IMG/VR virus record: IMGVR_UViG_3300045988_056908
Coordinates: 65,792-129,791 of that record
Strand: one strand, 5' to 3'
DNA length: 64,000 bases
Origin: a virus
This document shows positions 1-64,000 of the stretch, piece by piece; positions within the stretch are counted from its first letter, which is position 1, and each line of letters opens with the position of its first letter. A program made the position numbers and the translations under genes. The notes under the pieces were generated by a model. It made no database searches and had not been told where the DNA came from. It was given only the letters and a program-made list of their open reading frames with translations.

Positions 1-774
1 TGATATTACAATCCTGCACAGTATTACCAGAGTCTTTAGCATCATGAATAGTAAACGCACTCTTTCCCTGCTTAAACCTCTCAATATTTCCTTGCTCTCT
101 ATTAGCTTGCTGTATTACTACAGGACTAACGCCACACTTATCTCTAAAGAAGAGAAGATAGCTAGAAAGTAAGTCTATGTCAGGTTTAGTACCAACTAGA
201 CCAATATGATCTACTACGATATTATAGATAAGATTAGGATTATTAGGCTTATATAGAAGTCTTGTCTCACTTTCAGAAAAAGTTCCCATTTCTTCTAACC
301 TAGTTTTCAAGATAGCATACACCTTTTTTGGAGACACTTTCTTGTCATAAATTTCCAGCTTTTTACTAATCTTATCTACCCAGGGCATACATTGCTTAAC
401 TAGGTCATAATGTTCCTCTGACAAAATATATTCCTTTTCTCTTGAAAGAATCTTCTTAAAGGATAATTGTATTCCATACGTTTCGAAGATATATATGGAT
501 AATAGCTTAATATATAAGGCTACTTCTCCCATCTCTAGACTAAAATACAATACCTTAAAATCATCATCATCAAGATGTTCCATTAGTGGTCTATAAACAT
601 AAGCATAAAGGGCAAATGAAGTTTTACCTGCACCAGAGTTAGATAGAATTAGTGTATAGGTTTCCCTAGTAACTCCATCAATAATACTCTCTAGTTTAGG
701 AAGTTTCATAGATATACCATGATTTAACCCCAATCTACCTCTATCAATTTCATAAAGAAGCTTCTCAGAAATCA
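1..774 (-). CDS. DnaB-like replicative helicase, RecA-like C-terminal domain (start at 774, runs off window edge)
   Basis: Minus-strand translation from ATG 772-774 gives MISEKLLYEIDRGRLGLNHGISMKLPKLESIIDGV...SNSGAGKTSFALY (Walker A) ... IVVDHIGLV (Walker B-like). No stop before position 1. Confidence 0.7.
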
Positions 775-1377
775 TAGCAATCTCATGGAATCATAATTAA
801 CTCCGCCTTCATCTTTTAGTGCTTCAAGTTCTTCCCACTTATGGTCTATTACAAAGTTGGCAATAGTGGTACATAGAATATTGTGCTCTCTAGCCCACTT
901 TACTAGCTCTATAATTTGATTATGAATTTCTGGCTTCCATCTGATAGTCCTACCATAAAACCTATAGAAGTCTTCGATGGTGTCAAATTTCTTGGACACG
1001 CTTCTAAGACCCACTTGTGAATTATTAACTATCCCGAATTGAGGATAGGTATCCCATAATTCCTTACCTAGCTCAAATGAGCATTTGTAGAAATCTTTAA
1101 CCACATTTTTGTTTAGTGGAATATCTAAGGGATTAAATACACTTCCTTTTTCAGGAATTTTATAGGATTTATGAATAATTCCAGCATTGCGAAGTCCAGT
1201 TAATAGTTCTATTGTAAAACCACGAGCGCATACTCTAGAAGAGAAATACTCGTGGACAATTTCGGATTCATCACCCTCTTGGGCGATAAGAAGAATTTCT
1301 AACAACAACAGCTCACTTGGGTTTATGCTATATTTTTCACAAAACAAAAGTTGCTGTTTCAGTTCAAGATTTTTCAC
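772..1377 (-). CDS. hypothetical protein; possibly a separate helicase N-terminal domain or helicase-associated protein
   Basis: 201-aa ORF whose TGA overlaps the ATG of the helicase domain ORF (ATGA overlap). Confidence 0.5.
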   Translation of the reverse strand: MKNLELKQQLLFCEKYSINPSELLLLEILLIAQEGDESEIVHEYFSSRVCARGFTIELLTGLRNAGIIHKSYKIPEKGSVFNPLDIPLNKNVVKDFYKCSFELGKELWDTYPQFGIVNNSQVGLRSVSKKFDTIEDFYRFYGRTIRWKPEIHNQIIELVKWAREHNILCTTIANFVIDHKWEELEALKDEGGVNYDSMRLL

Positions 1378-1634
1378 GTGTACAAATTAATAGATTTTCT
1401 ACTAATCTATACACCAAGTCTAGTTTACTTGTTAAAGCGTTAAAACTTGGTTACGTGATAAACTTTAGTCCTCAACTTTTTCGTTGGCGGTTTCAAGAAG
1501 TACTGCGTAATCCTTCTTTAATTCCTTCAACTCAGATGTCAGTTTACTAACTTTAGTTTCTAGCGACTTACATTTCTTAGTAAGTGCAGATTTCATCTCA
1601 TTATACTCTTTCTTAGTGTAATAAGTTTCCATAA

Positions 1635-2912
1635 TTAAAAACGATAAGTAAAATTTTGTATTTTCTTCTTATAAGGCTCATAGGGTTCTCCCCTTAGAAC
1701 TTTCATAAGATTCTCTTCATCAATAGTTATATAATTCACTCCTTCGTGTGATTTCTTGTACCATTCACACTCTACAGTGTTTTCAATAACGATTGTGAAC
1801 ATTTCGGCATACTTAGTAGGTTCTTCCTTTCGTATTACCCTACCAGTTCTCTGCTTACTCTTTATAGGACTGGAATCTAAACCAAGAACAATACCAACAG
1901 ATAAACCCTTACAGTCTAAACCCTCATTAGCTAGCTGGACGCTATTAAGCACTCCAGAACTAAGTGTGGAAAATTCTTCTATGGTTATTCTGTTTTTCTT
2001 TTTACTCTCTCTTCCAGTGTAAACATATCCTATACCTATGCTTTCAGCCATTTTCACATTAGCTGAAAAGGTAATGATTTTCTTATCAGACCTATACTTG
2101 ATTATCTCCTTGGCTATTTCTAGCTTCTTAGCATGATTGTATATGAACTTTTTCCTACTCTGCAAAGCTCTCATGAACGCCGTAGCATGAAAAGTAATTT
2201 CCTTGAAAACTTCTTTCCTATCCAGCTTGCTGTTTCGGTTACATAGTTCGTCCCTATACTTAGCCCTATTGACAAATCCGTTTGGACCTAACATACTCAT
2301 AACTAAGTCAAAATCAAAGTTAAAATATTCAAAATGTTGAACAAACTCCTTGTTATATTTTCTGTACAAGTCTATGTCGTCCACTGTTATTATAACTTGA
2401 TATTCTGAAAAGTTTGATACCCAACCATTGGCTTTGGCTACTTCTATAGAGATATTATCAATCTCTGGACAGTACTTTTCTATGATACTGTGCTTTCCAT
2501 CGAGTCTCTCTATGGTAGCAGTTAAGCCAAGAATAAGTTTATATTTTACCTTAGTAAATACAGAAGAGAAAGTATCAGCAGGACATCTGTGAATTTCATC
2601 CAGAATTAGAAGGTCACAATCATACCCGTTCTTTGCCATGGAATTAATAATTCCAACTTCGACATTCAATCCATATCCCAAACTGTCTAGGATTCCAGAC
2701 CATTGTTCTTGCAAAGTAGAATTTGGAACGACTACTAATACCCTGATAGAAGGATACTTAGAAATAAGTTTTCCTATAATAATAGTAGCAACCCTAGTCT
2801 TTCCATACCCAGTACAAGCAACTATTGTACCTCTTCCTTTGGACTTAATCCACTTTTTGACGGACTCCTCCTGCCGCTCATCACGAGTGACAGGAGTAAA
2901 AAGGTCCTTCAT
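1635..2912 (-). CDS. SF2 (DEAD/DEAH-like) DNA/RNA helicase
   Basis: Motif I ACTGYGKT, motif II DEIH, motif III TAT, motif VI QRTGRVIR in a 425-aa ORF. Confidence 0.85.
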   Translation of the reverse strand: MKDLFTPVTRDERQEESVKKWIKSKGRGTIVACTGYGKTRVATIIIGKLISKYPSIRVLVVVPNSTLQEQWSGILDSLGYGLNVEVGIINSMAKNGYDCDLLILDEIHRCPADTFSSVFTKVKYKLILGLTATIERLDGKHSIIEKYCPEIDNISIEVAKANGWVSNFSEYQVIITVDDIDLYRKYNKEFVQHFEYFNFDFDLVMSMLGPNGFVNRAKYRDELCNRNSKLDRKEVFKEITFHATAFMRALQSRKKFIYNHAKKLEIAKEIIKYRSDKKIITFSANVKMAESIGIGYVYTGRESKKKNRITIEEFSTLSSGVLNSVQLANEGLDCKGLSVGIVLGLDSSPIKSKQRTGRVIRKEEPTKYAEMFTIVIENTVECEWYKKSHEGVNYITIDEENLMKVLRGEPYEPYKKKIQNFTYRF

Positions 2913-3775
2913 TAGTCTATATTTCTAGTGATGTCCCAACCTTTAAGTTCGGCAACTTTCTTAATTTCTTCCATTTTGTCCTTCCACTGCTTGGCTTGAC
3001 TTTCACATTGATTCTGGAAGCGATAAAGAACCTTGCTCGACAACAGTCTCAACTGATCACTAGTTAAGTTTGCATATTTATCTCGTTTCAGTCTACACAT
3101 CGATCTAAACTCAGCATAACTTAATCCAGTATCACAGATTTTAAGAGCAATAGAAGGATTCAAACGAAGTTCCTTACTTACCACCAAAAGTCTATTGACA
3201 GCTTTACCTGTTACAGGGTCTTTACGATACAAGTCCTTTTGCATTTCTTGCTGTGTAAACCAAAGTCCCATCTTGACAATGAAATTCAACGTCAAATGAG
3301 AGTTATCAAACAATCCCAAAGAATCCAGACAAGCGTCCATAACTAAACTTACAGGTACTTCTCTAAACTCTACAGGGATACCATTAAGAATATTTCCAAT
3401 AGGATAAACTTTAATAGCCTCATTGGTCAAAATCTCTTTATTATTCTTGATGGTAATTCTCAGGTCTTCCAAACAGCGAGTGTTTGTGTATTGTTTCTCA
3501 GCTCTAAGCCATCTAATAAGAAGCTCTGCTCGACATCTCTGTATTTGATCGGACACTATATCTAGTAATGTTAAACGACCCGGATTCTTGGTATCCGAGT
3601 TGTACAACATTTGTTCACAGTGGTTATAGAAGCGTTTCAGCTGGTCATAATCAGCATCCACTAACTTTATTTCCTCCTGGACTCCATTTACTTTAGGTCC
3701 TTTCCATACATAGCTATTAACATCGTTTGCTTTATCATTCAAAGCCTCTCTCAGCTTATCTCCTAATACAGTCAT
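2912..3775 (-). CDS. hypothetical protein
   Basis: 287-aa ORF tightly packed (ATGA overlap) with the SF2 helicase. Confidence 0.55.
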   Translation of the reverse strand: MTVLGDKLREALNDKANDVNSYVWKGPKVNGVQEEIKLVDADYDQLKRFYNHCEQMLYNSDTKNPGRLTLLDIVSDQIQRCRAELLIRWLRAEKQYTNTRCLEDLRITIKNNKEILTNEAIKVYPIGNILNGIPVEFREVPVSLVMDACLDSLGLFDNSHLTLNFIVKMGLWFTQQEMQKDLYRKDPVTGKAVNRLLVVSKELRLNPSIALKICDTGLSYAEFRSMCRLKRDKYANLTSDQLRLLSSKVLYRFQNQCESQAKQWKDKMEEIKKVAELKGWDITRNID

Positions 3776-3819
3776 AAATTATTCTTTAAAAATACTTCAT
3801 AGTTCATCTAATTTTAATG

Positions 3820-4143
3820 TTAATCTAATAATATTTGTCCACATTCTAGAGACGGTTTTTCATGAATAAATTTCAAGAAAATTATATTACTATCCTTGTA
3901 TGGAACAAAATCTTTACCATCGTACCATTTATCGATGCCTTCTTCTACGTATCTTAGTGAAACATAGCCGACATCTCCTAATTTCATAGAACACTGGTTC
4001 CAATTCGGGAATCGAACACACATTATATCCTTGTAATCTAGATTATCATATTCTAGCCTTTCAAAGACATAATTAGCGTATCCCATCCCGTCCTCACATT
4101 CAGCAACAAATTTGACATGGTAAGTTACTTCTTTGGTTTCCAC
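3820..4143 (-). CDS. hypothetical protein
   Basis: 107-aa ORF in a co-directional gene train. Confidence 0.45.
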   Translation of the reverse strand: METKEVTYHVKFVAECEDGMGYANYVFERLEYDNLDYKDIMCVRFPNWNQCSMKLGDVGYVSLRYVEEGIDKWYDGKDFVPYKDSNIIFLKFIHEKPSLECGQILLD

Positions 4144-4297
4144 ACTTCAAATGTATTAATATCCTCGAACTTCCTACAACCATAAGAAGCGAAGTCTCCT
4201 TGCAGCTTATCCATGTTAGGCAAGCAAGGGTAATTCTTACACCTAGTGCAGCTACGTTCAGGATGTTTGTAGTGAAAACCATCTTTGTCCTTAAACA

Positions 4298-4672
4298 TTA
4301 CTTCAGTAATAGGCATAATAATATTAATACACATGAACCAGCAGCGCCATATTTAATGACATTCTGCTTCTTTTTTAAAGACTTATTAAGACCTTCAATA
4401 GATCTATTTTTATCTTCAATTATGTTTCCATAATACAGTAACTGAACTCTACGAAGAGAATCCGTTTTTTCCCAACTCTTATTTATTAGTTCTAGATTAG
4501 TTATTCGCTTATTCAATAACGGAACAGTTTCAGACAACTTCTGATGCTCGGCAAATATCAGATTAGTTGTTTTTAGTTGCTCGCTGGTTATTGTAACGGT
4601 CGATGTATTCTGAGAAAAAGCACAAATTGATGCTATCAGAACTAGACATAATAGTAGATACTTTCTCATCAT
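4298..4672 (-). CDS. secreted or lipoprotein-like coiled-coil protein
   Basis: N-terminal signal peptide MMRKYLLLCLVLIASICAFSQ. Confidence 0.5.
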   Translation of the reverse strand: MMRKYLLLCLVLIASICAFSQNTSTVTITSEQLKTTNLIFAEHQKLSETVPLLNKRITNLELINKSWEKTDSLRRVQLLYYGNIIEDKNRSIEGLNKSLKKKQNVIKYGAAGSCVLILLCLLLK

Positions 4673-4854
4673 ACTCTTTGTCTATATACTTAATTTTCTC
4701 CACGATGGAATCGTTAACTATATAGATGCTATCTCTAATTATAGAATCCCTTACTATTTCCTGCACATTAGGCGGAGAAACTGCGGTTTCCTTCTTAGGT
4801 ATTAGCAAATAAATAATTAACAATCCCATCAAGGCTATTAAGATATAGCAAAAC

Positions 4855-5439
4855 TTAGTCCTGTTCATTTAGCTCAACGCCTATTGCCTTGGCTTTAGTT
4901 ACCAGTTCAGCGCATTTAACTACATCTATACCTTCTTTAGCTAGATTCAAAGCTTGCTTCTCTTTATCAGAGAGATTTTTGATTTCATTTTTGAGGGCTT
5001 CTTTTCTTTCAAACCGAGCTTTCATTTGGTTATATCCCTTAATGATACGCTCTGGATTTTCTTTCAAGAAAGTAAGCTCCTGTTCCAAGAATGCTTTTAC
5101 CAGCACTTTACCTGCTACACCTCTAGATGTAGTATAAATAGCTGGACACTTTGGATCATGAAGAGCCTTATCGTAAGCCTTCTTCTGTCCCTTAGCCAAA
5201 TCGAAGGTATCACTAGGATTACATACTGCAATACCAACGGTTACTACTCTACAGATTCTAGCATAGTCCGGATCATTTGTGCATATGTATTCATCGGGAG
5301 CCACCCAACCTACTGCTAAGACACAATCATCCTCACTTACTTCAGCAGCCTGACTTAAAGCACAAGCTACAATTTTACGTTCTTCACCCTTAAAGTCTAC
5401 AAATGAGTCTACCATGTACTCAATCACATCCTGTTTCAT
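4855..5439 (-). CDS. hypothetical protein
   Basis: 194-aa ORF. Confidence 0.5.
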   Translation of the reverse strand: MKQDVIEYMVDSFVDFKGEERKIVACALSQAAEVSEDDCVLAVGWVAPDEYICTNDPDYARICRVVTVGIAVCNPSDTFDLAKGQKKAYDKALHDPKCPAIYTTSRGVAGKVLVKAFLEQELTFLKENPERIIKGYNQMKARFERKEALKNEIKNLSDKEKQALNLAKEGIDVVKCAELVTKAKAIGVELNEQD

Positions 5440-5669
5440 TTTCTACAATTTTAAAACCGTTATTAATTAAATATTCTTCGGGAGCAAATTGTAATTCAAA
5501 GAATCTATGCAGAGAGTATTTCTTCCTCTTACAACATAGTTGACTCTTTTTCAATACAATAGGTTTATTAGAAGAGTAGTATTTTTCTTCCATTAGAGCA
5601 GCTCCCCAGCTCCATATTTGATATACTGAACTACAGTAGATAAACTTATCATGCGTATGCACAATCTGT

Positions 5670-6143
5670 TTATCCTTCTCGTAAGTCCTCCGTGAGGTCG
5701 TCATAAAACACCTTTATAGTCTTAAAAATGAATTGATTCTTTTGAGTATTATAACAGTCATTCCAGCTACATTTCTGATAGTGAGATAGTAGTTCGGAAG
5801 CTTTTACTCCAGTATACACATTTCTGCAAAAGCTATCGTCATCATCACAATCTGCTGCGTTTATGGTGTACTTTCCAATAGAAATCGCATAATGATAATG
5901 ACTTCTCGCTACTTCGCTAAACTTTTCTTCTAGTTCATAATCCTCGTAAATAATGACTTTGAACTTGAATTTATCTCTACTTAGTAGCCTAGCTAGACAG
6001 TATGCTATATAGCAACACCCTCCACAATTAACGTCATATTCCTCATCTAAGAATCTACAAAGCTTATTCAGCCTCTCCGCTAGAATCTCCTGAATCTCCT
6101 GAGACTTCGAGTTTAATTTCCTCCTTTGCCTTTTTAAACTCAT
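5670..6143 (-). CDS. hypothetical Cys-rich protein
   Basis: 157-aa ORF with NCGGCCY motif. Confidence 0.45.
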   Translation of the reverse strand: MSLKRQRRKLNSKSQEIQEILAERLNKLCRFLDEEYDVNCGGCCYIAYCLARLLSRDKFKFKVIIYEDYELEEKFSEVARSHYHYAISIGKYTINAADCDDDDSFCRNVYTGVKASELLSHYQKCSWNDCYNTQKNQFIFKTIKVFYDDLTEDLREG

Positions 6144-6366
6144 CTAAGTACCTACCTAAAGTTATAACTTCATCTTTTCCGAACTTTTTTCTTACTGCAT
6201 AATGGCGACATCGCTCTATAGCAGCTTCTAGGGGATAGCCATAGCCCTCCACTTTAAATTCTTTTCTCGGATTTTTCCCACCAATATCATACAACAATTC
6301 CAAGTCAAACCTCGGAGAAGATTCACTAATGGGAGTAAGTCTGTAAAAAGGACCTTCAATTACCAT
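6064..6366 (-). CDS. hypothetical protein
   Basis: 100-aa ORF. Confidence 0.4.
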   Translation of the reverse strand: MVIEGPFYRLTPISESSPRFDLELLYDIGGKNPRKEFKVEGYGYPLEAAIERCRHYAVRKKFGKDEVITLGRYLDEFKKAKEEIKLEVSGDSGDSSGEAE

Positions 6367-6375
6367 TTTATTTTG

Positions 6376-7185
6376 TTATTTACAAACGTCTATTACAGTT
6401 AAGTTCTCGTTGCTGGGACGATAATTAATATCCCTATGAGAATTAGATACAATAACCTGGTCAAAATTATTACACATATTAATCAGACCTTTATCATTAA
6501 CTGCGTGACATACAATTATGATAAACTTGCTATTTGGATATCTCTCTTTGAGAACCTTAAGCTCTCCTAGGAAAGTTCCTCCAGCATCACACAAGTCATC
6601 AATGAACACAAATGTAGAATAGTAGCAATTCTTAGACTCCTCTATTTCAAAGGACTCAATTCTTCCAGTCTCTAGATTTCTTTCCTTTTTGAAAATTAAA
6701 TAACCATAGTGAGAATAGTTACTTCCATATCTGTCCTTCGCCCCGTGGTCTGGGAACACGATATTACTTTGGGCTGGAATCCAAGAGTGGTGTCCAAATT
6801 CCCAAGGTAAACATCTGTCACCAAGAAGATGAAAAGTTCTACTAGAATGTGCCTCAAGAACATATATGTTTCTATAGCCTAAGCTATTTAACATATTACA
6901 TACTACTTTCAAGGAGAATGGACGATTAAAACTCATTACTCTATCCATACGCATAGACATTAAATAAGTAATGTGTAAATCCCATTCTACTTCTTGTCTA
7001 TCTAAAATATCTCCTACTTGCATTAAGAGGAATAAATCCTCAGTATTAGATATTCTACAAATGACATCAATAGATTCCTTTCTGTTTAATTCCTCAGTAA
7101 GGAAAAACTGAGGCTCTCCATCAGGAAATCTAGTAACATCGTACTTAATTTCACTGATTTCCTTGTTGATTAAGTTTAATTTCAT
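6376..7185 (-). CDS. ribose-phosphate pyrophosphokinase (Prs) family protein; candidate ADP-ribose pyrophosphate synthetase (Adps-like)
   Basis: N-terminal Prs-like KYDVTRFPDGEPQF and the PRPP-binding signature FIDDLCDAGGTF. Adjacent to a NAMPT-like gene. Confidence 0.75.
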   Translation of the reverse strand: MKLNLINKEISEIKYDVTRFPDGEPQFFLTEELNRKESIDVICRISNTEDLFLLMQVGDILDRQEVEWDLHITYLMSMRMDRVMSFNRPFSLKVVCNMLNSLGYRNIYVLEAHSSRTFHLLGDRCLPWEFGHHSWIPAQSNIVFPDHGAKDRYGSNYSHYGYLIFKKERNLETGRIESFEIEESKNCYYSTFVFIDDLCDAGGTFLGELKVLKERYPNSKFIIIVCHAVNDKGLINMCNNFDQVIVSNSHRDINYRPSNENLTVIDVCK

Positions 7186-7615
7186 CTACTACATATTTTA
7201 AGATTTCATAACTTTCTTCCAGACCTGCCCTATCATCTAGGAGGATATTGTAATAAGGTTTCTTAGATTTAGAGAATATAGAACTACTAATGTTTGGAGC
7301 AGATAAAGTATTAGAAGTAATATTTGCTATTCCTAATCGCATACAAATTGTCTGCTTTGCCATAATTTTATAATCATCTTCATCAGTGGTGAATAAAATC
7401 ATTTCAAAACCTAGAAGTGAGCATTCTTTAAGTAGTTCTATAACGCAACTATAATCTCCGCCAGTATTATGGTAATCGAAAATAGTATTATCAAAATCGA
7501 AAGCGACTATTAGCTTTCCGTATTTATGATACTCTTCTAATAGTCGTTTCTTGCAAGCTTCTTTCCCAAAAGGATGATTAAAGTCCACGGTCAATTCTTT
7601 GTCTAATTTCTTCAA
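7151..7615 (-). CDS. HAD-superfamily hydrolase or phosphatase
   Basis: HAD motif I DFDNT (DxDxT) near the N-terminus. ORF sits between the prs-like and NAMPT-like genes. Confidence 0.6.
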   Translation of the reverse strand: MKKLDKELTVDFNHPFGKEACKKRLLEEYHKYGKLIVAFDFDNTIFDYHNTGGDYSCVIELLKECSLLGFEMILFTTDEDDYKIMAKQTICMRLGIANITSNTLSAPNISSSIFSKSKKPYYNILLDDRAGLEESYEILKYVVDEIKLNQQGNQ

Positions 7616-9128
7616 GAGAATATTCTTTCTTCAAGATACCATCTTCAAAGACAGTCTCTAAGCATCCCTCTTTTTCCTCCTCGATTGAGACCTGGTCGGC
7701 AGCAGTATACTTCCCATCCAGACCTTTATAGACAGCAATCAAACCTTTCAAAGAGTTCTTAGTACCATCATCAGTTTTAGGATGTTTGAAGATTTCTTTC
7801 AACTCGCCATTTACTACGCAAGCAGTAGCCTTAATAGCAAACCCAAGACTATCTCTACTTGCATACTGATAGGAATATGAACCTACTCCCAGAACGAGAT
7901 TACAAGCCGCCATATTAGCGTTTTCTAATCTCAAGTAGATTTGCTTTTGACGTTCTAGAGTAATAGAATCTCCATAAAGCAGACCAACCTTAGTGCTAGG
8001 ATAGCGGTAATCCTTTGAAGTAGTATTCCATCCGAAGATTTTACCAAGCATATAATATGCCCCATAATATTGACCTTCGGACACTTCAACATACTCTGCA
8101 TCGTCGTTAAACGGAGCATAGCAGCAATAATACTTACCTTCTTTCATTCTGGTATTGAAGTGAGGATTAGTTCTCAACCCGCAGATTATATCTACTGGGT
8201 CTCCACTATCAGGACGGATTACTACTCTACCATCACGAGCCATAATGTCTTTCTTCAGCTTGGGTAAGAAATTTTCAATTACATTCCAGAAATCCCAAGT
8301 ATCAGATACAATAGAAACAAACCCAGAAGGATACAAATCATTAATTAGACGTTTGAAAGTGCCCAGCTCATCTTCCTCCCCTCCAGCACACATTACAGAG
8401 TGTTCTGTTGCTGGAACTGTAGCAGCAATCAATTCCTCGTCTGAATTAGCTCCATAATATTCTTCCAGGGCAGCAATAGCTGGAATAGTCTCACTTCCCA
8501 CAAAAGAAGTCATATGCGCCATACCAGATATGATTGCAGCTTCCATTCCCGCCATACCTCGCATTGAGAAATCATGACAACAAAAACCAAGATTTACATC
8601 TGTTGGAAAACCAGTCTTGCAAGCATGACGATGTAGCTCTTTCTTATAAAGCCTAGCTCTAGTAGCAGATGTGCATGGCATCCACAAGGTACAGCTGATA
8701 ATAGTCTCTAAGTAGTTAGTTAACCAAAAGAACTCGGGTAGGGTATTTGTAATGGTCATCATGGGAACCCGAATAGGGCACACAGAACCTTCAGGAAGAG
8801 CCTTTATGCGAATTGGTAGATACCCAAGGTCATATAAAGCTTCAATATGTCTGTACCCAACGGATTCAATACCAACAAAGTTGTTTACTCTACGATAGAA
8901 CATCTCCACAGCTTCCTTCTTTGGTAAATTAAAGAAGTTTTTCTCAAACTGTTTAATGAGATATTCTTTGATTAGGTATTGAATACCAAATACTACTGAA
9001 CCTTCGGTTGCTTCTGGGAAGTATTTATTACTTCTAGGAGTCCAGTTACTATAAACTTGTTCAGTACCTTCGGGGTACATTCTGTGATGGCCCAATTTGT
9101 AACCATCTGTAGCATTAATTATTTCCAT
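7578..9128 (-). CDS. nicotinamide phosphoribosyltransferase family (NadV/NAMPT-like; candidate Namat)
   Basis: 516 aa. N-terminus INATDGYKLGHHRMYPEGTEQVYSNWTPRS resembles the NAMPT N-terminus ATDSYK...Y. The length fits the family. Confidence 0.8.
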   Translation of the reverse strand: MEIINATDGYKLGHHRMYPEGTEQVYSNWTPRSNKYFPEATEGSVVFGIQYLIKEYLIKQFEKNFFNLPKKEAVEMFYRRVNNFVGIESVGYRHIEALYDLGYLPIRIKALPEGSVCPIRVPMMTITNTLPEFFWLTNYLETIISCTLWMPCTSATRARLYKKELHRHACKTGFPTDVNLGFCCHDFSMRGMAGMEAAIISGMAHMTSFVGSETIPAIAALEEYYGANSDEELIAATVPATEHSVMCAGGEEDELGTFKRLINDLYPSGFVSIVSDTWDFWNVIENFLPKLKKDIMARDGRVVIRPDSGDPVDIICGLRTNPHFNTRMKEGKYYCCYAPFNDDAEYVEVSEGQYYGAYYMLGKIFGWNTTSKDYRYPSTKVGLLYGDSITLERQKQIYLRLENANMAACNLVLGVGSYSYQYASRDSLGFAIKATACVVNGELKEIFKHPKTDDGTKNSLKGLIAVYKGLDGKYTAADQVSIEEEKEGCLETVFEDGILKKEYSLEEIRQRIDRGL

Positions 9129-9943
9129 TCTAATTTTTTGTTAAAAGTTATTTCTTTTACTTCTTCAGTTTCGAGTTTTCCACCTTTGATAAAGTATTGG
9201 TGAATAAGAGTATTAATTGTTCTTGCTCCAAGAGTATTATTGCGAAAAGAGCTTTCAAGATACCCTTTCAAATCACTAATGACTTGTTCTCTATTCACAT
9301 TAAAGAATAAGTCAAGATAATTCTGTAACAAGTCTGAACACTCCAAGATAGAATACAAATCCTCTAGAGTGAGAGGTTTAGTATTGTAGATTAATCCTAC
9401 TCTTCCAAGAAACTCTGTTTTAACTCCAAAGTCTCTTAGTCTATCTAATGTAATGTGAGGCTCATTATTGAACGCTCCGGCAAACACAAATAGTACATTA
9501 TCAATAGGGACTGATATGTACTTCCCATAATCGCCAAAAACACTAGTAGTATCAGACTCTAAAAGTTTGAGAAACTCGTTCTGTACACTGGCAGTAGATT
9601 CATTAGCTAGTTGGCTATTAGTGTTTCCGTTGATGAAAAGTTTATCAAACTCGTCTACGAAGACTACGATAGGTGTGTGACTATAGTTAACAAGCGGAGA
9701 TAGAATTTTGCTTAAACTATTTCCAGAAATACCCTCTTTAGTTATTTGAGCTGCATTAACTTCTAGAAAGTTAAGTTCATTCATATCACATAACTGTTTA
9801 ATAGTAAAGCTCTTACCAGACCCACTCTCACCTGTAAGAATAAAGTGCGGTCTTATCTTGCAATTACTATTTACAAATACCTGAAATATTCTATTAACTT
9901 CCTTAATTAACTTGTCTTGCCCTATTATCTTACTCATAGTCAA
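9119..9943 (-). CDS. AAA+ ATPase
   Basis: Walker A GESGSGKS and Walker B VVFVDEFDK. Confidence 0.75.
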   Translation of the reverse strand: MTMSKIIGQDKLIKEVNRIFQVFVNSNCKIRPHFILTGESGSGKSFTIKQLCDMNELNFLEVNAAQITKEGISGNSLSKILSPLVNYSHTPIVVFVDEFDKLFINGNTNSQLANESTASVQNEFLKLLESDTTSVFGDYGKYISVPIDNVLFVFAGAFNNEPHITLDRLRDFGVKTEFLGRVGLIYNTKPLTLEDLYSILECSDLLQNYLDLFFNVNREQVISDLKGYLESSFRNNTLGARTINTLIHQYFIKGGKLETEEVKEITFNKKLEWK

Positions 9944-10442
9944 TTTTCAATAAATATTTAATATTACCTCCGGCACTCAAATGCCTAAAGCATTTAGTTA
10001 CGAAGTCCTTGGTTTCGGGATGTATAGCTCTAGGTGAACTTAGAAATTTAATCCACCAGTTGTACTCACTCCCATAGGTAAAATCTTTATTATAGGTTCT
10101 CCCAGCAGCCAGATAATCACAGACTAATTCCAAAGCATATTTTCTTGGCATTTTCGCTGGAACTCCTCCTTCATCTAAACTATGAACCCAATATTCATAG
10201 TGATGTGGATTTCTTCCTCGATGATGTAGGAAGGTTTCAGAATATCCGTGTATGTTTTTCTCATTAGCTAGAGGACTAATAGCATCGTCCCAGTACTTTA
10301 TTGACCTACTAAATTCAGTATAGCTAAACTTAGACCAGTCATGTACTATTCCCTGCCAATAAAGACCTAACTGGAAACAATAGCGTGCTACCCAGTATTT
10401 ATGCTTAATAATCCTAATTAGATGTTTAAATATTCGTGTCAT
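9930..10442 (-). CDS. hypothetical protein (His-rich)
   Basis: 170-aa ORF with HHRGRNPHHYEYWVH. Confidence 0.5.
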   Translation of the reverse strand: MTRIFKHLIRIIKHKYWVARYCFQLGLYWQGIVHDWSKFSYTEFSRSIKYWDDAISPLANEKNIHGYSETFLHHRGRNPHHYEYWVHSLDEGGVPAKMPRKYALELVCDYLAAGRTYNKDFTYGSEYNWWIKFLSSPRAIHPETKDFVTKCFRHLSAGGNIKYLLKIDYE

Positions 10443-10740
10443 GTATTGAGTTTGATAAAAACTTAATAAAAGAAACGTCTACCTCGTAATATTTATCGCC
10501 GAGAAACTTAAGCATATATATAATCCAGCTTACTATAGAAAGCGAGACAGCTACAGGAGGAAGACATAGGCTCACTAGGGCTATAACTACAGCCCAACCA
10601 GGCACAGATATTCTTCTCCACCTTCTCCACCTTCCAGAACCTAAATAATCTAGTTCATAGGTATGATAAAGTGTATAGTATAGGAGCGCATAGAGCACAA
10701 CTCCTATACAATCACTTATCAACATAATCTTTACGTCCAT
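10426..10740 (-). CDS. small membrane protein
   Basis: Two predicted TM helices in a 104-aa ORF. Confidence 0.45.
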   Translation of the reverse strand: MDVKIMLISDCIGVVLYALLYYTLYHTYELDYLGSGRWRRWRRISVPGWAVVIALVSLCLPPVAVSLSIVSWIIYMLKFLGDKYYEVDVSFIKFLSNSIHDTNI

Positions 10741-11005
10741 ACTTAATTAGTATTTCTGGACCACAGAATAATGTATTCCCTATATCCCTTACCATTATAC
10801 CATAATAAGACATTATCCTCTGTAATATCTACATATGGGTCGTAATAAATAAAGGCGATTATCAAGACTATTGCTAGTATAATAGCTAACATAGATTATC
10901 GAGTTTTAACGGAACCAGGTCTAGTGGTTGCAGCTTGGAAATCTTTTCCCTGCTTATCCCACCATGCCTGTTTATCCTTTAACCATTTTACTTTTTTCTT
11001 GTATT

Positions 11006-12022
11006 TCATTGTTCTGTTACGATTACGATTCTGTTAAATTCTCTATCTCCAAACTCAGTAGTGCTTCCGCAGCCTTTAACTATAAGCTTATCCTCTGGAG
11101 CGCCATAACTGATAAGGGCCTTCTTCATAGATTCTGCTCTAGCTACAGCTAAGTTGTCATTAAAATCTACTGGACCTTCTTCAGAAGCATATCCTTCAAT
11201 CATATATGACTTACCACTATTTGAAATATAAGCTGCTAACTCCGATACTGCAACATTAGAAGTTGTAGAGATTTCAGAAGAGTTCTGTAAAAACTGAATT
11301 TTAGGTGTAAGAAGTTCTACCTTAGTAACTACTATAGTATCAGTCTTAATTATTTCTACTGGTTTACGAGATTCCAATTCGCTATTCTTAACCCTCAACT
11401 CGTTAATAGCAGCATTAAGACTTTCTACTTCAGCGTCACTATATAGTTTCATCATAGGAAAGTTTCCTTTATTAGACTTAAACCGGTAAGTGGCTCCTAT
11501 ATAAACATTTACTTCATGATTTAGAGGAGTAGTCTTTGGAAGTAGCATATACTCTGGAGTAACATTTAGTGCCCAACTATCAGTAATATTAAAGTTGCAT
11601 CTAATTGCACCTCTTGCAGATACATTATTATAAACATCACCATAAGTATGATACCAACCAGCACCTATCAGTAATACAGGCTCAAATAAACGTCTAGAGC
11701 CTTCGTATCCACAAATAAGATTAGTTAGATTAGTAGTTACATTAGCTGTAAGGTTATGGGAATCGAAGAACGTTTTACTGCCTTGATTCATACCTGCCAT
11801 CATATCTAACTCTAGTCCGAAGATAGGAGTAATTTCTTTACCCACCGCAATATTTACTAATACATCATGAGGTTCAGCCCAACTTCTTGAGTTGTCCCAA
11901 ATTGTGGTACCTACATTACCAGAAACATACCAGTTATCTTTCAAACTTCCAGTTTCAACAACTTGTGCGCTAGCAAACACGCACATTAAACACAAACAAA
12001 TAATACTAAAAATTTTCTTCAT
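11006..12022 (-). CDS. OmpA-family outer-membrane protein (signal peptide, beta-barrel N-terminus, OmpA-like C-terminal peptidoglycan-binding domain)
   Basis: Signal peptide MKKIFSIICLCLMCVFASAQ. C-terminal MIEGYASEEGPVDFNDNLAVARAESMKKAL...REFNRIVIV matches OmpA C-terminal domain signatures. Confidence 0.75.
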   Translation of the reverse strand: MKKIFSIICLCLMCVFASAQVVETGSLKDNWYVSGNVGTTIWDNSRSWAEPHDVLVNIAVGKEITPIFGLELDMMAGMNQGSKTFFDSHNLTANVTTNLTNLICGYEGSRRLFEPVLLIGAGWYHTYGDVYNNVSARGAIRCNFNITDSWALNVTPEYMLLPKTTPLNHEVNVYIGATYRFKSNKGNFPMMKLYSDAEVESLNAAINELRVKNSELESRKPVEIIKTDTIVVTKVELLTPKIQFLQNSSEISTTSNVAVSELAAYISNSGKSYMIEGYASEEGPVDFNDNLAVARAESMKKALISYGAPEDKLIVKGCGSTTEFGDREFNRIVIVTEQ

Positions 12023-12038
12023 AATTCTATTAATTAAA

Positions 12039-12473
12039 TTAATCCCACCAAGACCTCATACGTTCAAACTTTAGTTTGTTGTATAAGTACCAGGCTTTTT
12101 CTCTTCTCAGATAATCTTTAAGGATTGGAGTATTCCAATCGAGATCAGCAGCCTTAGGGTGGAATCGATTCCAATTTTTAGTATTTATGTGTCTATCTAC
12201 AAATCCCTTTGACCCAGGTCTAAAGTCATGGTGATACGCAGAATCTATTTCTAGCACAATATCTAATAGCTTTAGTGCTAGATTTAGCTCTTTTTCGACA
12301 CGTTCATTGCCTTCCGCAATTCTAGATACCTTAAAGTATTCATACATTCTAATTAGGGCTTGTTTCTCTAAAGAGAGAACAAATCCATAATCGAATGGAT
12401 AAAACTTCATAGCTTCTTTGATAAGTTTCTTATTCTTATTCTTTCTTAGTTTCATATTCCTGACTTGCTTCAA
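12039..12473 (-). CDS. hypothetical protein
   Basis: 144-aa ORF. Confidence 0.5.
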   Translation of the reverse strand: MKQVRNMKLRKNKNKKLIKEAMKFYPFDYGFVLSLEKQALIRMYEYFKVSRIAEGNERVEKELNLALKLLDIVLEIDSAYHHDFRPGSKGFVDRHINTKNWNRFHPKAADLDWNTPILKDYLRREKAWYLYNKLKFERMRSWWD

Positions 12474-12879
12474 CTGCTAATTTATCTGCGAGATTATTCA
12501 TCTGAGAAAAGAAGTCTGAACTTGAAGTATGTCCTTTCACCCAACAAAAATCTATATTAGGACAAAATTGCTTTGCCTTATTTAAGACCTTGTCGTATAA
12601 ATTCCATAACTCTACGTTCTTCTTTCTTTTCCATCCTTTAGTAGCACATCCTATGACGTACTGAGAATCTGAGTAAATAGTCAGAGATTCGATTTTACGA
12701 CTTACTGCATTTAGAGCATAAATTACTGCTAACAACTCACATTTATTATTAGTAGTATTAGGAATCATCTTACTAAATTCATAGGCTTTTTCCCCATCAA
12801 TTACGAATACAACTCCTACTCCTCCTGTGTCTCTAGACGAGCTAAAAGCTCCATCAGTGAACACTTCTAGCCTGCTCAT
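12436..12879 (-). CDS. rnh: ribonuclease H
   Basis: VFTDGA...NNKCELLAVIYAL...DSQYV...KGH...NNLADKLA matches the RNase HI catalytic motifs. Confidence 0.85.
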   Translation of the reverse strand: MSRLEVFTDGAFSSSRDTGGVGVVFVIDGEKAYEFSKMIPNTTNNKCELLAVIYALNAVSRKIESLTIYSDSQYVIGCATKGWKRKKNVELWNLYDKVLNKAKQFCPNIDFCWVKGHTSSSDFFSQMNNLADKLAVEASQEYETKKE

Positions 12880-13267
12880 CAGCAGTATTTACTCTCATGT
12901 TAGTTCCGAGTAATATTGCTATCTTTAGCAAATCGTCTTGATTGTCACAAAATATATTATCTAAAATATAGTTTGCATAATCAACAATTCTAACTCTCTT
13001 TCCTATAGCACCATATTTTTCGTTAAGCCATTTAAGCTGAGGAGCAAAATCTTCTAGGTCGTCCCCTAAATGCCGTAAAGCCTTCCTAATAGGAACAGGA
13101 AACCACATTTTCTCCTTTATCCAGTCTAAATGACAATAACCAAACGCAAATGCTCTACTTAAATCCTTCTGAATAAACTCGTCTAACTCGAAATTTCTCT
13201 CATGCCTACCAGCTTCCTCGAAATCATCTTTCAAATCCTCACAAAAAATCTGATTAAATTCAATCAT
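12854..13267 (-). CDS. hypothetical protein
   Basis: 137-aa ORF. Confidence 0.5.
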   Translation of the reverse strand: MIEFNQIFCEDLKDDFEEAGRHERNFELDEFIQKDLSRAFAFGYCHLDWIKEKMWFPVPIRKALRHLGDDLEDFAPQLKWLNEKYGAIGKRVRIVDYANYILDNIFCDNQDDLLKIAILLGTNMRVNTADEQARSVH

Positions 13268-13658
13268 AACTCCAAGTTTCTAGGCAAGCTATAAGTTCCA
13301 GCATCCCATATCTGCAAATAACCTTGAATGGTCCAGTAGCTATAGAAAGATAAGGACTTTTGTTGTCATTGTACAGCTTCATTACTTCTCTTAGTAGTAC
13401 GCTAGCATTTCTGGATAGTTCGTAAAGAGTGGGAACTCTGTGTTCGTTCGGACCTACATACATTTTCCATGTACTTTTGCCTATACAGCGACCCTCGTCA
13501 TCATATTCTCTATGACTCTTGTCCCACTGCATATACTCCAGAACCTTATCAAAATCAAAGTTCTCCATAATGCTTTTGTATTGTTCCTCCAATGGGGGAC
13601 AATCATCCCTTGTCAGGACTGTTCTCTTTGTTTTGCTCATTTTTGTAACAATTAACAA
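13260..13658 (-). CDS. hypothetical protein
   Basis: 132-aa ORF. Confidence 0.5.
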   Translation of the reverse strand: MLIVTKMSKTKRTVLTRDDCPPLEEQYKSIMENFDFDKVLEYMQWDKSHREYDDEGRCIGKSTWKMYVGPNEHRVPTLYELSRNASVLLREVMKLYNDNKSPYLSIATGPFKVICRYGMLELIACLETWSYD

Positions 13659-13944
13659 GATTCTGTAAGTTGGACAACTTATCAGTTCTTACACTGACCA
13701 GTAGCCCACCCTTACGTAAGTTGTAACTAAGTTTAATTCCGCAATGATTTAGAATTTCGATAAACTCTCTCAATGCGCTTCCCTTTAACACATTTCTGTA
13801 GACTAGTTTCTGACCATCTTGATATCCTGCTCGATAGTATTCATTCGCAACATCAGAAATAAGCCATCGCTTAATAGGAGATACCCTACTTAAGAGTTCA
13901 TTGACTCTGGTTGCGATAAAATCCATATTACTGAATACTATCAA
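13603..13944 (-). CDS. hypothetical protein
   Basis: 113-aa ORF. Confidence 0.45.
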   Translation of the reverse strand: MIVFSNMDFIATRVNELLSRVSPIKRWLISDVANEYYRAGYQDGQKLVYRNVLKGSALREFIEILNHCGIKLSYNLRKGGLLVSVRTDKLSNLQNLVNCYKNEQNKENSPDKG

Positions 13945-14100
13945 TTACAAGACTATCCACACCTAGAGTGTCTACACTCATTGTGTCAGCAACTTCTTTA
14001 ACGATTGCGATAGAATCGTTTTCTGGAGCCTGAGTCTTTGTATTACCTGCACAAGCAGACATCAGTGCAACCATTCCGAAAAGCAATAGTACTTTCTTCA
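13924..14100 (-). CDS. small putative lipoprotein
   Basis: MKKVLLLFGMVALMSACAG: signal peptide with a lipobox-like Cys. About 58 aa, below the ORF-track cutoff. Confidence 0.35.
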
Positions 14101-14158
14101 TTTTTCTTAATTTAAATCAGTTAATAATCATTTTATCTATCAAAAAAAGAGTGGTTCC

Positions 14159-14182
14159 AGTATCTGTGCTTCACCAGATACT
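14159..14182 (-). terminator. hairpin (AGTATCTG / CAGATACT) with a downstream T-run on the minus strand; possible intrinsic terminator
   Basis: Perfect 8-bp stem and 8-nt loop. The T7 run lies about 10 nt downstream on the minus strand, so the spacing is not ideal. Confidence 0.35.
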
Positions 14183-14582
14183 TTCCCCACTCCTATCACT
14201 CCGAAGAGCTTGTACCATTATTAGGTTGGTCAACCTCCCTCTTCATCTTGTTGAGAATTTGGGATAATAGTCACCAAGTTTAAAGATTACTTGTAACTGA
14301 AGCAAATGCTGAAACCCTTAACAGGGCTTCGTAACTCCTCCAACAACTTGGTTGGTGAGCTATAGTAGGAAGCTAACACGCAGGCAAAGATGAAATCAAA
14401 GTCGAAGACCTGGTCACACTAGCGAAGACTAAGACAAAGACTCTCAATAAGAGAGTAATTTCAAGATTTTTGTGAGACCAGCGAATGTGTAAGTCAGAAA
14501 TCCTTAGATTTCCAAATAAAGATTCATATATTATTCCTAACGTATATATAAATTGTTAGCTTCCTACAGAAAATTCCTCTAA

Positions 14583-14924
14583 TTACTTAGAGGAAGGATC
14601 GCCTTGTTTCCTAATCTCTTCGAAAATTCCTAGAAGATTCGTTGGCAAGGTAATCTTTAGTTGAGAGATTCTCTCCTGTTCAGACGTTCTCCAGTTATTA
14701 AACTGACTTCTAAACTCTTGCATTTTAGAATTATATCTCTCATAGTCAGCCTTAAATTCTGCTACTCTATCTTGATATTCCCTTTCTCTAGTCATATCAA
14801 GTTTATTTACAGTCTCTTTAAGTTCTGCCTTCATAGCGTTCAGTTCTTTTTCATAAGAACGATACGTATCTTGAAGAGACATAAACATCGCATCAACATC
14901 CTCTACCTCTGATTTTAATGTCAT
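14583..14924 (-). CDS. coiled-coil protein (start uncertain; overlaps the 3' end of the upstream homing endonuclease gene)
   Basis: 113-aa ORF, heptad-rich. Confidence 0.45.
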   Translation of the reverse strand: MTLKSEVEDVDAMFMSLQDTYRSYEKELNAMKAELKETVNKLDMTREREYQDRVAEFKADYERYNSKMQEFRSQFNNWRTSEQERISQLKITLPTNLLGIFEEIRKQGDPSSK

Positions 14925-15336
14925 GAGCTTTCAATACTTTTCTTACAGTATCATCACTACATCCCACTTTCTCCGCAACTTTTTTGCAAGTATATCCCAT
15001 ATTGTACAGTTCGATTATCTCTTGATAATCATATAACTATGTTCCGTCACCACCCTTAGTAGCATTATAGCCTTTGGAGCCATAAGTTTCCAACTCTTTT
15101 ATCCAATATACCTCTCTTTCTGAAAGTATGTTTTCGTCCTTTACATATTCTAATTCCTCTACTATAAAGTTTTCAACTCCATATTTATTCATAGCATCAT
15201 ATAATGGACGTTTTTCACATCTTTCTTTTCGAGAATCCTTGCAGTGTTCCTAAAATCTTTCCTATATAGTAAAGAGGGTTTTACCAACGTATCTTTTATT
15301 GTTGATAATATTTGTAATGCAATAGATATATCCCAT
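14893..15336 (-). CDS. GIY-YIG homing endonuclease; needs 3 in-frame TAG codons read as sense
   Basis: MGYIYCITNIINNKRYVGKT...(TAG)ERF(TAG)EHCKDS... on the minus strand. GIY...YVG and RFxEH motifs. Ends at TGA. Length 444 nt, in frame. Paralogue of 24237-24812. Confidence 0.75.
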
Positions 15337-15423
15337 ATCATAAACTATTTATAACATTATTAATAATTGATTGAATTAGCTTTACCCAAAACACACCACG
15401 TGGAGGTTTCAATCTTGTGTTTC

Positions 15424-15509
15424 TACCCGAAGTGGGACTCGAACCCACACGCCCATTACTGGGCATCAGAGCTTAAATCTGACGTGTCTACCAATTCCAC
15501 CATTCGGGC
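15424..15509 (-). tRNA. tRNA-Leu(UAA), type II
   Basis: Cloverleaf: acceptor GCCCGAA; anticodon stem TCAGA/TCTGA with loop TTTAAGC; long variable arm; T-arm GTGGGTTCGAGTCCCAC. Confidence 0.85.
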
Positions 15510-15674
15510 ATAGTAATTAGCTATACTCACGTACCGCTAATCAACTTACTATAATAACAGTACAAGTGTTAAATTCAAAGTTAAAAACCGTTAACTTATT
15601 TAAACTGCAAACAAATGTTAATAAATTTATCGACATCAGTTCCGCAATCTACATAATTCGGAGTGATAGCTTCT

Positions 15675-16169
15675 TCAATTTGAGCTTCCATATTTATTAA
15701 GTATATCTAATTCCAATTCCTTAACTTTACTTTCATACAAGGAATCCTCAGCGTAGCCAATTCTGTCTAGGAATTTGTAGTAATCCTCTTCTGGGTTATA
15801 CTTACTAAGGATAAATTGCTTATAAGCGAATACACAGCTTATCCAACTATCGAACTTGAAGTAAGACATTGTTCTGGAATTATACAATCCGAACAGATTG
15901 TTATTGTCCTTACAAAGTTTCGATTTAAAATTGCCAGATTCCAGAACAGCCTGAGCTGTTATAATTGCTGGATTTGGAAAATCGTAATGCTTCAAAGTAT
16001 TGTACAATACTTCTTCGTTTACTTCATCCAATAAGTAGAATGGATGCTCTGGCAGCAATACCATTTCCTCCTGTTTCTGATTGAAATGTATCAGATGATG
16101 CAAAGAATAACCAGTTGCAAATCCGAATACAATACTAATCATAAGGATAATTAAAACTTTCTTTTTCAT
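15675..16169 (-). CDS. peptidoglycan hydrolase, glucosaminidase (GH73/FlgJ-like) domain with N-terminal membrane anchor
   Basis: AQAVLESGNFKS...NNLFGL matches the FlgJ-type glucosaminidase signature. N-terminal TM helix. Confidence 0.7.
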   Translation of the reverse strand: MKKKVLIILMISIVFGFATGYSLHHLIHFNQKQEEMVLLPEHPFYLLDEVNEEVLYNTLKHYDFPNPAIITAQAVLESGNFKSKLCKDNNNLFGLYNSRTMSYFKFDSWISCVFAYKQFILSKYNPEEDYYKFLDRIGYAEDSLYESKVKELELDILNKYGSSN

Positions 16170-16323
16170 AAAACTTCTTCTTCTATTAATCTAATATCCC
16201 AGTAATTTTGAGTTACCGCCCATTCTATAGCGTCTTTCTTCTCTAGAAAAAGAGGAGAGATCTTCTCATAGTTTATAGGGACTTGCCCGTCATATGCCGT
16301 GGGAATTGAAATATAATATACTT

Positions 16324-16626
16324 TCATATCTCAATTGAATTAATAAATCTCGCATCATTAGCTAATTGATATACAGTAGTATTTAGCTCTGGTACATAGA
16401 CTATATAGTAGTAATCAAAGAATTGATTATTATCCTCAAATCCTATGATTACTCCTTTTCGTCCTCCATCTACAATGCAGTCTCTATACATATATTTTGC
16501 AATATCTTGACGGATTCCGTCATGATTTATTACAGCCTGCAATGCAGAAAGTCCGTAGTAAGATGTATTTACACCCCTTATCTCATGTCCAAGCAAATCT
16601 TTATCAAAAGGAGAACTTACTATCAT
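16324..16626 (-). CDS. hypothetical protein
   Basis: 100-aa ORF. Confidence 0.45.
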   Translation of the reverse strand: MIVSSPFDKDLLGHEIRGVNTSYYGLSALQAVINHDGIRQDIAKYMYRDCIVDGGRKGVIIGFEDNNQFFDYYYIVYVPELNTTVYQLANDARFINSIEI

Positions 16627-16946
16627 AACAATACTTTAGTTAGGTCCTCTACAGTTAGATTAGCTATCTTCGATAATTCACAGATTTGGTTTGAGAAATC
16701 TAGCCTTGTTTTAAGTTCTAAATCCCTCCATTGCCGTACCTCCTCTCGACTCTTTCTAAGTTCTTCTTGTAAGTAGGATATAGCCGCCCTTGCTGACTTT
16801 AATTGCTCTGTAGAACAAACGACAAAGTGCTTAGCTCCCTTCTTATTTGTAGAAGGAAGAGCGGCCTCAGCCTCTTCAATACTATCGAACTGTCCTAAGA
16901 TAAAAGGAATATTATTACATTCCTTAATTAAATAGTACTTACTCAT
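16623..16946 (-). CDS. hypothetical protein
   Basis: 107-aa ORF. Confidence 0.45.
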   Translation of the reverse strand: MSKYYLIKECNNIPFILGQFDSIEEAEAALPSTNKKGAKHFVVCSTEQLKSARAAISYLQEELRKSREEVRQWRDLELKTRLDFSNQICELSKIANLTVEDLTKVLL

Positions 16947-17163
16947 CTTTAATTCCTAGATAATCCTTTAATAATTGAATGTTTCCTTCTCTCAAATGCC
17001 GAATAAAAGCCTCCCTTTCTCTCTCAAATAGCAGAATTTTACTCTCTAACAGGTCTATTCGTCTTTGTTGATTTTCCTCGTATTCTTCAATAGCGTCAGA
17101 AATTGCTTTAAGTATAGAAGATTCCTTCATAGCGCTACTCATTGTAGAACTCTTCGTCCCCAT
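16939..17163 (-). CDS. hypothetical protein
   Basis: 74-aa ORF overlapping its neighbours by a few nt (operon-like). Confidence 0.4.
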   Translation of the reverse strand: MGTKSSTMSSAMKESSILKAISDAIEEYEENQQRRIDLLESKILLFEREREAFIRHLREGNIQLLKDYLGIKDE

Positions 17164-17362
17164 TATCGTCGCCTATAGGATTCTCCCATCCGTACTTTAC
17201 AGCAGTAGCCTTAAACAAAGGCAACCCATACATAGCATAATTCTCTTCAGGATAATTCTCTAAGCCCTCTTCTAGAACTTGATTCCACCTTAGTACCACG
17301 TAGAACATTAGGCTAGCTGAAATGCCTCTCTGGTCTAGAGCCTTCTCAAAACCAAACTCCAC
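17135..17362 (-). CDS. hypothetical protein
   Basis: 75-aa ORF. Confidence 0.4.
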   Translation of the reverse strand: MEFGFEKALDQRGISASLMFYVVLRWNQVLEEGLENYPEENYAMYGLPLFKATAVKYGWENPIGDDNGDEEFYNE

Positions 17363-17562
17363 GTCAGACTTAAGTTGCTCTAGGATATTCTCTCTAGTCC
17401 ATTCCTTAGGCTCTGGATAAGGCTCATCACCATCGTACTTGAAGCCTATTTTTCTAACTGCTCTTCTGTTAAAAACTTTGCTAATCTAGAACCGAAACGG
17501 TCATCGAGAACTACGGCATAGTCTTTGTAATTGTCTAAAATCTCATTTAACGTTTTCATTTT

Positions 17563-17883
17563 TTACATATCTTTTAGGTAAATATTTTGAGGATATTCCC
17601 CGAATACTGATAGAGTTACAGCACAAATCCATACCCTGTCATTGTAATTCTTACTTTTGCATAAGTAAGTTGCTCCACATTCATCCTCCTCAATTTTAGA
17701 CAACGTTATCTTAGCTGCAGCTGGGTCAACCATCTGCAATCTAACAAACTTATTATCTAGAGAATCAAGAAGTTCATCTGCACCACCAACCATTGCTAGT
17801 TCCTCTGGTGTTCCGTCATAATCTGGCCACCAATAGAACCAGACTCCTCCAACCTTTATAAACTCAAATGTTTTTCTCATCAA
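17563..17883 (-). CDS. hypothetical protein
   Basis: 106-aa ORF. Confidence 0.45.
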   Translation of the reverse strand: MMRKTFEFIKVGGVWFYWWPDYDGTPEELAMVGGADELLDSLDNKFVRLQMVDPAAAKITLSKIEEDECGATYLCKSKNYNDRVWICAVTLSVFGEYPQNIYLKDM

Positions 17884-17940
17884 TTATTAATTATATTAAA
17901 CAAAAAATACCCCAACAACTTTCGCTGCTGGGGTACATAG

Positions 17941-18012
17941 TAACGCCAACGGGATTCGAACCCGTATGGCAGGCGTGAAAAGCCTAAATCCTAACCATTA
18001 GATGATGGCGCT
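17941..18012 (-). tRNA. tRNA-Glu(UUC)
   Basis: Acceptor AGCGCCA/TGGCGTT; anticodon loop TTTTCAC; T-arm ACGGGTTCGAATCCCGT. Confidence 0.8.
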
Positions 18013-18015
18013 ATC

Positions 18016-18690
18016 CTACTGCACAATCAAGCTATAAGCTTCTTGCAACAGTTTAATAGTTGGAACCATACGGTTATCAACAACTATTATTTTATAAATG
18101 TTCAGAATTTCTTTGTAGGTTAAAGATGTACAAGTTAGAAATATCTGCACATCTTCGTTTACAGAACCATTTGACAATCCCAAATCTACTTTAATCATAC
18201 TGGGTAATGTTCCAATCTGAGAAATATCCCAAGTAGATTTAGTTCTCCTGAAAACTTCCCGCTGTTTGGAAGTAAGTTGCTTTTCTTTCAATCTAGACTC
18301 AATAATAGTACCATCAAACGTTAACGAACCTCCATCGGTATTACTATTATTTAATGCTAGCTGAATCTTCTGAACTGCAGAGTCTTTAGGTTTTGGCTTA
18401 AGTTGCACTCCTTCCTTCAAGCCCTTAATAATCTGCAATGAAGGAATAAAGTCTTTTATTTGAGTTGCATTCCATACAAGAAATTTTCCAGGACTATCCT
18501 TAACAGTAACTATATACTTAGTCCCTCCGTTCAATGGGATAATTACTTGTAAGTCTGCATCACTCATTTTACTTAAATGGTCTGATACTCTAACTTTGAC
18601 GTTTCCAATGACAAAGTAGCGAGAAACAGTTGTTTCCGCTTCGATAATCTCAGTAGCAGTTGCTACTAAATACTTTTCTAATCTAGTCAT
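18016..18690 (-). CDS. hypothetical protein
   Basis: 224-aa ORF. Confidence 0.5.
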   Translation of the reverse strand: MTRLEKYLVATATEIIEAETTVSRYFVIGNVKVRVSDHLSKMSDADLQVIIPLNGGTKYIVTVKDSPGKFLVWNATQIKDFIPSLQIIKGLKEGVQLKPKPKDSAVQKIQLALNNSNTDGGSLTFDGTIIESRLKEKQLTSKQREVFRRTKSTWDISQIGTLPSMIKVDLGLSNGSVNEDVQIFLTCTSLTYKEILNIYKIIVVDNRMVPTIKLLQEAYSLIVQ

Positions 18691-18717
18691 AAAAATTAAT
18701 CTGATTTAATGGTTAAG

Positions 18718-18790
18718 ATCCCCCACTCGGATTCGAACCGAGGTCTCGAGATTACAAATCACGTGTTCTAACCAACTAAACTACAGGGGA
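18718..18790 (-). tRNA. tRNA-Thr(UGU)
   Basis: Anticodon loop TTTGTAA; T-arm CTCGGTTCGAATCCGAG; acceptor has two G-U pairs; one mismatch in the anticodon stem. Confidence 0.65.
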
Positions 18791-18796
18791 ATAAAT

Positions 18797-18834
18797 GCCG
18801 AGACTGGGGGATTCGAACCCCAACCTTCACAGTG
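18797..18834 (-). pseudogene. tRNA 3'-half remnant (T-arm plus acceptor 3' strand only)
   Basis: GGTTGGGGTTCGAATCCCCCAGTCTCGGCA has no matching 5' half. Lies between tRNA-Asp and tRNA-Thr. Confidence 0.45.
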
Positions 18835-18906
18835 CCGAGAGTACCAGACTCGAACTGGTGACCTTCGCATAGACAGTGCACTATTCTACCACTGAACTAA
18901 CCCTCG
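18835..18906 (-). tRNA. tRNA-Asp(GUC)
   Basis: D-arm TAGTTCAGTGGTAGAATA; anticodon loop CTGTCTA; T-arm ACCAGTTCGAGTCTGGT; acceptor CGAGGGT/ACTCTCG. Confidence 0.75.
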
Positions 18907-18917
18907 GTGTAACTGGA

Positions 18918-19469
18918 TTACTCCAGACTAATTAAACCCTTCTCTAACATAATATGGTGATTCGGACATAACCATACTAAATTATTCTCGTTGTTAATCT
19001 CCTTAATAAGAGTGTCTTCGTCAAATCCTAATATTCCTTTAAGATGATGTACTTCAAGTATTGCATCAAATTCATGATTATGACAATATTGACATACTTT
19101 CTCACGTTCGGAACTTTCTAATACTCTACGAGCATTAGTCCTTATTTCTTGACATTTAGATGATAAGTACTTCTGCCCAGATGTATAATAACCTAATGTT
19201 TTGTTACCAATTCCATTAAGTTCTTCCCAGCAACTACGACACATTTCTGAATCTTTATGCTTAGGTTTACCACATCTAGGACATATCTTGTTTTCATCGT
19301 GCTTTATCCTACCTCTATTATTGTAAGAAGCAGCACACGAATGACTACAAAACTGTTTCTTCCTCACATCTGCGACCCTCTGATTATCTAGTACTTCGAT
19401 TACCTTACCACATTCCTTACAGTGGTTAGGATTCTCATAATACAATTTAAGAGATTGTTCTCGATTCAC
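18918..19469 (-). CDS. HNH endonuclease with Zn-ribbon motifs
   Basis: CKECG, CPRCG, and EVHHL...NLVWLCPNHH. No in-frame TAG. Confidence 0.75.
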   Translation of the reverse strand: MNREQSLKLYYENPNHCKECGKVIEVLDNQRVADVRKKQFCSHSCAASYNNRGRIKHDENKICPRCGKPKHKDSEMCRSCWEELNGIGNKTLGYYTSGQKYLSSKCQEIRTNARRVLESSEREKVCQYCHNHEFDAILEVHHLKGILGFDEDTLIKEINNENNLVWLCPNHHIMLEKGLISLE

Positions 19470-19641
19470 AGATAAGTTTAATTAATTTTAATGACAGTGT
19501 GATATGCAAGCCATTACACCACAGCCTCGAAAATGCAGGTATTTATCTCGTTACACCTGCGAGTCCGGCAATCCTTTCTTATATACCGCGTGAGCTGGCG
19601 GTTTTGTAGGGCTAATCAGACTTGAACTGATAACCTCCACA

Positions 19642-20190
19642 TCATAGCGCAATTACTCCTGCGTGAATTTCTCTGTGACACCTACAACAGAGAAGTATAC
19701 ATTTATCTACCTCTTTCTTTAAAAGTTCTATAGGTTTGTGCTACCCAGATAATGAGAAATCTTTCTCGCTTGGGTCGAGGTGATGAAAGTCTAATGCTTC
19801 ATTACATCTATTATAGCCGCATATCTAACACTTTCCACCTTTATACTCGACTAGTTCCTATTTTGTACGCTTTCTATATTCTTTAACGTTGTCGTAGCCA
19901 GTTTTAGGAGTTATCTTTTTGCTTACTATAACGTTTCGAAGTCTATTATAGGATATTCCAGAGAGTCTCGCAACCTCTTTTATGTTACCTATTTCGTCAT
20001 ACATTTTCTAAACTTCTATAATTTTCTCTGGAGTTAGCTCAACTATCTTTTGGCATAATCCAAATTCTTTACAGATATTAGAAACAGAACCTTTTCCAAT
20101 AGACAATTCTTCAGATATTTTATCATAAGAATATCCATTTTCTCTAAGAACTTTTACTTGTTGTTTGATTTGTTCAGAAATTTTCTACAT
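19642..20190 (-). CDS. HTH plus HNH homing endonuclease; needs 5 in-frame TAG codons read as sense
   Basis: Minus-strand reading M(TAG)KISEQIKQQVKVLRENGYSYDKISEELSIGKGSVSNICKEFG...ICGYNRCNEALDFHHLDPSEKDFSLSG(TAG)HKP...CILLCCRCHREIHAGVIAL then TGA. 549 nt, in frame. Confidence 0.7.
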
Positions 20191-20207
20191 ATTATTTACA
20201 GTATTAG

Positions 20208-20279
20208 TTGGGAAGGACAGAGTTGAACTGCCGTCTAGAAATTATCAGTTTCTTGTTCTAACCGTTAAACTACATCCCA
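20208..20279 (-). tRNA. tRNA-Ile(GAU)
   Basis: Anticodon stem AGAAA/TTTCT with loop CTGATAA; D-arm GTTTAACGGTTAGAAC; T-arm GGCAGTTCAACTCTGTC. Confidence 0.75.
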
Positions 20280-20290
20280 ATATTATTGAT

Positions 20291-20320
20291 GTGGTGCTCT
20301 AACCAGTTGAGCTATAGCCC
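20291..20320 (-). pseudogene. tRNA 5'-half remnant (acceptor plus D-arm, no 3' half)
   Basis: GGGCTATAGCTCAACTGGTTAGAGCACCAC, followed directly by the next tRNA. D-arm resembles the tRNA-Met at 29602-29676. Confidence 0.4.
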
Positions 20321-20327
20321 TGTTATG

Positions 20328-20824
20328 TGGACCTAACGGGAGTCGAACCCGTGTCCAAACAACCCTTATTACAAGGATAACGTGCGTCTCATTTTTATTA
20401 CATCAGCTGTTGAGTTCAGCATGTAGATAGTTTTACTAAGAAGCTGAGTGTTAATTCACCAATTACGTCTCCTCGTAAGGCTACGACTTAGTTGTTCACA
20501 AACTACCAAACTGGGCTTGACCGAACGGTCGCTCCACCACTCCATTTACGTTGGAGAACGTCTATTTGTAACCCATAGCTAGGTAGTGGAGATTTCAGCT
20601 TACTAACTCTTAGAGCGTTCGGTTAATGACGTTTGTCAATCCTCTTCTGTTTCTAGGTCTCTCCAGTAACCCGACTTGATTAATAGTGTCTATTAATAAG
20701 CCAGCAGCTTAGGCTGCCATTCTTACAGGTGCAATTTCTGCAGTTATTTGTTTTCGTCGTTTAAAGAGATTGCGCTCTACACGTCCTTATAATTTGTAAT
20801 CGCCTGTCAAATCCAAGTAGGCCC
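20328..20824 (-). ncRNA. ssrA: tmRNA (ssrA-like), about 497 nt
   Basis: 5' end GGGCCTACTTGGATTTGACAGG resembles E. coli tmRNA GGGGCTGATTCTGGATTCGACGGG. 3' end TTTGGACACGGGTTCGACTCCCGTTAGGTCCA resembles TTTCGGACGCGGGTTCAACTCCCGCCAGCTCCACCA. Acceptor pairs GGGCCTA with TAGGTCC, giving a G3:U70 alanine identity pair. Internal A-rich AAAUAACU GCA resume context. Candidate tag AEIAPVRMAA then TAA; alternative AISLNDENK. Confidence 0.7.
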
Positions 20825-20947
20825 ATATAAATAAAATAATTACTAGGTTTGTGTCTTTTTCACTGATTCCGTCACATTGAGGTTGGGGCTACCAACGTGT
20901 GTCCCTGGGCATTACTGTTTTCTTCAGCCAACTATGTAATTATTCTA

Positions 20948-21508
20948 TTAGAGTTTACACTGTTTAAGTATTTCTTTAGTTATTATTCCATCACTAGCAA
21001 GAGAATTTAATTTCTCTAAATCAAACTCACTAGGTTGGAACTTGAATTGAATCCAAGTTGGCTCGCTTGGTCTATAATCTAACCAAGATTCGCAGTCATC
21101 AGTTCCAAGAACTTCTCGTACCATAGCTAAAATGCGTTCTCCAGCAGCTTTAGTTTTTACGAATCCAGATAAATCGTAACCAACACCTCTAGAACGCCAA
21201 TATTCTCCTTCTTCTGGTCTAACGTCTTTAGGCTCCCAATGCCAAGGAGAAATACCTTTTCTAGGATGGTCTATTCTTATAGCTTCTTCCTTTACCCATT
21301 CAGAGTTTGGGTCAGACGGATTCTCTGGATAAGCTCCATACAAACACTTCATAGTAGGATTATCGCTCCTTACTTCAAAATGTATACCACAGTGCCTACA
21401 AGTACCAGAAGTTAAACCTCCTCCAGATACACAACTACCTTTAATGGCATCACAACCACAGTTGGGACAACCCCATTTTAGGTATTCGTCATAAAGTATT
21501 GATAACAT
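20948..21508 (-). CDS. hypothetical protein with N-terminal Zn-ribbon
   Basis: CPNCGC...CRHCG in a 186-aa ORF. Confidence 0.5.
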   Translation of the reverse strand: MLSILYDEYLKWGCPNCGCDAIKGSCVSGGGLTSGTCRHCGIHFEVRSDNPTMKCLYGAYPENPSDPNSEWVKEEAIRIDHPRKGISPWHWEPKDVRPEEGEYWRSRGVGYDLSGFVKTKAAGERILAMVREVLGTDDCESWLDYRPSEPTWIQFKFQPSEFDLEKLNSLASDGIITKEILKQCKL

Positions 21509-21804
21509 TATTTATTGAGTTTAAATTCCACTTCTTTTAGAACAACATACATTTTACCATCCTCTTTCTGTTCAACACAATTATTAGCTTGTAAAAAACT
21601 AATTATAAACTCCATAGGAATATGGTAACTATCAGTAACGAGCATACCACCATCAATATGATAGCGTTCTTTTCTTTCTAATCTAGTGGGATTACCGTTT
21701 ATAGTAATCTCACCAGAATATTCATTATCCTTATCTGGTTTTATCCCTTTTATATAAATAGAACATCCAGAATCAGCTAGATAAACTTGTTGTATTACAC
21801 TCAT
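21508..21804 (-). CDS. hypothetical protein
   Basis: 98-aa ORF. Confidence 0.45.
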   Translation of the reverse strand: MSVIQQVYLADSGCSIYIKGIKPDKDNEYSGEITINGNPTRLERKERYHIDGGMLVTDSYHIPMEFIISFLQANNCVEQKEDGKMYVVLKEVEFKLNK

Positions 21805-22226
21805 AACTTAGGAACATCAGAACGATTATCATGATAACCTTCGTCTCCAACAAGTTGAGCCAGACAACCATGCATATAAGGAACAAGCTCAGGTTTCTCC
21901 TTATAACACCTGTATAGCATCCAACTCATGCTCATAGAGTTTCCACTATGACCATTATCAAAGTAAGGAAGTTTGTCTTTGATAGCCTCAATCAGCTCAA
22001 ATAAGCTAGGATATTTCTCATAGAAGGCTTTACATTCCTCCAGACTCATTTCTTTGAAAAACTCAGAGAATGATAGGGCTTGCTTTATACAAGCCATTTC
22101 ATAACCAAATAGGTCATTTTCTTCAAATGTACCATCACCAGCTTCAACGAACAAACGATTGAAACGTTCGATTCTCTCCTGAAATTCTTTCGGAAGAGAT
22201 TCCTTTGTAAGATTCTTGAAATCCAT
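21801..22226 (-). CDS. hypothetical protein
   Basis: 141-aa ORF. Confidence 0.5.
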   Translation of the reverse strand: MDFKNLTKESLPKEFQERIERFNRLFVEAGDGTFEENDLFGYEMACIKQALSFSEFFKEMSLEECKAFYEKYPSLFELIEAIKDKLPYFDNGHSGNSMSMSWMLYRCYKEKPELVPYMHGCLAQLVGDEGYHDNRSDVPKL

Positions 22227-22258
22227 AATCTAATTTTAATTGTTAAAAATAACTTAGT

Positions 22259-22329
22259 AGCGGGAGTCGGATTCGAACCGACGACCTTCAGGTTATGAGC
22301 CTGACTAGCTACCTCTGCTATCATCCCGC
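22259..22329 (-). tRNA. tRNA-Met/Ile2(CAU)
   Basis: Anticodon stem TCAGG/CCTGA with loop CTCATAA; D-arm TAGCAGAGGTAGCTA; T-arm TCGGTTCGAATCCGA; acceptor has one non-canonical position. Confidence 0.7.
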
Positions 22330-22333
22330 GATA

Positions 22334-22519
22334 TTACAAATGCTTTTTAAATATTTCACAATGATTGTATTCACCTCCCCAACGTATGGGATATTCTTCT
22401 TCCTTGGCTTTCTTATAGCCTTCGGCTTCCTTTTTATCCAGAAATATCTGACACTCAGTTTTATAGTTCTGAGGCGCATTAGCTGGATGATGGTTCACTA
22501 CGACTACGTATACTTTCAT
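22334..22519 (-). CDS. small hypothetical protein
   Basis: 61-aa ORF between two tRNA genes. Confidence 0.4.
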   Translation of the reverse strand: MKVYVVVVNHHPANAPQNYKTECQIFLDKKEAEGYKKAKEEEYPIRWGGEYNHCEIFKKHL

Positions 22520-22537
22520 AATTATTTAATTTTGTTG

Positions 22538-22610
22538 TGGACACGCAGGGACTCGAACCCTATCTTCCGGTGTGCAAAACCAGCGCTCTAGCCATTTGAG
22601 CTAACGGCCC
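22538..22610 (-). tRNA. tRNA-Ala(UGC), with imperfect acceptor stem
   Basis: GGGCCGTTAGCTCAAATGGCTAGAGCG; anticodon stem CTGGT/ACCGG with loop TTTGCAC; T-arm TAGGGTTCGAGTCCCTG. G3:U70 is possible, but only 4 of 7 acceptor pairs form. Confidence 0.55.
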
Positions 22611-22874
22611 ATGTTTGAGATTTTCTTTTTAATTGGTGACATAACTCATAAATTTCCACTGTTAGGATTCCATAACCTAACATCACCAGATAAGTCTTTA
22701 ATTAGTTATATTCTGGATACATAAGTTTGTAACTATATATCTTTTAACGGCAACCATCCGTTTAACAATTCTCAAGTTCAGCTTGCCTATTATAACTACG
22801 CAGGGACTGGCTTCGACTTATTAGCATAAATGCTAACAGACCCCGACTGGATTTTTACCTTGCCAGGTTAGTAT

Positions 22875-23072
22875 TTACTTAATAATTACTTTCTTAGCGC
22901 TTTCTCTAGCTTTAGCTTGCCTAATCTTATAGTCTCTAACTACTTCCTTCATATGGGTATTAAATTCTTTCATGTCCTCCCATGATACAGGATTAGATAG
23001 TTTAGGCTTAGTAAATATGCTATAACTTTCTAGGCTTTTCATTTTCTTCTTTCTGTTTACGAGCCTTCTCAC
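22875..23072 (-). CDS. small basic hypothetical protein
   Basis: 65-aa ORF. Confidence 0.4.
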   Translation of the reverse strand: MRRLVNRKKKMKSLESYSIFTKPKLSNPVSWEDMKEFNTHMKEVVRDYKIRQAKARESAKKVIIK

Positions 23073-23309
23073 ACGCTTTCCGTCTCATTACGTATGGACA
23101 ATCACAGCACCCACTGGCAGGATTATACCAACAACAATAATCACATTGATGCATATCTAACAGCAAATTGTTTATTTCTCTTTGTTAATACTTTAATCGC
23201 TTCCCATATGTCTTTAATATCATTTGGAATTTCACCTTTCTTGTCCATCATATTCCTCTTTCTGCACTCTCTAGACACTTCCCTAAGAACTCGTCTTTTG
23301 ATAGTGGAG

Positions 23310-23675
23310 TTAACCTTCCTTATTTTCATACAAATCTAATTTTTCAAATCTAACAAAATGTCCACCGCCTTGTTGAGGCGGAAGTATCAAGTTTGGGAAG
23401 CGACTACTCCATAGTGCTAATCCAAGAGGAGACGTGCTTGTGAAAAACTCTCCAAGTTCCGATATAGGTTTTTTCAGTTCTCTAAGCTTTTCCGAAATTT
23501 CCTTATACCTTTTACTCTTTTTATTAATCCCACTTCGCTGTGCCTCTAACTCAGCTATATTATCTAATATAGGTTTGACAATAGACTTGTAGTCTTCCTG
23601 AGTTATTAACAGCTTAACTTGACTTATACCATTTGCATAAGTAAGTTTAAACTTTCCAATAGGTTGTACTATCAT
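23310..23675 (-). CDS. hypothetical protein
   Basis: 121-aa ORF. Confidence 0.45.
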   Translation of the reverse strand: MIVQPIGKFKLTYANGISQVKLLITQEDYKSIVKPILDNIAELEAQRSGINKKSKRYKEISEKLRELKKPISELGEFFTSTSPLGLALWSSRFPNLILPPQQGGGHFVRFEKLDLYENKEG

Positions 23676-23835
23676 ATCTAATTAATTAAAAGTTGGTGGA
23701 TGCTAGCCGTTTCTATTCCACCATTGCGTACTACAGTGCTAGCTACCGTCTAGACGACTCTCTTCCTCACATCGGTCTAGAGTTTGCTGGATTACTATTG
23801 CTTAGTTAAAAACTAAGGAGGGTTCAGCAAAAAGG

Positions 23836-23920
23836 CGTATGGTGCAGGATTCGAACCTGCGATGGGATTTCTCACGACGGGTTAACAGCCCGCTGCCGTC
23901 GGCCACTTGGCTAACCATAC
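23836..23920 (-). tRNA. type II (long variable arm) tRNA with anticodon GUU; Tyr-like architecture but reads Asn codons
   Basis: 85 nt. Acceptor GTATGGT/ACCATAC is perfect. Anticodon stem GCGGG/CCCGT with loop CTGTTAA. 16-nt variable region. T-arm GCAGGTTCGAATCCTGC. Confidence 0.6.
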
Positions 23921-24236
23921 ATATTATTTCCTCCCAGACATCTGTAAGTACCCCATTGGTACTTACCTTTTAATGATATTTTTACTCTTGTCCTCTGTAT
24001 GGAGGAGGTATTGTTCCAGACACTAACCAAGTGTAGTTCTTAGAACTCTGTTCAAAATACCATTTAGCAGCTTTCTTTACAACATTAATTACTTTCTTCA
24101 TAACATTAAAGTTTAAAATTGTTAATAATTAATCTAATAACAGAGCCACAAAAGGAGTTTAGTTGCGGAGGTAGGATTATTTCCAAATAAATTTATATGC
24201 AGTTTTCAATTTCCCTTTTACACATAAACTAATCTT

Positions 24237-24812
24237 CTAGCGAACACCTCCATTATAAGTTTTAGCATAGCCATTGTCTACTAACCAGTGTGCAGCATCG
24301 GCTATACTGTTCCAAGTCCTGATAAAGTTATTATTTAAATCATACTGAGATATTGATACAGGTTGCTTGCAACTTCCCAAATAAAATTTGTTCTTTGGTA
24401 TATTGTTTATATTTATTACTTTAGAAACTGTATCAACAGAACATTGCATTTTGGCGGAAACTTCAATCATTGTCATTCCGCTAGTATATAAAGATATTAT
24501 TTCTTTATAATCGAATAAGATAGCTCCATCGCCTCCCATAGTAGCATTATAGCCATTTGAGTATGTGTCTAGCTTATCTATAAATTGAATTTCATAAGAA
24601 GCTAATTCCTCATCATCACATTCATACAGCTACTCAACTATGAAATTCTCAACCCCGTACTTATTCATGGCATCGTACAACGGTCTCTTTTCACATCTTT
24701 CCTTCTTGCAATCATTACAATGTTCTTTAAATCTCTTAGTTACAGAATAAGTAGTTTTTCCAACATACTATTTTCCATTAATTAGATTTGTAATACAATA
24801 AATATATCCCAT
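24237..24812 (-). CDS. GIY-YIG homing endonuclease (paralogue of 14893-15336); needs 2 in-frame TAG codons read as sense
   Basis: MGYIYCITNLINGK(TAG)YVGKTTYSVTKRFKEHCNDCKKERCEKRPLYDAMNKYGVENFIVE(TAG)LYE...GYNATMGGDGAILFDY... continues into listed ORF 24237..24539. 576 nt, in frame. Confidence 0.75.
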
Positions 24813-24895
24813 GTTCTATTCTTATTTAAAATTAAACATATTAGTAAGATTAGCGTTATCCAACTCACACCACGTGGAGGTTCTTACTTGTGAGT

Positions 24896-24975
24896 CTTGC
24901 GGAGGTAGGATTCGAACCGTTTATGACGATTTCTAGGTTATGAGCCTAGCGAGATGACCACTTCTCTACTCCACG
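24896..24975 (-). pseudogene. degenerate tRNA-like element (intact CAU anticodon arm, defective T-stem and acceptor)
   Basis: CGTGGAGTAGAGAAGTGGTCATCTCGCTAGGCTCATAACCTAG...GGTTCGAATCC has no complementary T-stem 5' strand. The acceptor partner is displaced by about 35 nt. Confidence 0.3.
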
Positions 24976-25112
24976 ATATTGGTAGCTACTTTACATCCGC
25001 TACCCAGGGATGCCTCTATCACCAGTGAGGCACGGACTATTCTAACCGTATAGCACGACTGGTTGGTAACGTCTCCAGACACGGCATTTAGACTGAAAAT
25101 GTCGAAACAGTG

Positions 25113-25186
25113 ACTCGGTGGTCAGATTCGAACTGACGAACTAAGGATTTGCAGTCCTAGCCATTAAACCACTCTGGTACACCGAG
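25113..25186 (-). tRNA. tRNA-Cys(GCA)
   Basis: Acceptor CTCGGTG/CACCGAG; anticodon loop CTGCAAA; T-arm GTCAGTTCGAATCTGAC. Confidence 0.7.
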
Positions 25187-25191
25187 ATTTG

Positions 25192-25272
25192 TTCCGATTA
25201 AAGAATTTGAACCCCTGACCTCCCACCAATGCCTTATAGTTGTGGGCGCTCTGCCAACTGAGCTAAATCGGA
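25192..25272 (-). tRNA. aberrant 81-nt tRNA-like gene with an expanded (15-nt) anticodon loop containing a CUA triplet
   Basis: Perfect acceptor TCCGATT/AATCGGA. Canonical D-arm TAGCTCAGTTGGCAGAGC. Stem CCCAC/GTGGG enclosing AACTATAAGGCATTG. Weak T-arm AGGGGTTCAAATTCTTT. Confidence 0.4.
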
Positions 25273-25278
25273 ATATAG

Positions 25279-25350
25279 AGTAGGTAATGAGAATCGAACT
25301 CACATCCTCGGCAGGGCAAGCCGATGCACTAACCGTTGTGCTATACCTAC
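25279..25350 (-). tRNA. tRNA-Gly(GCC)
   Basis: Acceptor GTAGGTA/TACCTAC; anticodon stem TCGGC/GCCGA with loop TTGCCCT; T-arm GTGAGTTCGATTCTCAT. Confidence 0.75.
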
Positions 25351-25355
25351 AAATG

Positions 25356-25430
25356 TGCAGATAGAGAGACTCGAACTCTCCCCTCCAGATTGGAAGTCTG
25401 ACGTGCTCAAACCATTAACACCACATCTGC
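25356..25430 (-). tRNA. tRNA-Gly(UCC)
   Basis: Acceptor GCAGATG/TATCTGC; anticodon stem TCAGA/TCTGG with loop CTTCCAA; T-arm GAGAGTTCGAGTCTCTC. Confidence 0.7.
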
Positions 25431-25467
25431 ATAAGGAGAGTTATACGATACTCTCCTAAACGCTATC

Positions 25468-25809
25468 TTAAGATAGTAATTCCTGCGCCTCAATCTCGCC
25501 GATTATTTTAGTAACCGCAATCTTGAACGGATTTCCCTTAGTTTTGTCAAACAGATGTACATCACGTACCTCGTCAACCTTGTCAGGAACATTCACCTTT
25601 CTTTTCCCTCTTTCTATGGTCTTCCAAGTGATGACTTCGCACCGTTTCACGTCATAAACGCTATCGTTGCGGTCTACATAGACCTTGAAGAAGTTCTTCT
25701 TATGCTTCACAATCTCAACTCTTTTAAAGTTTTTGATGTTAGCATGAAATTTCAAATCGCATTTTCCGTTAGGTAAGAAAATCAATTCTGCCATAATGAT
25801 ACTCCGCAT
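25468..25809 (-). CDS. hypothetical protein
   Basis: 113-aa ORF. Confidence 0.45.
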   Translation of the reverse strand: MRSIIMAELIFLPNGKCDLKFHANIKNFKRVEIVKHKKNFFKVYVDRNDSVYDVKRCEVITWKTIERGKRKVNVPDKVDEVRDVHLFDKTKGNPFKIAVTKIIGEIEAQELLS

Positions 25810-25930
25810 AGTCGGAGATTCAAAGTTAAACTATGTTAATTCCAGTCTTTCGTCTGGCACTCCACCTCGTTTTAACCAATAGCTACTGTTCTTCACTACT
25901 TGAGCTAAGCTCTAAACTGGGATAAAGGTA

Positions 25931-26314
25931 TTATTCTATATAAATAAATGGTTTTCCAAATTCTTGCCTGAAAGACTCAAACCAGCCTTCCATTTCCTCA
26001 TCACTATCAAAATAGATAGACTCATCATGTCTCTCAGAGAACTCTAGAATAATATGCGGCTTCTGGTATACTATTCCATCCTTGTAGAAGGACGTTCTCT
26101 TACTAATTGATTCGAGCATCCCTTTCTCAGAGTAAGTCCCAAAGCATGGGTCTAGAAGATACCAATAGTCAATATGTCTTTTCCAGAATAAGAATTTAGT
26201 ATCTGCTATTTTATGCTCCCATTCTGGATGTTTTCTAGTTTTAAAAACTAGTATCCTCCTTATTAAATTTCCATTAATATATTTATCCATAATTAATCCC
26301 AATATTCTGGACAA
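25931..26314 (-). CDS. hypothetical protein
   Basis: 127-aa ORF. Confidence 0.45.
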   Translation of the reverse strand: MSRILGLIMDKYINGNLIRRILVFKTRKHPEWEHKIADTKFLFWKRHIDYWYLLDPCFGTYSEKGMLESISKRTSFYKDGIVYQKPHIILEFSERHDESIYFDSDEEMEGWFESFRQEFGKPFIYIE

Positions 26315-26709
26315 TCATCTGTCATTAATAATCCTTTCTCGCATAGACCTCCATCATAGAATATACATGATGAGCATGAAAGATTGTCTCTGGACTCATA
26401 TTCCTGAATACCTTCCTGAATATCTTTCTTAGCCTTATATCTATCTTTTCTATTCTCTTTCTTATATTCGTATTGCATCATCTTACTTCTGTAGGGAGAA
26501 GTGCAATTCTTAAGCATTTTGGCATACTTGGAATCATTAAGAAAATCCGTAATTGATTCACAAACTCTAACCGAACCGAAAGTAAATCGTGTTCTATAAT
26601 CTTTAATTCCTTTTATTGGAACATAAAATTCCTTATAAGAATTGTAGATTTTTTTAGCTCTAGAAATCCACTTTCTTTTAGAAAGCTCTCTTCTTAATTT
26701 TCTGTCCAT
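26293..26709 (-). CDS. hypothetical Cys-rich protein (start trimmed to the internal Met so it does not overlap the tRNA)
   Basis: Listed ORF 26293..26805 runs through tRNA-Cys. Internal start MDRKLRRELSK at about 26709. Confidence 0.45.
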   Translation of the reverse strand: MDRKLRRELSKRKWISRAKKIYNSYKEFYVPIKGIKDYRTRFTFGSVRVCESITDFLNDSKYAKMLKNCTSPYRSKMMQYEYKKENRKDRYKAKKDIQEGIQEYESRDNLSCSSCIFYDGGLCEKGLLMTDDCPEYWD

Positions 26710-26729
26710 AGGCAAATAAATTAGTGTAG

Positions 26730-26803
26730 AATCTGGAGTGGGATTCGAACCCACGAAACACGGTTTTGCAGACCGTTCCCTTAGACCACTCGGGCATCCA
26801 GAC
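26730..26803 (-). tRNA. tRNA-Cys(GCA), second copy, different sequence
   Basis: Acceptor GTCTGGA/TCCAGAT; anticodon stem ACGGT/ACCGT with loop CTGCAAA; T-arm GTGGGTTCGAATCCCAC. Confidence 0.65.
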
Positions 26804-26830
26804 ATAAAGGGGAGCTAGTCTCCCCAGTTT

Positions 26831-27571
26831 TTAAAGTACCAAAGAATCGTATCTTCCTGTACGATACAGAGATGGTTTACTGTTAGGATCTTTAATCCAA
26901 TAGTAGTTAATTTCGTTACCGTCCTTAGTAACAACAACATTCAACTTCTTGTCAATAGCGATAATCTCGTCATTGTAGAAGTCGTCTCCTACCTTAAGAT
27001 TGCTGAACTTGGTAGAAGAATAGATAAAGTTATATGACAGGCTGTGGAAGTTATGACGACGATACTCATAATATTCGTTGAGGGCTTTTCTTTCCTCTAT
27101 AGTACAATTATCCTCGTCATCAACAATAGGCTTAGGTATAGGATTATTAAATCTCTCAACAGCCTTGGAGAAGTTTTCAATAGAGAACTTATTCTTGTCT
27201 TGCTCAATTTCTCCAGTGTAAGCGTAACCTCTGATACAAGAATACTCATACTCATTAGTTACTACGTTGAAGAAACTCTTAGCCTTTTTCAAACCTTCAA
27301 TTCCATGAATGTTAACTTCATTAACTATAGTTTTGAGAATATCAATAGTTGATATGGTCAAAGAATCAATGAAGTCAAGCAAATCTTGACGTGCTTCTGG
27401 AACCTCCAAGGCATCGTCTAGATATTCGTTTACAACCTTCAAATCAAGATTTTCAAACTTCTTGACGTAGCGGATTCTGGACGGACGCCCTACCATATTC
27501 TCGTTGATAGACATTGCATTAGTAGTCAACAAGAATACCTTACGATACTTGGAGTTATAAACTCCATCCAT
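26831..27571 (-). CDS. AAA ATPase C-terminal part (Walker B, sensor 1, arginine finger); downstream half of a split gene
   Basis: Frame-extended upstream of the listed Met: CVLFLDEFEKNF...ILQIMDG...KVFLLTTNA...GRPSRIRY are classic AAA motifs. Confidence 0.6.
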   Translation of the reverse strand: MDGVYNSKYRKVFLLTTNAMSINENMVGRPSRIRYVKKFENLDLKVVNEYLDDALEVPEARQDLLDFIDSLTISTIDILKTIVNEVNIHGIEGLKKAKSFFNVVTNEYEYSCIRGYAYTGEIEQDKNKFSIENFSKAVERFNNPIPKPIVDDEDNCTIEERKALNEYYEYRRHNFHSLSYNFIYSSTKFSNLKVGDDFYNDEIIAIDKKLNVVVTKDGNEINYYWIKDPNSKPSLYRTGRYDSLVL

Positions 27572-27621
27572 AATTTGGAGGATTGTAGAATCCGATTCGC
27601 TGAAGTTCTTTTCAAACTCGT

Positions 27622-28242
27622 CTAGGAAGAGAACACAATCCCCTCAATGCCAGAGAGAAACTCAATCATAGATTGATTATGGTCTCCCATATCCTTTACG
27701 ATAATAACAGGAAGGTTCAACTTATTAGCTAATTCTTTAGCTGTGACAGTCTTTCCAGTACCTTTTGTACCAGTAAGCATGATTCCTAAGTTTCCTTCCG
27801 TGTTACTATAAGTTTTGATTACATGGTCTATGAAATCTTCCTGCAGTCCATACATCTTGTACGGAAATACGAACTTGTCTGCATACTTATCCAGGTGATA
27901 ACCTGTCATTGTCAGACAAATACTGTAGATTCCAACTGGGAGAGACTGCTCAACGCTATAGCCTGAGCTTACCTGGGTATATGTAGACCCAGAACACATC
28001 CAAACTTTGTTCATTTTTTCTTTTTCTAAGTTACTTAAAACAGATGCCTGTTTGAGACATCCTACTAATTGATTAGCTATAGATTCTATAGCTTCTTTGT
28101 TATCAGTTTCCTCTGAGAGTCTTTTTACAAACCACTCTTTAGAACGGGCAACTATTTGCTCATCAGTCTCATTTTCAGAGATTGTTTCAGCAAATTCATG
28201 GTAGATACTAGTCAGCTTACCTTCTAATTCTTCTACGGTCAT
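27622..28242 (-). CDS. AAA ATPase N-terminal part (Walker A); upstream half of a split gene
   Basis: IMLTGTKGTGKTVTAKELA P-loop about 40 aa before the ORF end. Terminates at TAG. The Walker B region follows in the -1 frame. Confidence 0.6.
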   Translation of the reverse strand: MTVEELEGKLTSIYHEFAETISENETDEQIVARSKEWFVKRLSEETDNKEAIESIANQLVGCLKQASVLSNLEKEKMNKVWMCSGSTYTQVSSGYSVEQSLPVGIYSICLTMTGYHLDKYADKFVFPYKMYGLQEDFIDHVIKTYSNTEGNLGIMLTGTKGTGKTVTAKELANKLNLPVIIVKDMGDHNQSMIEFLSGIEGIVFSS

Positions 28243-28429
28243 TAGTAATCCTCCTCGTTATGTTCATTAGTTATGAGAGAACGAGCCTTTTCTATGCCGG
28301 ATTTGTAAGCCTCTGTAACAAACACTATGGCAGTTTTTAGGTCCATTTGACCCATGGAATTGCCATTGTCTACCATTTCCTGAATAATTTCACTTAACTC
28401 TTTCATATTACTTAATAAATAAAAGTTGT

Positions 28430-28511
28430 AGGGTAGGAGGGACTCGAACCCTCACGCCTTGCGGCACTAGATCCTAAGTCTAGCGCGTCTACCAATTCCG
28501 CCACTACCCCA
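28430..28511 (-). tRNA. tRNA-Leu(UAG), type II
   Basis: Acceptor GGGGTAG/CTACCCT; anticodon stem CTAGA/TCTAG with loop CTTAGGA; variable arm TGCCGCAAGGCGT; T-arm GAGGGTTCGAGTCCCTC. Confidence 0.8.
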
Positions 28512-28515
28512 ACTG

Positions 28516-28977
28516 TTAGGTTGCTTTTATTTCTTTAGCAACCTTAACCATTTCGTTATATTTCTCTACTACCTTATTAAAGTCTTCTTCAGATATTTGA
28601 AAAACTTTGTGAGAGTTTCCATACCACTCTTCTTGACCAGGAAGCCACATTATATTAATATATCTCTTCTTTTCTAATTCCATATGTACCTTAGATGAAT
28701 CAATATAAACTGAATAGGCATCCTCTTCGATTCTACTACTTCGTGGATCTGTTGGGTCGGATGTAAGTCTGAAAAACATTGTTGACATACCATTGAAGTC
28801 TATCTTGAAACACTTTCCTATATAGCTTTTAAGTAGTGCTTTATGTCTATTGTCGCTGTCTACCTTCTCTTGGTGTCTCTTCCGTTCTTCTTCCTTAACA
28901 TATTCATTATACTCTCTTAGAGAGCTATCTGGATACTTGTCCAGATATTCTTCTATAGGACTCTTTCTTCCCCACAT
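28516..28977 (-). CDS. hypothetical protein
   Basis: 153-aa ORF. Confidence 0.5.
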   Translation of the reverse strand: MWGRKSPIEEYLDKYPDSSLREYNEYVKEEERKRHQEKVDSDNRHKALLKSYIGKCFKIDFNGMSTMFFRLTSDPTDPRSSRIEEDAYSVYIDSSKVHMELEKKRYINIMWLPGQEEWYGNSHKVFQISEEDFNKVVEKYNEMVKVAKEIKAT

Positions 28978-28978
28978 A

Positions 28979-29389
28979 TTATACTACTTTAAGATGGCAA
29001 TAAATACTAAATTCTGGAATTGGAATCCAAGTTGCAATACCATTGCTATCTACTGGTTTACCCTTGTTGATTGTACAAATAGTGATATGAGGTTTAGCAT
29101 TTGCACAAGGCAGATATTGGTCTCCCAATTCTACTCCAAAAGCTATTGCTTTCTCAGAAATCCCTATTTTGTTTACAATTAATCGAAAATTACCATCTAT
29201 ACGATATTGTAGGTCATTAGCCATCTTTTCTTCATGTTGATTTTTATGGAGAAGAGTGCAATGATCTAAATAAATAGTACTTCCTCTTTGGAACACCAGA
29301 TTGCAAATAATGGGATTTCCAATGATAACTTGCATAAGTTTGTTTCTAGTTGGTTCATCTAAGAACAATCCAAAATACTGATAATTCAT
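28979..29389 (-). CDS. 2H phosphoesterase superfamily protein (LigT-like)
   Basis: Two H-x-T/S-x motifs: LDHCTLL and KPHITICT, in a 136-aa protein. Confidence 0.55.
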   Translation of the reverse strand: MNYQYFGLFLDEPTRNKLMQVIIGNPIICNLVFQRGSTIYLDHCTLLHKNQHEEKMANDLQYRIDGNFRLIVNKIGISEKAIAFGVELGDQYLPCANAKPHITICTINKGKPVDSNGIATWIPIPEFSIYCHLKVV

Positions 29390-29527
29390 AAGTTTTATTT
29401 TTTAATTATTTGAAATCAGACCTCATATCCGTTCCATGGAGCGCAATATAAGCCGACTATACTCGTGGCAACCTATATTACTTGATATGTCTTTTCGGTT
29501 GTACTACTTTCTCCGTATCTGATTATG

Positions 29528-29596
29528 TGAACCTATTGGGACTTGAACCCAAATCTAGCCAACGCGTCTAGACCTTTATTCCAATTAGGTAGGCTC
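29528..29596 (-). pseudogene. degenerate tRNA-like element (9-nt anticodon loop, poor D-arm)
   Basis: GAGCCTACC...TCTAG ACGCGTTGG CTAGA...TTGGGTTCAAGTCCCAATAGGTTCA. The acceptor pairs with a G3-U70, but the cloverleaf is non-canonical. Confidence 0.3.
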
Positions 29597-29601
29597 AAGT
29601 G

Positions 29602-29676
29602 TGGACCTAGAGGGCTTTGAACCCCCGACCTTCTGATTATGAGTCAGCTGCTCTGACCGGACTGAGCTATAGGTCC
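29602..29676 (-). tRNA. tRNA-Met/Ile2(CAU), second CAU tRNA
   Basis: Perfect acceptor GGACCTA/TAGGTCC; D-arm TAGCTCAGTCCGGTCAGAGC; anticodon loop CTCATAA; T-arm GGGGGTTCAAAGCCCTC. Confidence 0.7.
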
Positions 29677-29682
29677 TAAATA

Positions 29683-29892
29683 TTATTCGTATGCACTTAT
29701 TGATTTGCATTCAAATATTACTGTCTTCCCTAGAACATCACTTGGTTTTATATTAAACTTAGCAAATTCCAGCATCAACTTTTCCATTTCTTCTACAGAA
29801 TGTGTTTCTCCTATGATACTTTTTCTATCTATAGAAGTTTGAAAATTGGCAAACAATTCTGTAACTAAACAACTATTAATTATTACTCTCAT
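29683..29892 (-). CDS. small hypothetical protein
   Basis: 69-aa ORF. Confidence 0.4.
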   Translation of the reverse strand: MRVIINSCLVTELFANFQTSIDRKSIIGETHSVEEMEKLMLEFAKFNIKPSDVLGKTVIFECKSISAYE

Positions 29893-30048
29893 TTCTTACT
29901 ATTATTTGTTCTTCTGGTTTTAACTTTTCTGCTGCATCAGAGTGTAACTTACCACACCTAACACACCAACAAACTCCGAATGAATTTTCCCGGACTTTAC
30001 ATTTACCTTTGTCACAAAACTTGACAACCTTTCTATAATCTTCTGGCT

Positions 30049-30375
30049 TCATAATTTAGAACGTATATCGTTAATTAACGCTTGAATCATATGAGTTTGT
30101 TCTCTCCATTTGTAATGAAATTCAAGACTGTTAGACTCTTCTTCGGTTAATGGAATATGAAATAATATTTTATGGTATATATTCTTAAACCATTTCCTCT
30201 CAAGCTTCCTACTTTCCTTAGTTCCTACCTCATATCCTCTCTTAGATTTACGGTTCTTAGAACGACCACGTGCCCAACCAAATTGTTTGCCATCATTCAC
30301 CCATTTCCAGTCGGCTCTGGCTTCTTTTTGCCTAAGCCTCTTGTTAATGATATTAATCTTTTCTATCTCTTCCAT
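30049..30375 (-). CDS. hypothetical basic protein (start trimmed to the internal Met to avoid the tRNA)
   Basis: Listed ORF 30049..30447 overlaps tRNA-Gln. Internal start MEEIEKINIINKRL. Confidence 0.45.
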   Translation of the reverse strand: MEEIEKINIINKRLRQKEARADWKWVNDGKQFGWARGRSKNRKSKRGYEVGTKESRKLERKWFKNIYHKILFHIPLTEEESNSLEFHYKWREQTHMIQALINDIRSKL

Positions 30376-30389
30376 ATTTGTTAATTTTG

Positions 30390-30461
30390 TTGGGCTACTA
30401 GGACTCGAACCTGGACTCTCAGAACCAAAATCTGATGTGACTACCATTACACCATAGCCCA
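30390..30461 (-). tRNA. tRNA-Gln(UUG)
   Basis: Acceptor TGGGCTA/TAGCCCA; D-arm TGGTGTAATGGTAGTCAC; anticodon stem TCAGA/TCTGA with loop TTTTGGT; T-arm CCAGGTTCGAGTCCTAG. Confidence 0.75.
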
Positions 30462-30524
30462 GTTTAACTTAACTATTCTCTCGAACCGTTAAGCCCATAT
30501 TTACCATGAAAAACACACAATGCG

Positions 30525-30601
30525 TGGGACGAGGCAGGATCGAACTGCCGCTATCGTCCTGGATTTTCAGTCCAGCGCTCTACCAACTGAGCTATCGTCC
30601 C
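30525..30601 (-). tRNA. tRNA-Phe(GAA)
   Basis: Acceptor GGGACGA/TCGTCCC; D-arm TAGCTCAGTTGGTAGAGC; anticodon stem CTGGA/TCCAG with loop CTGAAAA; T-arm GGCAGTTCGATCCTGCC. Confidence 0.8.
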
Positions 30602-30607
30602 ATGTAA

Positions 30608-30847
30608 TCAGATACTCAAATCTAATACATTTTTGTTCCACCAGTTAGTTAAATCTTGTAAAGAAAACTTAAATTCTTCCTCAAACTTTTCTACTGGAAC
30701 AGTTTCATCTCCTAATTCTATTGCCCATCTCCAGCAAGCTTCTGTTTCTGCTACGTCAATAGGTTCCTCCATTAGCCAAGTATCATCCATAAGTAAGTCA
30801 AGAAATGGCTTATGAAGGGACTTAAATATTTCAATTCTTTCTTCCAT
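30608..30847 (-). CDS. hypothetical acidic protein
   Basis: 79-aa ORF. Confidence 0.45.
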   Translation of the reverse strand: MEERIEIFKSLHKPFLDLLMDDTWLMEEPIDVAETEACWRWAIELGDETVPVEKFEEEFKFSLQDLTNWWNKNVLDLSI

Positions 30848-30863
30848 AACACATTTTATTAAG

Positions 30864-30948
30864 CGGAGGCAGCTGGATTCGAACCAGCGGGACCCGAAGG
30901 CCCTCCGTCTTAGCAGGACGGTGGTTTAAGCCACTCACCCATACCTCC
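30864..30948 (-). tRNA. tRNA-Ser(GCU), type II
   Basis: Anticodon stem CCGTC/GACGG with loop CTGCTAA; long variable arm GGGCCTTCGGGTCCC; T-arm GCTGGTTCGAATCCAGC. Confidence 0.8.
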
Positions 30949-31010
30949 AGATTGCAAAGGGGCTTTTGTTATACTTTACTATTGAAATTGTAAAGCCCCT
31001 TCGCTGTGAA

Positions 31011-32984
31011 TTACTTCACTTCTTCAAACTCAGTTGTTTCAGCTTTCTTCTCCTCCAACTCTTTCTTGCCGAGAACACTTTTCAGTGTATCAGCGAAAGG
31101 TATAGAGCGAAGCAAGTCGAACGCAGGATTCAAGTTCTCAGCAGTTTTAGCCATGAAGTTACCAGCGGTATTCTCGTTACCATAAACAGTAACCTGTCCA
31201 AGGTGAACGTGTTCAAACATCTGAGCAGATGCTTCTGCAATACCTGTCAACTGGTCAACTGTCTTGTACTGAACCACCATTTCCGGAGTCAAGCCAGATT
31301 CAATCATCTTCTGGACTGCCAGAGCAGGAGCCATTTCAATAGCCTGGACTTTATCAGCCTCAGCCATCAAAGATGCTCTCTTACCCTCAGCTTCAGCAAG
31401 CAGTTTCTTTCTTGTACCTTCAGCTTCGGCTTCTAGCTGCAACTTTGTAGCATTTGCTTTAGCCTCCGCTTCTTTCAGAATTTCAGCAGCCTTAGCTTCT
31501 GCTTCAAGTACAGCTTTCTGCTTAACAGCTTCTGCCTCAATCGTAATACGTTCCTTCTCCTTTTGAGCAGGAACAATCGTCTCAGCATGAAGCTTAGCTT
31601 CCATAGCCAATGCAGCTGCTTCATTTACTTCCAGTTGCTTTTCTTGCTTAGTTTTCTCGATAGTCATTTGAGCTTCTACCTTAGAAGTTCCTGCTACCTT
31701 TTCAGCTTCAGCCTTAGCTTTCTCGGCTTCTCCCTTAGCTTTAGAGACTTCAATCGTGGCATTTTGTTCTGCCACTCCTGCAATCTTATCAGCTTCGGCT
31801 GCCTTTACACGCTTGTCTGACTCATACTTAGCAACTGCAGCTTCCTGTTCGTTAATTGCCTTTTGCGTCTCAGCTTCCTGTTTTTGCTTAGCCTGAGCAA
31901 TACGAGTTTGTTTCTCTGCTTCTGCTTCTGCTTTCTTAGAGTCAGCTTCTGCTTTAGCCTTAGCTACATTAGCCTCAGCCAGTGATTCAGACTCTGCTCT
32001 ATTAGAATCGGCTTCTGCTTGAGCTTTAGCTATAGCTGAAATTTTCTCAGCTTCTGCTTTAGCTTTCTCCGATTCCGCTGCAGTATTAGCTTTAGCAATA
32101 TTGGCAGCTTGCTCAGCTTTCTGATTAGCAATACCTGATTGCTTATTCTTCTCAGCTTCTGCAAGTTTGATTTCCTTCTCCTGGTTAATCTCTGCCACAC
32201 GAACCTCTTGCTCTTGTCTAGTCTGAGCAACAGTAGTTTCACGCTCTTTCTCAGCGTCTGCTACAGCAATTTCACGTTGCTTGTTGGTTTCTGCAATCTG
32301 AATATCTCCTTTCTTCTTCTCTTCTGCAATATCAGCCTGTGCCTGAGCAAGAGCTTTAGTTGCAGCTTTCTGACCTAGATTCTTGATATAGTTTGCATCA
32401 TCCGAAATATCAGCATTGTTAATGTTGATAATACTGAAACCTACCTTATTCAACTCGGTCTCAATATTCTCCTTAGCTTTGCCGATAAACTTGATTCTAT
32501 CAGCGTTAATTTCCTCAATCGTCATCGTAGCCATCAAGCTTCTCACTTCACCAATGAGAATATCCTTGATTTGGTCTGAGATTTCAGAAGTTTTAGCTGT
32601 TAAGAATCTGCTTGCAGCATTTTGCATTAATGTTTGAGTAGTTCCAATACCAGTGGTCAATGTTACAGGAATAGTTACCTTAATCATTTGACTGGAAACA
32701 CCAGTAACATTTACTTGAATTTGGATAGGTTTCAAAGACATTTTAGCCCAGTCTTGAATTACTGGCATTACGAATGTACCTCCACCATGAATGATTTTGG
32801 ACGGCAGAATAACTTCCTCAGGCTTTCCAGTCTTCTCGTTAACTACTTTTTTCTTACCAGCCTTACCAAACACAACCAAGATTTCATCACTAGCACACTT
32901 ACGATACCGTGACAAAAGTCCAATAAAGGTTAAAACTACTAGCAATACAATAACACCTGCTACAATAAGAGTTTCTGTTGTCAT
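31011..32984 (-). CDS. flotillin-like SPFH/band-7 protein with a long Ala/Glu/Lys-rich coiled-coil C-terminus
   Basis: N-terminal TM helix and an SPFH-like region (ILVVFGKAGKK...VVQYKTVDQL). About 400 aa of AEAEKxK coiled-coil repeats. Follows an NfeD-like gene, as in bacterial nfeD-floT operons. Confidence 0.7.
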   Translation of the reverse strand: MTTETLIVAGVIVLLVVLTFIGLLSRYRKCASDEILVVFGKAGKKKVVNEKTGKPEEVILPSKIIHGGGTFVMPVIQDWAKMSLKPIQIQVNVTGVSSQMIKVTIPVTLTTGIGTTQTLMQNAASRFLTAKTSEISDQIKDILIGEVRSLMATMTIEEINADRIKFIGKAKENIETELNKVGFSIININNADISDDANYIKNLGQKAATKALAQAQADIAEEKKKGDIQIAETNKQREIAVADAEKERETTVAQTRQEQEVRVAEINQEKEIKLAEAEKNKQSGIANQKAEQAANIAKANTAAESEKAKAEAEKISAIAKAQAEADSNRAESESLAEANVAKAKAEADSKKAEAEAEKQTRIAQAKQKQEAETQKAINEQEAAVAKYESDKRVKAAEADKIAGVAEQNATIEVSKAKGEAEKAKAEAEKVAGTSKVEAQMTIEKTKQEKQLEVNEAAALAMEAKLHAETIVPAQKEKERITIEAEAVKQKAVLEAEAKAAEILKEAEAKANATKLQLEAEAEGTRKKLLAEAEGKRASLMAEADKVQAIEMAPALAVQKMIESGLTPEMVVQYKTVDQLTGIAEASAQMFEHVHLGQVTVYGNENTAGNFMAKTAENLNPAFDLLRSIPFADTLKSVLGKKELEEKKAETTEFEEVK

Positions 32985-33002
32985 CTTTTAAAAATTCTTT
33001 TT

Positions 33003-33521
33003 TTAGTTAAAATAATACTTTCCATTCTCAAATTTAGAAATTACCACACGAGTACCAACCATATATCCCATTTTTGGGACTTCTGGATAGGCTACAATTT
33101 CCTCAGAACCTCCATTTACTTCAATAGTAATGAAGAAATGGTTTTCACAAGGAACTGTGATAATTCCAACCCTTCCAATCAAGGCTTCGCCCTCTTCTGG
33201 AATAACTTGATGCTGGAGTTTTAAACAGAATTTATATAAGTAGTAAAGTATAACCACGAAAAGAATACCGCATACTAATGCGATTAGATAATCATACCAT
33301 TCTACAGAATGGGATACGGATTGCTTAACACAAAGCCATCCACTAGCTCCCATTATAAAATGGATTAATCCCTTAAATGAGACAATATCACTCACGTTCA
33401 TATCTAGTTCTCCATCTAAATCAACATCTAAGTCAGTGTCTCCACCAAACCAAGATAAAATGAATTGAACTAGAAAAATGCCATATGAAATGGCTGCCAA
33501 AAGATAATACACTTCACTCAT
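33003..33521 (-). CDS. NfeD-like membrane protein (OB-fold C-terminus)
   Basis: Multiple TM helices followed by GRVGIITV...IEVNGGSEEIVAY beta-barrel-like tail. Immediately upstream of the flotillin-like gene. Confidence 0.6.
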   Translation of the reverse strand: MSEVYYLLAAISYGIFLVQFILSWFGGDTDLDVDLDGELDMNVSDIVSFKGLIHFIMGASGWLCVKQSVSHSVEWYDYLIALVCGILFVVILYYLYKFCLKLQHQVIPEEGEALIGRVGIITVPCENHFFITIEVNGGSEEIVAYPEVPKMGYMVGTRVVISKFENGKYYFN

Positions 33522-33745
33522 CTCTTACAATATTTACAATCTGGGTCATGAACTACTCCGGAAATCTTATACTGTCCAAATCCTTCAACAAACTTAATGT
33601 ACTGATGATTCTTGTACTTGAAGTGAACTGCGTTATCAAACGGAATAATCCCGTCTGGAGCGCTCATAGTCGCTTTTGACTCTGGTACTGGACCACAGCT
33701 ATATAGCAACATAAGCCCCAATAAAACAATTACTAATCTTTTCAC
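33518..33745 (-). CDS. small lipoprotein
   Basis: MKRLVIVLLGLMLLYSCG: signal peptide with lipobox. Confidence 0.5.
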   Translation of the reverse strand: MKRLVIVLLGLMLLYSCGPVPESKATMSAPDGIIPFDNAVHFKYKNHQYIKFVEGFGQYKISGVVHDPDCKYCKR

Positions 33746-33768
33746 AATCTAATTTATTAATTAAATAG

Positions 33769-33842
33769 CACGCCCGCTAGGATTCGAACCTAGGAATAAT
33801 AGTTTTGGAGACTATCCTCTTAAACCACTTGAGTACGGACGT
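33769..33842 (-). tRNA. tRNA-Trp(CCA)
   Basis: Acceptor ACGTCCG/CGGGCGT; anticodon stem ATAGT/ACTAT with loop CTCCAAA; T-arm CTAGGTTCGAATCCTAG. Confidence 0.75.
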
Positions 33843-33847
33843 ATTTG

Positions 33848-33937
33848 CGGAAGGACAGGGATTCGAACCCTGGGGACGCTCATCACGCCCGACGGTTTTC
33901 AAGACCGTTGCAATAAGCCTGACTCTGCCACCCTTCC
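33848..33937 (-). tRNA. tRNA-Ser(UGA), type II
   Basis: Anticodon stem ACGGT/ACCGT with loop CTTGAAA; long variable arm; T-arm CAGGGTTCGAATCCCTG. Confidence 0.8.
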
Positions 33938-34032
33938 AAAAGCTAGTCTTATGACTAGCCAAAAATCATACCAAGAAGCAATATTACACAGAATATAGCT
34001 AGAATACACCAGCCTATAGCCTGGATTGCTCC

Positions 34033-34512
34033 TCAGCCAAATATACAAATCATTGAAGATATAAAGAATACAGCTCCTCCTACTACACTTATCCAACCTC
34101 CAGCATCTTCATCGTTTTTGGATAGTCTACCTCTACCAGTTAATAGCATAAATACTGATATTCCTAATAGTATGGTGCCTACTACAATTCCGGCTATCTC
34201 CTTATAGAGGAGTTTCCACACTACGATAGTTATTGCTGTTTGTCCTAGGTTGGATTCTGCTATTCTTATGGCTGAATCTTCAACTGCTTTTAAGGTTTCA
34301 TTGACTGCTACGCCAATTTCCTTACCAAGATTTGCATACTCAGAAACTTCCTTGATTTCACCCTTTATAGCTTTCTCTGTTGTTATCTTCTCAATTTGAG
34401 TTCTAGTATCGCTTGGCAACTTATCATAGTCTTCTTGTGATATAGTTATCTGAGAAAAAGCTGCTACGCTCATCCAGAGCATAGCAAGCATAAATACAAG
34501 GAACTTTTTCAT
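34033..34512 (-). CDS. membrane protein (signal peptide plus C-terminal TM helices)
   Basis: MKKFLVFMLAMLWMSVAAFSQ signal peptide; hydrophobic C-terminal third. Confidence 0.5.
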   Translation of the reverse strand: MKKFLVFMLAMLWMSVAAFSQITISQEDYDKLPSDTRTQIEKITTEKAIKGEIKEVSEYANLGKEIGVAVNETLKAVEDSAIRIAESNLGQTAITIVVWKLLYKEIAGIVVGTILLGISVFMLLTGRGRLSKNDEDAGGWISVVGGAVFFISSMICIFG

Positions 34513-35072
34513 TAGTCAAGCCATTCAAATTCTTCACCCTTGAAATGTCTTGCAAAACAAGCATCGAACACTAGCTTTCCAAACTGGGTTGATACGTATT
34601 TGGCAATTTCTTCAGATTTGCACGCTAGCATCCCGACATGGGAATAGGCACTGCCGACGCCATCGTAAGAATAGAAAAAGCCGAGACCCGCAATGCCGCC
34701 ATAAGACGCGCTGCCGCCTACCAACGCGAATTTCTCGCCCTGATAACGGAAGTGACCAATGACCTCTGCATCCTTCGGAACTGATTTCATTCTAAAGAAG
34801 CGAACCCAGGGATACCATATAGTACCAGTTAACAGATTGAACTTGTGACCTTCATTTAGCGCATCCAAGACTGTCTGCAACTTAGCTAGAGAATTTACAG
34901 ATCTATTGTAGTAAATAGTATCTCTAGTAACACACCCTAGATAGTTTACAGCATCCTCATAGGTTCTTATCCGTCCCATAATGTTTTCTGGAACGATTTC
35001 AACATTGCCAGTTTCGGCATTATAGATGGGTTTATAACCATCTGGACATTCAATTTCAATTGTCTTTTTCAT
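34512..35072 (-). CDS. remote DGR target protein (CLec-like variable C-terminal region)
   Basis: C-terminal LVGGSASYGGIAGLGFFYSYDGVGSAYSHVG parallels the tail-fibre VR LLVGGYASDGGNAGLGYFFSNRVVGFASSTVG. Its coding DNA matches TR 59740-59837 except mainly at TR adenines. Confidence 0.7.
   Translation of the reverse strand: MKKTIEIECPDGYKPIYNAETGNVEIVPENIMGRIRTYEDAVNYLGCVTRDTIYYNRSVNSLAKLQTVLDALNEGHKFNLLTGTIWYPWVRFFRMKSVPKDAEVIGHFRYQGEKFALVGGSASYGGIAGLGFFYSYDGVGSAYSHVGMLACKSEEIAKYVSTQFGKLVFDACFARHFKGEEFEWLD
34632..34729 (-). repeat. DGR variable repeat 2 (VR2)
   Basis: About 95 nt align to TR. 17 mismatches sit at TR adenines; 4 non-A mismatches cluster at the 3' end (IMH-like). A GC-rich island in an AT-rich genome. 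Confidence 0.7.
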
Positions 35073-35102
35073 TCGTTATAATATTTAATAAAACATGATT
35101 AG

Positions 35103-35176
35103 GGTGTTATAGCGGATTCGAACCGCTGACCTCTACAGCCACAATGTAGCGTTCTGACCAACTGAACTAATAACAC
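35103..35176 (-). tRNA. tRNA-His(GUG), with encoded G-1
   Basis: Acceptor GTGTTAT/ATAACAC; extra 5' G opposite discriminator C; anticodon stem CTACA/TGTAG with loop TTGTGGC; T-arm AGCGGTTCGAATCCGCT. Confidence 0.8.
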
Positions 35177-35183
35177 CATCAAA

Positions 35184-35642
35184 TTATTCGAATAGCGGCA
35201 GCAACTTCTTTCCTAGTATCTTCACCGCTTTCTGTACATCAGCTACAGTTCTAAAATAAACAACACCTGGATATTTTACGTTTTGATGCATAACGACGTA
35301 CACTCCTTTTATATCAGTTTCCGTCTTTCCAGATAGAGAAGAACCCCTTCCAAGGAAATAACCGCTGTTACTCTCTGTTTTATTCCAACCATTGTTTAAG
35401 TAATTAGCTACTATTTGTAGACAAATTAGAGACTTAGTTTGCTCTGATATCCCTAAAGGTAAAAATAGCACATCCCAATCCTTTTCAGATTCTAATATTT
35501 CTCCAAGAGAAGGGACTAGAACTTCTTCACTAAAAGCGGTAAGAGCTAATTTTTTCAAGTCTTCATTGCCACTCTCATACCATTTACGTGCCTGTTCTAA
35601 AGTTATTTCAAGGCAAGCTTTTGTTTTATTCATTTTATTCAT
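35184..35642 (-). CDS. hypothetical protein
   Basis: 152-aa ORF. Confidence 0.5.
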   Translation of the reverse strand: MNKMNKTKACLEITLEQARKWYESGNEDLKKLALTAFSEEVLVPSLGEILESEKDWDVLFLPLGISEQTKSLICLQIVANYLNNGWNKTESNSGYFLGRGSSLSGKTETDIKGVYVVMHQNVKYPGVVYFRTVADVQKAVKILGKKLLPLFE

Positions 35643-35643
35643 T

Positions 35644-35889
35644 TTATTTATTAGTTTTTAATGGACACCAATCTGGAATTAATACCCTTTCGTAAGGTCT
35701 TAACATTCCTTCAATTAGTTTATTCTCAGACTCCTTACAGAGCGCTTTCTCGTCGTCATCATTGAACCAGTCATTAGGATCTGGGTCAGGAACAATTAAG
35801 CAGTGCGGACATTCTCTACACTGCTTAATTTCTTTTTGAAATACTACACTAGTACCAGATTTCTGGTAAGTATCCTTCTCCGTACTCAT
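35644..35889 (-). CDS. hypothetical Cys-containing protein
   Basis: 81-aa ORF. Confidence 0.45.
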   Translation of the reverse strand: MSTEKDTYQKSGTSVVFQKEIKQCRECPHCLIVPDPDPNDWFNDDDEKALCKESENKLIEGMLRPYERVLIPDWCPLKTNK

Positions 35890-35895
35890 AATTTG

Positions 35896-36111
35896 TCATT
35901 TTGTAATTTCTTTAAATTCGTTTATAACTGTTTTTATAAATGGTTTAATACCAAATAATAGTATTACAATAACAAATATAGTATTTATTACTGGTAATGC
36001 CATTATTGCGAGTCTTCTAACTGTAACAAATCGTTCATTTACTGCCATATAAAAGCCAACTATGTACATGCTTATTATGTATATAAATGCTGAATATACA
36101 AATATCATCAT
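35896..36111 (-). CDS. small membrane protein
   Basis: 71-aa ORF with two TM helices. Confidence 0.45.
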   Translation of the reverse strand: MMIFVYSAFIYIISMYIVGFYMAVNERFVTVRRLAIMALPVINTIFVIVILLFGIKPFIKTVINEFKEITK

Positions 36112-36129
36112 AATATATTGAAATTAGTG

Positions 36130-36213
36130 TGGGATTGGGAGGACTCGAACCTCCAGTCTCAAAAGAGAGCAGATTTACAGTCTGCGCGGCTACCAATTAC
36201 CGGTTACAATCCC
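36130..36213 (-). tRNA. tRNA-Tyr(GUA), type II
   Basis: Acceptor GGGATTG/CAATCCC; anticodon stem GCAGA/TCTGC with loop CTGTAAA; long variable arm; T-arm GGAGGTTCGAGTCCTCC. Confidence 0.8.
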
Positions 36214-36426
36214 GAATCGACCTAGTAGAGAACCCTGGTTTCCTCATTTAAATATGACTAACCTATATGCAGTGGGTATACATATTTCTAAAATCCATAT
36301 CCTAGGTCTCGCTAATAGGGTTTTATTCATAGATAGATTGATAATAATCTATCCAATAGTCTGCCTGCATATCTTCGAAGATTTCTTTGAGTTCTTCATC
36401 AGATAGCCCTTCATATTTGTCTTCCA

Positions 36427-36798
36427 TTATATCTTTCTCCTATTAAATAGTCTAAAATATTCGTCAGAATATACGCTGCATAAGTCCTTATACTTTTTTG
36501 GCATAGGATAATCAAAGTCATCAAATGCAGACTCTTTAATAAATCCATCATGTAGAGCCATATTTGCTGTGGTAACAGCAATATTACAATTACGCTCCTT
36601 TCCCCAGTCAACAATGTTACTCATAACACTATTAAAGTATTCTGTATCATTATCTACTTGGAGATAGATTTCCACTCTGCAAATTGCAGGATTTTTGAAT
36701 CCTTGTCTACCTTGTCTAAGAGTTATCTTAGATACGAAATTCAAGTCTAGCAAATCTGCTATTCTATCCTTAGCTACAATTCTAGAAATTCTTATCAT
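36427..36798 (-). CDS. hypothetical protein
   Basis: 123-aa ORF. Confidence 0.5.
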   Translation of the reverse strand: MIRISRIVAKDRIADLLDLNFVSKITLRQGRQGFKNPAICRVEIYLQVDNDTEYFNSVMSNIVDWGKERNCNIAVTTANMALHDGFIKESAFDDFDYPMPKKYKDLCSVYSDEYFRLFNRRKI

Positions 36799-36825
36799 CT
36801 TTTGGTAAGTTATTTTACATAATTG

Positions 36826-36909
36826 TGGGATAGGTAGGATTCGAACCTACTAAGCCTAAAGGCAACGGATTTACAGTCCGTCCCAACTCTCCATCGTTGG
36901 CGCTATCCC
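36826..36909 (-). tRNA. tRNA-Tyr(GUA), second, divergent copy (type II)
   Basis: Acceptor GGGATAG/CTATCCC; anticodon stem ACGGA/TCCGT with loop CTGTAAA; long variable arm; T-arm GTAGGTTCGAATCCTAC. Confidence 0.7.
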
Positions 36910-37121
36910 ATAAAGCAATTAACAGATTTGTTCTAATTAACATAGCTACTACAATTCTTCCTCTTGGCACCCCAAGTCCTCTAGTAGCTAATAGCCGCAC
37001 TAGTGCGTGGTAACAATTTTAAGGGAACTCACCTCTGTTAATCGGAGTAATCAGGGATTCATCTAAAAGGCACCCTACAGTCCTAATTGCTGTACTAATA
37101 GTGAATGTTGATTACTTCTTG

Positions 37122-37194
37122 TCTGGATAGCAGGATTCGAACCTGCGGTCTCTACATCCCAAATGTAGCATCTTACCAACTCGACTATACCCAG
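37122..37194 (-). tRNA. tRNA-Pro(UGG)
   Basis: Acceptor CTGGGTA/TATCCAG; anticodon stem CTACA/TGTAG with loop TTTGGGA; T-arm GCAGGTTCGAATCCTGC. Confidence 0.7.
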
Positions 37195-37248
37195 ATGCAA
37201 ACACGTGTTTCACAACAAATGTTTACTAGCGGAATAAAAGAAAAAGAG

Positions 37249-37322
37249 TGACTCCGCCGAGATTCGAACTCGGGACCCCGATATTAAAAGTATCGTGCTC
37301 TAACCAACTGAGCTACGGAGTC
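37249..37322 (-). tRNA. tRNA-Lys(UUU)
   Basis: Acceptor GACTCCG/CGGAGTC; D-arm TAGCTCAGTTGGTTAGAGC; anticodon stem CGATA/TATCG with loop CTTTTAA; T-arm CCGAGTTCGAATCTCGG. Confidence 0.85.
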
Positions 37323-37423
37323 ATTAATTTAGCCTCACTATCGTAGGGCTATAAGCTCCCAACGTCTGACTGTTTACAGAAGGTTATTTCTCGAGCTAAT
37401 AACCTATTTGTATGGAATTGACC

Positions 37424-37684
37424 TTACCTATGATTCTCTCTATAATATACTCTATCACTATTTTTATTTTTAGATTTATAAGTATCCAACTGAGAATCGC
37501 AGTTAGGGCAAATGCATCTTAAATTATCTCTTCTATTGTTTGAAGCTTTTCCGTCTATGTGGTCAACTATAAACACTAATGGCTTTCCATTATGTTCTGG
37601 TTTACAACCACATATTGCACATATACCATCTTGTTCGTTAAGAATATCTTCTCTAAATATTGAAGGAGAGTAGTTGGCTCTCAT
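37424..37684 (-). CDS. HNH endonuclease (small, Zn-finger type)
   Basis: CAICGC...VDHIDG...N...CPNCD. Confidence 0.7.
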   Translation of the reverse strand: MRANYSPSIFREDILNEQDGICAICGCKPEHNGKPLVFIVDHIDGKASNNRRDNLRCICPNCDSQLDTYKSKNKNSDRVYYRENHR

Positions 37685-37834
37685 GATAGACTCGTCTCCC
37701 TCTAAAATTAGCTTATATTTTTGTTTATGTTGATATTCTAACTAGCAGACGTTGTTGCAATATTTATTTCTGTTGGGAATCTCCTTCCCACAATTTAAGC
37801 ACTATTTCATAAAGATTAAAATTAAATATTTAAG

Positions 37835-37907
37835 TGAGGCAGGCGAGAGTCGAACTCGCACTCGTCAGATTAGAAGTCTGATGCTTTATCCATTAAGCTA
37901 CTGCCCC
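37835..37907 (-). tRNA. tRNA-Arg(UCU)
   Basis: Acceptor GGGGCAG/CTGCCTC; D-arm TAGCTTAATGGATAAAGC; anticodon stem TCAGA/TCTGA with loop CTTCTAA; T-arm GCGAGTTCGACTCTCGC. Confidence 0.75.
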
Positions 37908-37959
37908 GTCGTGTTCGCTATTATATACAGCGAACTACGTTCTCCTTAGTTAAGAATTG

Positions 37960-38919
37960 TTAAATCTTCTCTTCAGAGATTAGTGCGTTCCCACAAGTAA
38001 TTCGGTCAGAATCTTCCTCCTTAGATGGAACAAACACTATAACATCCCAACCTTCTTTCAATAAAGGTTGTTCAAAGCGACGATAAACGTCATAATCAGA
38101 GTATCCAGTTACCTGGAAACCATTCTCTATAGCAGAAGCTGTTTCATGTATAGGAGTGATTTTAACAATAAATTTCTCCCTATCAAATAGCTTTGACAAT
38201 TCCTTCGCATCGAGAATAGTTTGTGAGGTTACTGGAAAATTTAGAGTATACTTTCTGCCTACTGGCATTGGTAACTCGTCAGCCAACCGGGAAATTTGTG
38301 CTAGTGACAAACTCTTAGAGTCAAACAGCTCATTTCTCTGTTCATCGTCTGTAGAATTGATTGAAAACTGCAAGCCTGCTTCTCCATTGTAGAACTCATT
38401 TTTTATGCTACACCAAACCTGTAAGAAGTTTCCAAGCTTATTATTTGCTTTCGGAAGCATCGTGGAAACTACTGGATGAACAGTTTTAGCTATTAACCCT
38501 GCAGACTTAACCACACCTCTGAGAGCAAGTCCAAATGCTAATACATTATCATTCCATGTTGGTTCTCCCATTCTAGCAAAGTGTACATTAAACCTGTCTG
38601 TTTCTCTGACACTTTCGCCTTCTATAATAGTTCGGATTTGTCTATCCATATCTTCTATAGAAGCATTTCCATAGAATCCAAACTTGGGAACATCACAGAA
38701 TTTACAATGCATAGGACAGCCTTTCTGAGTTGAAATAGTTGCTACCCATTTCTTGCTTAGGTCTACTGCTGTATTCTCTACTCCATTGATTTCCTTAGTT
38801 AGACCTAAGAAATCAGCCTTGATGTTGTTCTCCTTACCATAGTCTCCTACAGTTAAGAACTCTAGTCTATGTTCTGTATCGACATAGATTTTTCCTGTAT
38901 GGGTTAATATTGTTTTCAT
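37960..38919 (-). CDS. radical SAM domain protein
   Basis: CPMHCKFC (CX3CX2C) cluster-binding motif near residue 70. 319 aa. Confidence 0.65.
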   Translation of the reverse strand: MKTILTHTGKIYVDTEHRLEFLTVGDYGKENNIKADFLGLTKEINGVENTAVDLSKKWVATISTQKGCPMHCKFCDVPKFGFYGNASIEDMDRQIRTIIEGESVRETDRFNVHFARMGEPTWNDNVLAFGLALRGVVKSAGLIAKTVHPVVSTMLPKANNKLGNFLQVWCSIKNEFYNGEAGLQFSINSTDDEQRNELFDSKSLSLAQISRLADELPMPVGRKYTLNFPVTSQTILDAKELSKLFDREKFIVKITPIHETASAIENGFQVTGYSDYDVYRRFEQPLLKEGWDVIVFVPSKEEDSDRITCGNALISEEKI

Positions 38920-39196
38920 TCGTCTTCAATCATTTTCCACATGATGATTAATATTATAAATACAACGATGTATGTCATACAATCCTCCAATCTGGTCTAT
39001 TTCTAGTTATACGAAATTTGTTAGCCTCAGACCAGCTTGAGAAGGCCCTAACGACCTTCCCATAACTGTCTAACAGATAATATTTCATAGCGAACTAGTT
39101 CTCCATTTATTTGTACTGTAATTAATACTATTTCTCCTACGATAATCATAGTTTCTACCACAATTATCTCACCGTTTATTTCGGTAATTCTTCTCA

Positions 39197-39448
39197 TCAT
39201 TGCCATAAGTCAAATACTTTTTTGGTTAGCGGATAGTTTCCTCTCCACTTTGTTGCATACTTAAATACACGAGAATCGCCTGTACGACGCCAAGTAGATC
39301 GAAATAGCGGGAATAAAATCGCCATAACGACAAGTCCAAATACTAGAACAATGAAAGTTAAACCTTTCAGTATATGTTCTAATAACCAAACGGGTAAAGT
39401 AATGCCCCATCTAACAATTGCTAATAAATCTTCCATATTAGTTCTCAA
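39197..39448 (-). CDS. small membrane protein
   Basis: 83-aa ORF with hydrophobic core. Confidence 0.45.
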   Translation of the reverse strand: MRTNMEDLLAIVRWGITLPVWLLEHILKGLTFIVLVFGLVVMAILFPLFRSTWRRTGDSRVFKYATKWRGNYPLTKKVFDLWQ

Positions 39449-39671
39449 CTATCAGAGTGTTATGGATTCTCAATTCCTCTTCCGAAATCGGAATTAATTC
39501 TCCAAATACTCTTATGTATTTTTGTTCTTTGATTACTAATGATGTGGTAATTTCAGTGATTACCTCGATGTTAGCATTGTGCCATCTCTTTAAATACTGA
39601 GAATGTATTCTTCTAGACAATTCGTAGTTGTCTGAAGATGCTATTCTCGCAGCTTTGAATCTTTTTCTCAT
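39438..39671 (-). CDS. hypothetical protein
   Basis: 77-aa ORF. Confidence 0.4.
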   Translation of the reverse strand: MRKRFKAARIASSDNYELSRRIHSQYLKRWHNANIEVITEITTSLVIKEQKYIRVFGELIPISEEELRIHNTLIVEN

Positions 39672-41032
39672 GGTTTTCTTTTTAATTCGTTAAATCTTTT
39701 TCTTGCTAATTTTCCATTCACAAATGTTTCTGTAACTGTTCTGATGCCTTCTATGTGAATGGTATACTCGAAGGCGTGGGTTCCAGTGAGAGTTATCACT
39801 CTTCCCCCATGAATCTGTAAATCTTGCGCGAACAGTTGAATCGCAGTGTAATCTGTTGAATTTTCTCATTTTCTTTTTCTTTTAATCCTGACTACCTATT
39901 TCTAGGTAGTTTCGTCTTAATTTTCAAAGACTCGTCAGAGGATTTTTAAAAATATCCCCACCGCTGTGGGATAAAAAATGAACACTATCAAAAGACCTTC
40001 CTGTGCCACTCTCCTTTGAATTGTTTCACAACAATTACATAGTCTCTGGGCGTACCCATTATAATCTCCAATAATACACAACAATAGTTCCCTACTCTGG
40101 ACTTGAACCAGAATCTTCTCCTTTAGAGAGAGATATACTGACTTGTACTAGTAGGGAAATACTCCACCTGCCTAAGCTCCCTATGGGAGCTGTAGGCTAT
40201 CTAGAATAAGATGGAGAGTTATTTAGATAGTTTCCTACGCTATCTACGTTACCAACGTCCACTAAGAATATAGGTAGCTAATCCATATTCTTGCGACTGA
40301 GTTCGAGGTAGGAAATATACCCTTATGAGGTATCCTCTTATCAGCTAGCCTATCCTTATCGCTCCGCGATAAGGGTTTCTAGCGGCTTATACTAGGCAAC
40401 TTCTAAATAAATAAAATGCATAACTATAAGTGATATGCTTTGGTCGACTGGCATATCAGCAGTACTTCATAATGTTGCTATAAGCGACCAACCCTATAGC
40501 TCAATCCTCTTGTAATAGTGTTTAAGTTTGCGAATATACACATTACAATCGTAGCAGTTATTTTCGGATATTGGGCTATCTGCGTAACCCCGCTTTTTGT
40601 TGCCTTTTTATAGGCTGATGTTAGAGTAAATAATCATTGTAGTATGAGTTATAAAACTCGTCCTACTGGCGATTTTTTGAAAACTGGAAAAAGTCGGAAA
40701 ATTGGGTGTCGGGGTTGTGGACAATTCTTCTCCTTACTCTCCATATTTTCACGTGAAACATACACGATTTTACTAGAAATGATAGTCTTTCCTATCAGCC
40801 AGACATAAAACTAAAACTACTACAAAAGTTAACTCGGTTTTTGATTTTTTTTTGTTTTGTTGTTGATTTCTCCGTTGACCAATGTTCCAATGATGGAGTT
40901 CATATGGGCATTTTATTTTAACTCATAATACCTTAGAGCTGCACGTTTGACTTATTTTAAATCTCGTTGTGCGCTGAGATTGACTCTAAGATTCGGTCAC
41001 ACTCTCACTTATTTATACACGAGAGAGTCGTG
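39672..41032. other. about 1.36 kb of ORF-poor DNA carrying several perfect hairpins (39893-39910, 39953-39972, 40168-40182, 40349-40371) and a T-rich tract (40845-40860)
   Basis: No ORF of 60 aa or more on either strand. Examples: CTACCTATTTCTAGGTAG, CCTTATCGCTCCGCGATAAGG, GCTCCCTATGGGAGC. Confidence 0.4.
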
Positions 41033-41227
41033 TTAATCTACAAAGACAATTCTTATTACTTTTGGGATGTCTTCTTCTGACTTTTGATAAGTCATAATCC
41101 ATGCTTCAGAAGTTTTACAATAAACTCTGTCCGCTTTGAGATTTAACTTTTCTCCAGTCTTTGGGTCATAGATTGCTCCCCAGCTATACAAACACTTTTT
41201 CGTTCTGAACTTTTTTCTCGTGTCCAT
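41033..41227 (-). CDS. small hypothetical protein
   Basis: 64-aa ORF. Confidence 0.4.
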   Translation of the reverse strand: MDTRKKFRTKKCLYSWGAIYDPKTGEKLNLKADRVYCKTSEAWIMTYQKSEEDIPKVIRIVFVD

Positions 41228-41278
41228 AACTACAAAGATTATTTGTATATAAAAGAAAGGGGATTTCTCCCCAATCTT

Positions 41279-41725
41279 TTACTCGTAATCCTCAACCTCA
41301 AGTTTGTAAGTTCTCTTGGTATAAGCCGGAACTTCTCCGTGTGCCTCGATGTCTTCAGAGGTGATGCTCTTAACCACAAATGTTACTTTGTGGTCTATGC
41401 ACCAAACAAGGAAATTTGCATTTTCCAAAGGAGTAGAACCAATAGCCGGAGCTTCGTCGTCGATAGTTACGCCAGCGAAGTGTTTAGCTCCGATTGATGC
41501 ACCACTGTCAGTTGTGAAAGTGATAGGCACAAACCTTGCTTGTCCTTCTCTTTGTGTATTGTTTGTCAATTCCATTTTGTTCATAGCAACAATCTGGAAC
41601 TTATCGCCCTTCTTCAAGCCGACAACAACTGAACGTTCATTACCTTCCAAACCTAATGAGTTTACCACTGATTTAGCACGTTCTTCTACGCTGAGATTAC
41701 TGTTCTTTAATTCTTCGAGTGTCAT
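41279..41725 (-). CDS. hypothetical protein
   Basis: 148-aa ORF; last minus-strand gene before the strand switch. Confidence 0.5.
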   Translation of the reverse strand: MTLEELKNSNLSVEERAKSVVNSLGLEGNERSVVVGLKKGDKFQIVAMNKMELTNNTQREGQARFVPITFTTDSGASIGAKHFAGVTIDDEAPAIGSTPLENANFLVWCIDHKVTFVVKSITSEDIEAHGEVPAYTKRTYKLEVEDYE

Positions 41726-42043
41726 AATACTAAAAATTTTTAATTTGTTAATACTGTGAGTTACTTTTGTTTTTGTTTTAGTTTTATATCAATATACAGG
41801 GGGGGACTAAAGGGGTTGTGGACCGCCATAACAGTCTCTCATATAATTTTCGGAATCTAGGTAACTTTCACCTGTATATAAATTCCGAATTTATTAAACA
41901 CCCAGGGGGCTATTTATATAAAGTACCTGTACCCATTTACGGATAACTAAATGAAATATGTATAATATTAGAATTAGAATTTTTTAACTTTGTATTTAAC
42001 TTTTCAGAAGGTATTGTTGTATATAACTAAAAAAGAAACAATT

Positions 42044-42445
42044 ATGATTACAGACTTAGAAACATTACTAAATTAGGACGAGTTTAAGAATCTCGTTGAT
42101 GCAATTAATAAGAACTAGGAGTATTATCTATCAAGTAATGGTCTAACCATTAAAGCGGAATCTACAGATGATTCTTTATTCTTATTAATATCTTATGAAA
42201 GATAGAAAGAGGAAAGCTGTCTAGCTAATGAAGAAGTAGGCAAATTCCAGAAATACTTAGAATCTTTAGATGATGATTTATTTATAGATGTCTGTGAATA
42301 TCTAGGGGAGTCCGAACTGAATAAAATTCAAGAATGTTTGGAAAGTGGAAAATTGGAATCAGTAAGAGCCGGAATTACTAAATTCAGAATGGCATTATCT
42401 AATGTGGTAACTATGAAAATAGAACAACTGAAAGCATATGTATGA
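42044..42445 (+). CDS. hypothetical protein; needs 4 in-frame TAG codons read as sense
   Basis: MITDLETLLN(TAG)DEFKNLVDAINKN(TAG)EYYLSSNGLTIKAESTDDSLFLLISYER(TAG)KEESCLANEEVGKF(TAG)KYLESLDD... ends at TGA. 402 nt, in frame. Confidence 0.5.
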
Positions 42446-42578
42446 ACAAATAGCTCAAATAAGAATGCTTCTTGCTAATGTAAATGCAACTATGTAGGCT
42501 TTATTTCACGAAAACGAACAGTTAAGGAAAGAACTAGAGAAATTGGCAGCGGAGAATAAATCTCTAAAAGAGAAATAA
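42438..42578 (+). CDS. small coiled-coil protein (1 TAG read as sense)
   Basis: MYEQIAQIRMLLANVNATM(TAG)ALFHENEQLRKELEKLAAENKSLKEK. Confidence 0.35.
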
Positions 42579-42582
42579 ATAC

Positions 42583-42654
42583 TGCCCTATGGTGTAATGG
42601 TCAGCACAGATGACTCTAAATCATTTAGTCTGGGTTCGAATCCTAGTAGGGCAA
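42583..42654 (+). tRNA. amber suppressor tRNA, anticodon CUA, derived from tRNA-Gln (predicted to insert Gln at UAG)
   Basis: TGCCCTA TG GTGTAATGGTCAGCAC A GATGA CTCTAAA TCATT TAGT CTGGGTTCGAATCCTAG TAGGGCA A. Anticodon loop CTCTAAA gives CUA. The backbone (TGGTGTAATGGT..., CCTAGTAG...) is closely similar to tRNA-Gln(UUG) at 30390-30461. Confidence 0.8.
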
Positions 42655-42684
42655 CGCCAAAATTAATAGTTATGATAAATTTAA

Positions 42685-42921
42685 ATGAGAATTATGATAA
42701 ATTTAAATGAGAATTATGCTGTAACTCCAACAGGAGCTAAGACCCTTATTATTGAAGAGGGAGATGATTGGAATAAAGTTTGCGATAAGGTAGTTGGATG
42801 TAGATTTGATTACATATTTGTACCTCAAGAATTTGGGAATCAAGCCTGCTACTTTCTTCCACAAATAAGTATTCAAGGAAAGCAGATAGGTAAGATATGT
42901 ACTTATAAAGTAGTGAAATGA
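42685..42921 (+). CDS. hypothetical protein
   Basis: 78-aa ORF. Its start lies inside a 22-bp tandem duplication. Confidence 0.45.
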   Translation: MRIMINLNENYAVTPTGAKTLIIEEGDDWNKVCDKVVGCRFDYIFVPQEFGNQACYFLPQISIQGKQIGKICTYKVVK

Positions 42922-43232
42922 AACAGTGTGCAGTCGTATTGAATGGTAATGATGTTGTCAAAGTTTCTAATTTAAAAAGAAAGTATGACAAAATAATGAG
43001 TAATCCCAATATGAAAATATTGGAAGAGTGTGATAAGGAAATGCTAGATGAGAAATACAACTACTGGAATAGAACATTAAATAGAAATATAGAAGAGGAG
43101 AAAAATGAGGAAGCAAAACTCCATCATTTTAGGAATCCAAAAACAGGTTGCACTATAGCAAGTATCTATCCAGATTTAGAGGAATGTAAATCATATATAA
43201 AAGACTGGATGGATTATGTTAAACTTGACTGA
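42918..43232 (+). CDS. hypothetical protein
   Basis: 104-aa ORF. Confidence 0.5.
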   Translation: MKQCAVVLNGNDVVKVSNLKRKYDKIMSNPNMKILEECDKEMLDEKYNYWNRTLNRNIEEEKNEEAKLHHFRNPKTGCTIASIYPDLEECKSYIKDWMDYVKLD

Positions 43233-43395
43233 TAAATACAACGAACTAACTAAGCCAAATTTAAAAGAGTTATCTGAAACTATACTCTTAGCAGCAGAAT
43301 CTTTAATTGAGATTGTTGCAGAAGAAGGAAAACAAAATGAACAATGGTTTCTAGATTACCTAGATGAATTAAATAGACTAAGTGTGATATATTAA
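43216..43395 (+). CDS. small hypothetical protein
   Basis: MLNLTDKYNELTKPNLKELSETILLAAESLIEIVAEEGKQNEQWFLDYLDELNRLSVIY, 59 aa. Confidence 0.35.
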   Translation: MLNLTDKYNELTKPNLKELSETILLAAESLIEIVAEEGKQNEQWFLDYLDELNRLSVIY

Positions 43396-43397
43396 AT

Positions 43398-43613
43398 ATG
43401 ATAGACTTTAAAAAGACATTAACAAACTTACATAATGAATTTCCAGAATTTGACTTGGATACATTATTTAAAATACTAGATGCTATAGTAGAAACTTCTA
43501 CTCCTACAATAACCATCCCAAGTGGTATTAGACAACCATCAGATAAACCTTGGTGGGAGGATGGTATAAATAGAATCACTTGTACTTATGATACAAAGTA
43601 TAATGTTAAATAA
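43398..43613 (+). CDS. hypothetical protein
   Basis: 71-aa ORF. Confidence 0.45.
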   Translation: MIDFKKTLTNLHNEFPEFDLDTLFKILDAIVETSTPTITIPSGIRQPSDKPWWEDGINRITCTYDTKYNVK

Positions 43614-43644
43614 AAATAGGCGAACCTAATCTCTAGGCTCGCCT
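43614..43644. terminator. bidirectional intrinsic terminator hairpin between convergent genes
   Basis: ATAGGCGA...TCGCCTAT stem flanked by AAAAAT upstream and TTTTATT downstream. Confidence 0.55.
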
Positions 43645-43658
43645 ATTTTATTATATAA

Positions 43659-43850
43659 TATAGTACCAATCAGTTCTCTCCATAACTCCTTTTTCTCTAA
43701 GCTATTTATTATCCAAATGATAATCTCCGTTTCTGAAATTCAATTCCTTTTTAGAATAATCCCAATAAAAATATCCTCTCCATCCAGGAAGTAAGAGAGT
43801 GCGACCTGTTGCCGCATAAAGAGTAGACTTATTATAATCCATATTACTTA
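43659..43850 (-). CDS. small hypothetical protein (1 TAG read as sense)
   Basis: MDYNKSTLYAATGRTLLLPGWRGYFYWDYSKKELNFRNGDYHLDNK(TAG)LREKGVMERTDWYYII. 192 nt, in frame. Confidence 0.4.
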
Positions 43851-43905
43851 TGATTAAATAATAATAGTAAATAAAGATAGATCTTAAGTATAAATTTTCT
43901 AATAT

Positions 43906-44247
43906 TCATCGCTTCTTAGTTTTAATAAATCCATAAGTTCCCTTCTTTAATCTAGTAGTAGGAATCCACCCATTATCTAGAATAGACCTATGCCCACTCG
44001 GTTTATGTATCTTAGCCCCATCTTCGTGTTTCCATTTAGAAGCATTTCTAGCAAAATTAGCTCGCTTCTTCTAAAGAGGGGTAGCGTTAGGATTGTTTAG
44101 TACGTGCTTAGCGTGTTCTTGTACAGATTCTCCTGCTGCCTTGGCAGATGCTGTAAATTTGCCTCTGTTCTTCTCTTTAATGTGGATGCCCGACCCATTT
44201 TTGAAAATTGGACACCCAAATGTTGTAATTTTCTTACTGTTAGACAT
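43906..44247 (-). CDS. hypothetical basic protein (1 TAG read as sense)
   Basis: MSNSKKITTFGCPIFKNGSGIHIKEKNRGKFTASAKAAGESVQEHAKHVLNNPNATPL(TAG)KKRANFARNASKWKHEDGAKIHKPSGHRSILDNGWIPTTRLKKGTYGFIKTKKR. 342 nt, in frame. Confidence 0.5.
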
Positions 44248-44361
44248 TTTTAATATAATGTATTATTTATTGATTTGTATCTTACAAAGAATATTAATAT
44301 ACTTGAAAAGTATCAAATAAATATAGATAAATGTGATAAATGATTAAATGAATTATGACTA

Positions 44362-45276
44362 ATGGACAAAAGTAAAATTACAAAACAAAATGGGAACATA
44401 GCTTTTGAGGAAGAAGCTCATATTTATTATGATGTTACAAAGCCAGAACAGAAGTTTATATCTGTAACGACTTTAATTCATTCTTTCACCCAACCATTTG
44501 ATAAGGAGTTCTGGTCAGCATATAAAGCACTAGAGAAACTCTTACCTAAAGAAGATTGGGCTATAGAAAAAAAGTCTTTGTTGAACACTAAGAAATTTGA
44601 TAAAGTTCTACTTGAACTTCATAACATTACAGAAGACGAGTTTAATAAAGAGCAACAAGCTATCTTAGATGCTTGGGATTTAGAGAATAGAAACTCATGC
44701 GAGAGGGGAACTAAAATCCATGCAGATTTGGAAAACTCTTTCTATAAAAAGAAACAGAACATAGACCTTAGTAAATATCAAATAGGTGGCAAGTTCGAGT
44801 GTATAAAAGACCACAATGAATTAGATTTAGAGAATGGTGTATATCCTGAGTATTTAATATCTAGAGTATCGGATGATGGAAAGCTCAGAATAGCAGGACA
44901 GATTGACTTATTAGTTAAAAGGGGAAATAAGATAATTATAGGAGACTGGAAGACCAATAAGAAAATAGAAACTAAGAGTTTCTTCAATTCTAAAACCAAA
45001 ACTTCTGTTAAGATGAAATATCCTCTAAATAATTTAGATGATGTTAATTACTGGCACTATACTTTACAATTAAGTACTTATGCTTGGATGATTCAAAAGA
45101 AAAATCCAGAGTTTGAAATAGAGGATTTGGTTTTGGTACATTTCGACCATAATGACAATATGACAGTATATCATTTACCATATCTAAAAGATGAGGTTAT
45201 AAAAATGCTAGCCTTCTATAAGAAGGAATCTATATTGGCAGAAAATAAAAGAAAACGTCAACGTATTGAATATTAA
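44362..45276 (+). CDS. PD-(D/E)XK nuclease superfamily protein (YqaJ/Cas4-like exonuclease fold)
   Basis: GQIDLLVKRGNKIIIGDWKTNKK fits the D...(D/E)xK core. 304 aa. No TAG. Confidence 0.6.
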   Translation: MDKSKITKQNGNIAFEEEAHIYYDVTKPEQKFISVTTLIHSFTQPFDKEFWSAYKALEKLLPKEDWAIEKKSLLNTKKFDKVLLELHNITEDEFNKEQQAILDAWDLENRNSCERGTKIHADLENSFYKKKQNIDLSKYQIGGKFECIKDHNELDLENGVYPEYLISRVSDDGKLRIAGQIDLLVKRGNKIIIGDWKTNKKIETKSFFNSKTKTSVKMKYPLNNLDDVNYWHYTLQLSTYAWMIQKKNPEFEIEDLVLVHFDHNDNMTVYHLPYLKDEVIKMLAFYKKESILAENKRKRQRIEY

Positions 45277-45278
45277 TT

Positions 45279-45494
45279 ATGACACTAGAGGAAATAGAAG
45301 AAAGATTTGAGATATGTAGACGCTGCCCAATATGTGACCAAGATAATGGATTATGTAATGGGCATTTGTATCTAAATCCAAAGAATAATGATATAAGTAT
45401 AAGCCCTAAAGAAGGGTATATAAAGGGATGTGGATGTTTACTAGAGAAGAAGATTCCAAACGAAAAGAAACATTGTCCAGCAGGGAAATGGTAA
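45279..45494 (+). CDS. small Cys-rich Zn-binding protein
   Basis: CRRCPICDQDNGLCNGH...GCGCLLEKKIPNEKKHCPAGKW. Confidence 0.5.
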   Translation: MTLEEIEERFEICRRCPICDQDNGLCNGHLYLNPKNNDISISPKEGYIKGCGCLLEKKIPNEKKHCPAGKW

Positions 45495-45814
45495 TCTATG
45501 GAACTCCTATATTATATAAACCAGATAAGCATTATATACTTACTGTCCAAAATATAAATAGGGAAACAAAGGAGGAAGATATGATATGGAAATGGATTAA
45601 AGCAATATTTACTAAACCTTTAACAATATTGAAAAGTATATATTTCAATATATTCGGAATAAATCAAGATTTGACAACCAAAAGATTAAAAATTTGTGAC
45701 GCTTGTTCCCATAAATTACAAACATCTGTTGGGGAAGTGTGCGATGAATGTGGTTGTATATTAGAGAATAAAACAAGAATTGAAGATGAACATTGTGATT
45801 TATGTAAATGGTAA
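45488..45814 (+). CDS. small Cys-rich protein, paralogue of 45279-45494 (start uncertain)
   Basis: C-terminus ICDACSHKLQTSVGEVCDECGCILENKTRIEDEHCDLCKW parallels the preceding gene. Confidence 0.45.
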   Translation: MVIYGTPILYKPDKHYILTVQNINRETKEEDMIWKWIKAIFTKPLTILKSIYFNIFGINQDLTTKRLKICDACSHKLQTSVGEVCDECGCILENKTRIEDEHCDLCKW

Positions 45815-45822
45815 AATGAATT

Positions 45823-46425
45823 ATGGAAACTTTAAGAACAGAATTAAACAGTAACGAAAAACTAGCACTATCATTAACTGGAATGGAAGGTACGGGAGAA
45901 CATTTTATTTTAAATGGAGAAGCTGCAGACCAAACATTATTAAGAGAAAAACAAGAGAAGTTTAATACCTCAGTAGATGAGTTAGAAGATAAATTCTCTA
46001 AACATAATCAGGCACTAGAGGATTACGCTAAATCATTATCTAACGATATGAATGGAGTTGAAATTATGCCGATGTATGGGTATGCATTAATTAAACCCTT
46101 TGAACAAAACCCATTCCAAAAAATAAAAACTACTAAAAGCGGTCTTATTACTGATTTAGGTGGATTTACTCCTACTTATAAATCTAATGAGACTGGAGAA
46201 ATCGAAGAAGAACAACAATTTATTAAAGTAGGAACTGTGATAGAAGTAGGACACAAGTGTGAGTTCTTGAAGCCTGGAGATATTGTATTTTATACAATAG
46301 CTAGTGAATGTATGGTTCCATTCTATAAACTAGGATTTGTAGTAGTTAATGAGAATAGAATCATGGCTGTAGTTAATGAGAAACTAACTGAAAGAAGAGA
46401 CGAATTGAAGCATGGAAACAATTGA
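45823..46425 (+). CDS. GroES-like co-chaperonin domain protein with N-terminal extension
   Basis: C-terminal half IMPMYGYALIKPFE...SGLI...LKPGDIVFY...RIMAVV parallels GroES IRPLHDRVIVK...GGIVL...VKVGDIVIF...DILAIV. Confidence 0.5.
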   Translation: METLRTELNSNEKLALSLTGMEGTGEHFILNGEAADQTLLREKQEKFNTSVDELEDKFSKHNQALEDYAKSLSNDMNGVEIMPMYGYALIKPFEQNPFQKIKTTKSGLITDLGGFTPTYKSNETGEIEEEQQFIKVGTVIEVGHKCEFLKPGDIVFYTIASECMVPFYKLGFVVVNENRIMAVVNEKLTERRDELKHGNN

Positions 46426-46635
46426 TGAAAAAGTTTATTTTAAGCCTGGGGATTGTGTTACTTTACGGTAGTGTAAAGTAATGCACTCTCCAGTTATGCT
46501 TGTTCTAAGAAGAGAAGCAGCTTTATTTAAAGATAACCAAGGATTACGAGGACTAAGATGTAGATGGTTTACTGATTCTGGATTAATGCAGGAAGCAGTA
46601 TTTAATACAAAGGATTTAATTAAAGTAGAAGAGTA

Positions 46636-47208
46636 ATGGCTAATTAGGAAGAATTACAGAAGGCATTCATGGCATACTTGATACAAGATGCCCAAGCACA
46701 AGGAATACAATTACAATCAGAGCAAGATTTATAGGCTTACGCTGAGTAGCTTGGAGAAGATGGAATCAAAGCCAAGTATCAAGAATTTATGTAGAAGATG
46801 CAAGGCGGAGTTATGGCTAGACTTGGAGCTAAACTAGAATACTATAAAAAATTAAAAGGAGTATGCCCAGAAGGAGAGGAACTTGTTTATTTTAAACAGG
46901 GAGGAAGAATCTGCAAAGCTTGCCAAAAAGCATAGAAAGGAACTAAGGTTACTAAGAAAGCTAATGAAGTTGACAAGTTCAAAGCTGGAAGAGCTTAGTA
47001 TAAAAAGGATATGAAATCTGCAAAGGATGAAGCGTCCAGAGATTCCGTATCAATTAATAAATATAATGACCAGGAGGTTATGGCGAACAGGGGACACAAG
47101 GGAAATTTCAAAAATGGAAAATGGGTTCCAGATAGAACAAAGTATGCTAAGAAGGATGCTTGTGGTTCTAAAATGAAAGTAAGTAAATGCGGTTCTAAAA
47201 TGAAATAA
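46636..47208 (+). CDS. hypothetical basic protein; about 8 in-frame TAG codons read as sense
   Basis: MAN(TAG)EEL(TAG)KAFMAYLI(TAG)DA(TAG)AQGIQLQSEQDL(TAG)AYAE(TAG)LGEDG... ends ...CGSKMKVSKCGSKMK then TAA. 573 nt, in frame. Confidence 0.55.
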
Positions 47209-47238
47209 AAAGATTAAAGATGTTAATGTTAATGATTG

Positions 47239-47805
47239 ATGAGTATGAATGTATTTAATTATAACACTTTAACTAAATAGTTAGAGATAAATGAACCAGA
47301 GCTTCTTCTAGTTAAAGAGTTTAAGGCTTTGATACAGAGAGATAAATCTGTTGACAAGGAACGAGTAACTAGAGAATTGTCTTACATTTATCTAGCTATT
47401 GATTGGAAGAGTCCTTATAGCCAATATTCAGAACATGAAAGACATGATGAAGCTATTAGTGACTCTGGACTATCTGAATCCGAATTTAATGACCCGTTAT
47501 TCAGGGAAGCCTGTAGAAAATACCGAGCATTGTAGGATTCTAACAAATCAATAAAACTTCTAGAAGCAGCTAAAAGAGCAGCTGACTAGTTTATTGATTA
47601 TTTTGATACTATAGTAGATTTAAATGAACGTGATAATAATGGCAAACCCGTCTTTCAAGCTGAAAAGGTAATGAAAGAAATGGCTACTCTTCATAAAGTT
47701 CATGAAGAATTAGTAACACTAGAAGAGCAGGTTAAGAAAGAGCTTACAGAACAATCTACTGTAAGAGGTGGAGCTACAGACGGCTTTGACCCAGGAGACT
47801 TTTAA
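47239..47805 (+). CDS. hypothetical protein (4 TAG read as sense)
   Basis: MSMNVFNYNTLTK(TAG)LEINEPELLLVKEFKALIQRDKSVDKERV... ends ...GFDPGDF then TAA. In frame. Confidence 0.55.
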
Positions 47806-47807
47806 TT

Positions 47808-50168
47808 ATGCCTAGAAAGAAAAAAATATTACCTGAAGAAATCTAGAATATAGTAGATTAGGTAAGAGAGAAAGAACAAAAAGAGGATGCCAAAGAAGCT
47901 AGAGAACTAGTATAGAAGATAAGAGAGGAAAGAGGCAAAAATGCTGATTATTGGGATGTAAAAAGAGGAGATAAGATAGAGGTATTTGACCCTACTTTAT
48001 CTTATGAAATAACTGGATATAGACCAATAGATGAAACACATGGTCTTGACTTCGACCCAGATTGGTTTACTGAGACCAGAGAAGTGTATAGAAAAACTGG
48101 AAAGTATTGTCCATATCTAAAAGATAGTAAGAGATATAATGAGTTTTGGAAGGAATAGTATAGAAGATGTAAATATGGAATGACTGTTAATGGTTATACA
48201 ATTACTGGAGATAACTATTTCTTCCTAAACTTCTACTAGCTTCCTATTATTGATGATAACAAGGCATCTGGAGAAGGAACAAGTAGTGACTTTCCTATAT
48301 TTTTCGCATCTCATTATATGTTCTTTCATTATCTATAGATGGCTAGAGTTCTGCATAAACACGCAGCTCTTATGAAAGCTCGTTCTATTGGATTCTCTGA
48401 AATAAATGCATCCTTATCTGCAAGAATGTATTCAGTAATCAGAAGAAGCAGAGTAATGATTACTTGTTTTAATGATACCTTCCTTAAAGGTACTTTTAGT
48501 AAGTTTGATAATGCTTTAACATTCTTGAATACTTGTACAGGAGGAGGATTCTTCAAACTACGTTTGATTGACCAAGACTTAAGAAAGAAGTCTGGTAAAC
48601 AGATTAAGGTAAACGGACAGTTTGAGGATGTTGGATTTAAATCAGAAGTAGTTGGAATAAATGGAGCTAAGGCATCTAATATTCGTGGAGACCGTGTTGA
48701 CCTATTAATATATGATGAAGCGGGGTCTTGGCCCGGACTAGATACTGCTGTAGTGCAGGGACAAGAGCTTTGTGAAGTTCAGGGTAAACCTCGTGGAACA
48801 ATGTTATTTGGAGGTACTGGTGGTGATATGGGTGCTCCATTAGCAGGTCTTAAGAAGATATATTACAATCCAAAAGCTTACAAGGTTCTTCCATTTAGAC
48901 ACAATTATACACAGGACGGAACTACTATTGAAAGTGGGTTCTTCATTCCATATTTTGTCTAGTCTCTAAATTCAGAATACATGGACCATAGAGGTGTATG
49001 TAATACAGTAGAATATAAAAAGTATCTATAGGAAGAGCGCGACAATTTATTAGCAGTTCCAGACGACTATCTAAAGAAGTGTGCCGAACGATGTTGGAAT
49101 GCAGAAGAAGCATTTAATCTTGAAGGTGTTAACAAGTTCAACAAGATTCTTATTGCGGACCAGTTAGCTAATATAAGACTTAAGAAAATAGGACCAAGAC
49201 CAGAATCTGGATACATAGACTACTTCTATAAAAATAATAAACACACCTAGGATAATATAGATGGTTTTAAATGGATTCCTAATATTAACGGAAAAGTAAA
49301 AATACTTGAACATCCTGTATGGTCTGATTTGTATAAAGAGTAGATGGATAAACTTAGATAGGAAGCTGAGGAAAGGGGAGAAGAATTTGAATCTCCAGCG
49401 TACAAAGAAATGCATGATTTATATGTTGCAGGAATAGACGGTATTGATATAGGAGCTAGTCAAACTTCAAAAGAAACAAGAGATCCTTCTGATTTCTGTA
49501 TAACTATAAAAAGAAGAGCATTTGGTCTAAACGAACCGTAGTATGTTGCTATGTATAAAGACAGACCTAATGACATTAGAGAAGCCTATAAAATAGCTAT
49601 GTGTTTAGCTAGATACTATAATTGTAGAATAAACATAGAAGCTACCCGTGTAGGTATGATTACCTGGGCTAGAGAAAAGGGTTGTTTAAACTACTTTATG
49701 AAAAGACCTAGAGCTACTCTAACAGACGTCAAGAATGGAACTACTAAATAGTACGGAACACCCGCTACCAAAACTATTATAGAACAACATACTGATTTGA
49801 CGGCAGCCTTTATTGAGGATTTCTGTCATACTATATGGTTTGAAGAAATGTTAGACCAATTTACTGGATATAATGATGAGAATAAAGGTAAATTCGATAT
49901 TGTAGCCGCTGTGGGAATGACAGAATTGGCAGACTAGGAATTGTCAGGAAGATAGCCAGTGCTTGTTGAAAAAGAAGTTGAACAATTCCAAGATTATGGT
50001 TATTATTACGACGAGAGAGGAATCAAAAGATTTGGGGTTATACCAACTTCTAAGACTTTTGAAACTAACATACAAAAAAATGAATACGATGACCCATACA
50101 GAATTGAAACAAGTGATTCTAGGTTATATGAGAGACTTGTACAAAATGGAATACGTAGGTGGGCTTGA
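47808..50168 (+). CDS. terL: terminase large subunit (TerL); about 25 in-frame TAG codons read as sense
   Basis: Single frame from ATG 47808 to TGA 50168 (786 aa) once TAG is read as sense. ATPase region KQIKVNGQFEDVGF...RVDLLIYDEAGSW. Nuclease region DFCITIKRR...IAMCLARYYNCRINIEATRVGMITWAREKG. Listed fragments 48339.., 49551.., and 49959..50168 are all in this frame. Confidence 0.75.
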
Positions 50169-50424
50169 AATTCAGAACCTAGATCCAGTTGGTTATAAGG
50201 TATCGTTTAACTTTGATAGGTCAGAGATGCCTTTAGTCATTATAGCTGATTTACCTGATGAAGAATTTCTCCCATTTATAAAGGAAGAATTAAGAAGTAG
50301 GAAGTTACAAAGAGTTAAATACTATAATGCAACTAAACTTCCTCCAGAACAGCATAATTTATGTTATGAAAGAAAAAGAACTGATAGACAAGACGAACGA
50401 GGCTATTGCGGAGCTTGTATATGA
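50080..50424 (+). CDS. hypothetical protein overlapping the TerL 3' end in another frame (start uncertain)
   Basis: Frame +1 ORF (listed 49963..50424). First plausible ATG after the TerL core is at 50080. Confidence 0.3.
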   Translation: MNTMTHTELKQVILGYMRDLYKMEYVGGLEIQNLDPVGYKVSFNFDRSEMPLVIIADLPDEEFLPFIKEELRSRKLQRVKYYNATKLPPEQHNLCYERKRTDRQDERGYCGACI

Positions 50425-52537
50425 TAAGTACGAATTATAGAAAGCCTATAATTACTACAACGGAAAGAGAGACCCAGAATAGTTTCGTTACCTGGAAGAA
50501 AACTTCGGAATAGGTAGTCCTACTTCTGTAGAATTTACACCGTTACTAAAGAAGCACGTAGATGCTCTAGTAGGGGAATATCTAGGAACCCCTATCCTTC
50601 CGAAGATTTCTTGTAAGGATTCAGATACCATTAGTAATATCACTAGAGAAAAATAGTTGGAAATAACTAAAGGGATAGTTAAATTTCTTAGAGACCATTT
50701 AAGTAATTCTATTCTGAAATTTATCGACGGAAAAGATATTACAGATAAAGCCGTGAAGACTTAGTTAGATAAAATTATTCAAGACATTGATTAGTCTTTT
50801 ATTTCTCAATATGAGATAGCTGCATAGAATATTATTCATTATATCATGCAGTCTAGAGAAACCGATTTAATAACTAAACTCCGATAGTTACTTACAGATT
50901 TATTAATTACTGGCTATACATTTTTCAGAGTAAAATCATCATCTTCTGGAACTAACATAGAAATAGAAGTTCTGAATCCTTTAAATACCTTCGTAGATAG
51001 GAATCCAGAATCTCCATATGTTAGAAATTCGTACAGAGTAGTAGTTAGAAAATGGATGAGTAAAAGCTAGATATTAGCTAAATACGGAAAAGAAATCTCT
51101 AGAGAAGATTTGAAAAGACTAAAAGATGAATGGAGAGCTGATAATTCAGCTGCAGTTTATAGAAGAGTTTATGGTGACACTTGTACTATAGTAAACGAAG
51201 ATTAGAATCATGAAACTATTCCTGGATATCCAGATAATGAATATAGTGCTCATAGATTTTAGTTAATTCCTGTTTATGATGTAGAGTGGATAGAAACTGA
51301 TGACGATTTTGTAATGTAGAGATACAATACCATTAGAATTGGAGAAGAAATATATATTCTGAGAGGTCTAGACAAGACTGTTATGAGGTCGAAAGATAAT
51401 CCTAATTTCTGCTCTTTGTCTGTGAATGGGGTATATTTCTTAAATCGTTCTCAACAACCGTACTCTCTGATATTAAAGTGTGCACATCTACAGGATAGAT
51501 ATGACTTGTTAAATTATTATAGGGATAACCTGATAGCTAACAGCGGTACTGCTGGAGTAATCATGGATATGTCATTGCTTCCTACTAACCTAGGCGTAAA
51601 ATGGCCAGAAAGAGTATAGAAATGGTTAGCATACAAGAAGGGTGGTATCATGTGGATTGATTCTACTTAGGAAGGGAGAAATGATGGAGCGCAAGCACCT
51701 AACTAGATATACAATGGATTTGATGATACCTTAAAAGCTTAGGCTGTATAGGCTATTGAATTAGCAATTCAATCAGTAGAACAAACTACATCATCTATAA
51801 CTGGAGTATTTAGAGAAAGATTAAATGGAATAGAAACTCACGATGCTGTAACTAACATTAAGCAAGGTGTTACTAACTCTTACATAGTAACCAAGCATTA
51901 TTTCTAGTAGATGGACCTAATCACTTGTGAAATATTATTGGATAGTCTAAACTAGGCTAAAATAACATATAAGAAAGGATTGACTGGTACTATTATACTT
52001 GGAGATAAATACTAGCAGATATTTACAGCGCTTCCAGAATATTTTACGGTTACTGATTATGACATCCATATAACTTCTAGCTCTGAAGTAATGGAAGATT
52101 TACAAACTATTAAAGCCATTATTCCAGAGTTTGTTAAGAGTCAGCAAATGGATCCTGACATCATATTTGAAGCACTAACTGCTAAGAGTCTTACAGACCT
52201 TAAATATAAGGTTAAGAAAGCAGTATAGATTCGTAAAGAAGAAAACAATTAGCTATAGCAGCTATAGGAAAAACTGGAAGAAACTTCACAATAGGCACAG
52301 CAGTTACAGCAAGAACTATAGAAAGCTTAGTAGAAGATAGAAAGTTTGGATGAATAGAGATTAGGATTAGAGTAGCAGAAAATGTAGTTAGAATATAAAG
52401 TTAACTGGCTCAAAGCTCAATCTGATTCTACATATAAAGATAGACAAATGGATATAGAAGAAAAGAGAACTGAAATAGAGTTAGCTTAGCTTCATGATGG
52501 AAATCCATATAATGACAAAATAAGACAAATACATTAA
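50327..52537 (+). CDS. portal protein (many in-frame TAG codons read as sense; start may be 50366)
   Basis: 736-aa frame opens after TAA 50291-50293. M(TAG)LNFL...MKEKELIDKTNEAIAELVYDKYEL(TAG)KAYNYYNGKRD.... Position and size right after TerL. Q-rich coiled-coil C-terminus. Confidence 0.6.
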
Positions 52538-52538
52538 T

Positions 52539-53273
52539 ATGGCAACTGGAACAATTGTATATAATAAGGATTAGCAATAGATTTATCCTATTTCAGATGG
52601 TTCAGTAATTATTAGTAATGCTTCTGGTTCCAAATCAAATGTGGAAGAAGATTTAAAGAAACTATTTAAATAGGTGTCAGACCTTTCTGGTTCTAGTGAA
52701 GCGGTAAATAATATTATTATTAAGATTCATTACTTACCTGCTGACACTGCTGAAGAATCTGAGATAAAATTATCTACTAAATAGTGGACTGATACTTTTG
52801 AACTTCCAACTGAAGAGAATCCATACATCTGGAAAAGAACTAAATTTACTTTCTAGGGAGCTGACGAATCTCAGGGAACTACTATTTATGAGATTGTAGC
52901 AAGCGATGTTTCTACTATTATCTAGAATATATACACTAGAACTGAGGGAATAACTCCAGTTATTGAGTATAAGCAGAAAACAGATGAGGATGGAAATCCT
53001 CTATATGTAGATTCGGAAGGACATGAAACAACGACTGTTACTCCAACTAAAGTGTATGACTATAATTATTATTGGAATGGAAAACCAGCTGGTAAGTTAA
53101 ATAGTCTACCACCGACCCCTAAAGGTTAGTCATATACATGGACAGACTATCCTCAAGATATTAGTTTATCATTTAGTTCAGTTTTTATGTCTAGACGTAT
53201 ACGACAAGAAGGTAAGTGGAAACCATTTTCTACTCCTGCTCAATATGGTCAATGGCCTACTACTGAGTCTTAA
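52539..53273 (+). CDS. virion-associated hypothetical protein (TAG recoded)
   Basis: MATGTIVYNKD(TAG)(TAG)(TAG)IYPISDGSVIISN... 244 aa, in frame to TAA. Confidence 0.5.
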
Positions 53274-53283
53274 TTATTATAAT

Positions 53284-54012
53284 ATGGAATTTAGTATTGA
53301 TATACATACCCAGATTAACGGGGAAATAACTATTGAAGACTTTTCAAAGGAATATGGATAGTATATTGATGAAGATTTAGAGGTAGTAACTTCCTATGAT
53401 TCTTATAAGTATAGTGAAAGTGCTACCCTAAATACTATCATAAAAGTTAGTATAGGAGATGCTACTTTGATAGACGTACTTCTCAATGACCATACAGAGG
53501 ATTTAGACTCTTGTACATTTAAGGTGAAAGAAGATGGATATTATGTAGTAGACCACATAATTCTTCCTAATATGAAATGGTATGAAAATTCATCTGATGA
53601 ATACAAGGAGTATTATGAAACTATCTATATAACTGATGGAGAGAAACTATATAAAGAAGTAGATGGAGAGCTAGAGGAATGTACTGTAAAAGAAATCCTT
53701 GAAAGAAATATAGAAGGGACTACTATCAAAAAATGTAAGGTAGATGTGTTCTTTACAGGAAATCTGCAATAGTGTTATATTAACTACTGTAAGAAACTCT
53801 TTGACTCTTTATTAAATAAGTGTTTAACTAGAGAACATGATGCAGATATATTTGCAAGAGATTTTATCTGGATGACACTTAACATTATAGATTATTTAAT
53901 AGGCTTTAAACAATTCATGGAAGCTGAAAGATTGTTAGCAATGTTCCGTACTTGCGGTGGATTCTGTAACAATCACCATGAACATAAACGTATAGGTTGT
54001 GGATGCTCTTAA
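53284..54012 (+). CDS. hypothetical protein with Cys-rich C-terminus (TAG recoded)
   Basis: MEFSIDIHT(TAG)INGE... incorporates listed ORF 53467..53772 ... ends CGGFCNNHHEHKRIGCGCS then TAA. Confidence 0.5.
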
Positions 54013-54167
54013 AAGAAAGGCTATTAAAAGGTATGAGGATTTCCTTAAAAGGGTTAGAAAGGGATATAGACCAGATTATTAGGATATTTTGAATCTAATT
54101 TGTTTTATTAACCTACCCGTAAAATTAGATAATCACGAATTTATTAAATAGCAATTATTGAATCATA

Positions 54168-55757
54168 ATGATACAGCCTATTTATACTTCGGTAAGCAAT
54201 GCTGATATAAAGCCTTGTGGAAAGAAAGGACATTTAATAAAAAGTGAACCTATACCTCTCCTAAGAAACAACTATCTTGGAGAATATAGAACTGAATTAG
54301 AAAGAGCTAAGGTTAGAAAGAATCTAGGTATTGCTGATGAGTAGAGTCTTCTTTGGGGAAATATAGAAGGAACTATAGAAGCCTAGAAAGATTTAGTATA
54401 GTACATAGAATAGAAATGGACTTATACTAGTGATGTTGCAGAGAATATCAATACTGTAAAAGATGCCTTAGATTATGCTTTATTCTTTATAAGTTAGTAC
54501 GAAGCTAATACAGAAGAAATAGAGGAGATAAAAGTTGATATAAGTAATATCAGAACTTCTATTACTGTACTTAAGGAAGAACTTGAAGAAGAAATTGAAT
54601 CTAACAGAACTGGCATAAACAATCTTTCTGAGAAAATAACCTAGATTAATGAGGCAATAGAGGATATTAACGAGTCTATCAAAAATATAGATGTTGACAA
54701 AAACATCTAGAATTGGATAACTAATAGTCTAAGAAACTCCAAAACCATAGAAATAAAGGATGATAATACTCTAGAAGTAATTCTATCTTAGTAGGAGGAT
54801 AATGCAATACATCTGATTCAGTAGGAAATTCCTCCAGTAGAGGAGGAAGGAGAACCTTCCACAGTAGTTCTACCTGGAATATATGTAAAAGACCTGGAAC
54901 CATCTCTAACAGAGGTAAAGGAAGAAGTTAAGGGAGTATAGGAAGCTTAGAAGAACACTGATTCTAAAGTAGATTCTAATACTGAGAATATCACAAATAT
55001 ATAGACAAGTTTAGAAACTATAGCTACTTATCAAACTGAACTTCCAGATGATACTACTTCTACTGTTATTCAAGGAACTACAGTTGAAAAATTGAAAGGA
55101 AAGCCGTTTAATGAGATTATAGACACTCTATTATTTCCTACTGTTGTTAGAGATTTGGTTTATCCTTAGTTGTATTATAGCTTCACCTCTTAGATTGTGG
55201 AGGTAGGATCCGCTTTACTTACCCCTACTTTAACATTTATAAAAAATGATGCTGGAGAGGAAACTGGTAGAGAAGAAACTATTACCTATAATGATTCTCC
55301 TGTAGAATCTGAAACATATGATTCTATCGGTGTTTATGTGCATTCTGGTACCGTAAATTATGCTGCTGGAGAATATCTTATTAACAACAAGGGAGAGGTT
55401 ACAGACAAGAGGGTGGAGGCTGGTTCAATATCAACTACAGCATAGGTGACTGCTACCTACCCTTGGTATTCTGGTAATACAAATAGTTTAATCAAATAGA
55501 GTCTTGTCCCATTTGGACAATCTTCTGGAATTATTACATTTTCATTAAGTGGAAAGGCTATTATAAAATTACCTGGAAGTAATACTTAGCTAAATTCATT
55601 TACAGTAGATGGAGGACTAGGATACCTAAATGTTGATTTAAGTGGCTGGGAAACTTCTACTGAATAGATAAATGGATTTCCTTATAAAGTATGGACTAAG
55701 AAGGATACTTATTCTTCAGCATTGCCTCATCAAATTAACTTTACTTTATCACAATAA
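54168..55757 (+). CDS. structural (tail-fibre-like) protein with coiled-coil segment (TAG recoded)
   Basis: 529-aa frame MIQPIYTSVSNADIKPCGKKGH... incorporates listed ORF 55197..55445. In frame to TAA 55755-55757. Confidence 0.5.
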
Positions 55758-57625
55758 TGGCATTTAAATATACAGGTGATGCTACATTAGGCGTTGCTTT
55801 AACCGTAGAAACTCCTAAACCTCTTGATAATAGAACAGTAGTCGATAATTTAGACGAATTATATTCTATTCCGGAGAAATATGCTTATCAAGGCATGACC
55901 GTTTCAAATATAGATAACGGAAATATTTATATGCTAGTAGATAAGTCTAAGATTAAATACAAAGAAGGTTGGAAAGCTTCTTATGAATCTATTTAGATAA
56001 TCACCTGTACAGAGGCTGAATATAAGGAATGGTCTGAAAATACCACAGAAGATTTTAAACCTATAGACGAAAATAAAACATATCTTCATGCAGAAACATA
56101 TTATTATATATATGAAGACAGCCTAGATGATGATTAGTTTTATTTATCAGCAGAATGGGGTAAAAAGATAGAGGAATAGTTGAAATAGAAAGCTCTAAAT
56201 ACTACTGTCGTACAGATTAGAACGGATTTAGACTAGACAATCTCTAACCTTTCCAAGTATGCTACTCTTGAAGAGTTAACTGAGAATTATGCCCCTAAAA
56301 CTGATCTAGATTTAGAGGACCCAGAATCCTTGTTATCTAAAGCCTTATCTAACCATTATACTAAGGAAGAAACTGATGACATATTTGTTACCAAAGAAAG
56401 TCTTAGAGGAGAAGGAATGGAAGGAGATGATTTTGTCTTTGTTACAAAGAAATAGTATGACGAAGACCAATAGGCTATTCAAGATGAGCTAGATAAGACT
56501 TTAAAGGTAGATGGAGATGGTTCCCTAGAAAGTATTACTGTAGGATAGATAAAGTCTCCAGTAGTAGAAGGAGAGGATTAGCTAGTAGTAGATGTTAAAT
56601 CTGATGGGTTGTTTGTTGGAGAAGACCAATTCGCAATGATGTCAGATGTTCCTAATCTGGTTACATTAACTGAAGAGGAATATTTAAAACTAGTAGAAGA
56701 GGAGGCTATAGAACCTGACACATATTACTATGTGTATGATGTAACAAATGATGCTAAAGTTTATATTACTAAGGAGTACTTAGATCAAAATTACCATACT
56801 ACACATCAGTATTAGTCCTGGGTTGCCACTAATTATTATTCAAAGACATAGATTGATGAAATTGTTTCTGGTTTATAGAAACTAGGAAGCTACGTTACTA
56901 CAGAAGATATTAAAGCATACTACACTAGCTCGTAGGTAGATGAAAAGTTTCTTACAAAAGAAAATGCTCAATCTACATACGCCACTCAATAGTCGTTAAC
57001 TGACCTTTCCGATTAGATAGCAGAGGAGTATGTGACAAAAGAAAGTTTGAGAGGAGATTCTCCCGAAACCGGTGATGACGATTTTATATTTGTTACCTAG
57101 AAGAAATATTAGGAAGATTAGGATGCCGCTTCTAAGGAATTTAGCACAGAGCTTCTAAAATCAACCTCTATAGAAACTTCTGATATTACTATTTAGAAAA
57201 TTGTCGAAAAAGAAGTACAATAGGGAACAACTGGAGAAAGTTCAGAAGATGAAACAACTGAACAGACTATTGAAAGTTCTGTTAAACTTACTACAGAAGA
57301 CAATAGATTATTAGCATCTGGAAAGCAAGTTGCTCTTACAGAAGAGGTTCCTAAATTGGTATGTCTTCCACAAACAGATTATGATGACTTAGTTGAAAAT
57401 AATAAGACAGAGAACGATACGTACTATTGTACTTATGGAGAAAAAGATATATAGGATACAGGATATGTCAGAAGTGAATATCTGACAGAACGCTACTATA
57501 CAAAAGCTGAGGTGGAAGAATTAATAAAGGCTGCTGTAGACGAATTGTAGAAGAAAATAGATGCAATATAGCCTGGTTCTGGTAACGTACAGGTAGATGG
57601 AGAAAATAAACAATTAATATTTTAA
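55757..57625 (+). CDS. tail-fibre-like protein with internal sequence repeats (TAG recoded)
   Basis: 622-aa frame. Repeated blocks VTKESLRGEGMEGDDFVFVTKK(TAG)YDED(TAG)(TAG)A and VTKESLRGDSPETGDDDFIFVT(TAG)KKY(TAG)ED(TAG)DA. Incorporates listed ORFs 55757..55996 and 56609..56815. Confidence 0.55.
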
Positions 57626-57630
57626 ATAGT

Positions 57631-57840
57631 ATGGGAACAATTTGGGTTGAAGGGTAGTTTAAGAACTCAGCAAAACCAGTAAAAGTTGTTGGAGGAAATG
57701 TAGGAGGATCTGGAATAGACCCAGATACATTAAAGAACTACGCTACCAAGGCTGAACTGTAGAAAGCTGTTGAAGACTTAACTGCCTCCATAGAAGGAAT
57801 AGATCATAATGTAGAAGAAGAAACTTTAATAATACAATAA
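57631..57840 (+). CDS. small virion-associated hypothetical protein (TAG recoded)
   Basis: MGTIWVEG(TAG)FKNSAKPVKVVGGNVGGSGIDPDTLKNYATKAEL(TAG)KAVEDL... 69 aa. Confidence 0.4.
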
Positions 57841-57841
57841 T

Positions 57842-59662
57842 ATGGCAGCTATCAAATCTATAAAGGTTAGAGAAACCGTATATGACTTAAAGGCTACCTA
57901 TGATGGCTCTGGAAATGTTATAGATTAGACATATGCAAAATCTAGTGCCATTCCAACTAAAGTGTCCTAGTTATAGAATGATGAAAATTATTTAAAGGAA
58001 CACTAGGATATAAGTGGTTTAGCTACTAAACCGGAGTTGGAAAGTAAGGTAGATAAAGAATTAGGAAAAGGACTTTCTGAAGCTAATTACACAGAAACTG
58101 AAAAACAGAAACTTAGTGGTATTGCAGATAATGCAAATAATTATGTACACCCAACTACTTCTGGAAATAAACACATACCTGCTGGAGGAGCACTTGGATA
58201 GATTTTAACCTTTTCTGAAGATGGGACTGCATAGTGGGCAGATACTAGTACTAAGTTAAAGAAACAATTTGATGCTCTTAATACTGCTTGGGAAGAATTA
58301 CAAAAAGAGCAATAGAGTCTAAGCAAACAAGTCACAGAGTTAAGCAGTAACGTAGACTTATACTCTTACGGAGTAGAATGGGATATTACCGTATTTTCTC
58401 CTATCCTTACTAGAATAGGAAACCCACTGTTACATAAATCCCTTCCTATTTAGTCTGCTTACAGAGGATGTGTAGCAAATAACGGTGCGGTAAATTACTA
58501 TTTATATCCAGACGATTGGGCTTACAAAGAAGATGGAAATACTCCTTCTGTGCTTGATGGAACTGATGGAACTGTAAGAGTCCACACTCCTAAATTTTAT
58601 GGTAAATCAGGCTCTAATGGAAATAAAAGATGGGTTAGAATTTCTCTAGTAAAGCTTGATGATTCATGGATAGAAATACCAGAACTATTAATTGACGCAT
58701 ATAGAAATACCGTTGATAATACTGTGTCAGCAACCCCTAAAGCTGTGTCTGTGGTCAATACTACAGAAGCATTTAGAGGTGGTGGAAATAGAGCACAATT
58801 CGATGAGTATCTAACTACTGAACTTGATACCAAAGATGCTTTTAGAAGCGATTTAGGAAAACCTAGAACTAATGTTTCTAGAACTAATATGAGAACTTAT
58901 GCTACAAATGCAGGTTCTGAATTATTATGCTATGAATATTATAAATGGATATTCTACTGGAACTATGTAATAGAATATGCTAACTTTAACTCTCAGGCTG
59001 CCTATAATGCCGAGCTTACTTCTGATGGTTATCGTCAAGGAGGACTTGGTCCTGGAGTTACAGACTGGAGTAACTCTGATACAAGTTGGTCTGAATATAA
59101 TGGAACCTATCCTATTACTCCATGTGGTTATTGTAATGATATTGGTAACTTCACTGGAATCAAAGATTTAGTTATTCCAGAGTGTACTGCAACAAACGGA
59201 ACAGGTACAGTAGCGACTAAGACATTTAAAGTTCCAAGATGGAGAGGTTTTGATAATCCATTTGGAGATATTTGGACAAACCTAGATGGAGTAGTTATTC
59301 AAAGAACTGCGGCAAATGAAATCAGTAGTGTATATACTACCACAAACAAGGAAGAGTTTACTGACGTAATTGGCAATAAGACCGTAGCAGGATACGAGGT
59401 AGCGCAAGATGGATACATTAAAGAGCTTGACTTGGGAGAGACAGCAGAGATTATACCATCTTCTTGTACTGGAGCCTCAGCTACAACTTATATGTGTGAC
59501 TACCACTCTTGCAACGCTACCTCTACAGCGCTTCGCACGCTGCTGGTGGGCGGCTACGCGTCTGATGGCGGCAATGCGGGTCTCGGCTATTTCTTTTCTA
59601 ACCGTGTCGTCGGCTTTGCCTCTTCCACTGTCGGGTTCAGGACTCTAAACAGAGTATCTTAA
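57842..59662 (+). CDS. tail fibre or receptor-binding protein; primary DGR target with C-terminal variable region (TAG recoded)
   Basis: 606-aa frame incorporating listed ORF 58550..59662. C-terminal CLec-like segment CDYHSCNATSTALRTLLVGGYASDGGNAGLGYFFSNRVVGFASSTVGFRTLNRVS encoded by GC-rich VR1. Confidence 0.7.
59540..59637 (+). repeat. DGR variable repeat 1 (VR1)
   Basis: Aligns to TR 59740-59837 with about 17 mismatches at TR adenines and about 3 elsewhere. Confidence 0.75.
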
Positions 59663-59739
59663 GATATAAAATATAGAAATCGATTTAGATATAAATCGTA
59701 GGATATTACTTCTAAAAACCGTTGATTGGCAAAAAAGAA

Positions 59740-59837
59740 CTGCTAGTAGGCAGCAACGCGAATAATGGCAGCAATGCAGGTCTCAGCTATTTCAATTCTA
59801 ACAATGGCGTCGGCTTTGCCGATTCCATTGTCGAGTT
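59740..59837 (+). repeat. DGR template repeat (TR)
   Basis: Non-coding A-rich copy of VR1 and VR2, located between the target gene and the RT. Followed by hairpin CTTGCC TCTA GGCAAG (59893-59910). Confidence 0.75.
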
Positions 59838-59978
59838 ATTATATATTTAGAACAATTTATTTTATTTTTTTTTAGTTTGCTAAGTAATATCCTTGCCTCT
59901 AGGCAAAAGACAACGTAGTGTTAAATGAAGGGTGTTAGTAGGTTAAATCTCGAAAGCTTCCGATGAAATATATAAAAA

Positions 59979-61253
59979 TTGAAACGTGTAGGATATTTGC
60001 ACGAACGAGTGTATGATTTGAAAAACATCGAATTAGCTGATGATAAGGCTAGAAGAAATAAATCAATTCGATGTGGTATTAAGTAGCATGATAAGAATAG
60101 ATTAGAAGAAAATAAGGAATTATCAGACAAATTAAAATAGCTAATCTATTAGACTTCTGAATATAGTACATTTATAATATATGAGCCTAAAGAAAGATTA
60201 ATCTTTAGACTTCCATATTACCCTGATAGAATCACTCATCATGCTATAATGAATATTATGGAACCTATCTGGACCAGCATTTTTATAGATTAGACATATT
60301 CCTCTATAAGAAATAGAGGGACTCATAAGGTAGAGTATGATTTATTCAAGGTATTGTAGAAATACCCAGATGAAACTAAATACTGCCTAAAAATGGATAT
60401 AAGAAAATTTTATCCATCTATAACACATGACATCCTGTATGAGATGTTGTAGAAGAAAATAAAGGATAAGAAACTGTTAAGTCTATTGAAGGAAATAATA
60501 TATTCAGCCAAAGGAGTTCCTATTGGAAACTATCTATCATAGTTCTTTGCAAATTTATATCTGACATATTTTGACCACTGGATAAAAGAGGAGTTAAAAT
60601 GTAAGTACTACTTTCGATATGCTGACGATATTGTGATTCTTGGTAATGACAAGAATTATTTGAGAAATGTATTAGTATCTATAAAACTGTATTTGAAACA
60701 AGTTCTTAATTTAGAATTAAAACCTAACTACTAGATATTTCCAGTAGAAAGTAGAGGAGTAGATTTTGTAGGCTACAAATTTTATCACACTTACGTTCTA
60801 TTAAGAAAATCTATAAAAATGAGAATGTTTAGGCTTATAAATCTATATAAGCAAAATAAGATTGATAAAGAAGAATTGGAAAGAAGAATGAGATCTTATT
60901 TCGGCTGGATGAAATTCTGTAATTCTAAGAATTTGTTGAAAAAGATAGAAACTTTGACTGGTTTGAAGTTCTCAAATTGGAATGGAAAGGAAGTCAATAT
61001 ATCTAAGTTTTATAATAAGTATATTCATATCATAGAGGTGGTTGATTATCATAGCCATTTCAGAGTGCACTTTATGTATAACAACAAACCCTATTATTTT
61101 AAAAGCAAGAATAAGAAATTATATTATTCTTTGTTTAGATACAAATTTCCTATAAATTTTAAAGTAACACCTCATGTTAGAACCAAAGAGAATACAAATG
61201 AACGTTTGTCCTTAGGTAATTCAAAAACTTGGCAACGGTACTTATTATTATAA
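59979..61253 (+). CDS. DGR reverse transcriptase (TAG recoded; start TTG 59979 or GTG 60009)
   Basis: RT motifs in one frame: YEPKERLIFRLPYYPDRITHHAIMNIMEPIW (motifs 1-2), LKMDIRKFYPSIT (A), KGVPIGNYLS(TAG)FFANLYL (B), RYADDIVILG (C, YADD), SYFGWMKFCNS. Several in-frame TAG. Ends TAA 61251-61253. Confidence 0.75.
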
Positions 61254-61563
61254 TTATGATATAAGAGAAGTTGAGGCTGAAGTTGAAATACTAGATGAGA
61301 AAGACAGTACTAAATTTGAAACTTAGTACAATTTCATCTAGGTTTTACTTAATGGACAACCTAATTATAAGGATTGCGTAAGAGCTATTATTAGAAGTTT
61401 TATAACCATAGATGAAGAATTTGATTTAATCAACTCGTATAATAGTTATACAAAAAACCTTAGCACAGATTCTTCTATCATAACAGATTATCAAGAATAT
61501 CTTACTAAATTAATGGATATTAAAGACAAAGTCAAAAAAGATTTTGGACTTGTGAATAAATAA
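61198..61563 (+). CDS. hypothetical acidic protein overlapping the RT 3' end (TAG recoded)
   Basis: MNVCP(TAG)VIQKLGNGTYYYNYDIREVEAEVEILDEKD... 121 aa. Frame +1 relative to the RT. Confidence 0.35.
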
Positions 61564-61610
61564 TTTAAAATTGTTAAGTATTATACTTTACAATATTAAA
61601 AATCTAATAA

Positions 61611-62105
61611 ATGGAAAATTACAAAAATTTAAATTTCTCCGCTGAACAAATAAACCAAAAGCTAGCTTGGGTTGGAGATAAGTCTAAGTTAGCAACTACA
61701 TTATAGGAGACTCCTGTAAACTAGATTATGTTTACTAAAGACTAGAAAACTTTAAAAACTATCATAGACGCAAATAACTAGATAATTACCGTAGAGACTA
61801 ATGATATGATAACAGAACCTGGGTCTAAATTGGAGTCTTGGAATGTATATGTGGACCACTTACTCTGCATAAACTCTATATCTTGTGAAGGAACAATGTG
61901 TTCTCATAATTATGTTGAGTTAGGTAATGGCTCTAAAAAGGATATCAATTTAAATGGTTTATACTTATTATACACAGATTGTTCTAAGAGATTAGAATCT
62001 GACATTGGGTATGTTTGGCAATATCTCCCATTGACTGGAGTTATCAAGGCAGGGTCTACTTTTGTTATTAGGGAAAGCAAACTAATACAATTAAAGGTAG
62101 TATGA
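61611..62105 (+). CDS. hypothetical virion protein (TAG recoded)
   Basis: MENYKNLNFSAEQIN(TAG)KLAWVGDK... incorporates listed ORF 61806..62105. 164 aa. Confidence 0.5.
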
Positions 62106-64000
62106 TAAAAGTAGACTCTTATGATATGGAGTGGGATATAGAATTTAAATAGAATAAAGCTGCCTTCTATTTATGTGCTGGAGATTCTTTTAAACCCTTA
62201 TTAGAATCTAATAGCCTTGGCAATCCTTGGGAAGCTAATTTAATTGGGTATATTGATTCTTGTGGATTTGGAGCAGAAGCACCAGCAGAGGGGAATTCTC
62301 CTTTGCTGGTTAATGATAATTGGAATGATATTATCTTTGTTAGATGGTTTATGTTTGAAACGGCTAAACAAGGTACTAAAGCTTTTGCTAAAAGAAAAAC
62401 TAAAGATTTATGGACTTATATAGATTTAACTAAGAATACTACTAAAGCAGGAAATAGTATATAGTATTATTATAGTGACAATATAAAGTTAAAATATGCT
62501 CTTAAAGCTTCATATCTAGGTAAAGATTTCTTTACTATATCTACATTATTTAGATAGGATATTCCTAATTATGTAAATTTAACTTTTGGAAGATAGGCAA
62601 CCGACTCTGGAAGTGGTGCAACTAGATGCTTCAACTGGATTTCTGTTGGATATTATGATGAATATGTGGAGATAAGAAAATAGGGAGAAGAGTGGTCAAA
62701 ACATTATTCTATAATTGAAAAAGATAGTAGTAATACTGCTAACATTAATAAGTTTATAAATTATTATAAAAGATATAAATGGATTGCTCCAGATGGGACT
62801 TTTGTTACTACTCATAAATGTATTATAGATAAATTAACAGCTGGAACTTATGAATATCGAATTAGAAGAGATAATTCTAATTATTCAAGTAAAATTTATA
62901 TTTTTAAAGTATTAGGGGATTCAGAAGTAACTACTTTTAGTTATATTTAGACTTCTGATTAGCAGGGATTTAATTGGCAAGAATATCAAGCTTGGAAAAA
63001 ATCTTCTTATATGATAAGTAAAGAACAAAATATTGAATTTACTATCAATACAGGAGATATTACTCAAAATGGTAATAGAGTTAGCGAATGGTTAGATTAT
63101 TATGATGGTAGAGAATACTTAAATAATCTCCCAGAGATGTTTACTGTTGGAAATAATGATTTGTGTGGAAAAGATTTCTCAGAACTAACAGATGGAGAGG
63201 TAAATACTTCAAAATATAATCATATCAATGTTTTAAGATATTTTACTTTTGAAATGGATCCAGATAATCCATGTTAGGTTACTTGGGAGGAAAATACTTA
63301 TCCTATTTATTCTACATATTCATTTAATTATGGTAAATATCATTTTGTATCTTTAAATTCTGAATATGCTCAAGCTTCTAGTAAAATGTATAAAAATAAA
63401 GATATTGATTCTGATAAAGGAGATATTACATTTGCTCAAGCTGTAAATGCGGCTATTGAAGAATGGTTTATAAAAGATTTAAAATCATGGAAACAAACTG
63501 AAGAATTTCCAACTGGCTGCGAAAAATGTATTGTTTACACTCACGATGCCCCATTTTCAATAGTTACCTATGATTTTATGAATACTAGTACTACTGCTAG
63601 AGCCGGTTCTAAATTAAATACTATAAATAATAATGGAACTTATAGATTTTCTAGGCTCTTTAAAAAGATGGGAATTAGATTAGTAATGGCTGGTCATAAA
63701 CATACTTATGGAATAAGCAAACCTATCTATGATGCACCTATTGAGTATCTAGAAGGTAATAAGGCTAGTTCTGCAGTAGACATATTGTCAGGAGAAATTA
63801 CTACAGATATGTCTAGAAAACCTGTTATTTAGGTGCTACGACAAGATTAGGTATAGGTAAATAATTTTGCTAGATACGAAGTTGTAGAAAATATTACAGC
63901 TCCGACCTATGTAACTTGCTAGGCAACTGGATATAAATTAATCTCTAATAAAGAATAGCCATCTGGGGATGCTTATAGAATACCTTGGTTGCTGGCTTAC
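62102..64000 (+). CDS. large structural protein with calcineurin-like metallophosphoesterase motifs (TAG recoded; runs off window edge)
   Basis: Frame from ATG 62102 (ATGA overlap). Motifs TGDITQNG (GDxxDRG-like), VGNNDL (GNHD/E-like), MAGHKHTYG (GHxH). Incorporates listed ORFs 63011..63277 and 63386..63832. Confidence 0.5.

What the first reader, a model, noticed from the sequence alone, without database searches (positions are those of the whole stretch)
34512..35072. Second, remote DGR variable repeat in an early-block gene 25 kb from the TR
The minus-strand coding sequence 34632-34729 (in a 186-aa ORF) matches the TR at 59740-59837 over about 95 nt. There are 17 differences at TR adenines and only 4 non-A differences, clustered at the 3' end (IMH-like). 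The encoded peptide (LVGGSASYGGIAGLGFFYSYDGVGSAYSHVG) parallels the tail-fibre VR peptide. So one RT and one TR appear to diversify two targets: a tail fibre, and a small protein embedded among membrane/lipoprotein genes on the opposite strand and in the opposite transcriptional module.
Basis: seen in the sequence. Interest (0 to 1): 0.8.

Follow-up and report, generated by a model that had tools for sequence, protein, structure and literature searches.

The report
Second remote DGR target in crAss-like phage
A gut phage uses one mutagenic reverse-transcriptase cassette to hypermutate two genes: its tail protein and, 25 kb away on the other strand, a small non-structural protein of unknown fold; such two-target phage cassettes are already known, but this target protein family has not been described.

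Summary
There are 16 mismatches at TR adenines and 4 at non-adenines (Fisher p=7e-9).

Comparative data settle the interpretation. In 21 related ~190-kb phage genomes, VR2 differs from that genome's own TR at 15-25 adenines, with no non-A mismatch in 18 of 21. Genomes identical over the other 464 nt of the gene differ at 11-22 of the 92 VR2 positions. So VR2 is a recurrently rewritten target of the same TR/RT as the tail-protein VR1.

This window's TR has lost 6 of the 30 adenines in the family-consensus TR.

The 186-aa target belongs to phrog_11581 and shares only the 37-aa VR cassette with the tail protein. A confident AlphaFold model (pLDDT 93.7) matches no solved structure, including C-type-lectin DGR targets.

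The same pairing, tail protein plus small phrog_11581 protein in a non-structural module, recurs in cultured Bacteroides phage Versailles.

Non-adjacent, non-structural second targets of phage DGRs are already published (Quimbyvirus, Bacuni phages). This is therefore a new member of a known kind, with an undescribed target family.

The parts
34512..35072 (-). Gene for the 186-aa second DGR target (phrog_11581 family). It has no signal peptide, no in-frame TAG, and its VR is internal (residues 117-147).
   Evidence: ORF. phrog_11581 E=6e-17. No Pfam or NCBIfam hit. 836 homologues found, and its 90%-identity cluster holds 3,514 distinct sequences. AF2 model pLDDT 93.7.
34632..34723 (-). VR2: the 92-nt variable repeat, in frame, homologous to TR 59744-59835.
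   Evidence: establish the match. Four-state variation occurs only at codons matching TR AAY/TAT codons in 39 genomes. Ten positions carry 12-16 different residues, and an eleventh (132, the TAT codon) carries 6, among 120 representatives.
34632..34637 (-). 3' boundary element GTCGGG. The TR has GTCGAG here. The G is present in all 39 VR2 copies of the gene alignment and in every VR1 examined, so it marks the limit of variable transfer or is an IMH-like discriminator.
59740..59837 (+). Template repeat (TR), non-coding, between the tail-protein gene and the RT gene. In this window it differs from the family consensus at six sites, all consensus-A to non-A (59807, 59812, 59815, 59816, 59821, 59828).
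   Evidence: Consensus TR from 24 relatives. Further consensus copies in L103-L106.
59540..59637 (+). VR1, at the C-terminus of the tail protein.
   Evidence: Against the window TR: 16 A and 3 non-A mismatches. Against the consensus TR: 22 A and 0 non-A.
57842..59662 (+). Tail-protein gene, the first DGR target: 606 aa when TAG is read as sense, with 8 in-frame TAG.
   Evidence: phrog_5302 'tail protein' E=2e-84.
59642..59655 (+). Hairpin ACTCT-AAAC-AGAGT just downstream of VR1. VR2 has no counterpart.
   Evidence: z=-2.6 for the VR1 flank, z=-0.9 for the VR2 flank.
59979..61253 (+). DGR reverse transcriptase gene: 424 aa with 8 in-frame TAG. It contains IGNYLSQ (GxxxSQ) and YADD.
   Evidence: RVT_1 E=1.5e-18. 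phrog_1423 E=1e-112.
40087..40157 (-). Suppressor tRNA with anticodon CTA, which reads TAG. It is needed to translate the RT and the tail protein.
   Evidence: where ARAGORN labels it tRNA-Pyl. TAG-recoded late genes.
42583..42655 (+). Second suppressor tRNA (CTA).
34033..34512 (-). 159-aa protein with a signal peptide and C-terminal transmembrane segments. Its start overlaps the stop of the 186-aa gene (TAATG), and the pairing is conserved in relatives.
   Evidence: The signal peptide and transmembrane segments are read from the sequence by eye.

Best explanation
The 186-aa gene carries a genuine second variable repeat (VR2) of the phage's single diversity-generating retroelement.

Mechanism. 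TR (59740-59837) is transcribed with the RT gene. The RT copies the TR RNA into cDNA while misreading adenines. The cDNA then replaces the homologous 92-nt stretch in two places: VR1 at the tail-protein C-terminus, 200 nt upstream of TR, and VR2, 25 kb away on the opposite strand.

Outcome. Ten AAY codons and one TAT codon are randomised, giving about 2e12 peptide variants from the consensus TR. Scaffold codons are kept.

What is shown directly. Adenine-specific TR/VR2 differences in many genomes, hypervariation restricted to those codons, and VR2 turnover that is fast relative to the rest of the gene.

What is inferred.
(a) The RT has 8 in-frame TAG codons, so it can be made only once the amber-suppressor tRNAs act. 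Diversification would therefore occur late, during replication, and new VR2 alleles would be tested in the next infection.
(b) Both target genes point away from the GC-skew minimum and strand switch at about 42 kb. If replication starts there, both are co-directional with their fork, which is the orientation shown experimentally to favour DGR retrohoming.
(c) The target protein has no TAG codons, no signal peptide and non-structural neighbours, here and in other phages. It is most likely a non-structural, non-late hypervariable binding protein acting inside the infected cell, for example in host takeover or counter-defence, and not a virion receptor-binding protein. I put this functional part at about 0.4-0.5.

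In this particular genome the TR has lost 6 adenines, and neither VR yet carries that signature.
For: - The window alignment and its A-bias.
- The consensus TR explains every VR2 and VR1 mismatch as an A-site change (20 A/0 non-A and 22 A/0 non-A).
- In 21 genomes with their own TR, VR1 and VR2, VR2 shows 15-25 A mismatches and 0 non-A in 18 of 21.
- Column analysis of 39 genomes shows four-state variation only at TR AAY/TAT codons.
- Among 120 cluster representatives, 10 residues carry 12-16 amino acids and one more (residue 132) carries 6, all matching TR A-codons; only residue 180 outside the VR also reaches 6.
- Pairs with 0 differences in the other 464 nt of the gene differ at 11-22 of 92 VR2 nt, and divergence is saturated regardless of flank divergence.
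- The 90%-identity cluster holds 3,514 distinct sequences.
- Each relative has only one TR and two VRs.
- RT identity and the GxxxSQ motif.
- TAG recoding of late genes only; P(0 TAG in 186 codons at the late-gene TAG rate)=0.006.
- GC-skew sign change at about 42 kb. Orientation rule from PMC12875486.
- The same architecture in cultured phage Versailles: the small homologue sits in the replication/recombination module, about 43 kb from TR, with 15 A mismatches plus 2 non-A shared with VR1 at the 3' end.
- A distant family member sits next to NUDIX, PNKP and RNA-ligase genes.
Against: - In this window the TR cannot have rewritten either VR since its six substitutions. VR1 and VR2 each disagree with it at 3-4 non-A sites, so current activity in this genome is unproven.
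- No Avd gene was found near the cassette.
- VR2 lacks the downstream hairpin seen at VR1.
- No read-level data were available.
- The origin position is inferred from skew, which is confounded with coding strand.
- The intracellular or early role rests on gene position and codon usage only. Virion association is not excluded.
Confidence: 0.9

Rival explanations
1. VR2 is a historical target, but the DGR of this particular genome is decaying or inactive. The TR has been eroded and no longer rewrites VR1 or VR2.
For: The window TR carries six A-to-non-A changes. Neither VR1 nor VR2 carries the matching G,G,TT,G,T signature. The 3' part of a VR is expected to be transferred in every homing event. 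This TR variant was not found in IMG/VR, JGI metagenomes or GTDB genomes.
Against: The RT ORF is intact once TAG is read as sense. The TR keeps 24 adenines and 7 AAY codons. The substitutions may simply be recent, or may be a minority or assembly variant. A genome with an identical RT C-terminus has the consensus TR.
Confidence: 0.25
2. The 186-aa protein is a virion-associated accessory receptor-binding protein encoded outside the structural block. The DGR would then diversify two adsorption devices.
For: Its VR cassette is homologous to that of the tail protein. Published two-target phage DGRs are usually read as adhesins (PMC10743442, PMC8143477). The Versailles homologue is annotated 'tail protein'.
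Against: That annotation probably comes from the VR segment alone, since the phrog_5302 match covers only residues 112-148. Homology to the tail protein is limited to 37 aa. The gene lies in the non-recoded block, among tRNA, SPFH/NfeD and membrane-protein genes here. It lies among recombination and replication genes in Versailles, and beside NUDIX, PNKP and RNA-ligase genes in L107. It has no recognisable virion-attachment domain.
Confidence: 0.3
3. VR2 is templated by a second TR/RT elsewhere in the ~190-kb genome, outside the window, not by the TR at 59740.
For: VR2 has four non-A mismatches to the window TR.
Against: A pattern scan of related full-length contigs finds exactly two loci per genome, one holding VR2 and one holding VR1 plus TR. 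The single TR in each genome explains VR2 with 0 non-A mismatches. VR1, which is adjacent to the TR, shows the same kind of non-A mismatches in the window.
Confidence: 0.03
4. VR2 is an inert paralogous remnant of a tail-fibre C-terminus, and its resemblance to the TR plus the A-bias reflect ordinary drift.
For: None beyond the sequence similarity itself.
Against: Drift cannot produce 11-22 differences in 92 nt between genomes with 0 differences in the remaining 464 nt. It cannot produce four-state variation restricted to TR-adenine codons, nor 0 non-A mismatches to the cognate TR in 18 of 21 genomes.
Confidence: 0.01

Closest known systems
Quimbyvirus DGR ('Quimbyviridae'; Benler et al. 2021, PMC8008677)
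   Same: One phage RT/TR diversifies two targets. One is in the tail module. The other is distal, on the opposite strand, and interpreted as non-structural. The evidence there also came from A-site variation among near-identical genomes.
   Different: The phage lineage differs (about 75-kb myovirus-like, against a ~190-kb TAG-recoded crAss-like phage). Quimby's second target is described as a C-type lectin protein near methyltransferase, nuclease and tRNA-ligase genes. Here the target is a phrog_11581 protein with no detectable CLec match. Quimby's RT is frameshifted, whereas here it is amber-recoded.
[quoted passage not shown]
   Same: Large crAss-like genomes with tRNA blocks, CTA suppressor tRNAs and amber-interrupted RT genes of about 414 aa with GxxxSQ. 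The tail-fibre target has a C-terminal VR, and most lack Avd.
   Different: That study reports only tail-fibre targets for these groups, with multiple TR-VR pairs only in Lera and ct1yV3. It does not mention the remote 186-aa target. I did not test by phylogeny that the window belongs to this group. TerL is 26-29% identical to crAss-like TerL in GenBank.
Bacuni phages of Bacteroides uniformis and 'tentaclin' phages (PMC8143477, PMC10743442); survey of non-adjacent targets (Wu et al. 2018, PMC5758913)
   Same: These are phage DGRs with two targets, one not adjacent to the RT. The survey found that non-adjacent targets of phage DGRs lie within about 50 kb of the RT.
   Different: Their second targets are adhesin-like (DUF1566/fimbrial-tip-like, or CLec plus Ig 'tentaclins'), with the VR at a terminus. 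Here the target is a 186-aa single-domain protein with an internal VR and no such domains.
Bordetella phage BPP-1 DGR (Mtd/TR/Avd/bRT)
   Same: Adenine-specific mutagenic retrohoming from TR to VR, AAY codon design, a hairpin downstream of the tail-protein VR, and a preference for targets co-directional with replication (PMC12875486).
   Different: No Avd was found. There is no long GC-rich IMH, and only a single invariant G/A difference separates VR from TR (GTCGGG vs GTCGAG). There are two targets on opposite strands, and VR2 has no hairpin.
Bacteroides phage Versailles (ON453897.1), WAK79127.1
   Same: It has a homologous 193-aa protein (33% identity) carrying a VR that matches that phage's TR with 15 A mismatches. 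The gene lies in the non-structural module about 43 kb from the RT, alongside a tail-protein VR1.
   Different: It is a 58-kb cultured phage with the standard genetic code. Both its VRs share a clearer IMH-like 3' element (CGCTTGTGCC against TR CGCTTTTACC). The record annotates the protein as 'tail protein', and I found no paper in the library describing its DGR.

Membership tests
Diversity-generating retroelement (DGR) | Reverse transcriptase of the DGR type (RVT_1 with GxxxSQ in motif 4, and YxDD) | tested here: met
   RVT_1 E=1.5e-18. phrog_1423 E=1e-112. IGNYLSQ and YADD are visible in the translation with TAG read as Q.
Diversity-generating retroelement (DGR) | TR/VR repeat pair whose differences fall only at TR adenines | tested here: met
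   Window: 16 A and 4 non-A for VR2, p=7e-9. Against the consensus TR: 20 A and 0 non-A. In 21 relatives: 15-25 A mismatches, with 0 non-A in 18.
Diversity-generating retroelement (DGR) | Ongoing hypervariation of the VR in natural populations, confined to A-templated positions | tested here: met
   This rests on between-genome comparison. Within-sample read data were not available.
Diversity-generating retroelement (DGR) | Accessory variability determinant (Avd) gene | tested here: inconclusive
   No Avd-like Pfam or PHROG hit among the selected ORFs flanking the cassette and in the late block that were scanned. Not every ORF of the window was scanned, and about two thirds of the genome lies outside it. 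The literature reports that most Zeta crAss-like DGRs lack Avd.
Diversity-generating retroelement (DGR) | IMH at the 3' end of the VR, distinct from IMH* in the TR | tested here: inconclusive
   The only fixed VR/TR difference at the 3' end is GTCGGG against GTCGAG, and the G is essentially fixed across the VR1 and VR2 copies examined. The sequences downstream of VR1 and VR2 are unrelated. The G could equally be a selected glycine codon.
Diversity-generating retroelement (DGR) | Hairpin or cruciform downstream of the target VR | tested here: not met
   Present after VR1 (59642-59655, z=-2.6). Nothing comparable after VR2 (z=-0.9). This feature enhances homing and is not strictly required.
C-type-lectin-fold DGR variable proteins (Mtd, TvpA, TaqVP) | Global fold similarity to solved CLec/FGE-type variable proteins | tested here: not met
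C-type-lectin-fold DGR variable proteins (Mtd, TvpA, TaqVP) | VR forms the C-terminal end of the domain | tested here: not met
   The VR spans residues 117-147 of 186. It is followed by 39 residues predicted as two helices and a strand.
C-type-lectin-fold DGR variable proteins (Mtd, TvpA, TaqVP) | VR-encoded sequence motif shared with a CLec-type target | tested here: met
   63% identity over 32 aa with the tail-protein VR. hhalign probability 96% over 37 columns and nothing beyond them. That the tail protein itself is CLec rests on the literature for Zeta crAss-like tail fibres. My model of it was too poor to test this.
phrog_11581 (phage proteins of unknown function) | Full-length profile match | tested here: met
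   E=6.4e-17, residues 25-176 on profile positions 37-195 of 200. 249 clusters at 50% identity, mostly 150-220 aa apart from shorter fragments.
Zeta crAss-like phages (Crassvirales) | Placement by TerL, portal or MCP phylogeny | not tested
   Only indirect evidence is available: relatives of 185-192 kb, 27 tRNAs with CTA suppressors, TAG-recoded late genes, and TerL 26-29% identical to crAss-like phage TerL.

The most novel reading that the evidence does not exclude
The phrog_11581 proteins are a third structural scaffold for DGR variable regions, neither C-type lectin nor Ig. They would be expressed from the non-recoded, non-late module as intracellular hypervariable binders, for example neutralising variable host defence or takeover targets. 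On this reading, the DGRs of diverse Bacteroidota phages (crAss-like, Versailles-like) routinely diversify both adsorption and an intracellular conflict protein from one template.
Probability: 0.25. Interest if true: 0.8.

Novelty: new member of a known kind. Interest (0 to 1): 0.55.

Why it matters
DGR surveys of metagenomes look only near the RT. Roux et al. 2021 state that remote targets are missed, and the 2025 description of Zeta crAss-like DGRs lists only tail-fibre targets.

This work shows that a whole lineage of abundant ~190-kb gut phages, and at least one unrelated cultured Bacteroides phage, also hypermutate a small non-structural protein family that has no annotation and no solved structural relative. 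That yields a concrete, widespread candidate for a phage-encoded hypervariable protein acting outside adsorption. Because phage Versailles is cultured, it also offers a system in which to test this.

The opposite-strand arrangement around the skew switch is a natural example consistent with the recent finding that DGR targets co-directional with replication are preferred.

Tried and rejected
- Megablast of the locus against GenBank phages gave only a tRNA hit.
- Pfam and NCBIfam gave nothing for the 186-aa protein.
- A profile of the family against PDB sequences found nothing relevant.
- The AF2 model of the tail-protein C-terminal domain was too poor (pLDDT 67.5) to compare the local VR conformation.
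- I tried to confirm the window's deviant TR in independent assemblies. The exact 38-mer is absent from IMG/VR, JGI metagenomes and GTDB genomes. Contigs sharing a nearby protein all carry the consensus TR or a single-base variant of it.
- A second-TR hypothesis was considered and rejected.
- An Avd search among small ORFs near the cassette was negative.
- No hairpin was found downstream of VR2.
- A conserved membrane-protein partner was considered. The 159-aa neighbour is conserved within the lineage but not in Versailles.
- Yutin et al. 2021 on crAss-like phages does not mention DGRs.

Full report
**1. The observation**

The minus-strand ORF 34512-35072 encodes 186 aa. Its segment rc(34632-34723) aligns without gaps, and in the same reading frame, to TR 59744-59835.
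- 72 of 92 positions match.
- 16 of the 20 mismatches fall on the TR's 24 adenines and 4 on its 68 other bases (Fisher p=7e-9).
- An A-degenerate TR pattern finds only VR2, VR1 and TR in the window, and none in 100 shuffles.
- The four nucleotides upstream (59740-59743) are homologous in VR1 but not in VR2.

**2. Context**

The window is part of a large phage genome.
- The plus-strand block from about 46.6 kb encodes TerL, portal, tail proteins and the RT. It is readable only if TAG is sense: 127 TAG in 4,745 codons.
- The minus-strand block 1-43 kb has no in-frame TAG.
- There are 27 tRNA genes, two with anticodon CTA.
- Relatives in IMG/VR are 185-192 kb.
- TerL is distantly related (26-29% identity) to TerL of crAss-like phages.

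These features match published Zeta crAss-like phages, whose DGR RTs are amber-interrupted, about 414 aa long and carry GxxxSQ (PMC12386605). I did not run a phylogeny.

The cassette is laid out as follows: tail-protein gene 57842-59662 with VR1 at 59540-59637, TR at 59740-59837, and RT at 59979-61253 (RVT_1, phrog_1423, motif IGNYLSQ).

**3. Is VR2 a real, active target?**

I fetched the homologous locus from 39 IMG/VR contigs, and every TR-like repeat from the same contigs. Each genome holds exactly one TR, one VR1 and one VR2.

Evidence from genomes where all three repeats were recovered:
- In 21 such genomes, VR2 differs from its own TR at 15-25 adenines, with no non-A mismatch in 18. Two have one non-A mismatch and one has a 6-nt deletion.
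- Column by column, VR2 shows all four bases at codon positions 1 and 2 of the TR's AAY codons. Variation elsewhere in the repeat is rare and nearly always two-state.
- Among 120 cluster representatives, ten residues (121, 123, 124, 127, 134, 136, 137, 141, 143, 145) carry 12-16 different amino acids. Residue 132, templated by TAT, carries 6. Outside the VR only residue 180 also reaches 6.
- Genome pairs with zero differences in the other 464 nt of the gene differ at 11-22 of the 92 VR2 nucleotides. VR2 divergence stays near 16 whatever the flank divergence.
- The window's protein belongs to a 90%-identity cluster of 3,514 distinct sequences.

Together these results show recurrent, targeted, adenine-templated rewriting of VR2 from the same TR that serves VR1.

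**4. The non-A mismatches**

The TR of 24 relatives is essentially invariant. The window's TR differs from that consensus at six sites. All six are consensus-A changed to another base, and all lie in a 22-nt tract: 59807 G, 59812 G, 59815-16 TT, 59821 G, 59828 T.
- Against the consensus TR, the window's VR2 has 20 A and 0 non-A mismatches, and VR1 has 22 and 0.
- Three of the hypervariable VR2 residues (141, 143, 145) correspond to codons that this TR can no longer fully randomise. The accessible diversity at the AAY/TAT codons drops from about 2e12 to about 1e10.
- Neither VR carries the new TR signature, so no fixed homing event has followed the change.
- The pattern is what a mutagenised cDNA, or a VR allele converting part of the TR, would produce.
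- I could not find this TR variant in any searchable collection. Genomes sharing an identical RT C-terminus or an identical downstream gene carry the consensus TR or a one-base variant of it.
- A minority or assembly variant therefore cannot be excluded.

**5. Boundaries and recognition**

Homology begins at 59744/34723. At the 3' end, every VR1 and essentially every VR2 examined reads GTCGGG where the TR reads GTCGAG. Beyond that point the VR1 and VR2 flanks are unrelated. VR1 is followed by a 5-bp/4-nt hairpin, and VR2 is not. Whether the single G/A difference acts as an IMH or is a selected glycine codon is open.

**6. Strand and position**

GC skew is about -0.17 from 1 to 42 kb and about +0.17 from 42 to 64 kb, coincident with the divergence of the two gene blocks. 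If the origin lies there, both target genes point away from it.

Reconstitution work in E. coli showed that DGR retrohoming strongly prefers targets co-directional with replication, and that the preferred orientation switches at oriC. This was interpreted as cDNA annealing to the lagging-strand template (PMC12875486). The opposite-strand position of VR2 is therefore what that model predicts for a target on the other replichore. This is inference, because skew is confounded with coding strand.

**7. The target protein**

It has no Pfam or NCBIfam match and belongs to phrog_11581, of unknown function. The family comprises 249 clusters at 50% identity. Apart from shorter fragments, members are mostly 150-220 aa.

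BLASTP and profile-profile comparison show that it shares only the 32-37-aa VR cassette with the tail protein.

The expected CLec/FGE fold was thus not found. Since this rests on a predicted model and automated searches, I treat "new scaffold" as a possibility, not a result.

**8. Function**

Gene order is conserved in relatives: 81-aa gene, 152-aa gene, tRNA-His, 186-aa target, 159-aa signal-peptide/TM protein, tRNAs, small lipoprotein, NfeD-like gene, SPFH/flotillin-like gene. The target has no signal peptide and no TAG codon (P=0.006 at the late-gene TAG rate).

In cultured Bacteroides phage Versailles (ON453897.1), a 193-aa homologue lies among SbcC, recombinase, NinB, replisome-organiser and DnaC genes.
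- Its VR matches that phage's TR, about 43 kb away next to a tail-protein VR1 and an RT.
- The match has 15 A mismatches and only two non-A, and those two are shared with VR1 at the 3' end.

A more distant member lies beside NUDIX, PNKP and RNA-ligase genes.

The pairing of a tail protein with a small phrog_11581 protein in a non-structural module therefore recurs in unrelated phages. I infer a non-structural hypervariable binding protein, at about 0.4-0.5. A virion accessory protein is the main rival, at about 0.3.

**9. Comparison with what is known**

Non-adjacent second targets of phage DGRs within about 50 kb are documented (Wu et al. 2018). A distal, opposite-strand, presumably non-structural second target was described for Quimbyvirus. 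Two-target DGRs are known in Bacuni and "tentaclin" phages.

The principle is therefore known. What appears undescribed is this target family, its presence in the large TAG-recoded crAss-like lineage (the 2025 Zeta study lists only tail-fibre targets), and its recurrence in phage Versailles, for which I found no DGR description in the library.

**10. Verdict**

It is a new member of a known kind. Interest is moderate (0.55), raised by the unassigned fold, the recurrence across phages and a cultured test system.

Noticed in passing
window 59807-59828 (within TR 59740-59837): The window's TR differs from the otherwise near-invariant family TR at six sites. All are consensus-A changed to G or T, within 22 nt. 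It looks as if the TR itself was partly overwritten by a mutagenised cDNA or by a VR allele. Neither VR carries the resulting signature, and this exact variant is absent from IMG/VR, JGI metagenomes and GTDB genomes.
   Followed up: partly
TR adenines 59745, 59748, 59752, 59770, 59778, 59785, 59812, 59834 (each followed by G) and 59807; compared in about 28 VR1 and 38 VR2 sequences: Adenines in AAY/TAT codons become any base, but adenines followed by G are G in at least 85-90% of VRs and almost never C or T. Three of these sites are synonymous third-codon positions (CTA>CTG, GTA>GTG, GCA>GCG), so protein-level selection cannot explain them. This suggests context-dependent near-deterministic A-to-G copying, biased repair of G.T heteroduplexes, or selection at the nucleotide level.
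   Followed up: partly
window 46636-62105 (+), with tRNAs at 40087-40157 (-) and 42583-42655 (+): Late genes (TerL, portal, tail proteins, RT) contain 127 in-frame TAG codons, while the minus-strand block has none. Two CTA-anticodon suppressor tRNAs, labelled tRNA-Pyl by ARAGORN, sit at the boundary. The DGR RT itself needs amber suppression (8 TAG).
   Followed up: partly
ON453897.1 record 10181-10762 (L099 3863-4444); TR at L100 39832-39946: In cultured Bacteroides phage Versailles, the gene annotated 'tail protein' (WAK79127.1, 193 aa) in the replication/recombination module is a homologue of the 186-aa protein. It carries a second DGR VR with 15 A-site mismatches to the TR about 43 kb away. 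Both of that phage's VRs share CGCTTGTGCC where the TR has CGCTTTTACC.
   Followed up: yes
VR2 of relatives: L015 (6-nt deletion) and protein residues 121-126 and 136-141 in cluster representatives: In-frame deletions are common inside VR2: 44 of 120 representatives are 180-185 aa instead of 186. They lie next to AAY codons, consistent with RT slippage at AAY repeats as noted by Wu et al. 2018.
   Followed up: partly
window 31011-33745 (-): Downstream of the target gene lies a conserved trio: a 75-aa lipoprotein (lipobox LYSC), a 172-aa multi-TM protein that looks NfeD-like by eye (no significant Pfam match), and a 657-aa SPFH/Band 7 (flotillin-like) protein with a long Ala/Glu/Lys-rich coiled region (Pfam E=1.5e-19). 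This is an unusual membrane-microdomain module for a phage.
   Followed up: partly
window 7578-9128 (-), 37960-38919 (-), 11006-12022 (-): Auxiliary genes in the non-recoded block: nicotinamide phosphoribosyltransferase (phrog_448, E=7e-182), a radical-SAM-like protein (CxxxCxxC; weak Pfam hit), and a signal-peptide protein whose C-terminal region matches a PHROG 'membrane protein' family (phrog_26111, E=2.5e-07).
   Followed up: no
window 15423-37907 (-): 25 tRNA genes are interspersed singly or in pairs among the small ORFs of the minus-strand block. tRNA-His lies 30 nt upstream of the target gene, and tRNA-Trp and tRNA-Ser lie just downstream of its membrane-protein neighbour.
   Followed up: no

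What the first reader, a model, noticed from the sequence alone, without database searches (positions are those of the whole stretch)
42000..64000. Amber (TAG) codon reassignment in the late structural module
From about 42000 onwards every large plus-strand gene is split into short standard-code ORFs by TAG only. TAA and TGA still end genes. Reading TAG as sense restores a 786-aa TerL, a 736-aa portal, 500-620-aa fibre proteins, and an RT. Positions such as M(TAG)..., AT(TAG)K..., L(TAG)KAY fit Gln-like usage. The minus-strand replication block (1-14000, apart from the homing endonucleases) has no in-frame TAG. This matches the stop-codon-recoded late regions known from crAss-like and Lak phages, where recoding is thought to control the lysis/late program. 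The break-point in this window (about 42000, including genes upstream of the suppressor) and the exceptions are informative.
Basis: partly seen in the sequence, partly recalled or inferred. Interest (0 to 1): 0.8.

Follow-up and report, generated by a model that had tools for sequence, protein, structure and literature searches.

The report
Amber-to-glutamine recoded phage late genes
This stretch of a large crAss-like gut phage writes its packaging and tail genes with the stop codon TAG used as a glutamine codon and carries two matching suppressor tRNAs; this is real, but it is a well-described phenomenon and near-identical genomes are already in public databases.

Summary
From 46.4 kb to the window end, all 14 plus-strand genes carry in-frame TAG: 143 TAG in 5,491 codons, 55% of all Gln codons. 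There is no in-frame TAA or TGA, and every complete gene ends in TAA or TGA. TAG-as-sense raises long-ORF coverage there from 0.10-0.51 to 0.92-1.0; TGA-as-sense does not.

In TAG-free relatives, 51% of residues opposite the window's TAG codons are Gln. Gln beats every other amino acid by more than 200 nats.

Two tRNA(CUA) genes sit at the strand switch (40087-40157 minus, 42583-42655 plus). Both are glutamine-type: one has a CUG-anticodon orthologue in a close relative, and the other resembles the phage's tRNA-Gln(UUG).

The minus-strand block 1-14.9 kb has 0 TAG in 4,006 codons.

Corrections:
- Dense recoding starts at about 46.4 kb, not 42 kb.
- Plus-strand genes at 42685-43613 and 44362-46425 are TAG-free, mostly so in relatives too.
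- The TAG-bearing homing endonucleases lie in the tRNA array (14.9-37.8 kb).
- The portal is 723 aa.

This is code-15 late-gene recoding as published for crAss-like phages. IMG/VR holds contigs 95-98% identical over the 22.4 kb compared. Side leads are a RAGATH-14 RNA, suppressor tRNA and hammerhead island, and anticodon polymorphism.

The parts
1..14924 (-). Standard-code-compatible early block: DnaB-like helicase, SF2 helicase, NAMPT, PRTase, AAA ATPase, OmpA-like protein. 21 genes, 0 in-frame TAG in 4,006 codons, stops TAA or TGA only.
15423..37907 (-). tRNA array (ARAGORN tRNAs here) plus a tmRNA at 20325-20824, interleaved with TAG-free middle genes and free-standing homing endonucleases.
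14893..15336 (-). GIY-YIG homing endonuclease with 3 in-frame TAG, an exception inside the otherwise TAG-free strand.
19642..20190 (-). HTH-containing ORF with a weak, sub-threshold HNH match (E 0.0088, 16.6 bits against a 21.4-bit cutoff), probably a homing endonuclease, with 5 in-frame TAG.
24177..24812 (-). GIY-YIG/NUMOD homing endonuclease with 3 in-frame TAG.
37424..37810 (-). HNH_3 endonuclease with 2 in-frame TAG.
30389..30461 (-). Phage tRNA-Gln(UUG). It shares U1:A72, A73, the D-arm and the T-arm with supB.
40087..40157 (-). supA: tRNA(CUA) amber suppressor, 54.9 bits to the Rfam tRNA model. The orthologue in close relative L070 has anticodon CUG (Gln). Other relatives carry UUA.
40213..40404 (-). 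RAGATH-14 RNA (RF03145, 154 bits), 55 nt 5' of supA on the same strand. The same adjacency, at similarly short spacing, is seen in the relatives whose fetched DNA holds both elements.
39886..39946 (-). Hammerhead-ribozyme motif about 140 nt 3' of supA: stem I, CUGACGAG, stem II, CGAAAC, stem III, GUC.
42044..42445 (+). First plus-strand gene (133 aa) with 3 in-frame TAG, lying upstream of supB.
42583..42655 (+). supB: tRNA(CUA) amber suppressor, 66.3 bits, Gln-like body. It is CUA wherever a tRNA was found at this position in relatives.
42685..43613 (+). Four small plus-strand genes with no TAG.
43651..44247 (-). Two small minus-strand genes (63 and 113 aa), each with one in-frame TAG that is kept in most homologues.
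44362..46425 (+). Three TAG-free plus-strand genes (PD-(D/E)XK nuclease 304 aa, 126 aa, 200 aa). The nuclease and the 200-aa gene are TAG-free in 45/45 and 52/53 distinct homologues; the 126-aa gene in 27/35.
46412..47805 (+). First recoded late genes (74, 190 and 186 aa; 1, 6 and 3 TAG). This is the conserved code boundary.
47808..50168 (+). Large terminase, 786 aa, 15 TAG, ends in TGA.
50366..52537 (+). Portal protein, 723 aa, 32 TAG, ends in TAA.
52539..57840 (+). Five recoded structural genes (244, 242, 529, 622 and 69 aa; 7, 2, 19, 23 and 2 TAG).
57842..59662 (+). Tail protein (phrog_5302), 606 aa, 8 TAG. The DGR variable repeat lies at 59540-59637.
59740..59837 (+). DGR template repeat, 81% identical to the variable repeat, with most mismatches at template adenines.
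59979..61253 (+). Reverse transcriptase of the DGR (phrog_1423), 424 aa, 8 TAG.
61611..64000 (+). Two more recoded genes (164 aa with 4 TAG; more than 632 aa with 13 TAG, running off the window).

Best explanation
The window is part of a roughly 185-190 kb crAss-like gut phage, most likely the 'Zeta' group, that uses two coding regimes.

Genes on the minus strand (replication, NAD salvage, the tRNA array) contain no TAG and stop with TAA or TGA. They can therefore be read by an unmodified standard-code host.

The packaging and structural genes from 46.4 kb onward use TAG as their majority glutamine codon. Two phage-encoded glutamine-type tRNAs with anticodon CUA sit at the divergent junction and GC-skew minimum. 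They insert Gln at UAG in competition with the host's release factor 1.

Every late gene has its first TAG within codons 4-80. No full-length late protein can therefore be made until enough suppressor tRNA has accumulated, which couples late-protein synthesis to suppressor expression.

Shown here: in-frame TAG confined to defined genes; TAG equals Gln by homology; presence, Gln-type ancestry and conservation of the tRNAs; a conserved code boundary.

Inferred: charging by the host GlnRS, competition with RF1, the order of expression, and the regulatory or timing purpose.
For: - Coding density is rescued only by TAG-as-sense.
- 143 TAG against 119 CAA+CAG in 14 late genes, with no in-frame TAA or TGA, and stops at TAA or TGA.
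- X-masked tblastn against nine TAG-free relatives gave Gln at 151 of 309 aligned cells. Gln is favoured by more than 200 nats over Glu, His and Lys.
- The sum of TAG and Gln in TerL is roughly conserved across 80 relatives.
- In codon alignments of close relatives, CAA is the codon type found in most columns that contain a TAG (72 columns, against 62 for GAA and 44 for CAG).
- supA's orthologue in L070 is tRNA-Gln(CUG), differing mainly at anticodon position 36. supB shares its D-arm, T-arm, U1:A72 and A73 with the phage tRNA-Gln(UUG).
- None of the TAG-free relatives scanned shows a tRNA(CUA) within up to 10 kb upstream of TerL.
- The early block has 0 TAG in 4,006 codons although out-of-frame TAG is common.
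- The code boundary at about 46.4 kb is conserved in dozens of distinct relatives.
- The pattern matches published descriptions: Yutin 2021 (PMC7886860), Borges 2021 preprint (10.1101/2021.08.26.457843), and proteomic proof of TAG read as Gln in crAss-like phages (PMC9523058).
Against: - No expression, aminoacylation or proteomic data exist for this phage.
- The boundary between codes does not coincide with the strand switch. Seven plus-strand genes between 42.7 and 46.4 kb are TAG-free, while the first plus-strand gene (42044-42445), two small minus-strand genes (43651-44247) and four homing endonucleases in the 'early' strand carry TAG. A simple early/late split by strand is therefore too crude.
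- No release factor or GlnRS gene lies in the window.
- Three minus-strand ORFs (17135-17485, 18016-18705, 27622-28257) might terminate at TAG, each with a backup TAA or TGA 5-31 codons downstream. TAG may therefore retain some stop function early.
- Zeta-group membership could not be tested directly, because no Zeta reference sequence was in the searchable collections.
Confidence: 0.88

Rival explanations
1. Recoding is real, but its role is not a late-gene timer. The suppressor is primarily an anti-host or anti-defence weapon that causes read-through of host TAG stops. Alternatively, TAG codons simply accumulated neutrally in genes translated after suppressor capture.
For: Yutin 2021 (PMC7886860, Discussion) proposes the anti-defence reading. 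The phage carries a tmRNA gene, which could relate to ribosome stalling after read-through. The TAG share of Gln codons varies gene by gene from 0.33 to 0.73, with no obvious functional pattern in this window. The code boundary does not follow the strand switch.
Against: There are strictly zero TAG in 4,006 early codons, and TAG-free status is conserved for specific plus-strand genes across 45-53 distinct homologues. This indicates selection on which genes may carry TAG rather than drift. Every late gene has a TAG within its first 80 codons. The two roles are not mutually exclusive.
Confidence: 0.3
2. TAG encodes an amino acid other than glutamine, for example pyrrolysine as ARAGORN's label suggests, or Glu, Lys, Tyr, Ser or Leu.
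For: ARAGORN labels both tRNAs 'tRNA-Pyl', but that label rests on the anticodon only. Glu and Lys are the second and third most frequent residues opposite TAG.
Against: Gln accounts for 51% of residues opposite TAG, compared with 38% opposite canonical Gln codons. Gln is more than 200 nats better than any other residue. Both tRNAs have canonical D-loop and T-loop sequences and 55-66 bit tRNA scores. supA has a CUG (Gln) orthologue. None of the family matches obtained for window proteins was to a Pyl-pathway enzyme, though not every ORF was scanned.
Confidence: 0.02
3. The TAG-interrupted genes are pseudogenes, or artefacts of assembly or sequencing.
For: None beyond the naive table-11 view.
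Against: The same genes carry TAG at partly shared, partly different positions in more than 60 distinct relatives from independent samples. They never carry in-frame TAA or TGA. IMG/VR contigs 95-98% identical over the region compared show the same pattern.
Confidence: 0.01
4. The host itself reads TAG as Gln, so no phage-driven switch is needed.
For: The host is unknown. MAG labels for related contigs are scattered across phyla, probably through mis-binning.
Against: Strict avoidance of TAG in early genes would then be unexplained. The phage carries its own two suppressors. To my own knowledge, no bacterial lineage with TAG read as Gln has been described. Published recoded crAss-like phages are predicted to infect standard-code hosts (10.1101/2021.08.26.457843).
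Confidence: 0.03

Closest known systems
TAG-to-Gln (genetic code 15) recoding of late genes in crAss-like phages (Yutin et al. 2021, PMC7886860; Borges et al. preprint 10.1101/2021.08.26.457843; proteomic validation in Peters et al. 2022, PMC9523058)
   Same: In-frame TAG in TerL, portal and structural genes. Standard-code-compatible replication genes. Phage tRNA(CUA). Gln at TAG positions. TAA and TGA kept as stops. Different codes among close relatives. Suppressor origin by an anticodon point change in a tRNA-Gln. Recoded homing endonucleases sitting among early genes.
   Different: Nothing essential. Local details are two Gln-type suppressors on opposite strands at the junction, and a block of TAG-free genes (PD-(D/E)XK nuclease and others) on the late strand directly upstream of the recoded block.
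Zeta group of crAss-like phages (Yutin et al. 2021): 145-192 kb genomes, many tRNAs including suppressors, dense introns and inteins, branches using TAG, TGA or the standard code
   Same: Relatives' contigs are 180-192 kb. ARAGORN tRNA genes in the window. TerL inteins occur in close relatives (P0003, L070). There are many homing endonucleases. TAG-free and TAG-recoded relatives exist. Human gut sources.
   Different: Membership was not directly tested, because no Zeta reference sequence was available. The signature RNAP, MCP and IHF genes lie outside the window.
Theta (HDV-like) ribozymes adjacent to phage suppressor tRNAs (Kienbeck et al. 2024, PMC10879173)
   Same: A small self-cleaving-ribozyme motif and a structured RNA flank a suppressor tRNA of a recoded gut phage.
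   Different: Here the ribozyme motif is a hammerhead, not HDV-like. It lies about 140 nt downstream rather than abutting the tRNA 3' end, and at up to about 2 kb in some relatives. The upstream element is RAGATH-14. No cleavage or processing role was tested.
Lak and other recoded gut phage clades (Garnet, Amethyst, Jade, Sapphire, Agate, Topaz; Borges et al.)
   Same: Stop-codon recoding is concentrated in structural and lysis modules, with suppressor tRNAs.
   Different: These are different lineages. Some of them carry RF1/RF2 or aaRS 'code change modules', which were not seen in this window.

Membership tests
Code-15 (TAG=Gln) recoded phage with late-gene-restricted recoding | Conserved genes (TerL, portal) are interrupted in frame by TAG only | tested here: met
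   TerL has 15 TAG and the portal has 32. Neither has in-frame TAA or TGA.
Code-15 (TAG=Gln) recoded phage with late-gene-restricted recoding | TAG positions align to Gln in standard-code homologues | tested here: met
   151 of 309 aligned cells are Gln. Gln is best by more than 200 nats. Per-site TerL table.
Code-15 (TAG=Gln) recoded phage with late-gene-restricted recoding | Phage-encoded suppressor tRNA with anticodon CUA | tested here: met
   Two genes, 40087-40157(-) and 42583-42655(+), found by ARAGORN and by Rfam at 54.9 and 66.3 bits.
Code-15 (TAG=Gln) recoded phage with late-gene-restricted recoding | The suppressor is of glutamine identity (charged with Gln) | tested here: inconclusive
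   Ancestry is Gln-type: a CUG orthologue of supA, and similarity of supB to tRNA-Gln(UUG), including U1:A72 and A73. Actual aminoacylation cannot be tested with these tools.
Code-15 (TAG=Gln) recoded phage with late-gene-restricted recoding | Early and replication genes are free of in-frame TAG | tested here: met
   0 TAG in 4,006 codons for genes in 1-14.9 kb.
Code-15 (TAG=Gln) recoded phage with late-gene-restricted recoding | Gln is incorporated at UAG in the proteins actually made | not testable with these tools
   Needs proteomics, as was done for other crAss-like phages in PMC9523058.
crAss-like phages (Crassvirales sensu lato), Zeta group | TerL and portal are homologous to the crAss-like families | tested here: met
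   TerL hits phrog_6681 at 1e-61 and the portal hits phrog_6547 at 9e-48. tblastn hits TerL of cr109_1, cr52_1, Azobacteroides phage ProJPt-Bp1 and others at 26-29% identity.
crAss-like phages (Crassvirales sensu lato), Zeta group | Genome of 145-192 kb with many tRNAs, introns and inteins | tested here: met
   Contigs of relatives with 75-93% identical TerL are 180-195 kb. ARAGORN tRNA genes in the window. TerL inteins occur in P0003 and L070. Several homing endonucleases are present. The genome size of this exact phage is inferred from relatives.
crAss-like phages (Crassvirales sensu lato), Zeta group | Clusters with Zeta reference genomes in the TerL tree; crAss-type MCP, IHF and giant RNAP genes present | not tested
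   No Zeta reference sequence was retrievable, and these genes are outside the window.
Pyrrolysine decoding (tRNA-Pyl) | Atypical tRNA-Pyl architecture and pylS/pylBCD genes | tested here: not met
   Both tRNAs have standard D-loop and T-loop sequences and score well on the general tRNA model. None of the family matches obtained for window proteins was to a Pyl-pathway enzyme.
Diversity-generating retroelement | RT gene plus a template repeat and variable repeat pair whose mismatches lie at template adenines, with the variable repeat at the 3' end of a target gene | tested here: met
   RT hits phrog_1423 at 1e-112. VR 59540-59637 and TR 59740-59837 are 81% identical, with most differences at TR adenines, and the VR lies at the C-terminus of tail gene 57842-59662.

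The most novel reading that the evidence does not exclude
The 2.1-kb gene-free island at the early/late junction (38920-41032) may be a dedicated 'code-switch' RNA module. A RAGATH-14 RNA of unknown function lies a short distance (55 nt here) upstream of the Gln-type suppressor supA on the same strand, here and in the relatives whose fetched DNA holds both, and would be co-transcribed with it. A hammerhead ribozyme lies downstream. These RNAs would control maturation or timing of the suppressor, by analogy with theta ribozymes. The supA anticodon flips between CUA, UUA and CUG among genomes at or near species level. This would let populations tune the read-through specificity of this second tRNA while supB stays fixed as CUA.
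Probability: 0.12. Interest if true: 0.6.

Novelty: already known. Interest (0 to 1): 0.25.

Why it matters
For annotation it matters a great deal. Under table 11 the whole packaging and structural module of this phage dissolves into fragments, whereas table 15 recovers TerL, portal, tail proteins and a DGR.

Biologically it is one more clean example of a published phenomenon. It offers a well-resolved and conserved code boundary, two Gln-derived suppressors at the junction, and recoded homing endonucleases.

The parts that could add knowledge are peripheral:
- a function-less Rfam motif (RAGATH-14) is tied to a suppressor tRNA;
- a hammerhead motif lies nearby;
- the supA anticodon is naturally polymorphic (CUA, UUA, CUG) at or near species level.

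Tried and rejected
- A megablast of TerL plus portal DNA against INPHARED phages found nothing. Only protein-level hits at 45% identity or less exist there.
- A GTDB genome scan for host clues returned related contigs binned into MAGs of many unrelated phyla, including archaea. I read this as mis-binning, so no host inference was possible.
- The sigma-70 promoter scan was at chance level (34 found, 34.4 expected). A Bacteroidetes-type promoter pattern gave only 3 hits, none at the code boundary, so there is no promoter evidence for a late operon start.
- A 14-base RAGATH-14 pattern scan of IMG/VR mostly returned chance matches. nhmmer filtering showed that every strong RAGATH-14 hit came from large contigs (about 105-270 kb), several of them the same IMG/VR contigs already fetched as TerL relatives. 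There is therefore no independent context for its link to tRNAs.
- The literature search for RAGATH-14 found no paper.
- I considered that UUA-anticodon supA alleles might signal TAA recoding in relatives. This was rejected: their late genes contain only TAG in frame.
- I considered that the 88-90-nt tRNA(CUA) of distant relatives might be a Ser, Leu or Tyr-type suppressor. This was rejected: it is a supB orthologue with a hairpin inserted in the variable region.
- The ORF 40223-40633(-) with 7 TAG is not a gene. It overlaps the RAGATH-14 RNA.
- TAG positions within late genes are not significantly non-uniform (KS p=0.18). They sit somewhat more 5' than CAA/CAG (mean relative position 0.47 against 0.58, p=0.004).

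Full report
**What is in the sequence**

The window has 35% G+C. I counted stop-to-stop ORFs of at least 100 aa in 4-kb bins. Under table 11 they cover 0.93-0.94 of the first 12 kb but only 0.10-0.51 of the bins from 44 to 64 kb. Treating TAG as sense restores coverage there to 0.92-1.00. Treating TGA as sense does not (0.10-0.64).

With TAG read through, the plus strand from 46.4 kb on holds an uninterrupted series of genes. A codon-usage-based gene call under 'TAG = sense' gave 82 genes.
- The 14 plus-strand genes from 46412 to the window end contain 143 in-frame TAG in 5,491 codons. They contain 86 CAA and 33 CAG, so TAG supplies 55% of putative Gln codons.
- None has in-frame TAA or TGA.
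- They end in TAA (11) or TGA (2), and one runs off the window.
- The first TAG lies at codon 4-80 in every one of them.

**What the genes are**

PHROG and Pfam scans identify the following:
- a 786-aa large terminase (47808-50168, phrog_6681, 1e-61);
- a 723-aa portal (50366-52537, phrog_6547);
- a 606-aa tail protein (57842-59662, phrog_5302);
- a reverse transcriptase (59979-61253, phrog_1423, 1e-112).

The RT belongs to a diversity-generating retroelement. A 98-nt variable repeat at the 3' end of the tail gene (59540-59637) and a template repeat (59740-59837) differ mostly at template adenines.

The minus strand carries a DnaB-like helicase, an SF2 helicase, NAMPT, a PRTase, AAA ATPases, an OmpA-like protein, an SPFH protein and a radical-SAM protein. 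It also carries 26 of the 27 ARAGORN-called tRNA genes and a tmRNA.

**TAG means glutamine**

TerL has more than 2,400 database homologues. The closest are full-length 775-788-aa proteins from 180-195 kb contigs. Their genes do not translate to the stored protein under table 11, so they were called with TAG as sense.

IMG/VR yielded 80 related loci with DNA. Across them, recoded TerL genes have 5-24 TAG and 9-29 canonical Gln codons. Nine TAG-free relatives have 27-37 Gln, so the sum is roughly conserved.

In a codon alignment of 75 distinct TerL genes, the window's 15 TAG sites are dominated by TAG or Gln in the other sequences. In TAG-free sequences Gln is 4.5-fold enriched at TAG columns. 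CAA is the codon type found in the most TAG-containing columns.

To avoid circularity I masked TAG as X in all 14 late proteins. I then aligned them by tblastn to the nine TAG-free loci. Of 309 aligned cells, 151 were Gln, 26 Glu and 22 Lys. Gln has the highest BLOSUM62 sum (753 half-bits, compared with 370 for Glu). Under empirical substitution profiles from the same alignments, Gln is more than 200 nats better than any other residue. Gln is more frequent opposite TAG (0.51) than opposite canonical Gln codons (0.38).

**The decoding tRNAs**

ARAGORN and Rfam find two tRNAs with anticodon CUA. I call them supA (40087-40157, minus strand, 54.9 bits) and supB (42583-42655, plus strand, 66.3 bits). 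ARAGORN's 'Pyl' label rests on the anticodon only.

supB shares its acceptor end (U1:A72, A73), D-arm and T-arm with the phage's tRNA-Gln(UUG) at 30389-30461. The orthologue of supA in the close relative L070 differs by a few bases and has anticodon CUG, that is tRNA-Gln. Both suppressors are therefore Gln-derived.

Among relatives, supB is CUA wherever a tRNA was found at that position. No TAG-free relative scanned has a tRNA(CUA) within up to 10 kb upstream of TerL; some of those flanks are shorter.

The two genes flank the divergent junction at 41726-42043. GC skew changes sign there.

**Where the code changes, and the exceptions**

Genes from 1 to 14.9 kb have 0 TAG in 4,006 codons, although out-of-frame TAG runs at 29-38 per 1,000.

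In the 14.9-42 kb minus-strand region the well-supported TAG-bearing genes are homing-endonuclease genes lying between tRNA genes:
- GIY-YIG at 14893-15336 (3 TAG);
- GIY-YIG at 24177-24812 (3 TAG);
- an HTH ORF with a weak, sub-threshold HNH match at 19642-20190 (5 TAG);
- HNH_3 at 37424-37810 (2 TAG).

On the plus strand the first gene (42044-42445) has 3 TAG and lies upstream of supB. The next four small genes (42685-43613) have none. The same holds for the PD-(D/E)XK nuclease (44362-45276) and the genes at 45434-45814 and 45823-46425. Distinct homologues of these last three have no in-frame stops in 45/45, 27/35 and 52/53 cases. Homologues of the genes from 46412 on carry TAG.

Dense recoding therefore begins at about 46.4 kb, not 42 kb, and that boundary is conserved. 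Two small minus-strand genes (43651-43842 and 43906-44247) keep an in-frame TAG in most homologues.

No gene needs TAG as its stop. Three minus-strand ORFs could end at TAG, each with a backup TAA or TGA 5-31 codons downstream.

**How it most likely works**

Shown: two coding regimes, TAG read as Gln, and two Gln-type suppressors at the junction.

Inferred from the published model: early genes are translated with the host's standard code. The phage suppressors then accumulate, are charged by the host GlnRS and compete with RF1. Only then can full-length terminase, portal, tail proteins, the DGR RT and the homing endonucleases be made.

Borges et al. (10.1101/2021.08.26.457843) propose exactly this. 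They also describe a recoded intron endonuclease inside an early gene. Yutin et al. (PMC7886860) describe late-gene TAG or TGA recoding in crAss-like phages. They describe the 145-192 kb, tRNA-, intron- and intein-rich Zeta group with mixed codes. They also describe suppressor birth by a single anticodon change in tRNA-Gln. Peters et al. (PMC9523058) proved TAG read as Gln by proteomics in crAss-like phages.

An alternative or additional role, disruption of host translation or defence by read-through, is not excluded.

**Comparison and novelty**

TerL is 26-29% identical to TerL of classified crAss-like phages. It is 42-45% identical to two unannotated gut phage contigs in GenBank.

IMG/VR contains contigs 95-98% identical in nucleotide sequence over about 20 of the 22.4 kb compared (L008, L010, L029, L030, L007). 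The public protein catalogue already holds code-15 translations of these genes. Both the phenomenon and this lineage are therefore already known. Zeta-group membership is likely but could not be tested directly.

**Side observations**

- supA lies in a 2.1-kb gene-free island. A RAGATH-14 RNA (RF03145, 154 bits) sits 55 nt upstream of it on the same strand. The same adjacency, at similarly short spacing, recurs in the relatives whose fetched DNA holds both elements.
- About 140 nt downstream of supA is a canonical hammerhead core with three stems. It scores below the Rfam threshold, but its minimum-free-energy fold is the three-way junction (z = -3.6), and the pattern is expected 0.02 times by chance. 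It is present in eight relatives.
- The supA anticodon is polymorphic among close relatives, with CUA, UUA, CUG and damaged loops. There is no TAA recoding in the UUA carriers.
- These observations recall the theta-ribozyme and suppressor-tRNA association (PMC10879173). They are untested leads.

**Verdict**

The finding is a textbook case of a published phenomenon. Interest is low for the main claim and modest for the peripheral RNA island.

Noticed in passing
window 40213-40404 (-), with 40087-40157 (-): RAGATH-14 RNA (Rfam RF03145, 154 bits, function unknown) lies 55 nt 5' of the suppressor tRNA supA on the same strand. The same pairing, at similarly short spacing, occurs in the relatives whose fetched DNA holds both, whatever the anticodon allele. 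No paper in the searchable library mentions RAGATH-14.
   Followed up: partly
window 39886-39946 (-): A hammerhead-ribozyme motif (AAUCCU, CUGACGAG, stem II, CGAAAC, stem III, GUC, AGGAUU) lies about 140 nt 3' of supA. Rfam gives only a sub-threshold RAGATH-1-hammerhead hit (30.8 bits). The minimum-free-energy fold is the three-way junction (z = -3.6), and the core pattern is expected 0.02 times by chance. The core pattern occurs in 8 of the fetched loci, on the supA strand and at variable distance from supA in the four checked.
   Followed up: partly
supA orthologues in L006-L077 (e.g. L070:116-186, L006:707-777, L012:2174-2243, L031:2092-2164): The anticodon of the supA tRNA differs among genomes at or near species level: CUA in most, UUA ('ochre') in 7, CUG (Gln) in 1, a 1-nt-deleted loop in 2 and an odd loop in 1. 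There are three distinct D-arm alleles. supB is always CUA. UUA carriers have no in-frame TAA in late genes.
   Followed up: partly
window 20325-20824 (-): A phage-encoded tmRNA sits inside the tRNA array (Rfam RF00023, 76 bits, E about 1e-27). The hit spans 500 nt against a 374-position model, which suggests insertions. ARAGORN did not call it.
   Followed up: no
window 57842-61253 (+): A complete diversity-generating retroelement lies inside the recoded block. The variable repeat (59540-59637) is at the C-terminus of the 606-aa tail protein. The template repeat is at 59740-59837 and the RT at 59979-61253 (8 in-frame TAG).
   Followed up: partly
window 26831-28242 (-): An AAA ATPase appears split. 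The N-terminal part with Walker A (27526-28242) runs into a TAG at codon 207 followed by unlikely sequence. The C-terminal part sits in another frame (26831-27571) and overlaps it. This could be a frameshift, a small intron, or a TAG stop plus a restart.
   Followed up: no
L034:103-192, L036:303-391, L037:2218-2307, L075:1195-1282: More distant recoded relatives (TerL about 75% identical) carry an 88-90-nt tRNA(CUA). It is a supB orthologue with a hairpin of about 16 nt inserted in the variable region, so a Gln-type body with a long extra arm.
   Followed up: partly
P0003; L070:10001-13525; L047:10001-12681: TerL of close relatives carries insertions that are absent from the window's TerL. P0003 has an intein (Hint and homing-endonuclease Pfam domains). 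L070 and L047 have interrupted TerL genes.
   Followed up: no
window 40000-44000: GC skew flips from about -0.15/-0.20 to +0.16/+0.23 at the divergent junction that holds both suppressor tRNAs. This fits a strand switch and possibly a replication origin.
   Followed up: no
L086-L111 (GTDB genome contigs): Whole or partial genomes of this phage lineage are deposited as parts of 'MAGs' labelled Clostridium, Bacteroides, Acholeplasmataceae, Gastranaerophilales, Methanobacteriaceae and others. One 186-kb contig is labelled Bacteroides sp. This is probably mis-binning of phage contigs.
   Followed up: no

What the first reader, a model, noticed from the sequence alone, without database searches (positions are those of the whole stretch)
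42583..42654. Gln-derived amber suppressor tRNA(CUA) at the head of the late module
A plus-strand tRNA (the only plus-strand tRNA in the window) has anticodon loop CTCTAAA, giving CUA. Its acceptor, D-arm and T-arm closely parallel the phage tRNA-Gln(UUG) at 30390-30461. That is the expected origin for a suppressor inserting Gln at UAG. It sits exactly where the coding strand and the genetic code both switch. TAG-containing genes at 42044-42578 lie upstream of it, so it is not simply first in a transcript.
Basis: seen in the sequence. Interest (0 to 1): 0.75.

Follow-up and report, generated by a model that had tools for sequence, protein, structure and literature searches.

The report
Phage glutamine amber-suppressor tRNA gene
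This is a real phage tRNA gene that reads the stop codon TAG as glutamine so a large gut "crAss-like" phage can translate its late structural genes; that mechanism is already well described, but some relatives carry the same tRNA split by a self-splicing-type intron that standard tRNA finders miss.

Summary
Confirmed. Window 42583-42654 (+) is a canonical 72-nt tRNA with anticodon CUA (ARAGORN; Rfam 66 bits). It is the only plus-strand tRNA among 27 or more.

The window comes from a ~185-kb "Zeta" crAss-like gut phage. Early genes (- strand, 1-41.7 kb) have no in-frame TAG. Late genes (+ strand, 46.4-64 kb) carry 140, which is 54% of their Gln codons. TAG positions align with CAA/CAG in 64 relatives and with Gln in three standard-code relatives, so TAG = Gln.

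The tRNA body is Gln-type and is conserved with compensatory stem changes. It starts 4 nt after a TAG-containing ORF, so it is probably co-transcribed with the rightward unit.

- It is closer to suppressors of other gut phages (Lak, Suoliviridae) than to the resident tRNA-Gln(UUG).
- A second tRNA(CUA) at 40087-40157 (-) was missed. Its anticodon varies (CUA/UUA/CUG) among relatives.
- Dense recoding starts ~4 kb downstream of the tRNA.

The phenomenon is known (Yutin 2021; Borges 2021; Peters 2022; Babkin 2025).

Noticed in passing: in six related genomes the orthologous tRNA(CUA) is split between U35 and A36 by a group-I-like intron, five with an HNH ORF. tRNA finders do not detect these genes.

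The parts
42583..42654 (+). tRNA(CUA), Gln-type amber suppressor. It is 72 nt including discriminator A73. CCA is not encoded; the 3' trailer is CGCCAAAA.
   Evidence: ARAGORN. Rfam RF00005 at 66.3 bits. Family cloverleaf is 98% paired, with 12/21 pairs compensatory and 0/500 shuffles reaching the observed values. The sequence is identical in all relatives with TerL identity of 86% or more, except for single-base variants in a few loci (L012, L026, L052, L065).
40087..40157 (-). Second tRNA(CUA), in the leftward (standard-code) unit. Its D-loop is unusual and lacks G18G19. Orthologues carry CUA, UUA or CUG anticodons.
   Evidence: ARAGORN. Rfam 54.9 bits. Anticodon variants in relatives. Cloverleaf 96% paired, 6 pairs compensatory.
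42044..42445 (+). First ORF of the rightward unit: 133 aa, 3 in-frame TAG, function unknown. It is syntenic with the tRNA down to about 30% protein identity.
   Evidence: No Pfam or PHROG hit.
42438..42578 (+). Small ORF (46 aa, 1 in-frame TAG). Its TAA stop ends 4 nt before the tRNA.
   Evidence: Sequence. The TAG corresponds to CAG/CAA in relatives.
41726..42043 (.). Divergent intergenic region between the leftward and rightward units. GC skew changes sign here (cumulative minimum).
   Evidence: Promoter scans were not above chance.
42685..46425 (+). TAG-poor block immediately downstream of the tRNA. It includes a PD-(D/E)XK-type exonuclease at 44362-45276 and a GroES-like gene at 45823-46425. 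It also includes two - strand genes at 43651-44247.
46412..64000 (+). Densely TAG-recoded late block: TerL 47808-50168 (15 TAG), portal 50327-52537 (32 TAG), tail proteins and a DGR. It holds 140 TAG, which is 54% of its Gln codons.
30389..30461 (-). Resident tRNA-Gln(UUG). It is the closest paralogue within the window (69-72% identity).

Best explanation
The element is a functional phage-encoded amber-suppressor tRNA. It is charged with glutamine and decodes UAG as Gln (genetic code 15) in a Zeta-group crAss-like phage.

Shown:
- It is a canonical cloverleaf tRNA with a CUA anticodon, kept under purifying selection with compensatory stem changes across relatives.
- TAG is never used in-frame in the early (- strand) genes, but it is the majority Gln codon in the late structural genes.
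- TAG positions correspond to CAA/CAG or Gln in relatives.
- The gene sits 4 nt downstream of one ORF and 30 nt upstream of the next, on the late-gene strand.

Inferred:
- It is transcribed as part of the rightward polycistronic unit from the divergent region at 41.7-42.0 kb.
- It is excised by host RNase P and 3' processing, and receives CCA post-transcriptionally.
- It is aminoacylated by the host GlnRS. The CUA anticodon with U35 and a Gln-like body with U1-A72 favour this.
- It outcompetes RF1 at the roughly 140 UAG codons of the packaging, portal and tail genes, so these proteins can only be completed once suppressor has accumulated.
- The second tRNA(CUA), in the leftward unit, may supply the first suppressor molecules. 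The conserved plus-strand copy is the main supplier.
For: tRNA call.

Structure and covariation: (98.2% of cells paired; 12/21 pairs with changes on both sides; controls with slid partners about 45% paired).

Conservation and synteny upstream of TerL in relatives down to 67% TerL identity.

Code switch:
- the + strand beyond 44 kb is 88-100% ORF-covered only if TAG is sense.
- per-gene TAG counts.
- TAG share of Gln codons is 0% early, 10% in 42.0-46.4 kb and 54% late.
- early genes stop with TAA 43, TGA 18, TAG 3.

TAG = Gln:
- in the 85-95% identity class, 477 of 511 non-TAG substitutions are CAA/CAG, with CAA (two mutations away) predominant.
- Q is the majority alternative at 66 of 104 variable sites. 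85% of window CAA sites are TAG in some relative, against 2% of TAT sites.
- standard-code relatives L063, L068 and L070 have Q at 70 of 134 aligned TAG sites, against a background Q frequency of 5-6%.

Gln-type body: full-length annotated hits are tRNA-Gln of Mycobacterium, Streptomyces, Pseudomonas and Rhodococcus phages; U1 paired with A72 or G72 throughout the family.

Literature: TAG to Gln with phage suppressor tRNAs in late genes of crAss-like and Zeta phages (PMC7886860; bioRxiv 10.1101/2021.08.26.457843; PMC12386605). Proteomic proof in two crAss-like phages (PMC9523058).
Against: There is no expression, processing or aminoacylation data for this tRNA.

Several E. coli GlnRS identity elements are absent: C3-G70 instead of G3-C70, A73 instead of G73, and A38 instead of U38. 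The resident phage tRNA-Gln(UUG) also has A73, and the host enzyme is not E. coli's.

No isotype-specific covariance model was available.

The promoter is not identified.

No RF or aaRS 'code-change' gene is in the window. How RF1 is outcompeted at 32 UAGs in one gene is therefore unexplained.

The 3.7 kb just downstream of the tRNA is nearly TAG-free, so the tRNA is not adjacent to the heavily recoded genes.
Confidence: 0.87

Rival explanations
1. The plus-strand tRNA is redundant or secondary, and the minus-strand tRNA(CUA) at 40087-40157 does the real decoding as an early-expressed suppressor (the classic Borges timing model).
For: A second CUA tRNA exists near the head of the leftward, standard-code unit, and its cloverleaf is maintained. 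Early expression would let the TAG-containing first ORFs of the rightward unit be translated.
Against: The minus copy is evolutionarily labile. Its anticodon is CUA, UUA or CUG, and some relatives have a 6-nt or aberrant loop. The window copy lacks G18G19. The copy is absent from the 10-kb flank in the 74% TerL clade. All those genomes remain fully TAG-recoded and all keep the plus copy. L053 has CUG in the minus copy yet 15 and 35 TAGs in TerL and portal.
Confidence: 0.08
2. The suppressor is mainly an anti-host weapon. It causes read-through of host UAG stops to cripple host or defence proteins, rather than serving phage decoding (suggested for Zeta phages that carry 'unused' suppressors).
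For: Yutin 2021 (PMC7886860) and Babkin 2025 (PMC12386605) propose this. Some Zeta phages carry a CTA suppressor without any recoding (PMC12386605, Table 1). The phage itself almost never stops on TAG, so it is immune to read-through.
Against: Here 144 in-frame TAGs lie in essential packaging, portal and tail genes, and these cannot be made without suppression. An anti-host effect can only be an additional role, not an alternative one.
Confidence: 0.04
3. It is a tRNA-Pyl or another non-Gln suppressor (Tyr, Trp, Lys, Glu, Leu or Ser inserted at UAG).
For: ARAGORN prints 'tRNA-Pyl'. Partial BLAST hits lacking the acceptor ends are annotated tRNA-Trp or tRNA-Arg.
Against: The ARAGORN label is anticodon-only. 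The structure is a standard cloverleaf: 7-bp acceptor, 4-bp D stem, D-loop with GG, 5-bp anticodon stem, GTTCGAATC T-loop. It is not the atypical tRNA-Pyl architecture. No pyl genes were found among the window proteins scanned. TAG sites exchange with CAA/CAG, not with the single-step neighbours TAT/TAC (2%), TGG (6%) or TTG (0%).
Confidence: 0.01
4. It is a decaying tRNA relic or a phage attachment or recombination site, rather than an expressed gene.
For: Phage tRNA arrays often contain pseudogenes. The window has two tRNA-like Rfam-only hits. In some relatives the gene is interrupted by about 1 kb.
Against: The tRNA scores high. It is invariant in close relatives and shows compensatory changes in acceptor, anticodon and T stems in distant ones. 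The interrupted copies rejoin in silico into perfect tRNA(CUA) genes.
Confidence: 0.01

Closest known systems
Suppressor tRNA(CUA) genes of TAG-recoded crAss-like phages (Zeta group / proposed Echekviridae; Suoliviridae such as cr7_1, cr124_1, cr60_1), i.e. genetic code 15
   Same: The anticodon is the same, and the Gln-type body is 83-86% identical to cr7_1 and cr60_1. The genomic logic matches: standard-code early genes, TAG-recoded late genes, and the tRNA upstream of TerL/portal.
   Different: Published tables list a single 'CTA' entry per genome (PMC12386605, Table 1). Here there are two CUA tRNAs flanking the divergent junction, one of them with a mutable anticodon. The position 4 nt after a TAG-containing ORF is specific to this lineage.
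E. coli supE (glnV/glnX amber suppressor, tRNA-Gln CUA) and supB (tRNA-Gln UUA ochre suppressor)
   Same: In both cases a Gln tRNA body with a mutated anticodon inserts Gln at UAG. The UUA variants of the minus-strand copy in relatives parallel supB. The weak U1-A72 pair, G2-C71, G10 and U35 are present (own knowledge of GlnRS identity elements; sequence).
   Different: This tRNA is phage-encoded and naturally fixed. It must work at high efficiency, since TAG makes up 54% of late Gln codons. It has C3-G70, A73 and A38 instead of G3-C70, G73 and U38.
Lak megaphage suppressor tRNA / 'code-change modules' of Jade phages (Borges et al.)
   Same: Phage-encoded suppressors are proposed to time late and lysis gene translation. 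The spliced Lak-B1 tRNA(CUA) is 87.5% identical to the window tRNA.
   Different: No RF2, RF1 or aaRS gene accompanies the tRNA in this window. The Lak-B1 copy is intron-interrupted and the window copy is not.
Group I introns in bacterial tRNA anticodon loops (cyanobacterial tRNA-Leu(UAA), tRNA-fMet; Azoarcus tRNA-Ile). Relevant to the relatives only.
   Same: In L030, L036, L084, L085, MT835539.1 and Lak-B1 the insert lies inside the anticodon. The 5' exon ends in U and the insert ends in G. There is a P3/P7/P8/P9-like core, and P3 covaries.
   Different: The host gene is a phage suppressor tRNA. Five of the six inserts carry an HNH homing-endonuclease ORF. The Rfam group I model does not detect them. 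P1 is clear only in the ORF-less Lak-B1 version. The window's own tRNA is uninterrupted.

Membership tests
tRNA (Rfam RF00005) | Full-length match above the gathering score, with a cloverleaf supported by covariation | tested here: met
   66.3 bits against a gathering score of 29, model positions 1-71/71. 98.2% of cells paired and 12/21 pairs compensatory.
Amber suppressor tRNA | CUA anticodon at positions 34-36 of a 7-nt loop, with U33 and a purine at 37 | tested here: met
   The loop is CUCUAAA. This is invariant across the family.
Amber suppressor tRNA | Actual read-through of UAG in vivo | not testable with these tools
   This is indirect only: 144 in-frame TAGs lie in conserved essential genes.
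tRNA-Gln isotype | Closest annotated homologues with sense anticodons are tRNA-Gln | tested here: met
   Hits include Wildcat tRNA-Gln(CUG) at 82-83% over positions 1-71, and tRNA-Gln of Streptomyces, Pseudomonas, Rhodococcus and Acinetobacter phages. Trp and Arg hits are partial.
tRNA-Gln isotype | E. coli GlnRS identity set: U1-A72, G2-C71, G3-C70, G73, G10, U35, A37, U38 | tested here: inconclusive
   Present: U1-A72, G2-C71, G10, U35, A37. Absent: G3-C70 (C3-G70 here), G73 (A73 here), U38 (A38 here). The resident tRNA-Gln(UUG) also has A73. Host GlnRS rules are unknown.
tRNA-Gln isotype | Top score with an isotype-specific covariance model (tRNAscan-SE) | not tested
Genetic code 15 phage (TAG = Gln) | In-frame TAG in conserved genes. 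ORFs are restored only when TAG is read as sense, not when TGA or TAA is. | tested here: met
   There are no in-frame TGA or TAA codons in the window's TerL or portal, or in those of nearly all relatives.
Genetic code 15 phage (TAG = Gln) | TAG positions align with Gln in homologues | tested here: met
Genetic code 15 phage (TAG = Gln) | Peptides with Gln at TAG positions | not testable with these tools
   Shown for two other crAss-like phages (PMC9523058).
Zeta crAss-like phages (Crassvirales; proposed Echekviridae) | crAss-type TerL and portal; 145-192 kb genome; tRNA block; frequent DGR and stop-codon recoding | tested here: met
   TerL matches phrog_6681 (1e-61) and portal matches phrog_6547. 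TerL is 26-29% identical to Crassvirales TerL. Relatives' contigs are 180-192 kb. There are 27 tRNAs and a DGR. MCP and phylogeny were not tested.
tRNA-Pyl | Atypical architecture (short D-loop, 6-bp anticodon stem, 3-nt variable loop) and pyl genes nearby | tested here: not met
   The tRNA is a standard cloverleaf. No pyl genes were found among the proteins scanned.
Group I intron (orthologues in relatives, not the window) | 5' exon ends in U, intron ends in G, and exon joining restores the gene | tested here: met
   Found in L030, L036, L084, L085, L006 (MT835539.1) and L087 (Lak-B1). In five of the six the spliced product is called tRNA(CUA) by ARAGORN. The Lak-B1 junction was reconstructed by eye.
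Group I intron (orthologues in relatives, not the window) | Conserved P3-P9 core with covariation | tested here: inconclusive
   P3 has 10 distinct variants, pairing 6-7/7 with their own partner against about 4/7 with other partners. P7, P8 and P9 were identified by eye. P1/IGS is clear only in Lak-B1.
Group I intron (orthologues in relatives, not the window) | Match to Rfam Intron_gpI (RF00028) | tested here: not met
   There was no hit at E <= 1 on L030:1800-3050, and no hit at gathering score on 13 loci.
Group I intron (orthologues in relatives, not the window) | Homing endonuclease ORF | tested here: met
   PF01844 HNH scores 24.1 bits against a cutoff of 21.4. The ORF is 78% conserved between L030 and L036.

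The most novel reading that the evidence does not exclude
The code switch may be staged rather than simply switched on.

In this phage two Gln-type suppressors flank the divergent junction. The copy in the leftward unit is evolutionarily labile (CUA, UUA or CUG) and may prime UAG decoding. The invariant copy embedded in the rightward transcript may then amplify it.

In at least six related genomes (Zeta-like phages, GenBank MT835539.1 and Lak-B1) the same tRNA(CUA) is interrupted between anticodon positions 35 and 36 by a group-I-type intron. In those phages production of the suppressor, and hence late translation, would be gated by self-splicing.

The same tRNA(CUA) body, with or without the intron, is found in Zeta crAss-like, Suoliviridae and Lak genomes.

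The structural facts are well supported (about 0.8): the genes are split, and they are invisible to ARAGORN and Rfam. That could explain part of the 'recoded but no suppressor found' problem. The regulatory reading is speculative.
Probability: 0.2. Interest if true: 0.7.

Novelty: new member of a known kind. Interest (0 to 1): 0.35.

Why it matters
The tRNA itself only confirms a textbook-in-the-making mechanism: phage-encoded Gln suppressor, code 15, late-gene recoding. It is useful mainly for annotation, because this window must be translated with TAG = Gln on the + strand beyond about 42 kb.

The comparative results add three points:
- TAG is the majority glutamine codon of the late genes, so suppression must be very efficient. 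No RF or aaRS helper was found nearby.
- This phage carries two suppressors with very different evolutionary stability.
- Intron-split suppressor tRNA genes exist in relatives and in a Lak megaphage. They offer a concrete, testable reason why many TAG-recoded phage genomes appear to lack a suppressor.

Tried and rejected
- **Promoters.** The sigma-70 promoter and terminator scan of 39.8-44.5 kb found 22 sites against 19.3 expected. The Bacteroidetes-type motifs TTTG-N17-22-TAnnTTTG (3 against 2.55 expected) and TAnnTTTG (75 against 73.6) were also at chance. Transcription units therefore cannot be mapped from sequence.
- **Code-change proteins.** I looked for RF1/RF2, GlnRS, amidotransferase and CCA-adding enzyme among 30 window proteins. 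None was found.
- **Flanking small ORFs.** The ORFs around the tRNA, including the syntenic 42044-42445, have no family assignment.
- **tRNA-Pyl reading.** Rejected, because the ARAGORN label is anticodon-only.
- **Recent duplicate of the resident tRNA-Gln(UUG).** Rejected: identity is 69-72%, against 82-88% to tRNAs of other phages.
- **Minus-strand tRNA in the phage collection.** BLAST gave no match.
- **Rfam group I intron model on the split genes.** No hit.
- **Same intron core in the window.** Absent.
- **Split tRNA halves in L035, L047 and L069.** None within the flanks.
- **P1/IGS of the HNH-bearing introns.** Not resolved by eye.
- **L079 5' half.** Not recovered.

Full report
**1. Observation**

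ARAGORN finds 27 tRNAs in the window. Twenty-six are on the - strand, between 15.4 and 40.2 kb. One is on the + strand at 42583-42655 with anticodon CTA. Its 'Pyl' label is simply ARAGORN's name for any CUA anticodon.

Rfam's tRNA model matches 42583-42654 (+) end to end at 66.3 bits, against a gathering score of 29. The anticodon loop is CUCUAAA.

**2. What the window is**

- The + strand ORFs beyond 46 kb encode TerL (phrog_6681, 1e-61), portal, tail proteins and a DGR reverse transcriptase.
- TerL is 26-29% identical to Crassvirales terminases.
- Sixty-four related loci from IMG/VR come from contigs of about 180-192 kb.
- Together with the large tRNA block and the DGR, this matches the 'Zeta' crAss-like phages of Yutin et al. 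2021 (PMC7886860) and Babkin et al. 2025 (PMC12386605).
- Babkin's Table 1 lists 183-189-kb genomes with 27 tRNAs, a CTA suppressor, amber suppression and a DGR.

**3. The code switch is real but not sharp**

With the standard code, - strand ORFs cover about 70-95% of 1-36 kb. The + strand beyond 44 kb is only 10-50% covered. It becomes 88-100% covered only if TAG is read as sense, not if TGA or TAA is.

| Region | Codons | In-frame TAG | TAG share of Gln codons |
|---|---|---|---|
| Early genes (- strand) | 6329 | 0 | 0% |
| + genes 42044-46425 | 1123 | 4 | 10% |
| Late genes 46412-64000 | 5428 | 140 | 54% (87 CAA, 34 CAG) |

All four TAGs in the middle block lie in the two ORFs upstream of the tRNA.

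Early genes stop on TAA (43) or TGA (18) and almost never on TAG (3).

The strand switch lies at 41726-42043. GC skew changes sign there and the cumulative skew reaches its minimum. The tRNA therefore lies about 0.55 kb inside the rightward unit and about 4 kb before the densely recoded block.

**4. TAG means glutamine**

I aligned seven late proteins to the DNA of the 64 relatives.

- In the 85-95% identity class, window TAG codons are replaced by CAA (287) or CAG (190) in 477 of 511 non-TAG cases. CAA is two mutations away from TAG, so this reflects selection for Gln and not mutational proximity.
- Per site, Gln is the majority alternative at 66 of 104 variable TAG sites.
- Conversely, 85% of window CAA sites and 79% of CAG sites are TAG in some relative. 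The figures are 2% for TAT/TAC, 6% for TGG and 0% for TTG.
- Three relatives use the standard code (L063, L068, L070), with no in-frame TAG in TerL or portal. They have Gln at 70 of 134 aligned TAG sites, against a 5-6% background.
- The TAGs of the two ORFs upstream of the tRNA also exchange with CAA/CAG, as does the TAG of the - strand gene 43906-44247.

**5. The tRNA is functional and Gln-type**

The sequence is identical in nearly all relatives with TerL identity of 86% or more. A few loci differ by a single base.

In the 74% clade it differs by paired changes in the acceptor, anticodon and T stems. On a 16-sequence family alignment the cloverleaf is 98.2% paired. Twelve of 21 pairs have changes on both sides, 0/500 shuffles reach the observed values, and controls with slid partners pair at about 45%.

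When the tRNA alone is searched against 50,697 phage records, two kinds of full-length hit appear. Some are CUA tRNAs of crAss-like phages, annotated tRNA-Gln. The others are genuine tRNA-Gln genes: Wildcat CUG at 82-83%, plus Streptomyces, Pseudomonas and Rhodococcus phages. Trp and Arg hits are partial.

The family keeps U1 opposite A72 or G72, which is the weak first pair typical of tRNA-Gln (own knowledge), and an A73 discriminator. The resident tRNA-Gln(UUG) also has A73.

Identity to that resident tRNA is only 69-72%. This is lower than to the spliced Lak-B1 suppressor (87.5%), cr7_1 (86%) or Wildcat tRNA-Gln (82%). So 'Gln-type' is supported, but 'derived from the neighbouring tRNA-Gln' is not. 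The tRNA belongs to a suppressor lineage shared among gut phages.

**6. How it most likely works**

The tRNA starts 4 nt after the TAA stop of ORF 42438-42578 and ends 30 nt before the next ORF. That leaves no room upstream for its own promoter, and CCA is not encoded.

I infer the following steps:
- co-transcription with the rightward unit;
- excision by host RNase P and 3' processing;
- CCA addition;
- glutaminylation by the host GlnRS, since CUA suppressors are known GlnRS substrates (as noted in bioRxiv 10.1101/2021.08.26.457843);
- competition with RF1.

No RF or aaRS gene was found in the window, and promoters could not be located.

The synteny 'ORF 42044 then tRNA(CUA)' holds down to about 30% protein identity.

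**7. The second suppressor**

The - strand tRNA at 40087-40157 keeps a cloverleaf with compensatory changes. Its anticodon varies among otherwise near-identical genomes:
- CUA in most;
- UUA (ochre type) in nine loci;
- CUG (Gln) in L053;
- damaged loops in L013, L014 and L032.

The copy is not seen within the flanks of the 74% clade. All these genomes stay TAG-recoded with no in-frame TAA.

The plus-strand copy is therefore the indispensable one. The CUG variant independently suggests a Gln-compatible body for the minus copy.

**8. Found in passing: split suppressor genes**

L030 and L036 are TAG-recoded, but neither ARAGORN nor Rfam calls a tRNA in them. In both, the orthologous tRNA is split between U35 and A36 by about 1 kb. 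The insert carries an HNH endonuclease ORF (Pfam PF01844) and a conserved ~160-nt core ending in G.

The same architecture occurs in L084, L085 and GenBank MT835539.1. An ORF-less 245-nt version occurs in Prevotella phage Lak-B1. For the five HNH-bearing cases, joining the exons in silico gives a tRNA(CUA) that ARAGORN accepts. The Lak-B1 junction was reconstructed by eye.

The core belongs to a wider phage intron family, and its P3 helix covaries: 10 variants pair 6-7/7 with their own partner against about 4/7 with others. Rfam's group I model does not detect these inserts. P1 is clear only in Lak-B1.

In the papers I could read, Yutin 2021 and Babkin 2025 discuss undetectable suppressors and abundant introns in protein genes, but not intron-split suppressor tRNAs. 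Devoto et al. (bioRxiv 10.1101/356790) report 'enigmatic' tRNA introns in Lak phages in other isotypes.

**9. Verdict**

The finding is real and correctly interpreted in substance. It is a new member of a well-known kind.

Interest is moderate to low for the tRNA itself. It is higher for the dual-suppressor arrangement and for the intron-split orthologues, which lie outside the window.

Noticed in passing
window 40087-40157 (-); relatives L007-L065: There is a second tRNA(CUA) on the early strand. Its orthologues in near-identical genomes carry CUA, UUA (ochre type; 9 loci), CUG (Gln; L053) or damaged loops. None of these genomes shows TAA recoding.
   Followed up: partly
L030 1885-2957; L036 3053-4095; L084; L085; L006 (MT835539.1 14976-16050); L087 (Lak-B1, locus 2501-2818): The orthologous suppressor tRNA(CUA) is split between U35 and A36 by a group-I-like intron. 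The intron is about 1 kb with an HNH ORF, or 245 nt without an ORF in Lak-B1. ARAGORN and Rfam miss these genes. In-silico splicing restores tRNA(CUA).
   Followed up: partly
window 40213-40404 (-) and 39885-39972 (-): A RAGATH-14 RNA (154 bits, above gathering score) lies immediately upstream of the minus-strand tRNA(CUA). About 115 nt downstream of the tRNA is a hammerhead-like element with a complete core (CUGACGAG...CGAAAC...GUC), at 30.8 bits and below the gathering score. RAGATH-14 is also next to the tRNA in L008. L039 has a RAGATH-1 hammerhead above threshold.
   Followed up: partly
window 20325-20824 (-): Rfam calls a phage-encoded tmRNA (RF00023, 76 bits) spanning 500 nt against a 374-position model. 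ARAGORN does not call it, so it may carry an insertion.
   Followed up: no
window 57842-61253 (+): A diversity-generating retroelement is present. The VR is at 59540-59637 in the C-terminus of the tail protein. The TR is at 59740-59837, with differences at TR adenines. The RT is at 60249-61253 and itself has 5 in-frame TAG.
   Followed up: partly
window 42670-42718 (+): A perfect 22-bp tandem duplication (TTATGATAAATTTAAATGAGAA x2.2) lies right after the tRNA. It overlaps the start of ORF 42685 and creates a short upstream mini-ORF.
   Followed up: no
window ~41000-42000: GC skew flips from about -0.17 to +0.15 and the cumulative skew reaches its minimum at the divergent junction. This could be a replication origin, though it is confounded with the coding strand. 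The noncoding stretch 40405-41030 is unexplained.
   Followed up: partly
window 43651-43842 (-) and 43906-44247 (-): Two - strand genes sit inside the + strand block, each with one in-frame TAG. In 43906-44247 the TAG corresponds to CAG/CAA in relatives. The overlapping + strand ORF 43990-44253 is spurious, because relatives have an in-frame TAA there.
   Followed up: partly
window 25192-25272 (-) and 22538-22610 (-): Two tRNA-like Rfam hits (45.1 and 39.5 bits) are not called by ARAGORN. The first has an over-long anticodon region.
   Followed up: no
window 37424-37684 (-): A free-standing HNH endonuclease gene (PF13392) lies between tRNA-Lys and tRNA-Arg. It is 45% identical over 76 aa to the intron-borne HNH of L030.
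   Followed up: no
window 7578-9128 (-), 11006-12022 (-), 31011-32984 (-): The early region holds auxiliary genes: a NAMPT/NAPRTase-like enzyme, an OmpA-like beta-barrel protein and an SPFH/Band-7 protein.
   Followed up: no
L007 2241-3525; L053 1725-3013: These relatives carry an insertion of about 1 kb in the divergent intergenic region that is 318 bp in the window.
   Followed up: no
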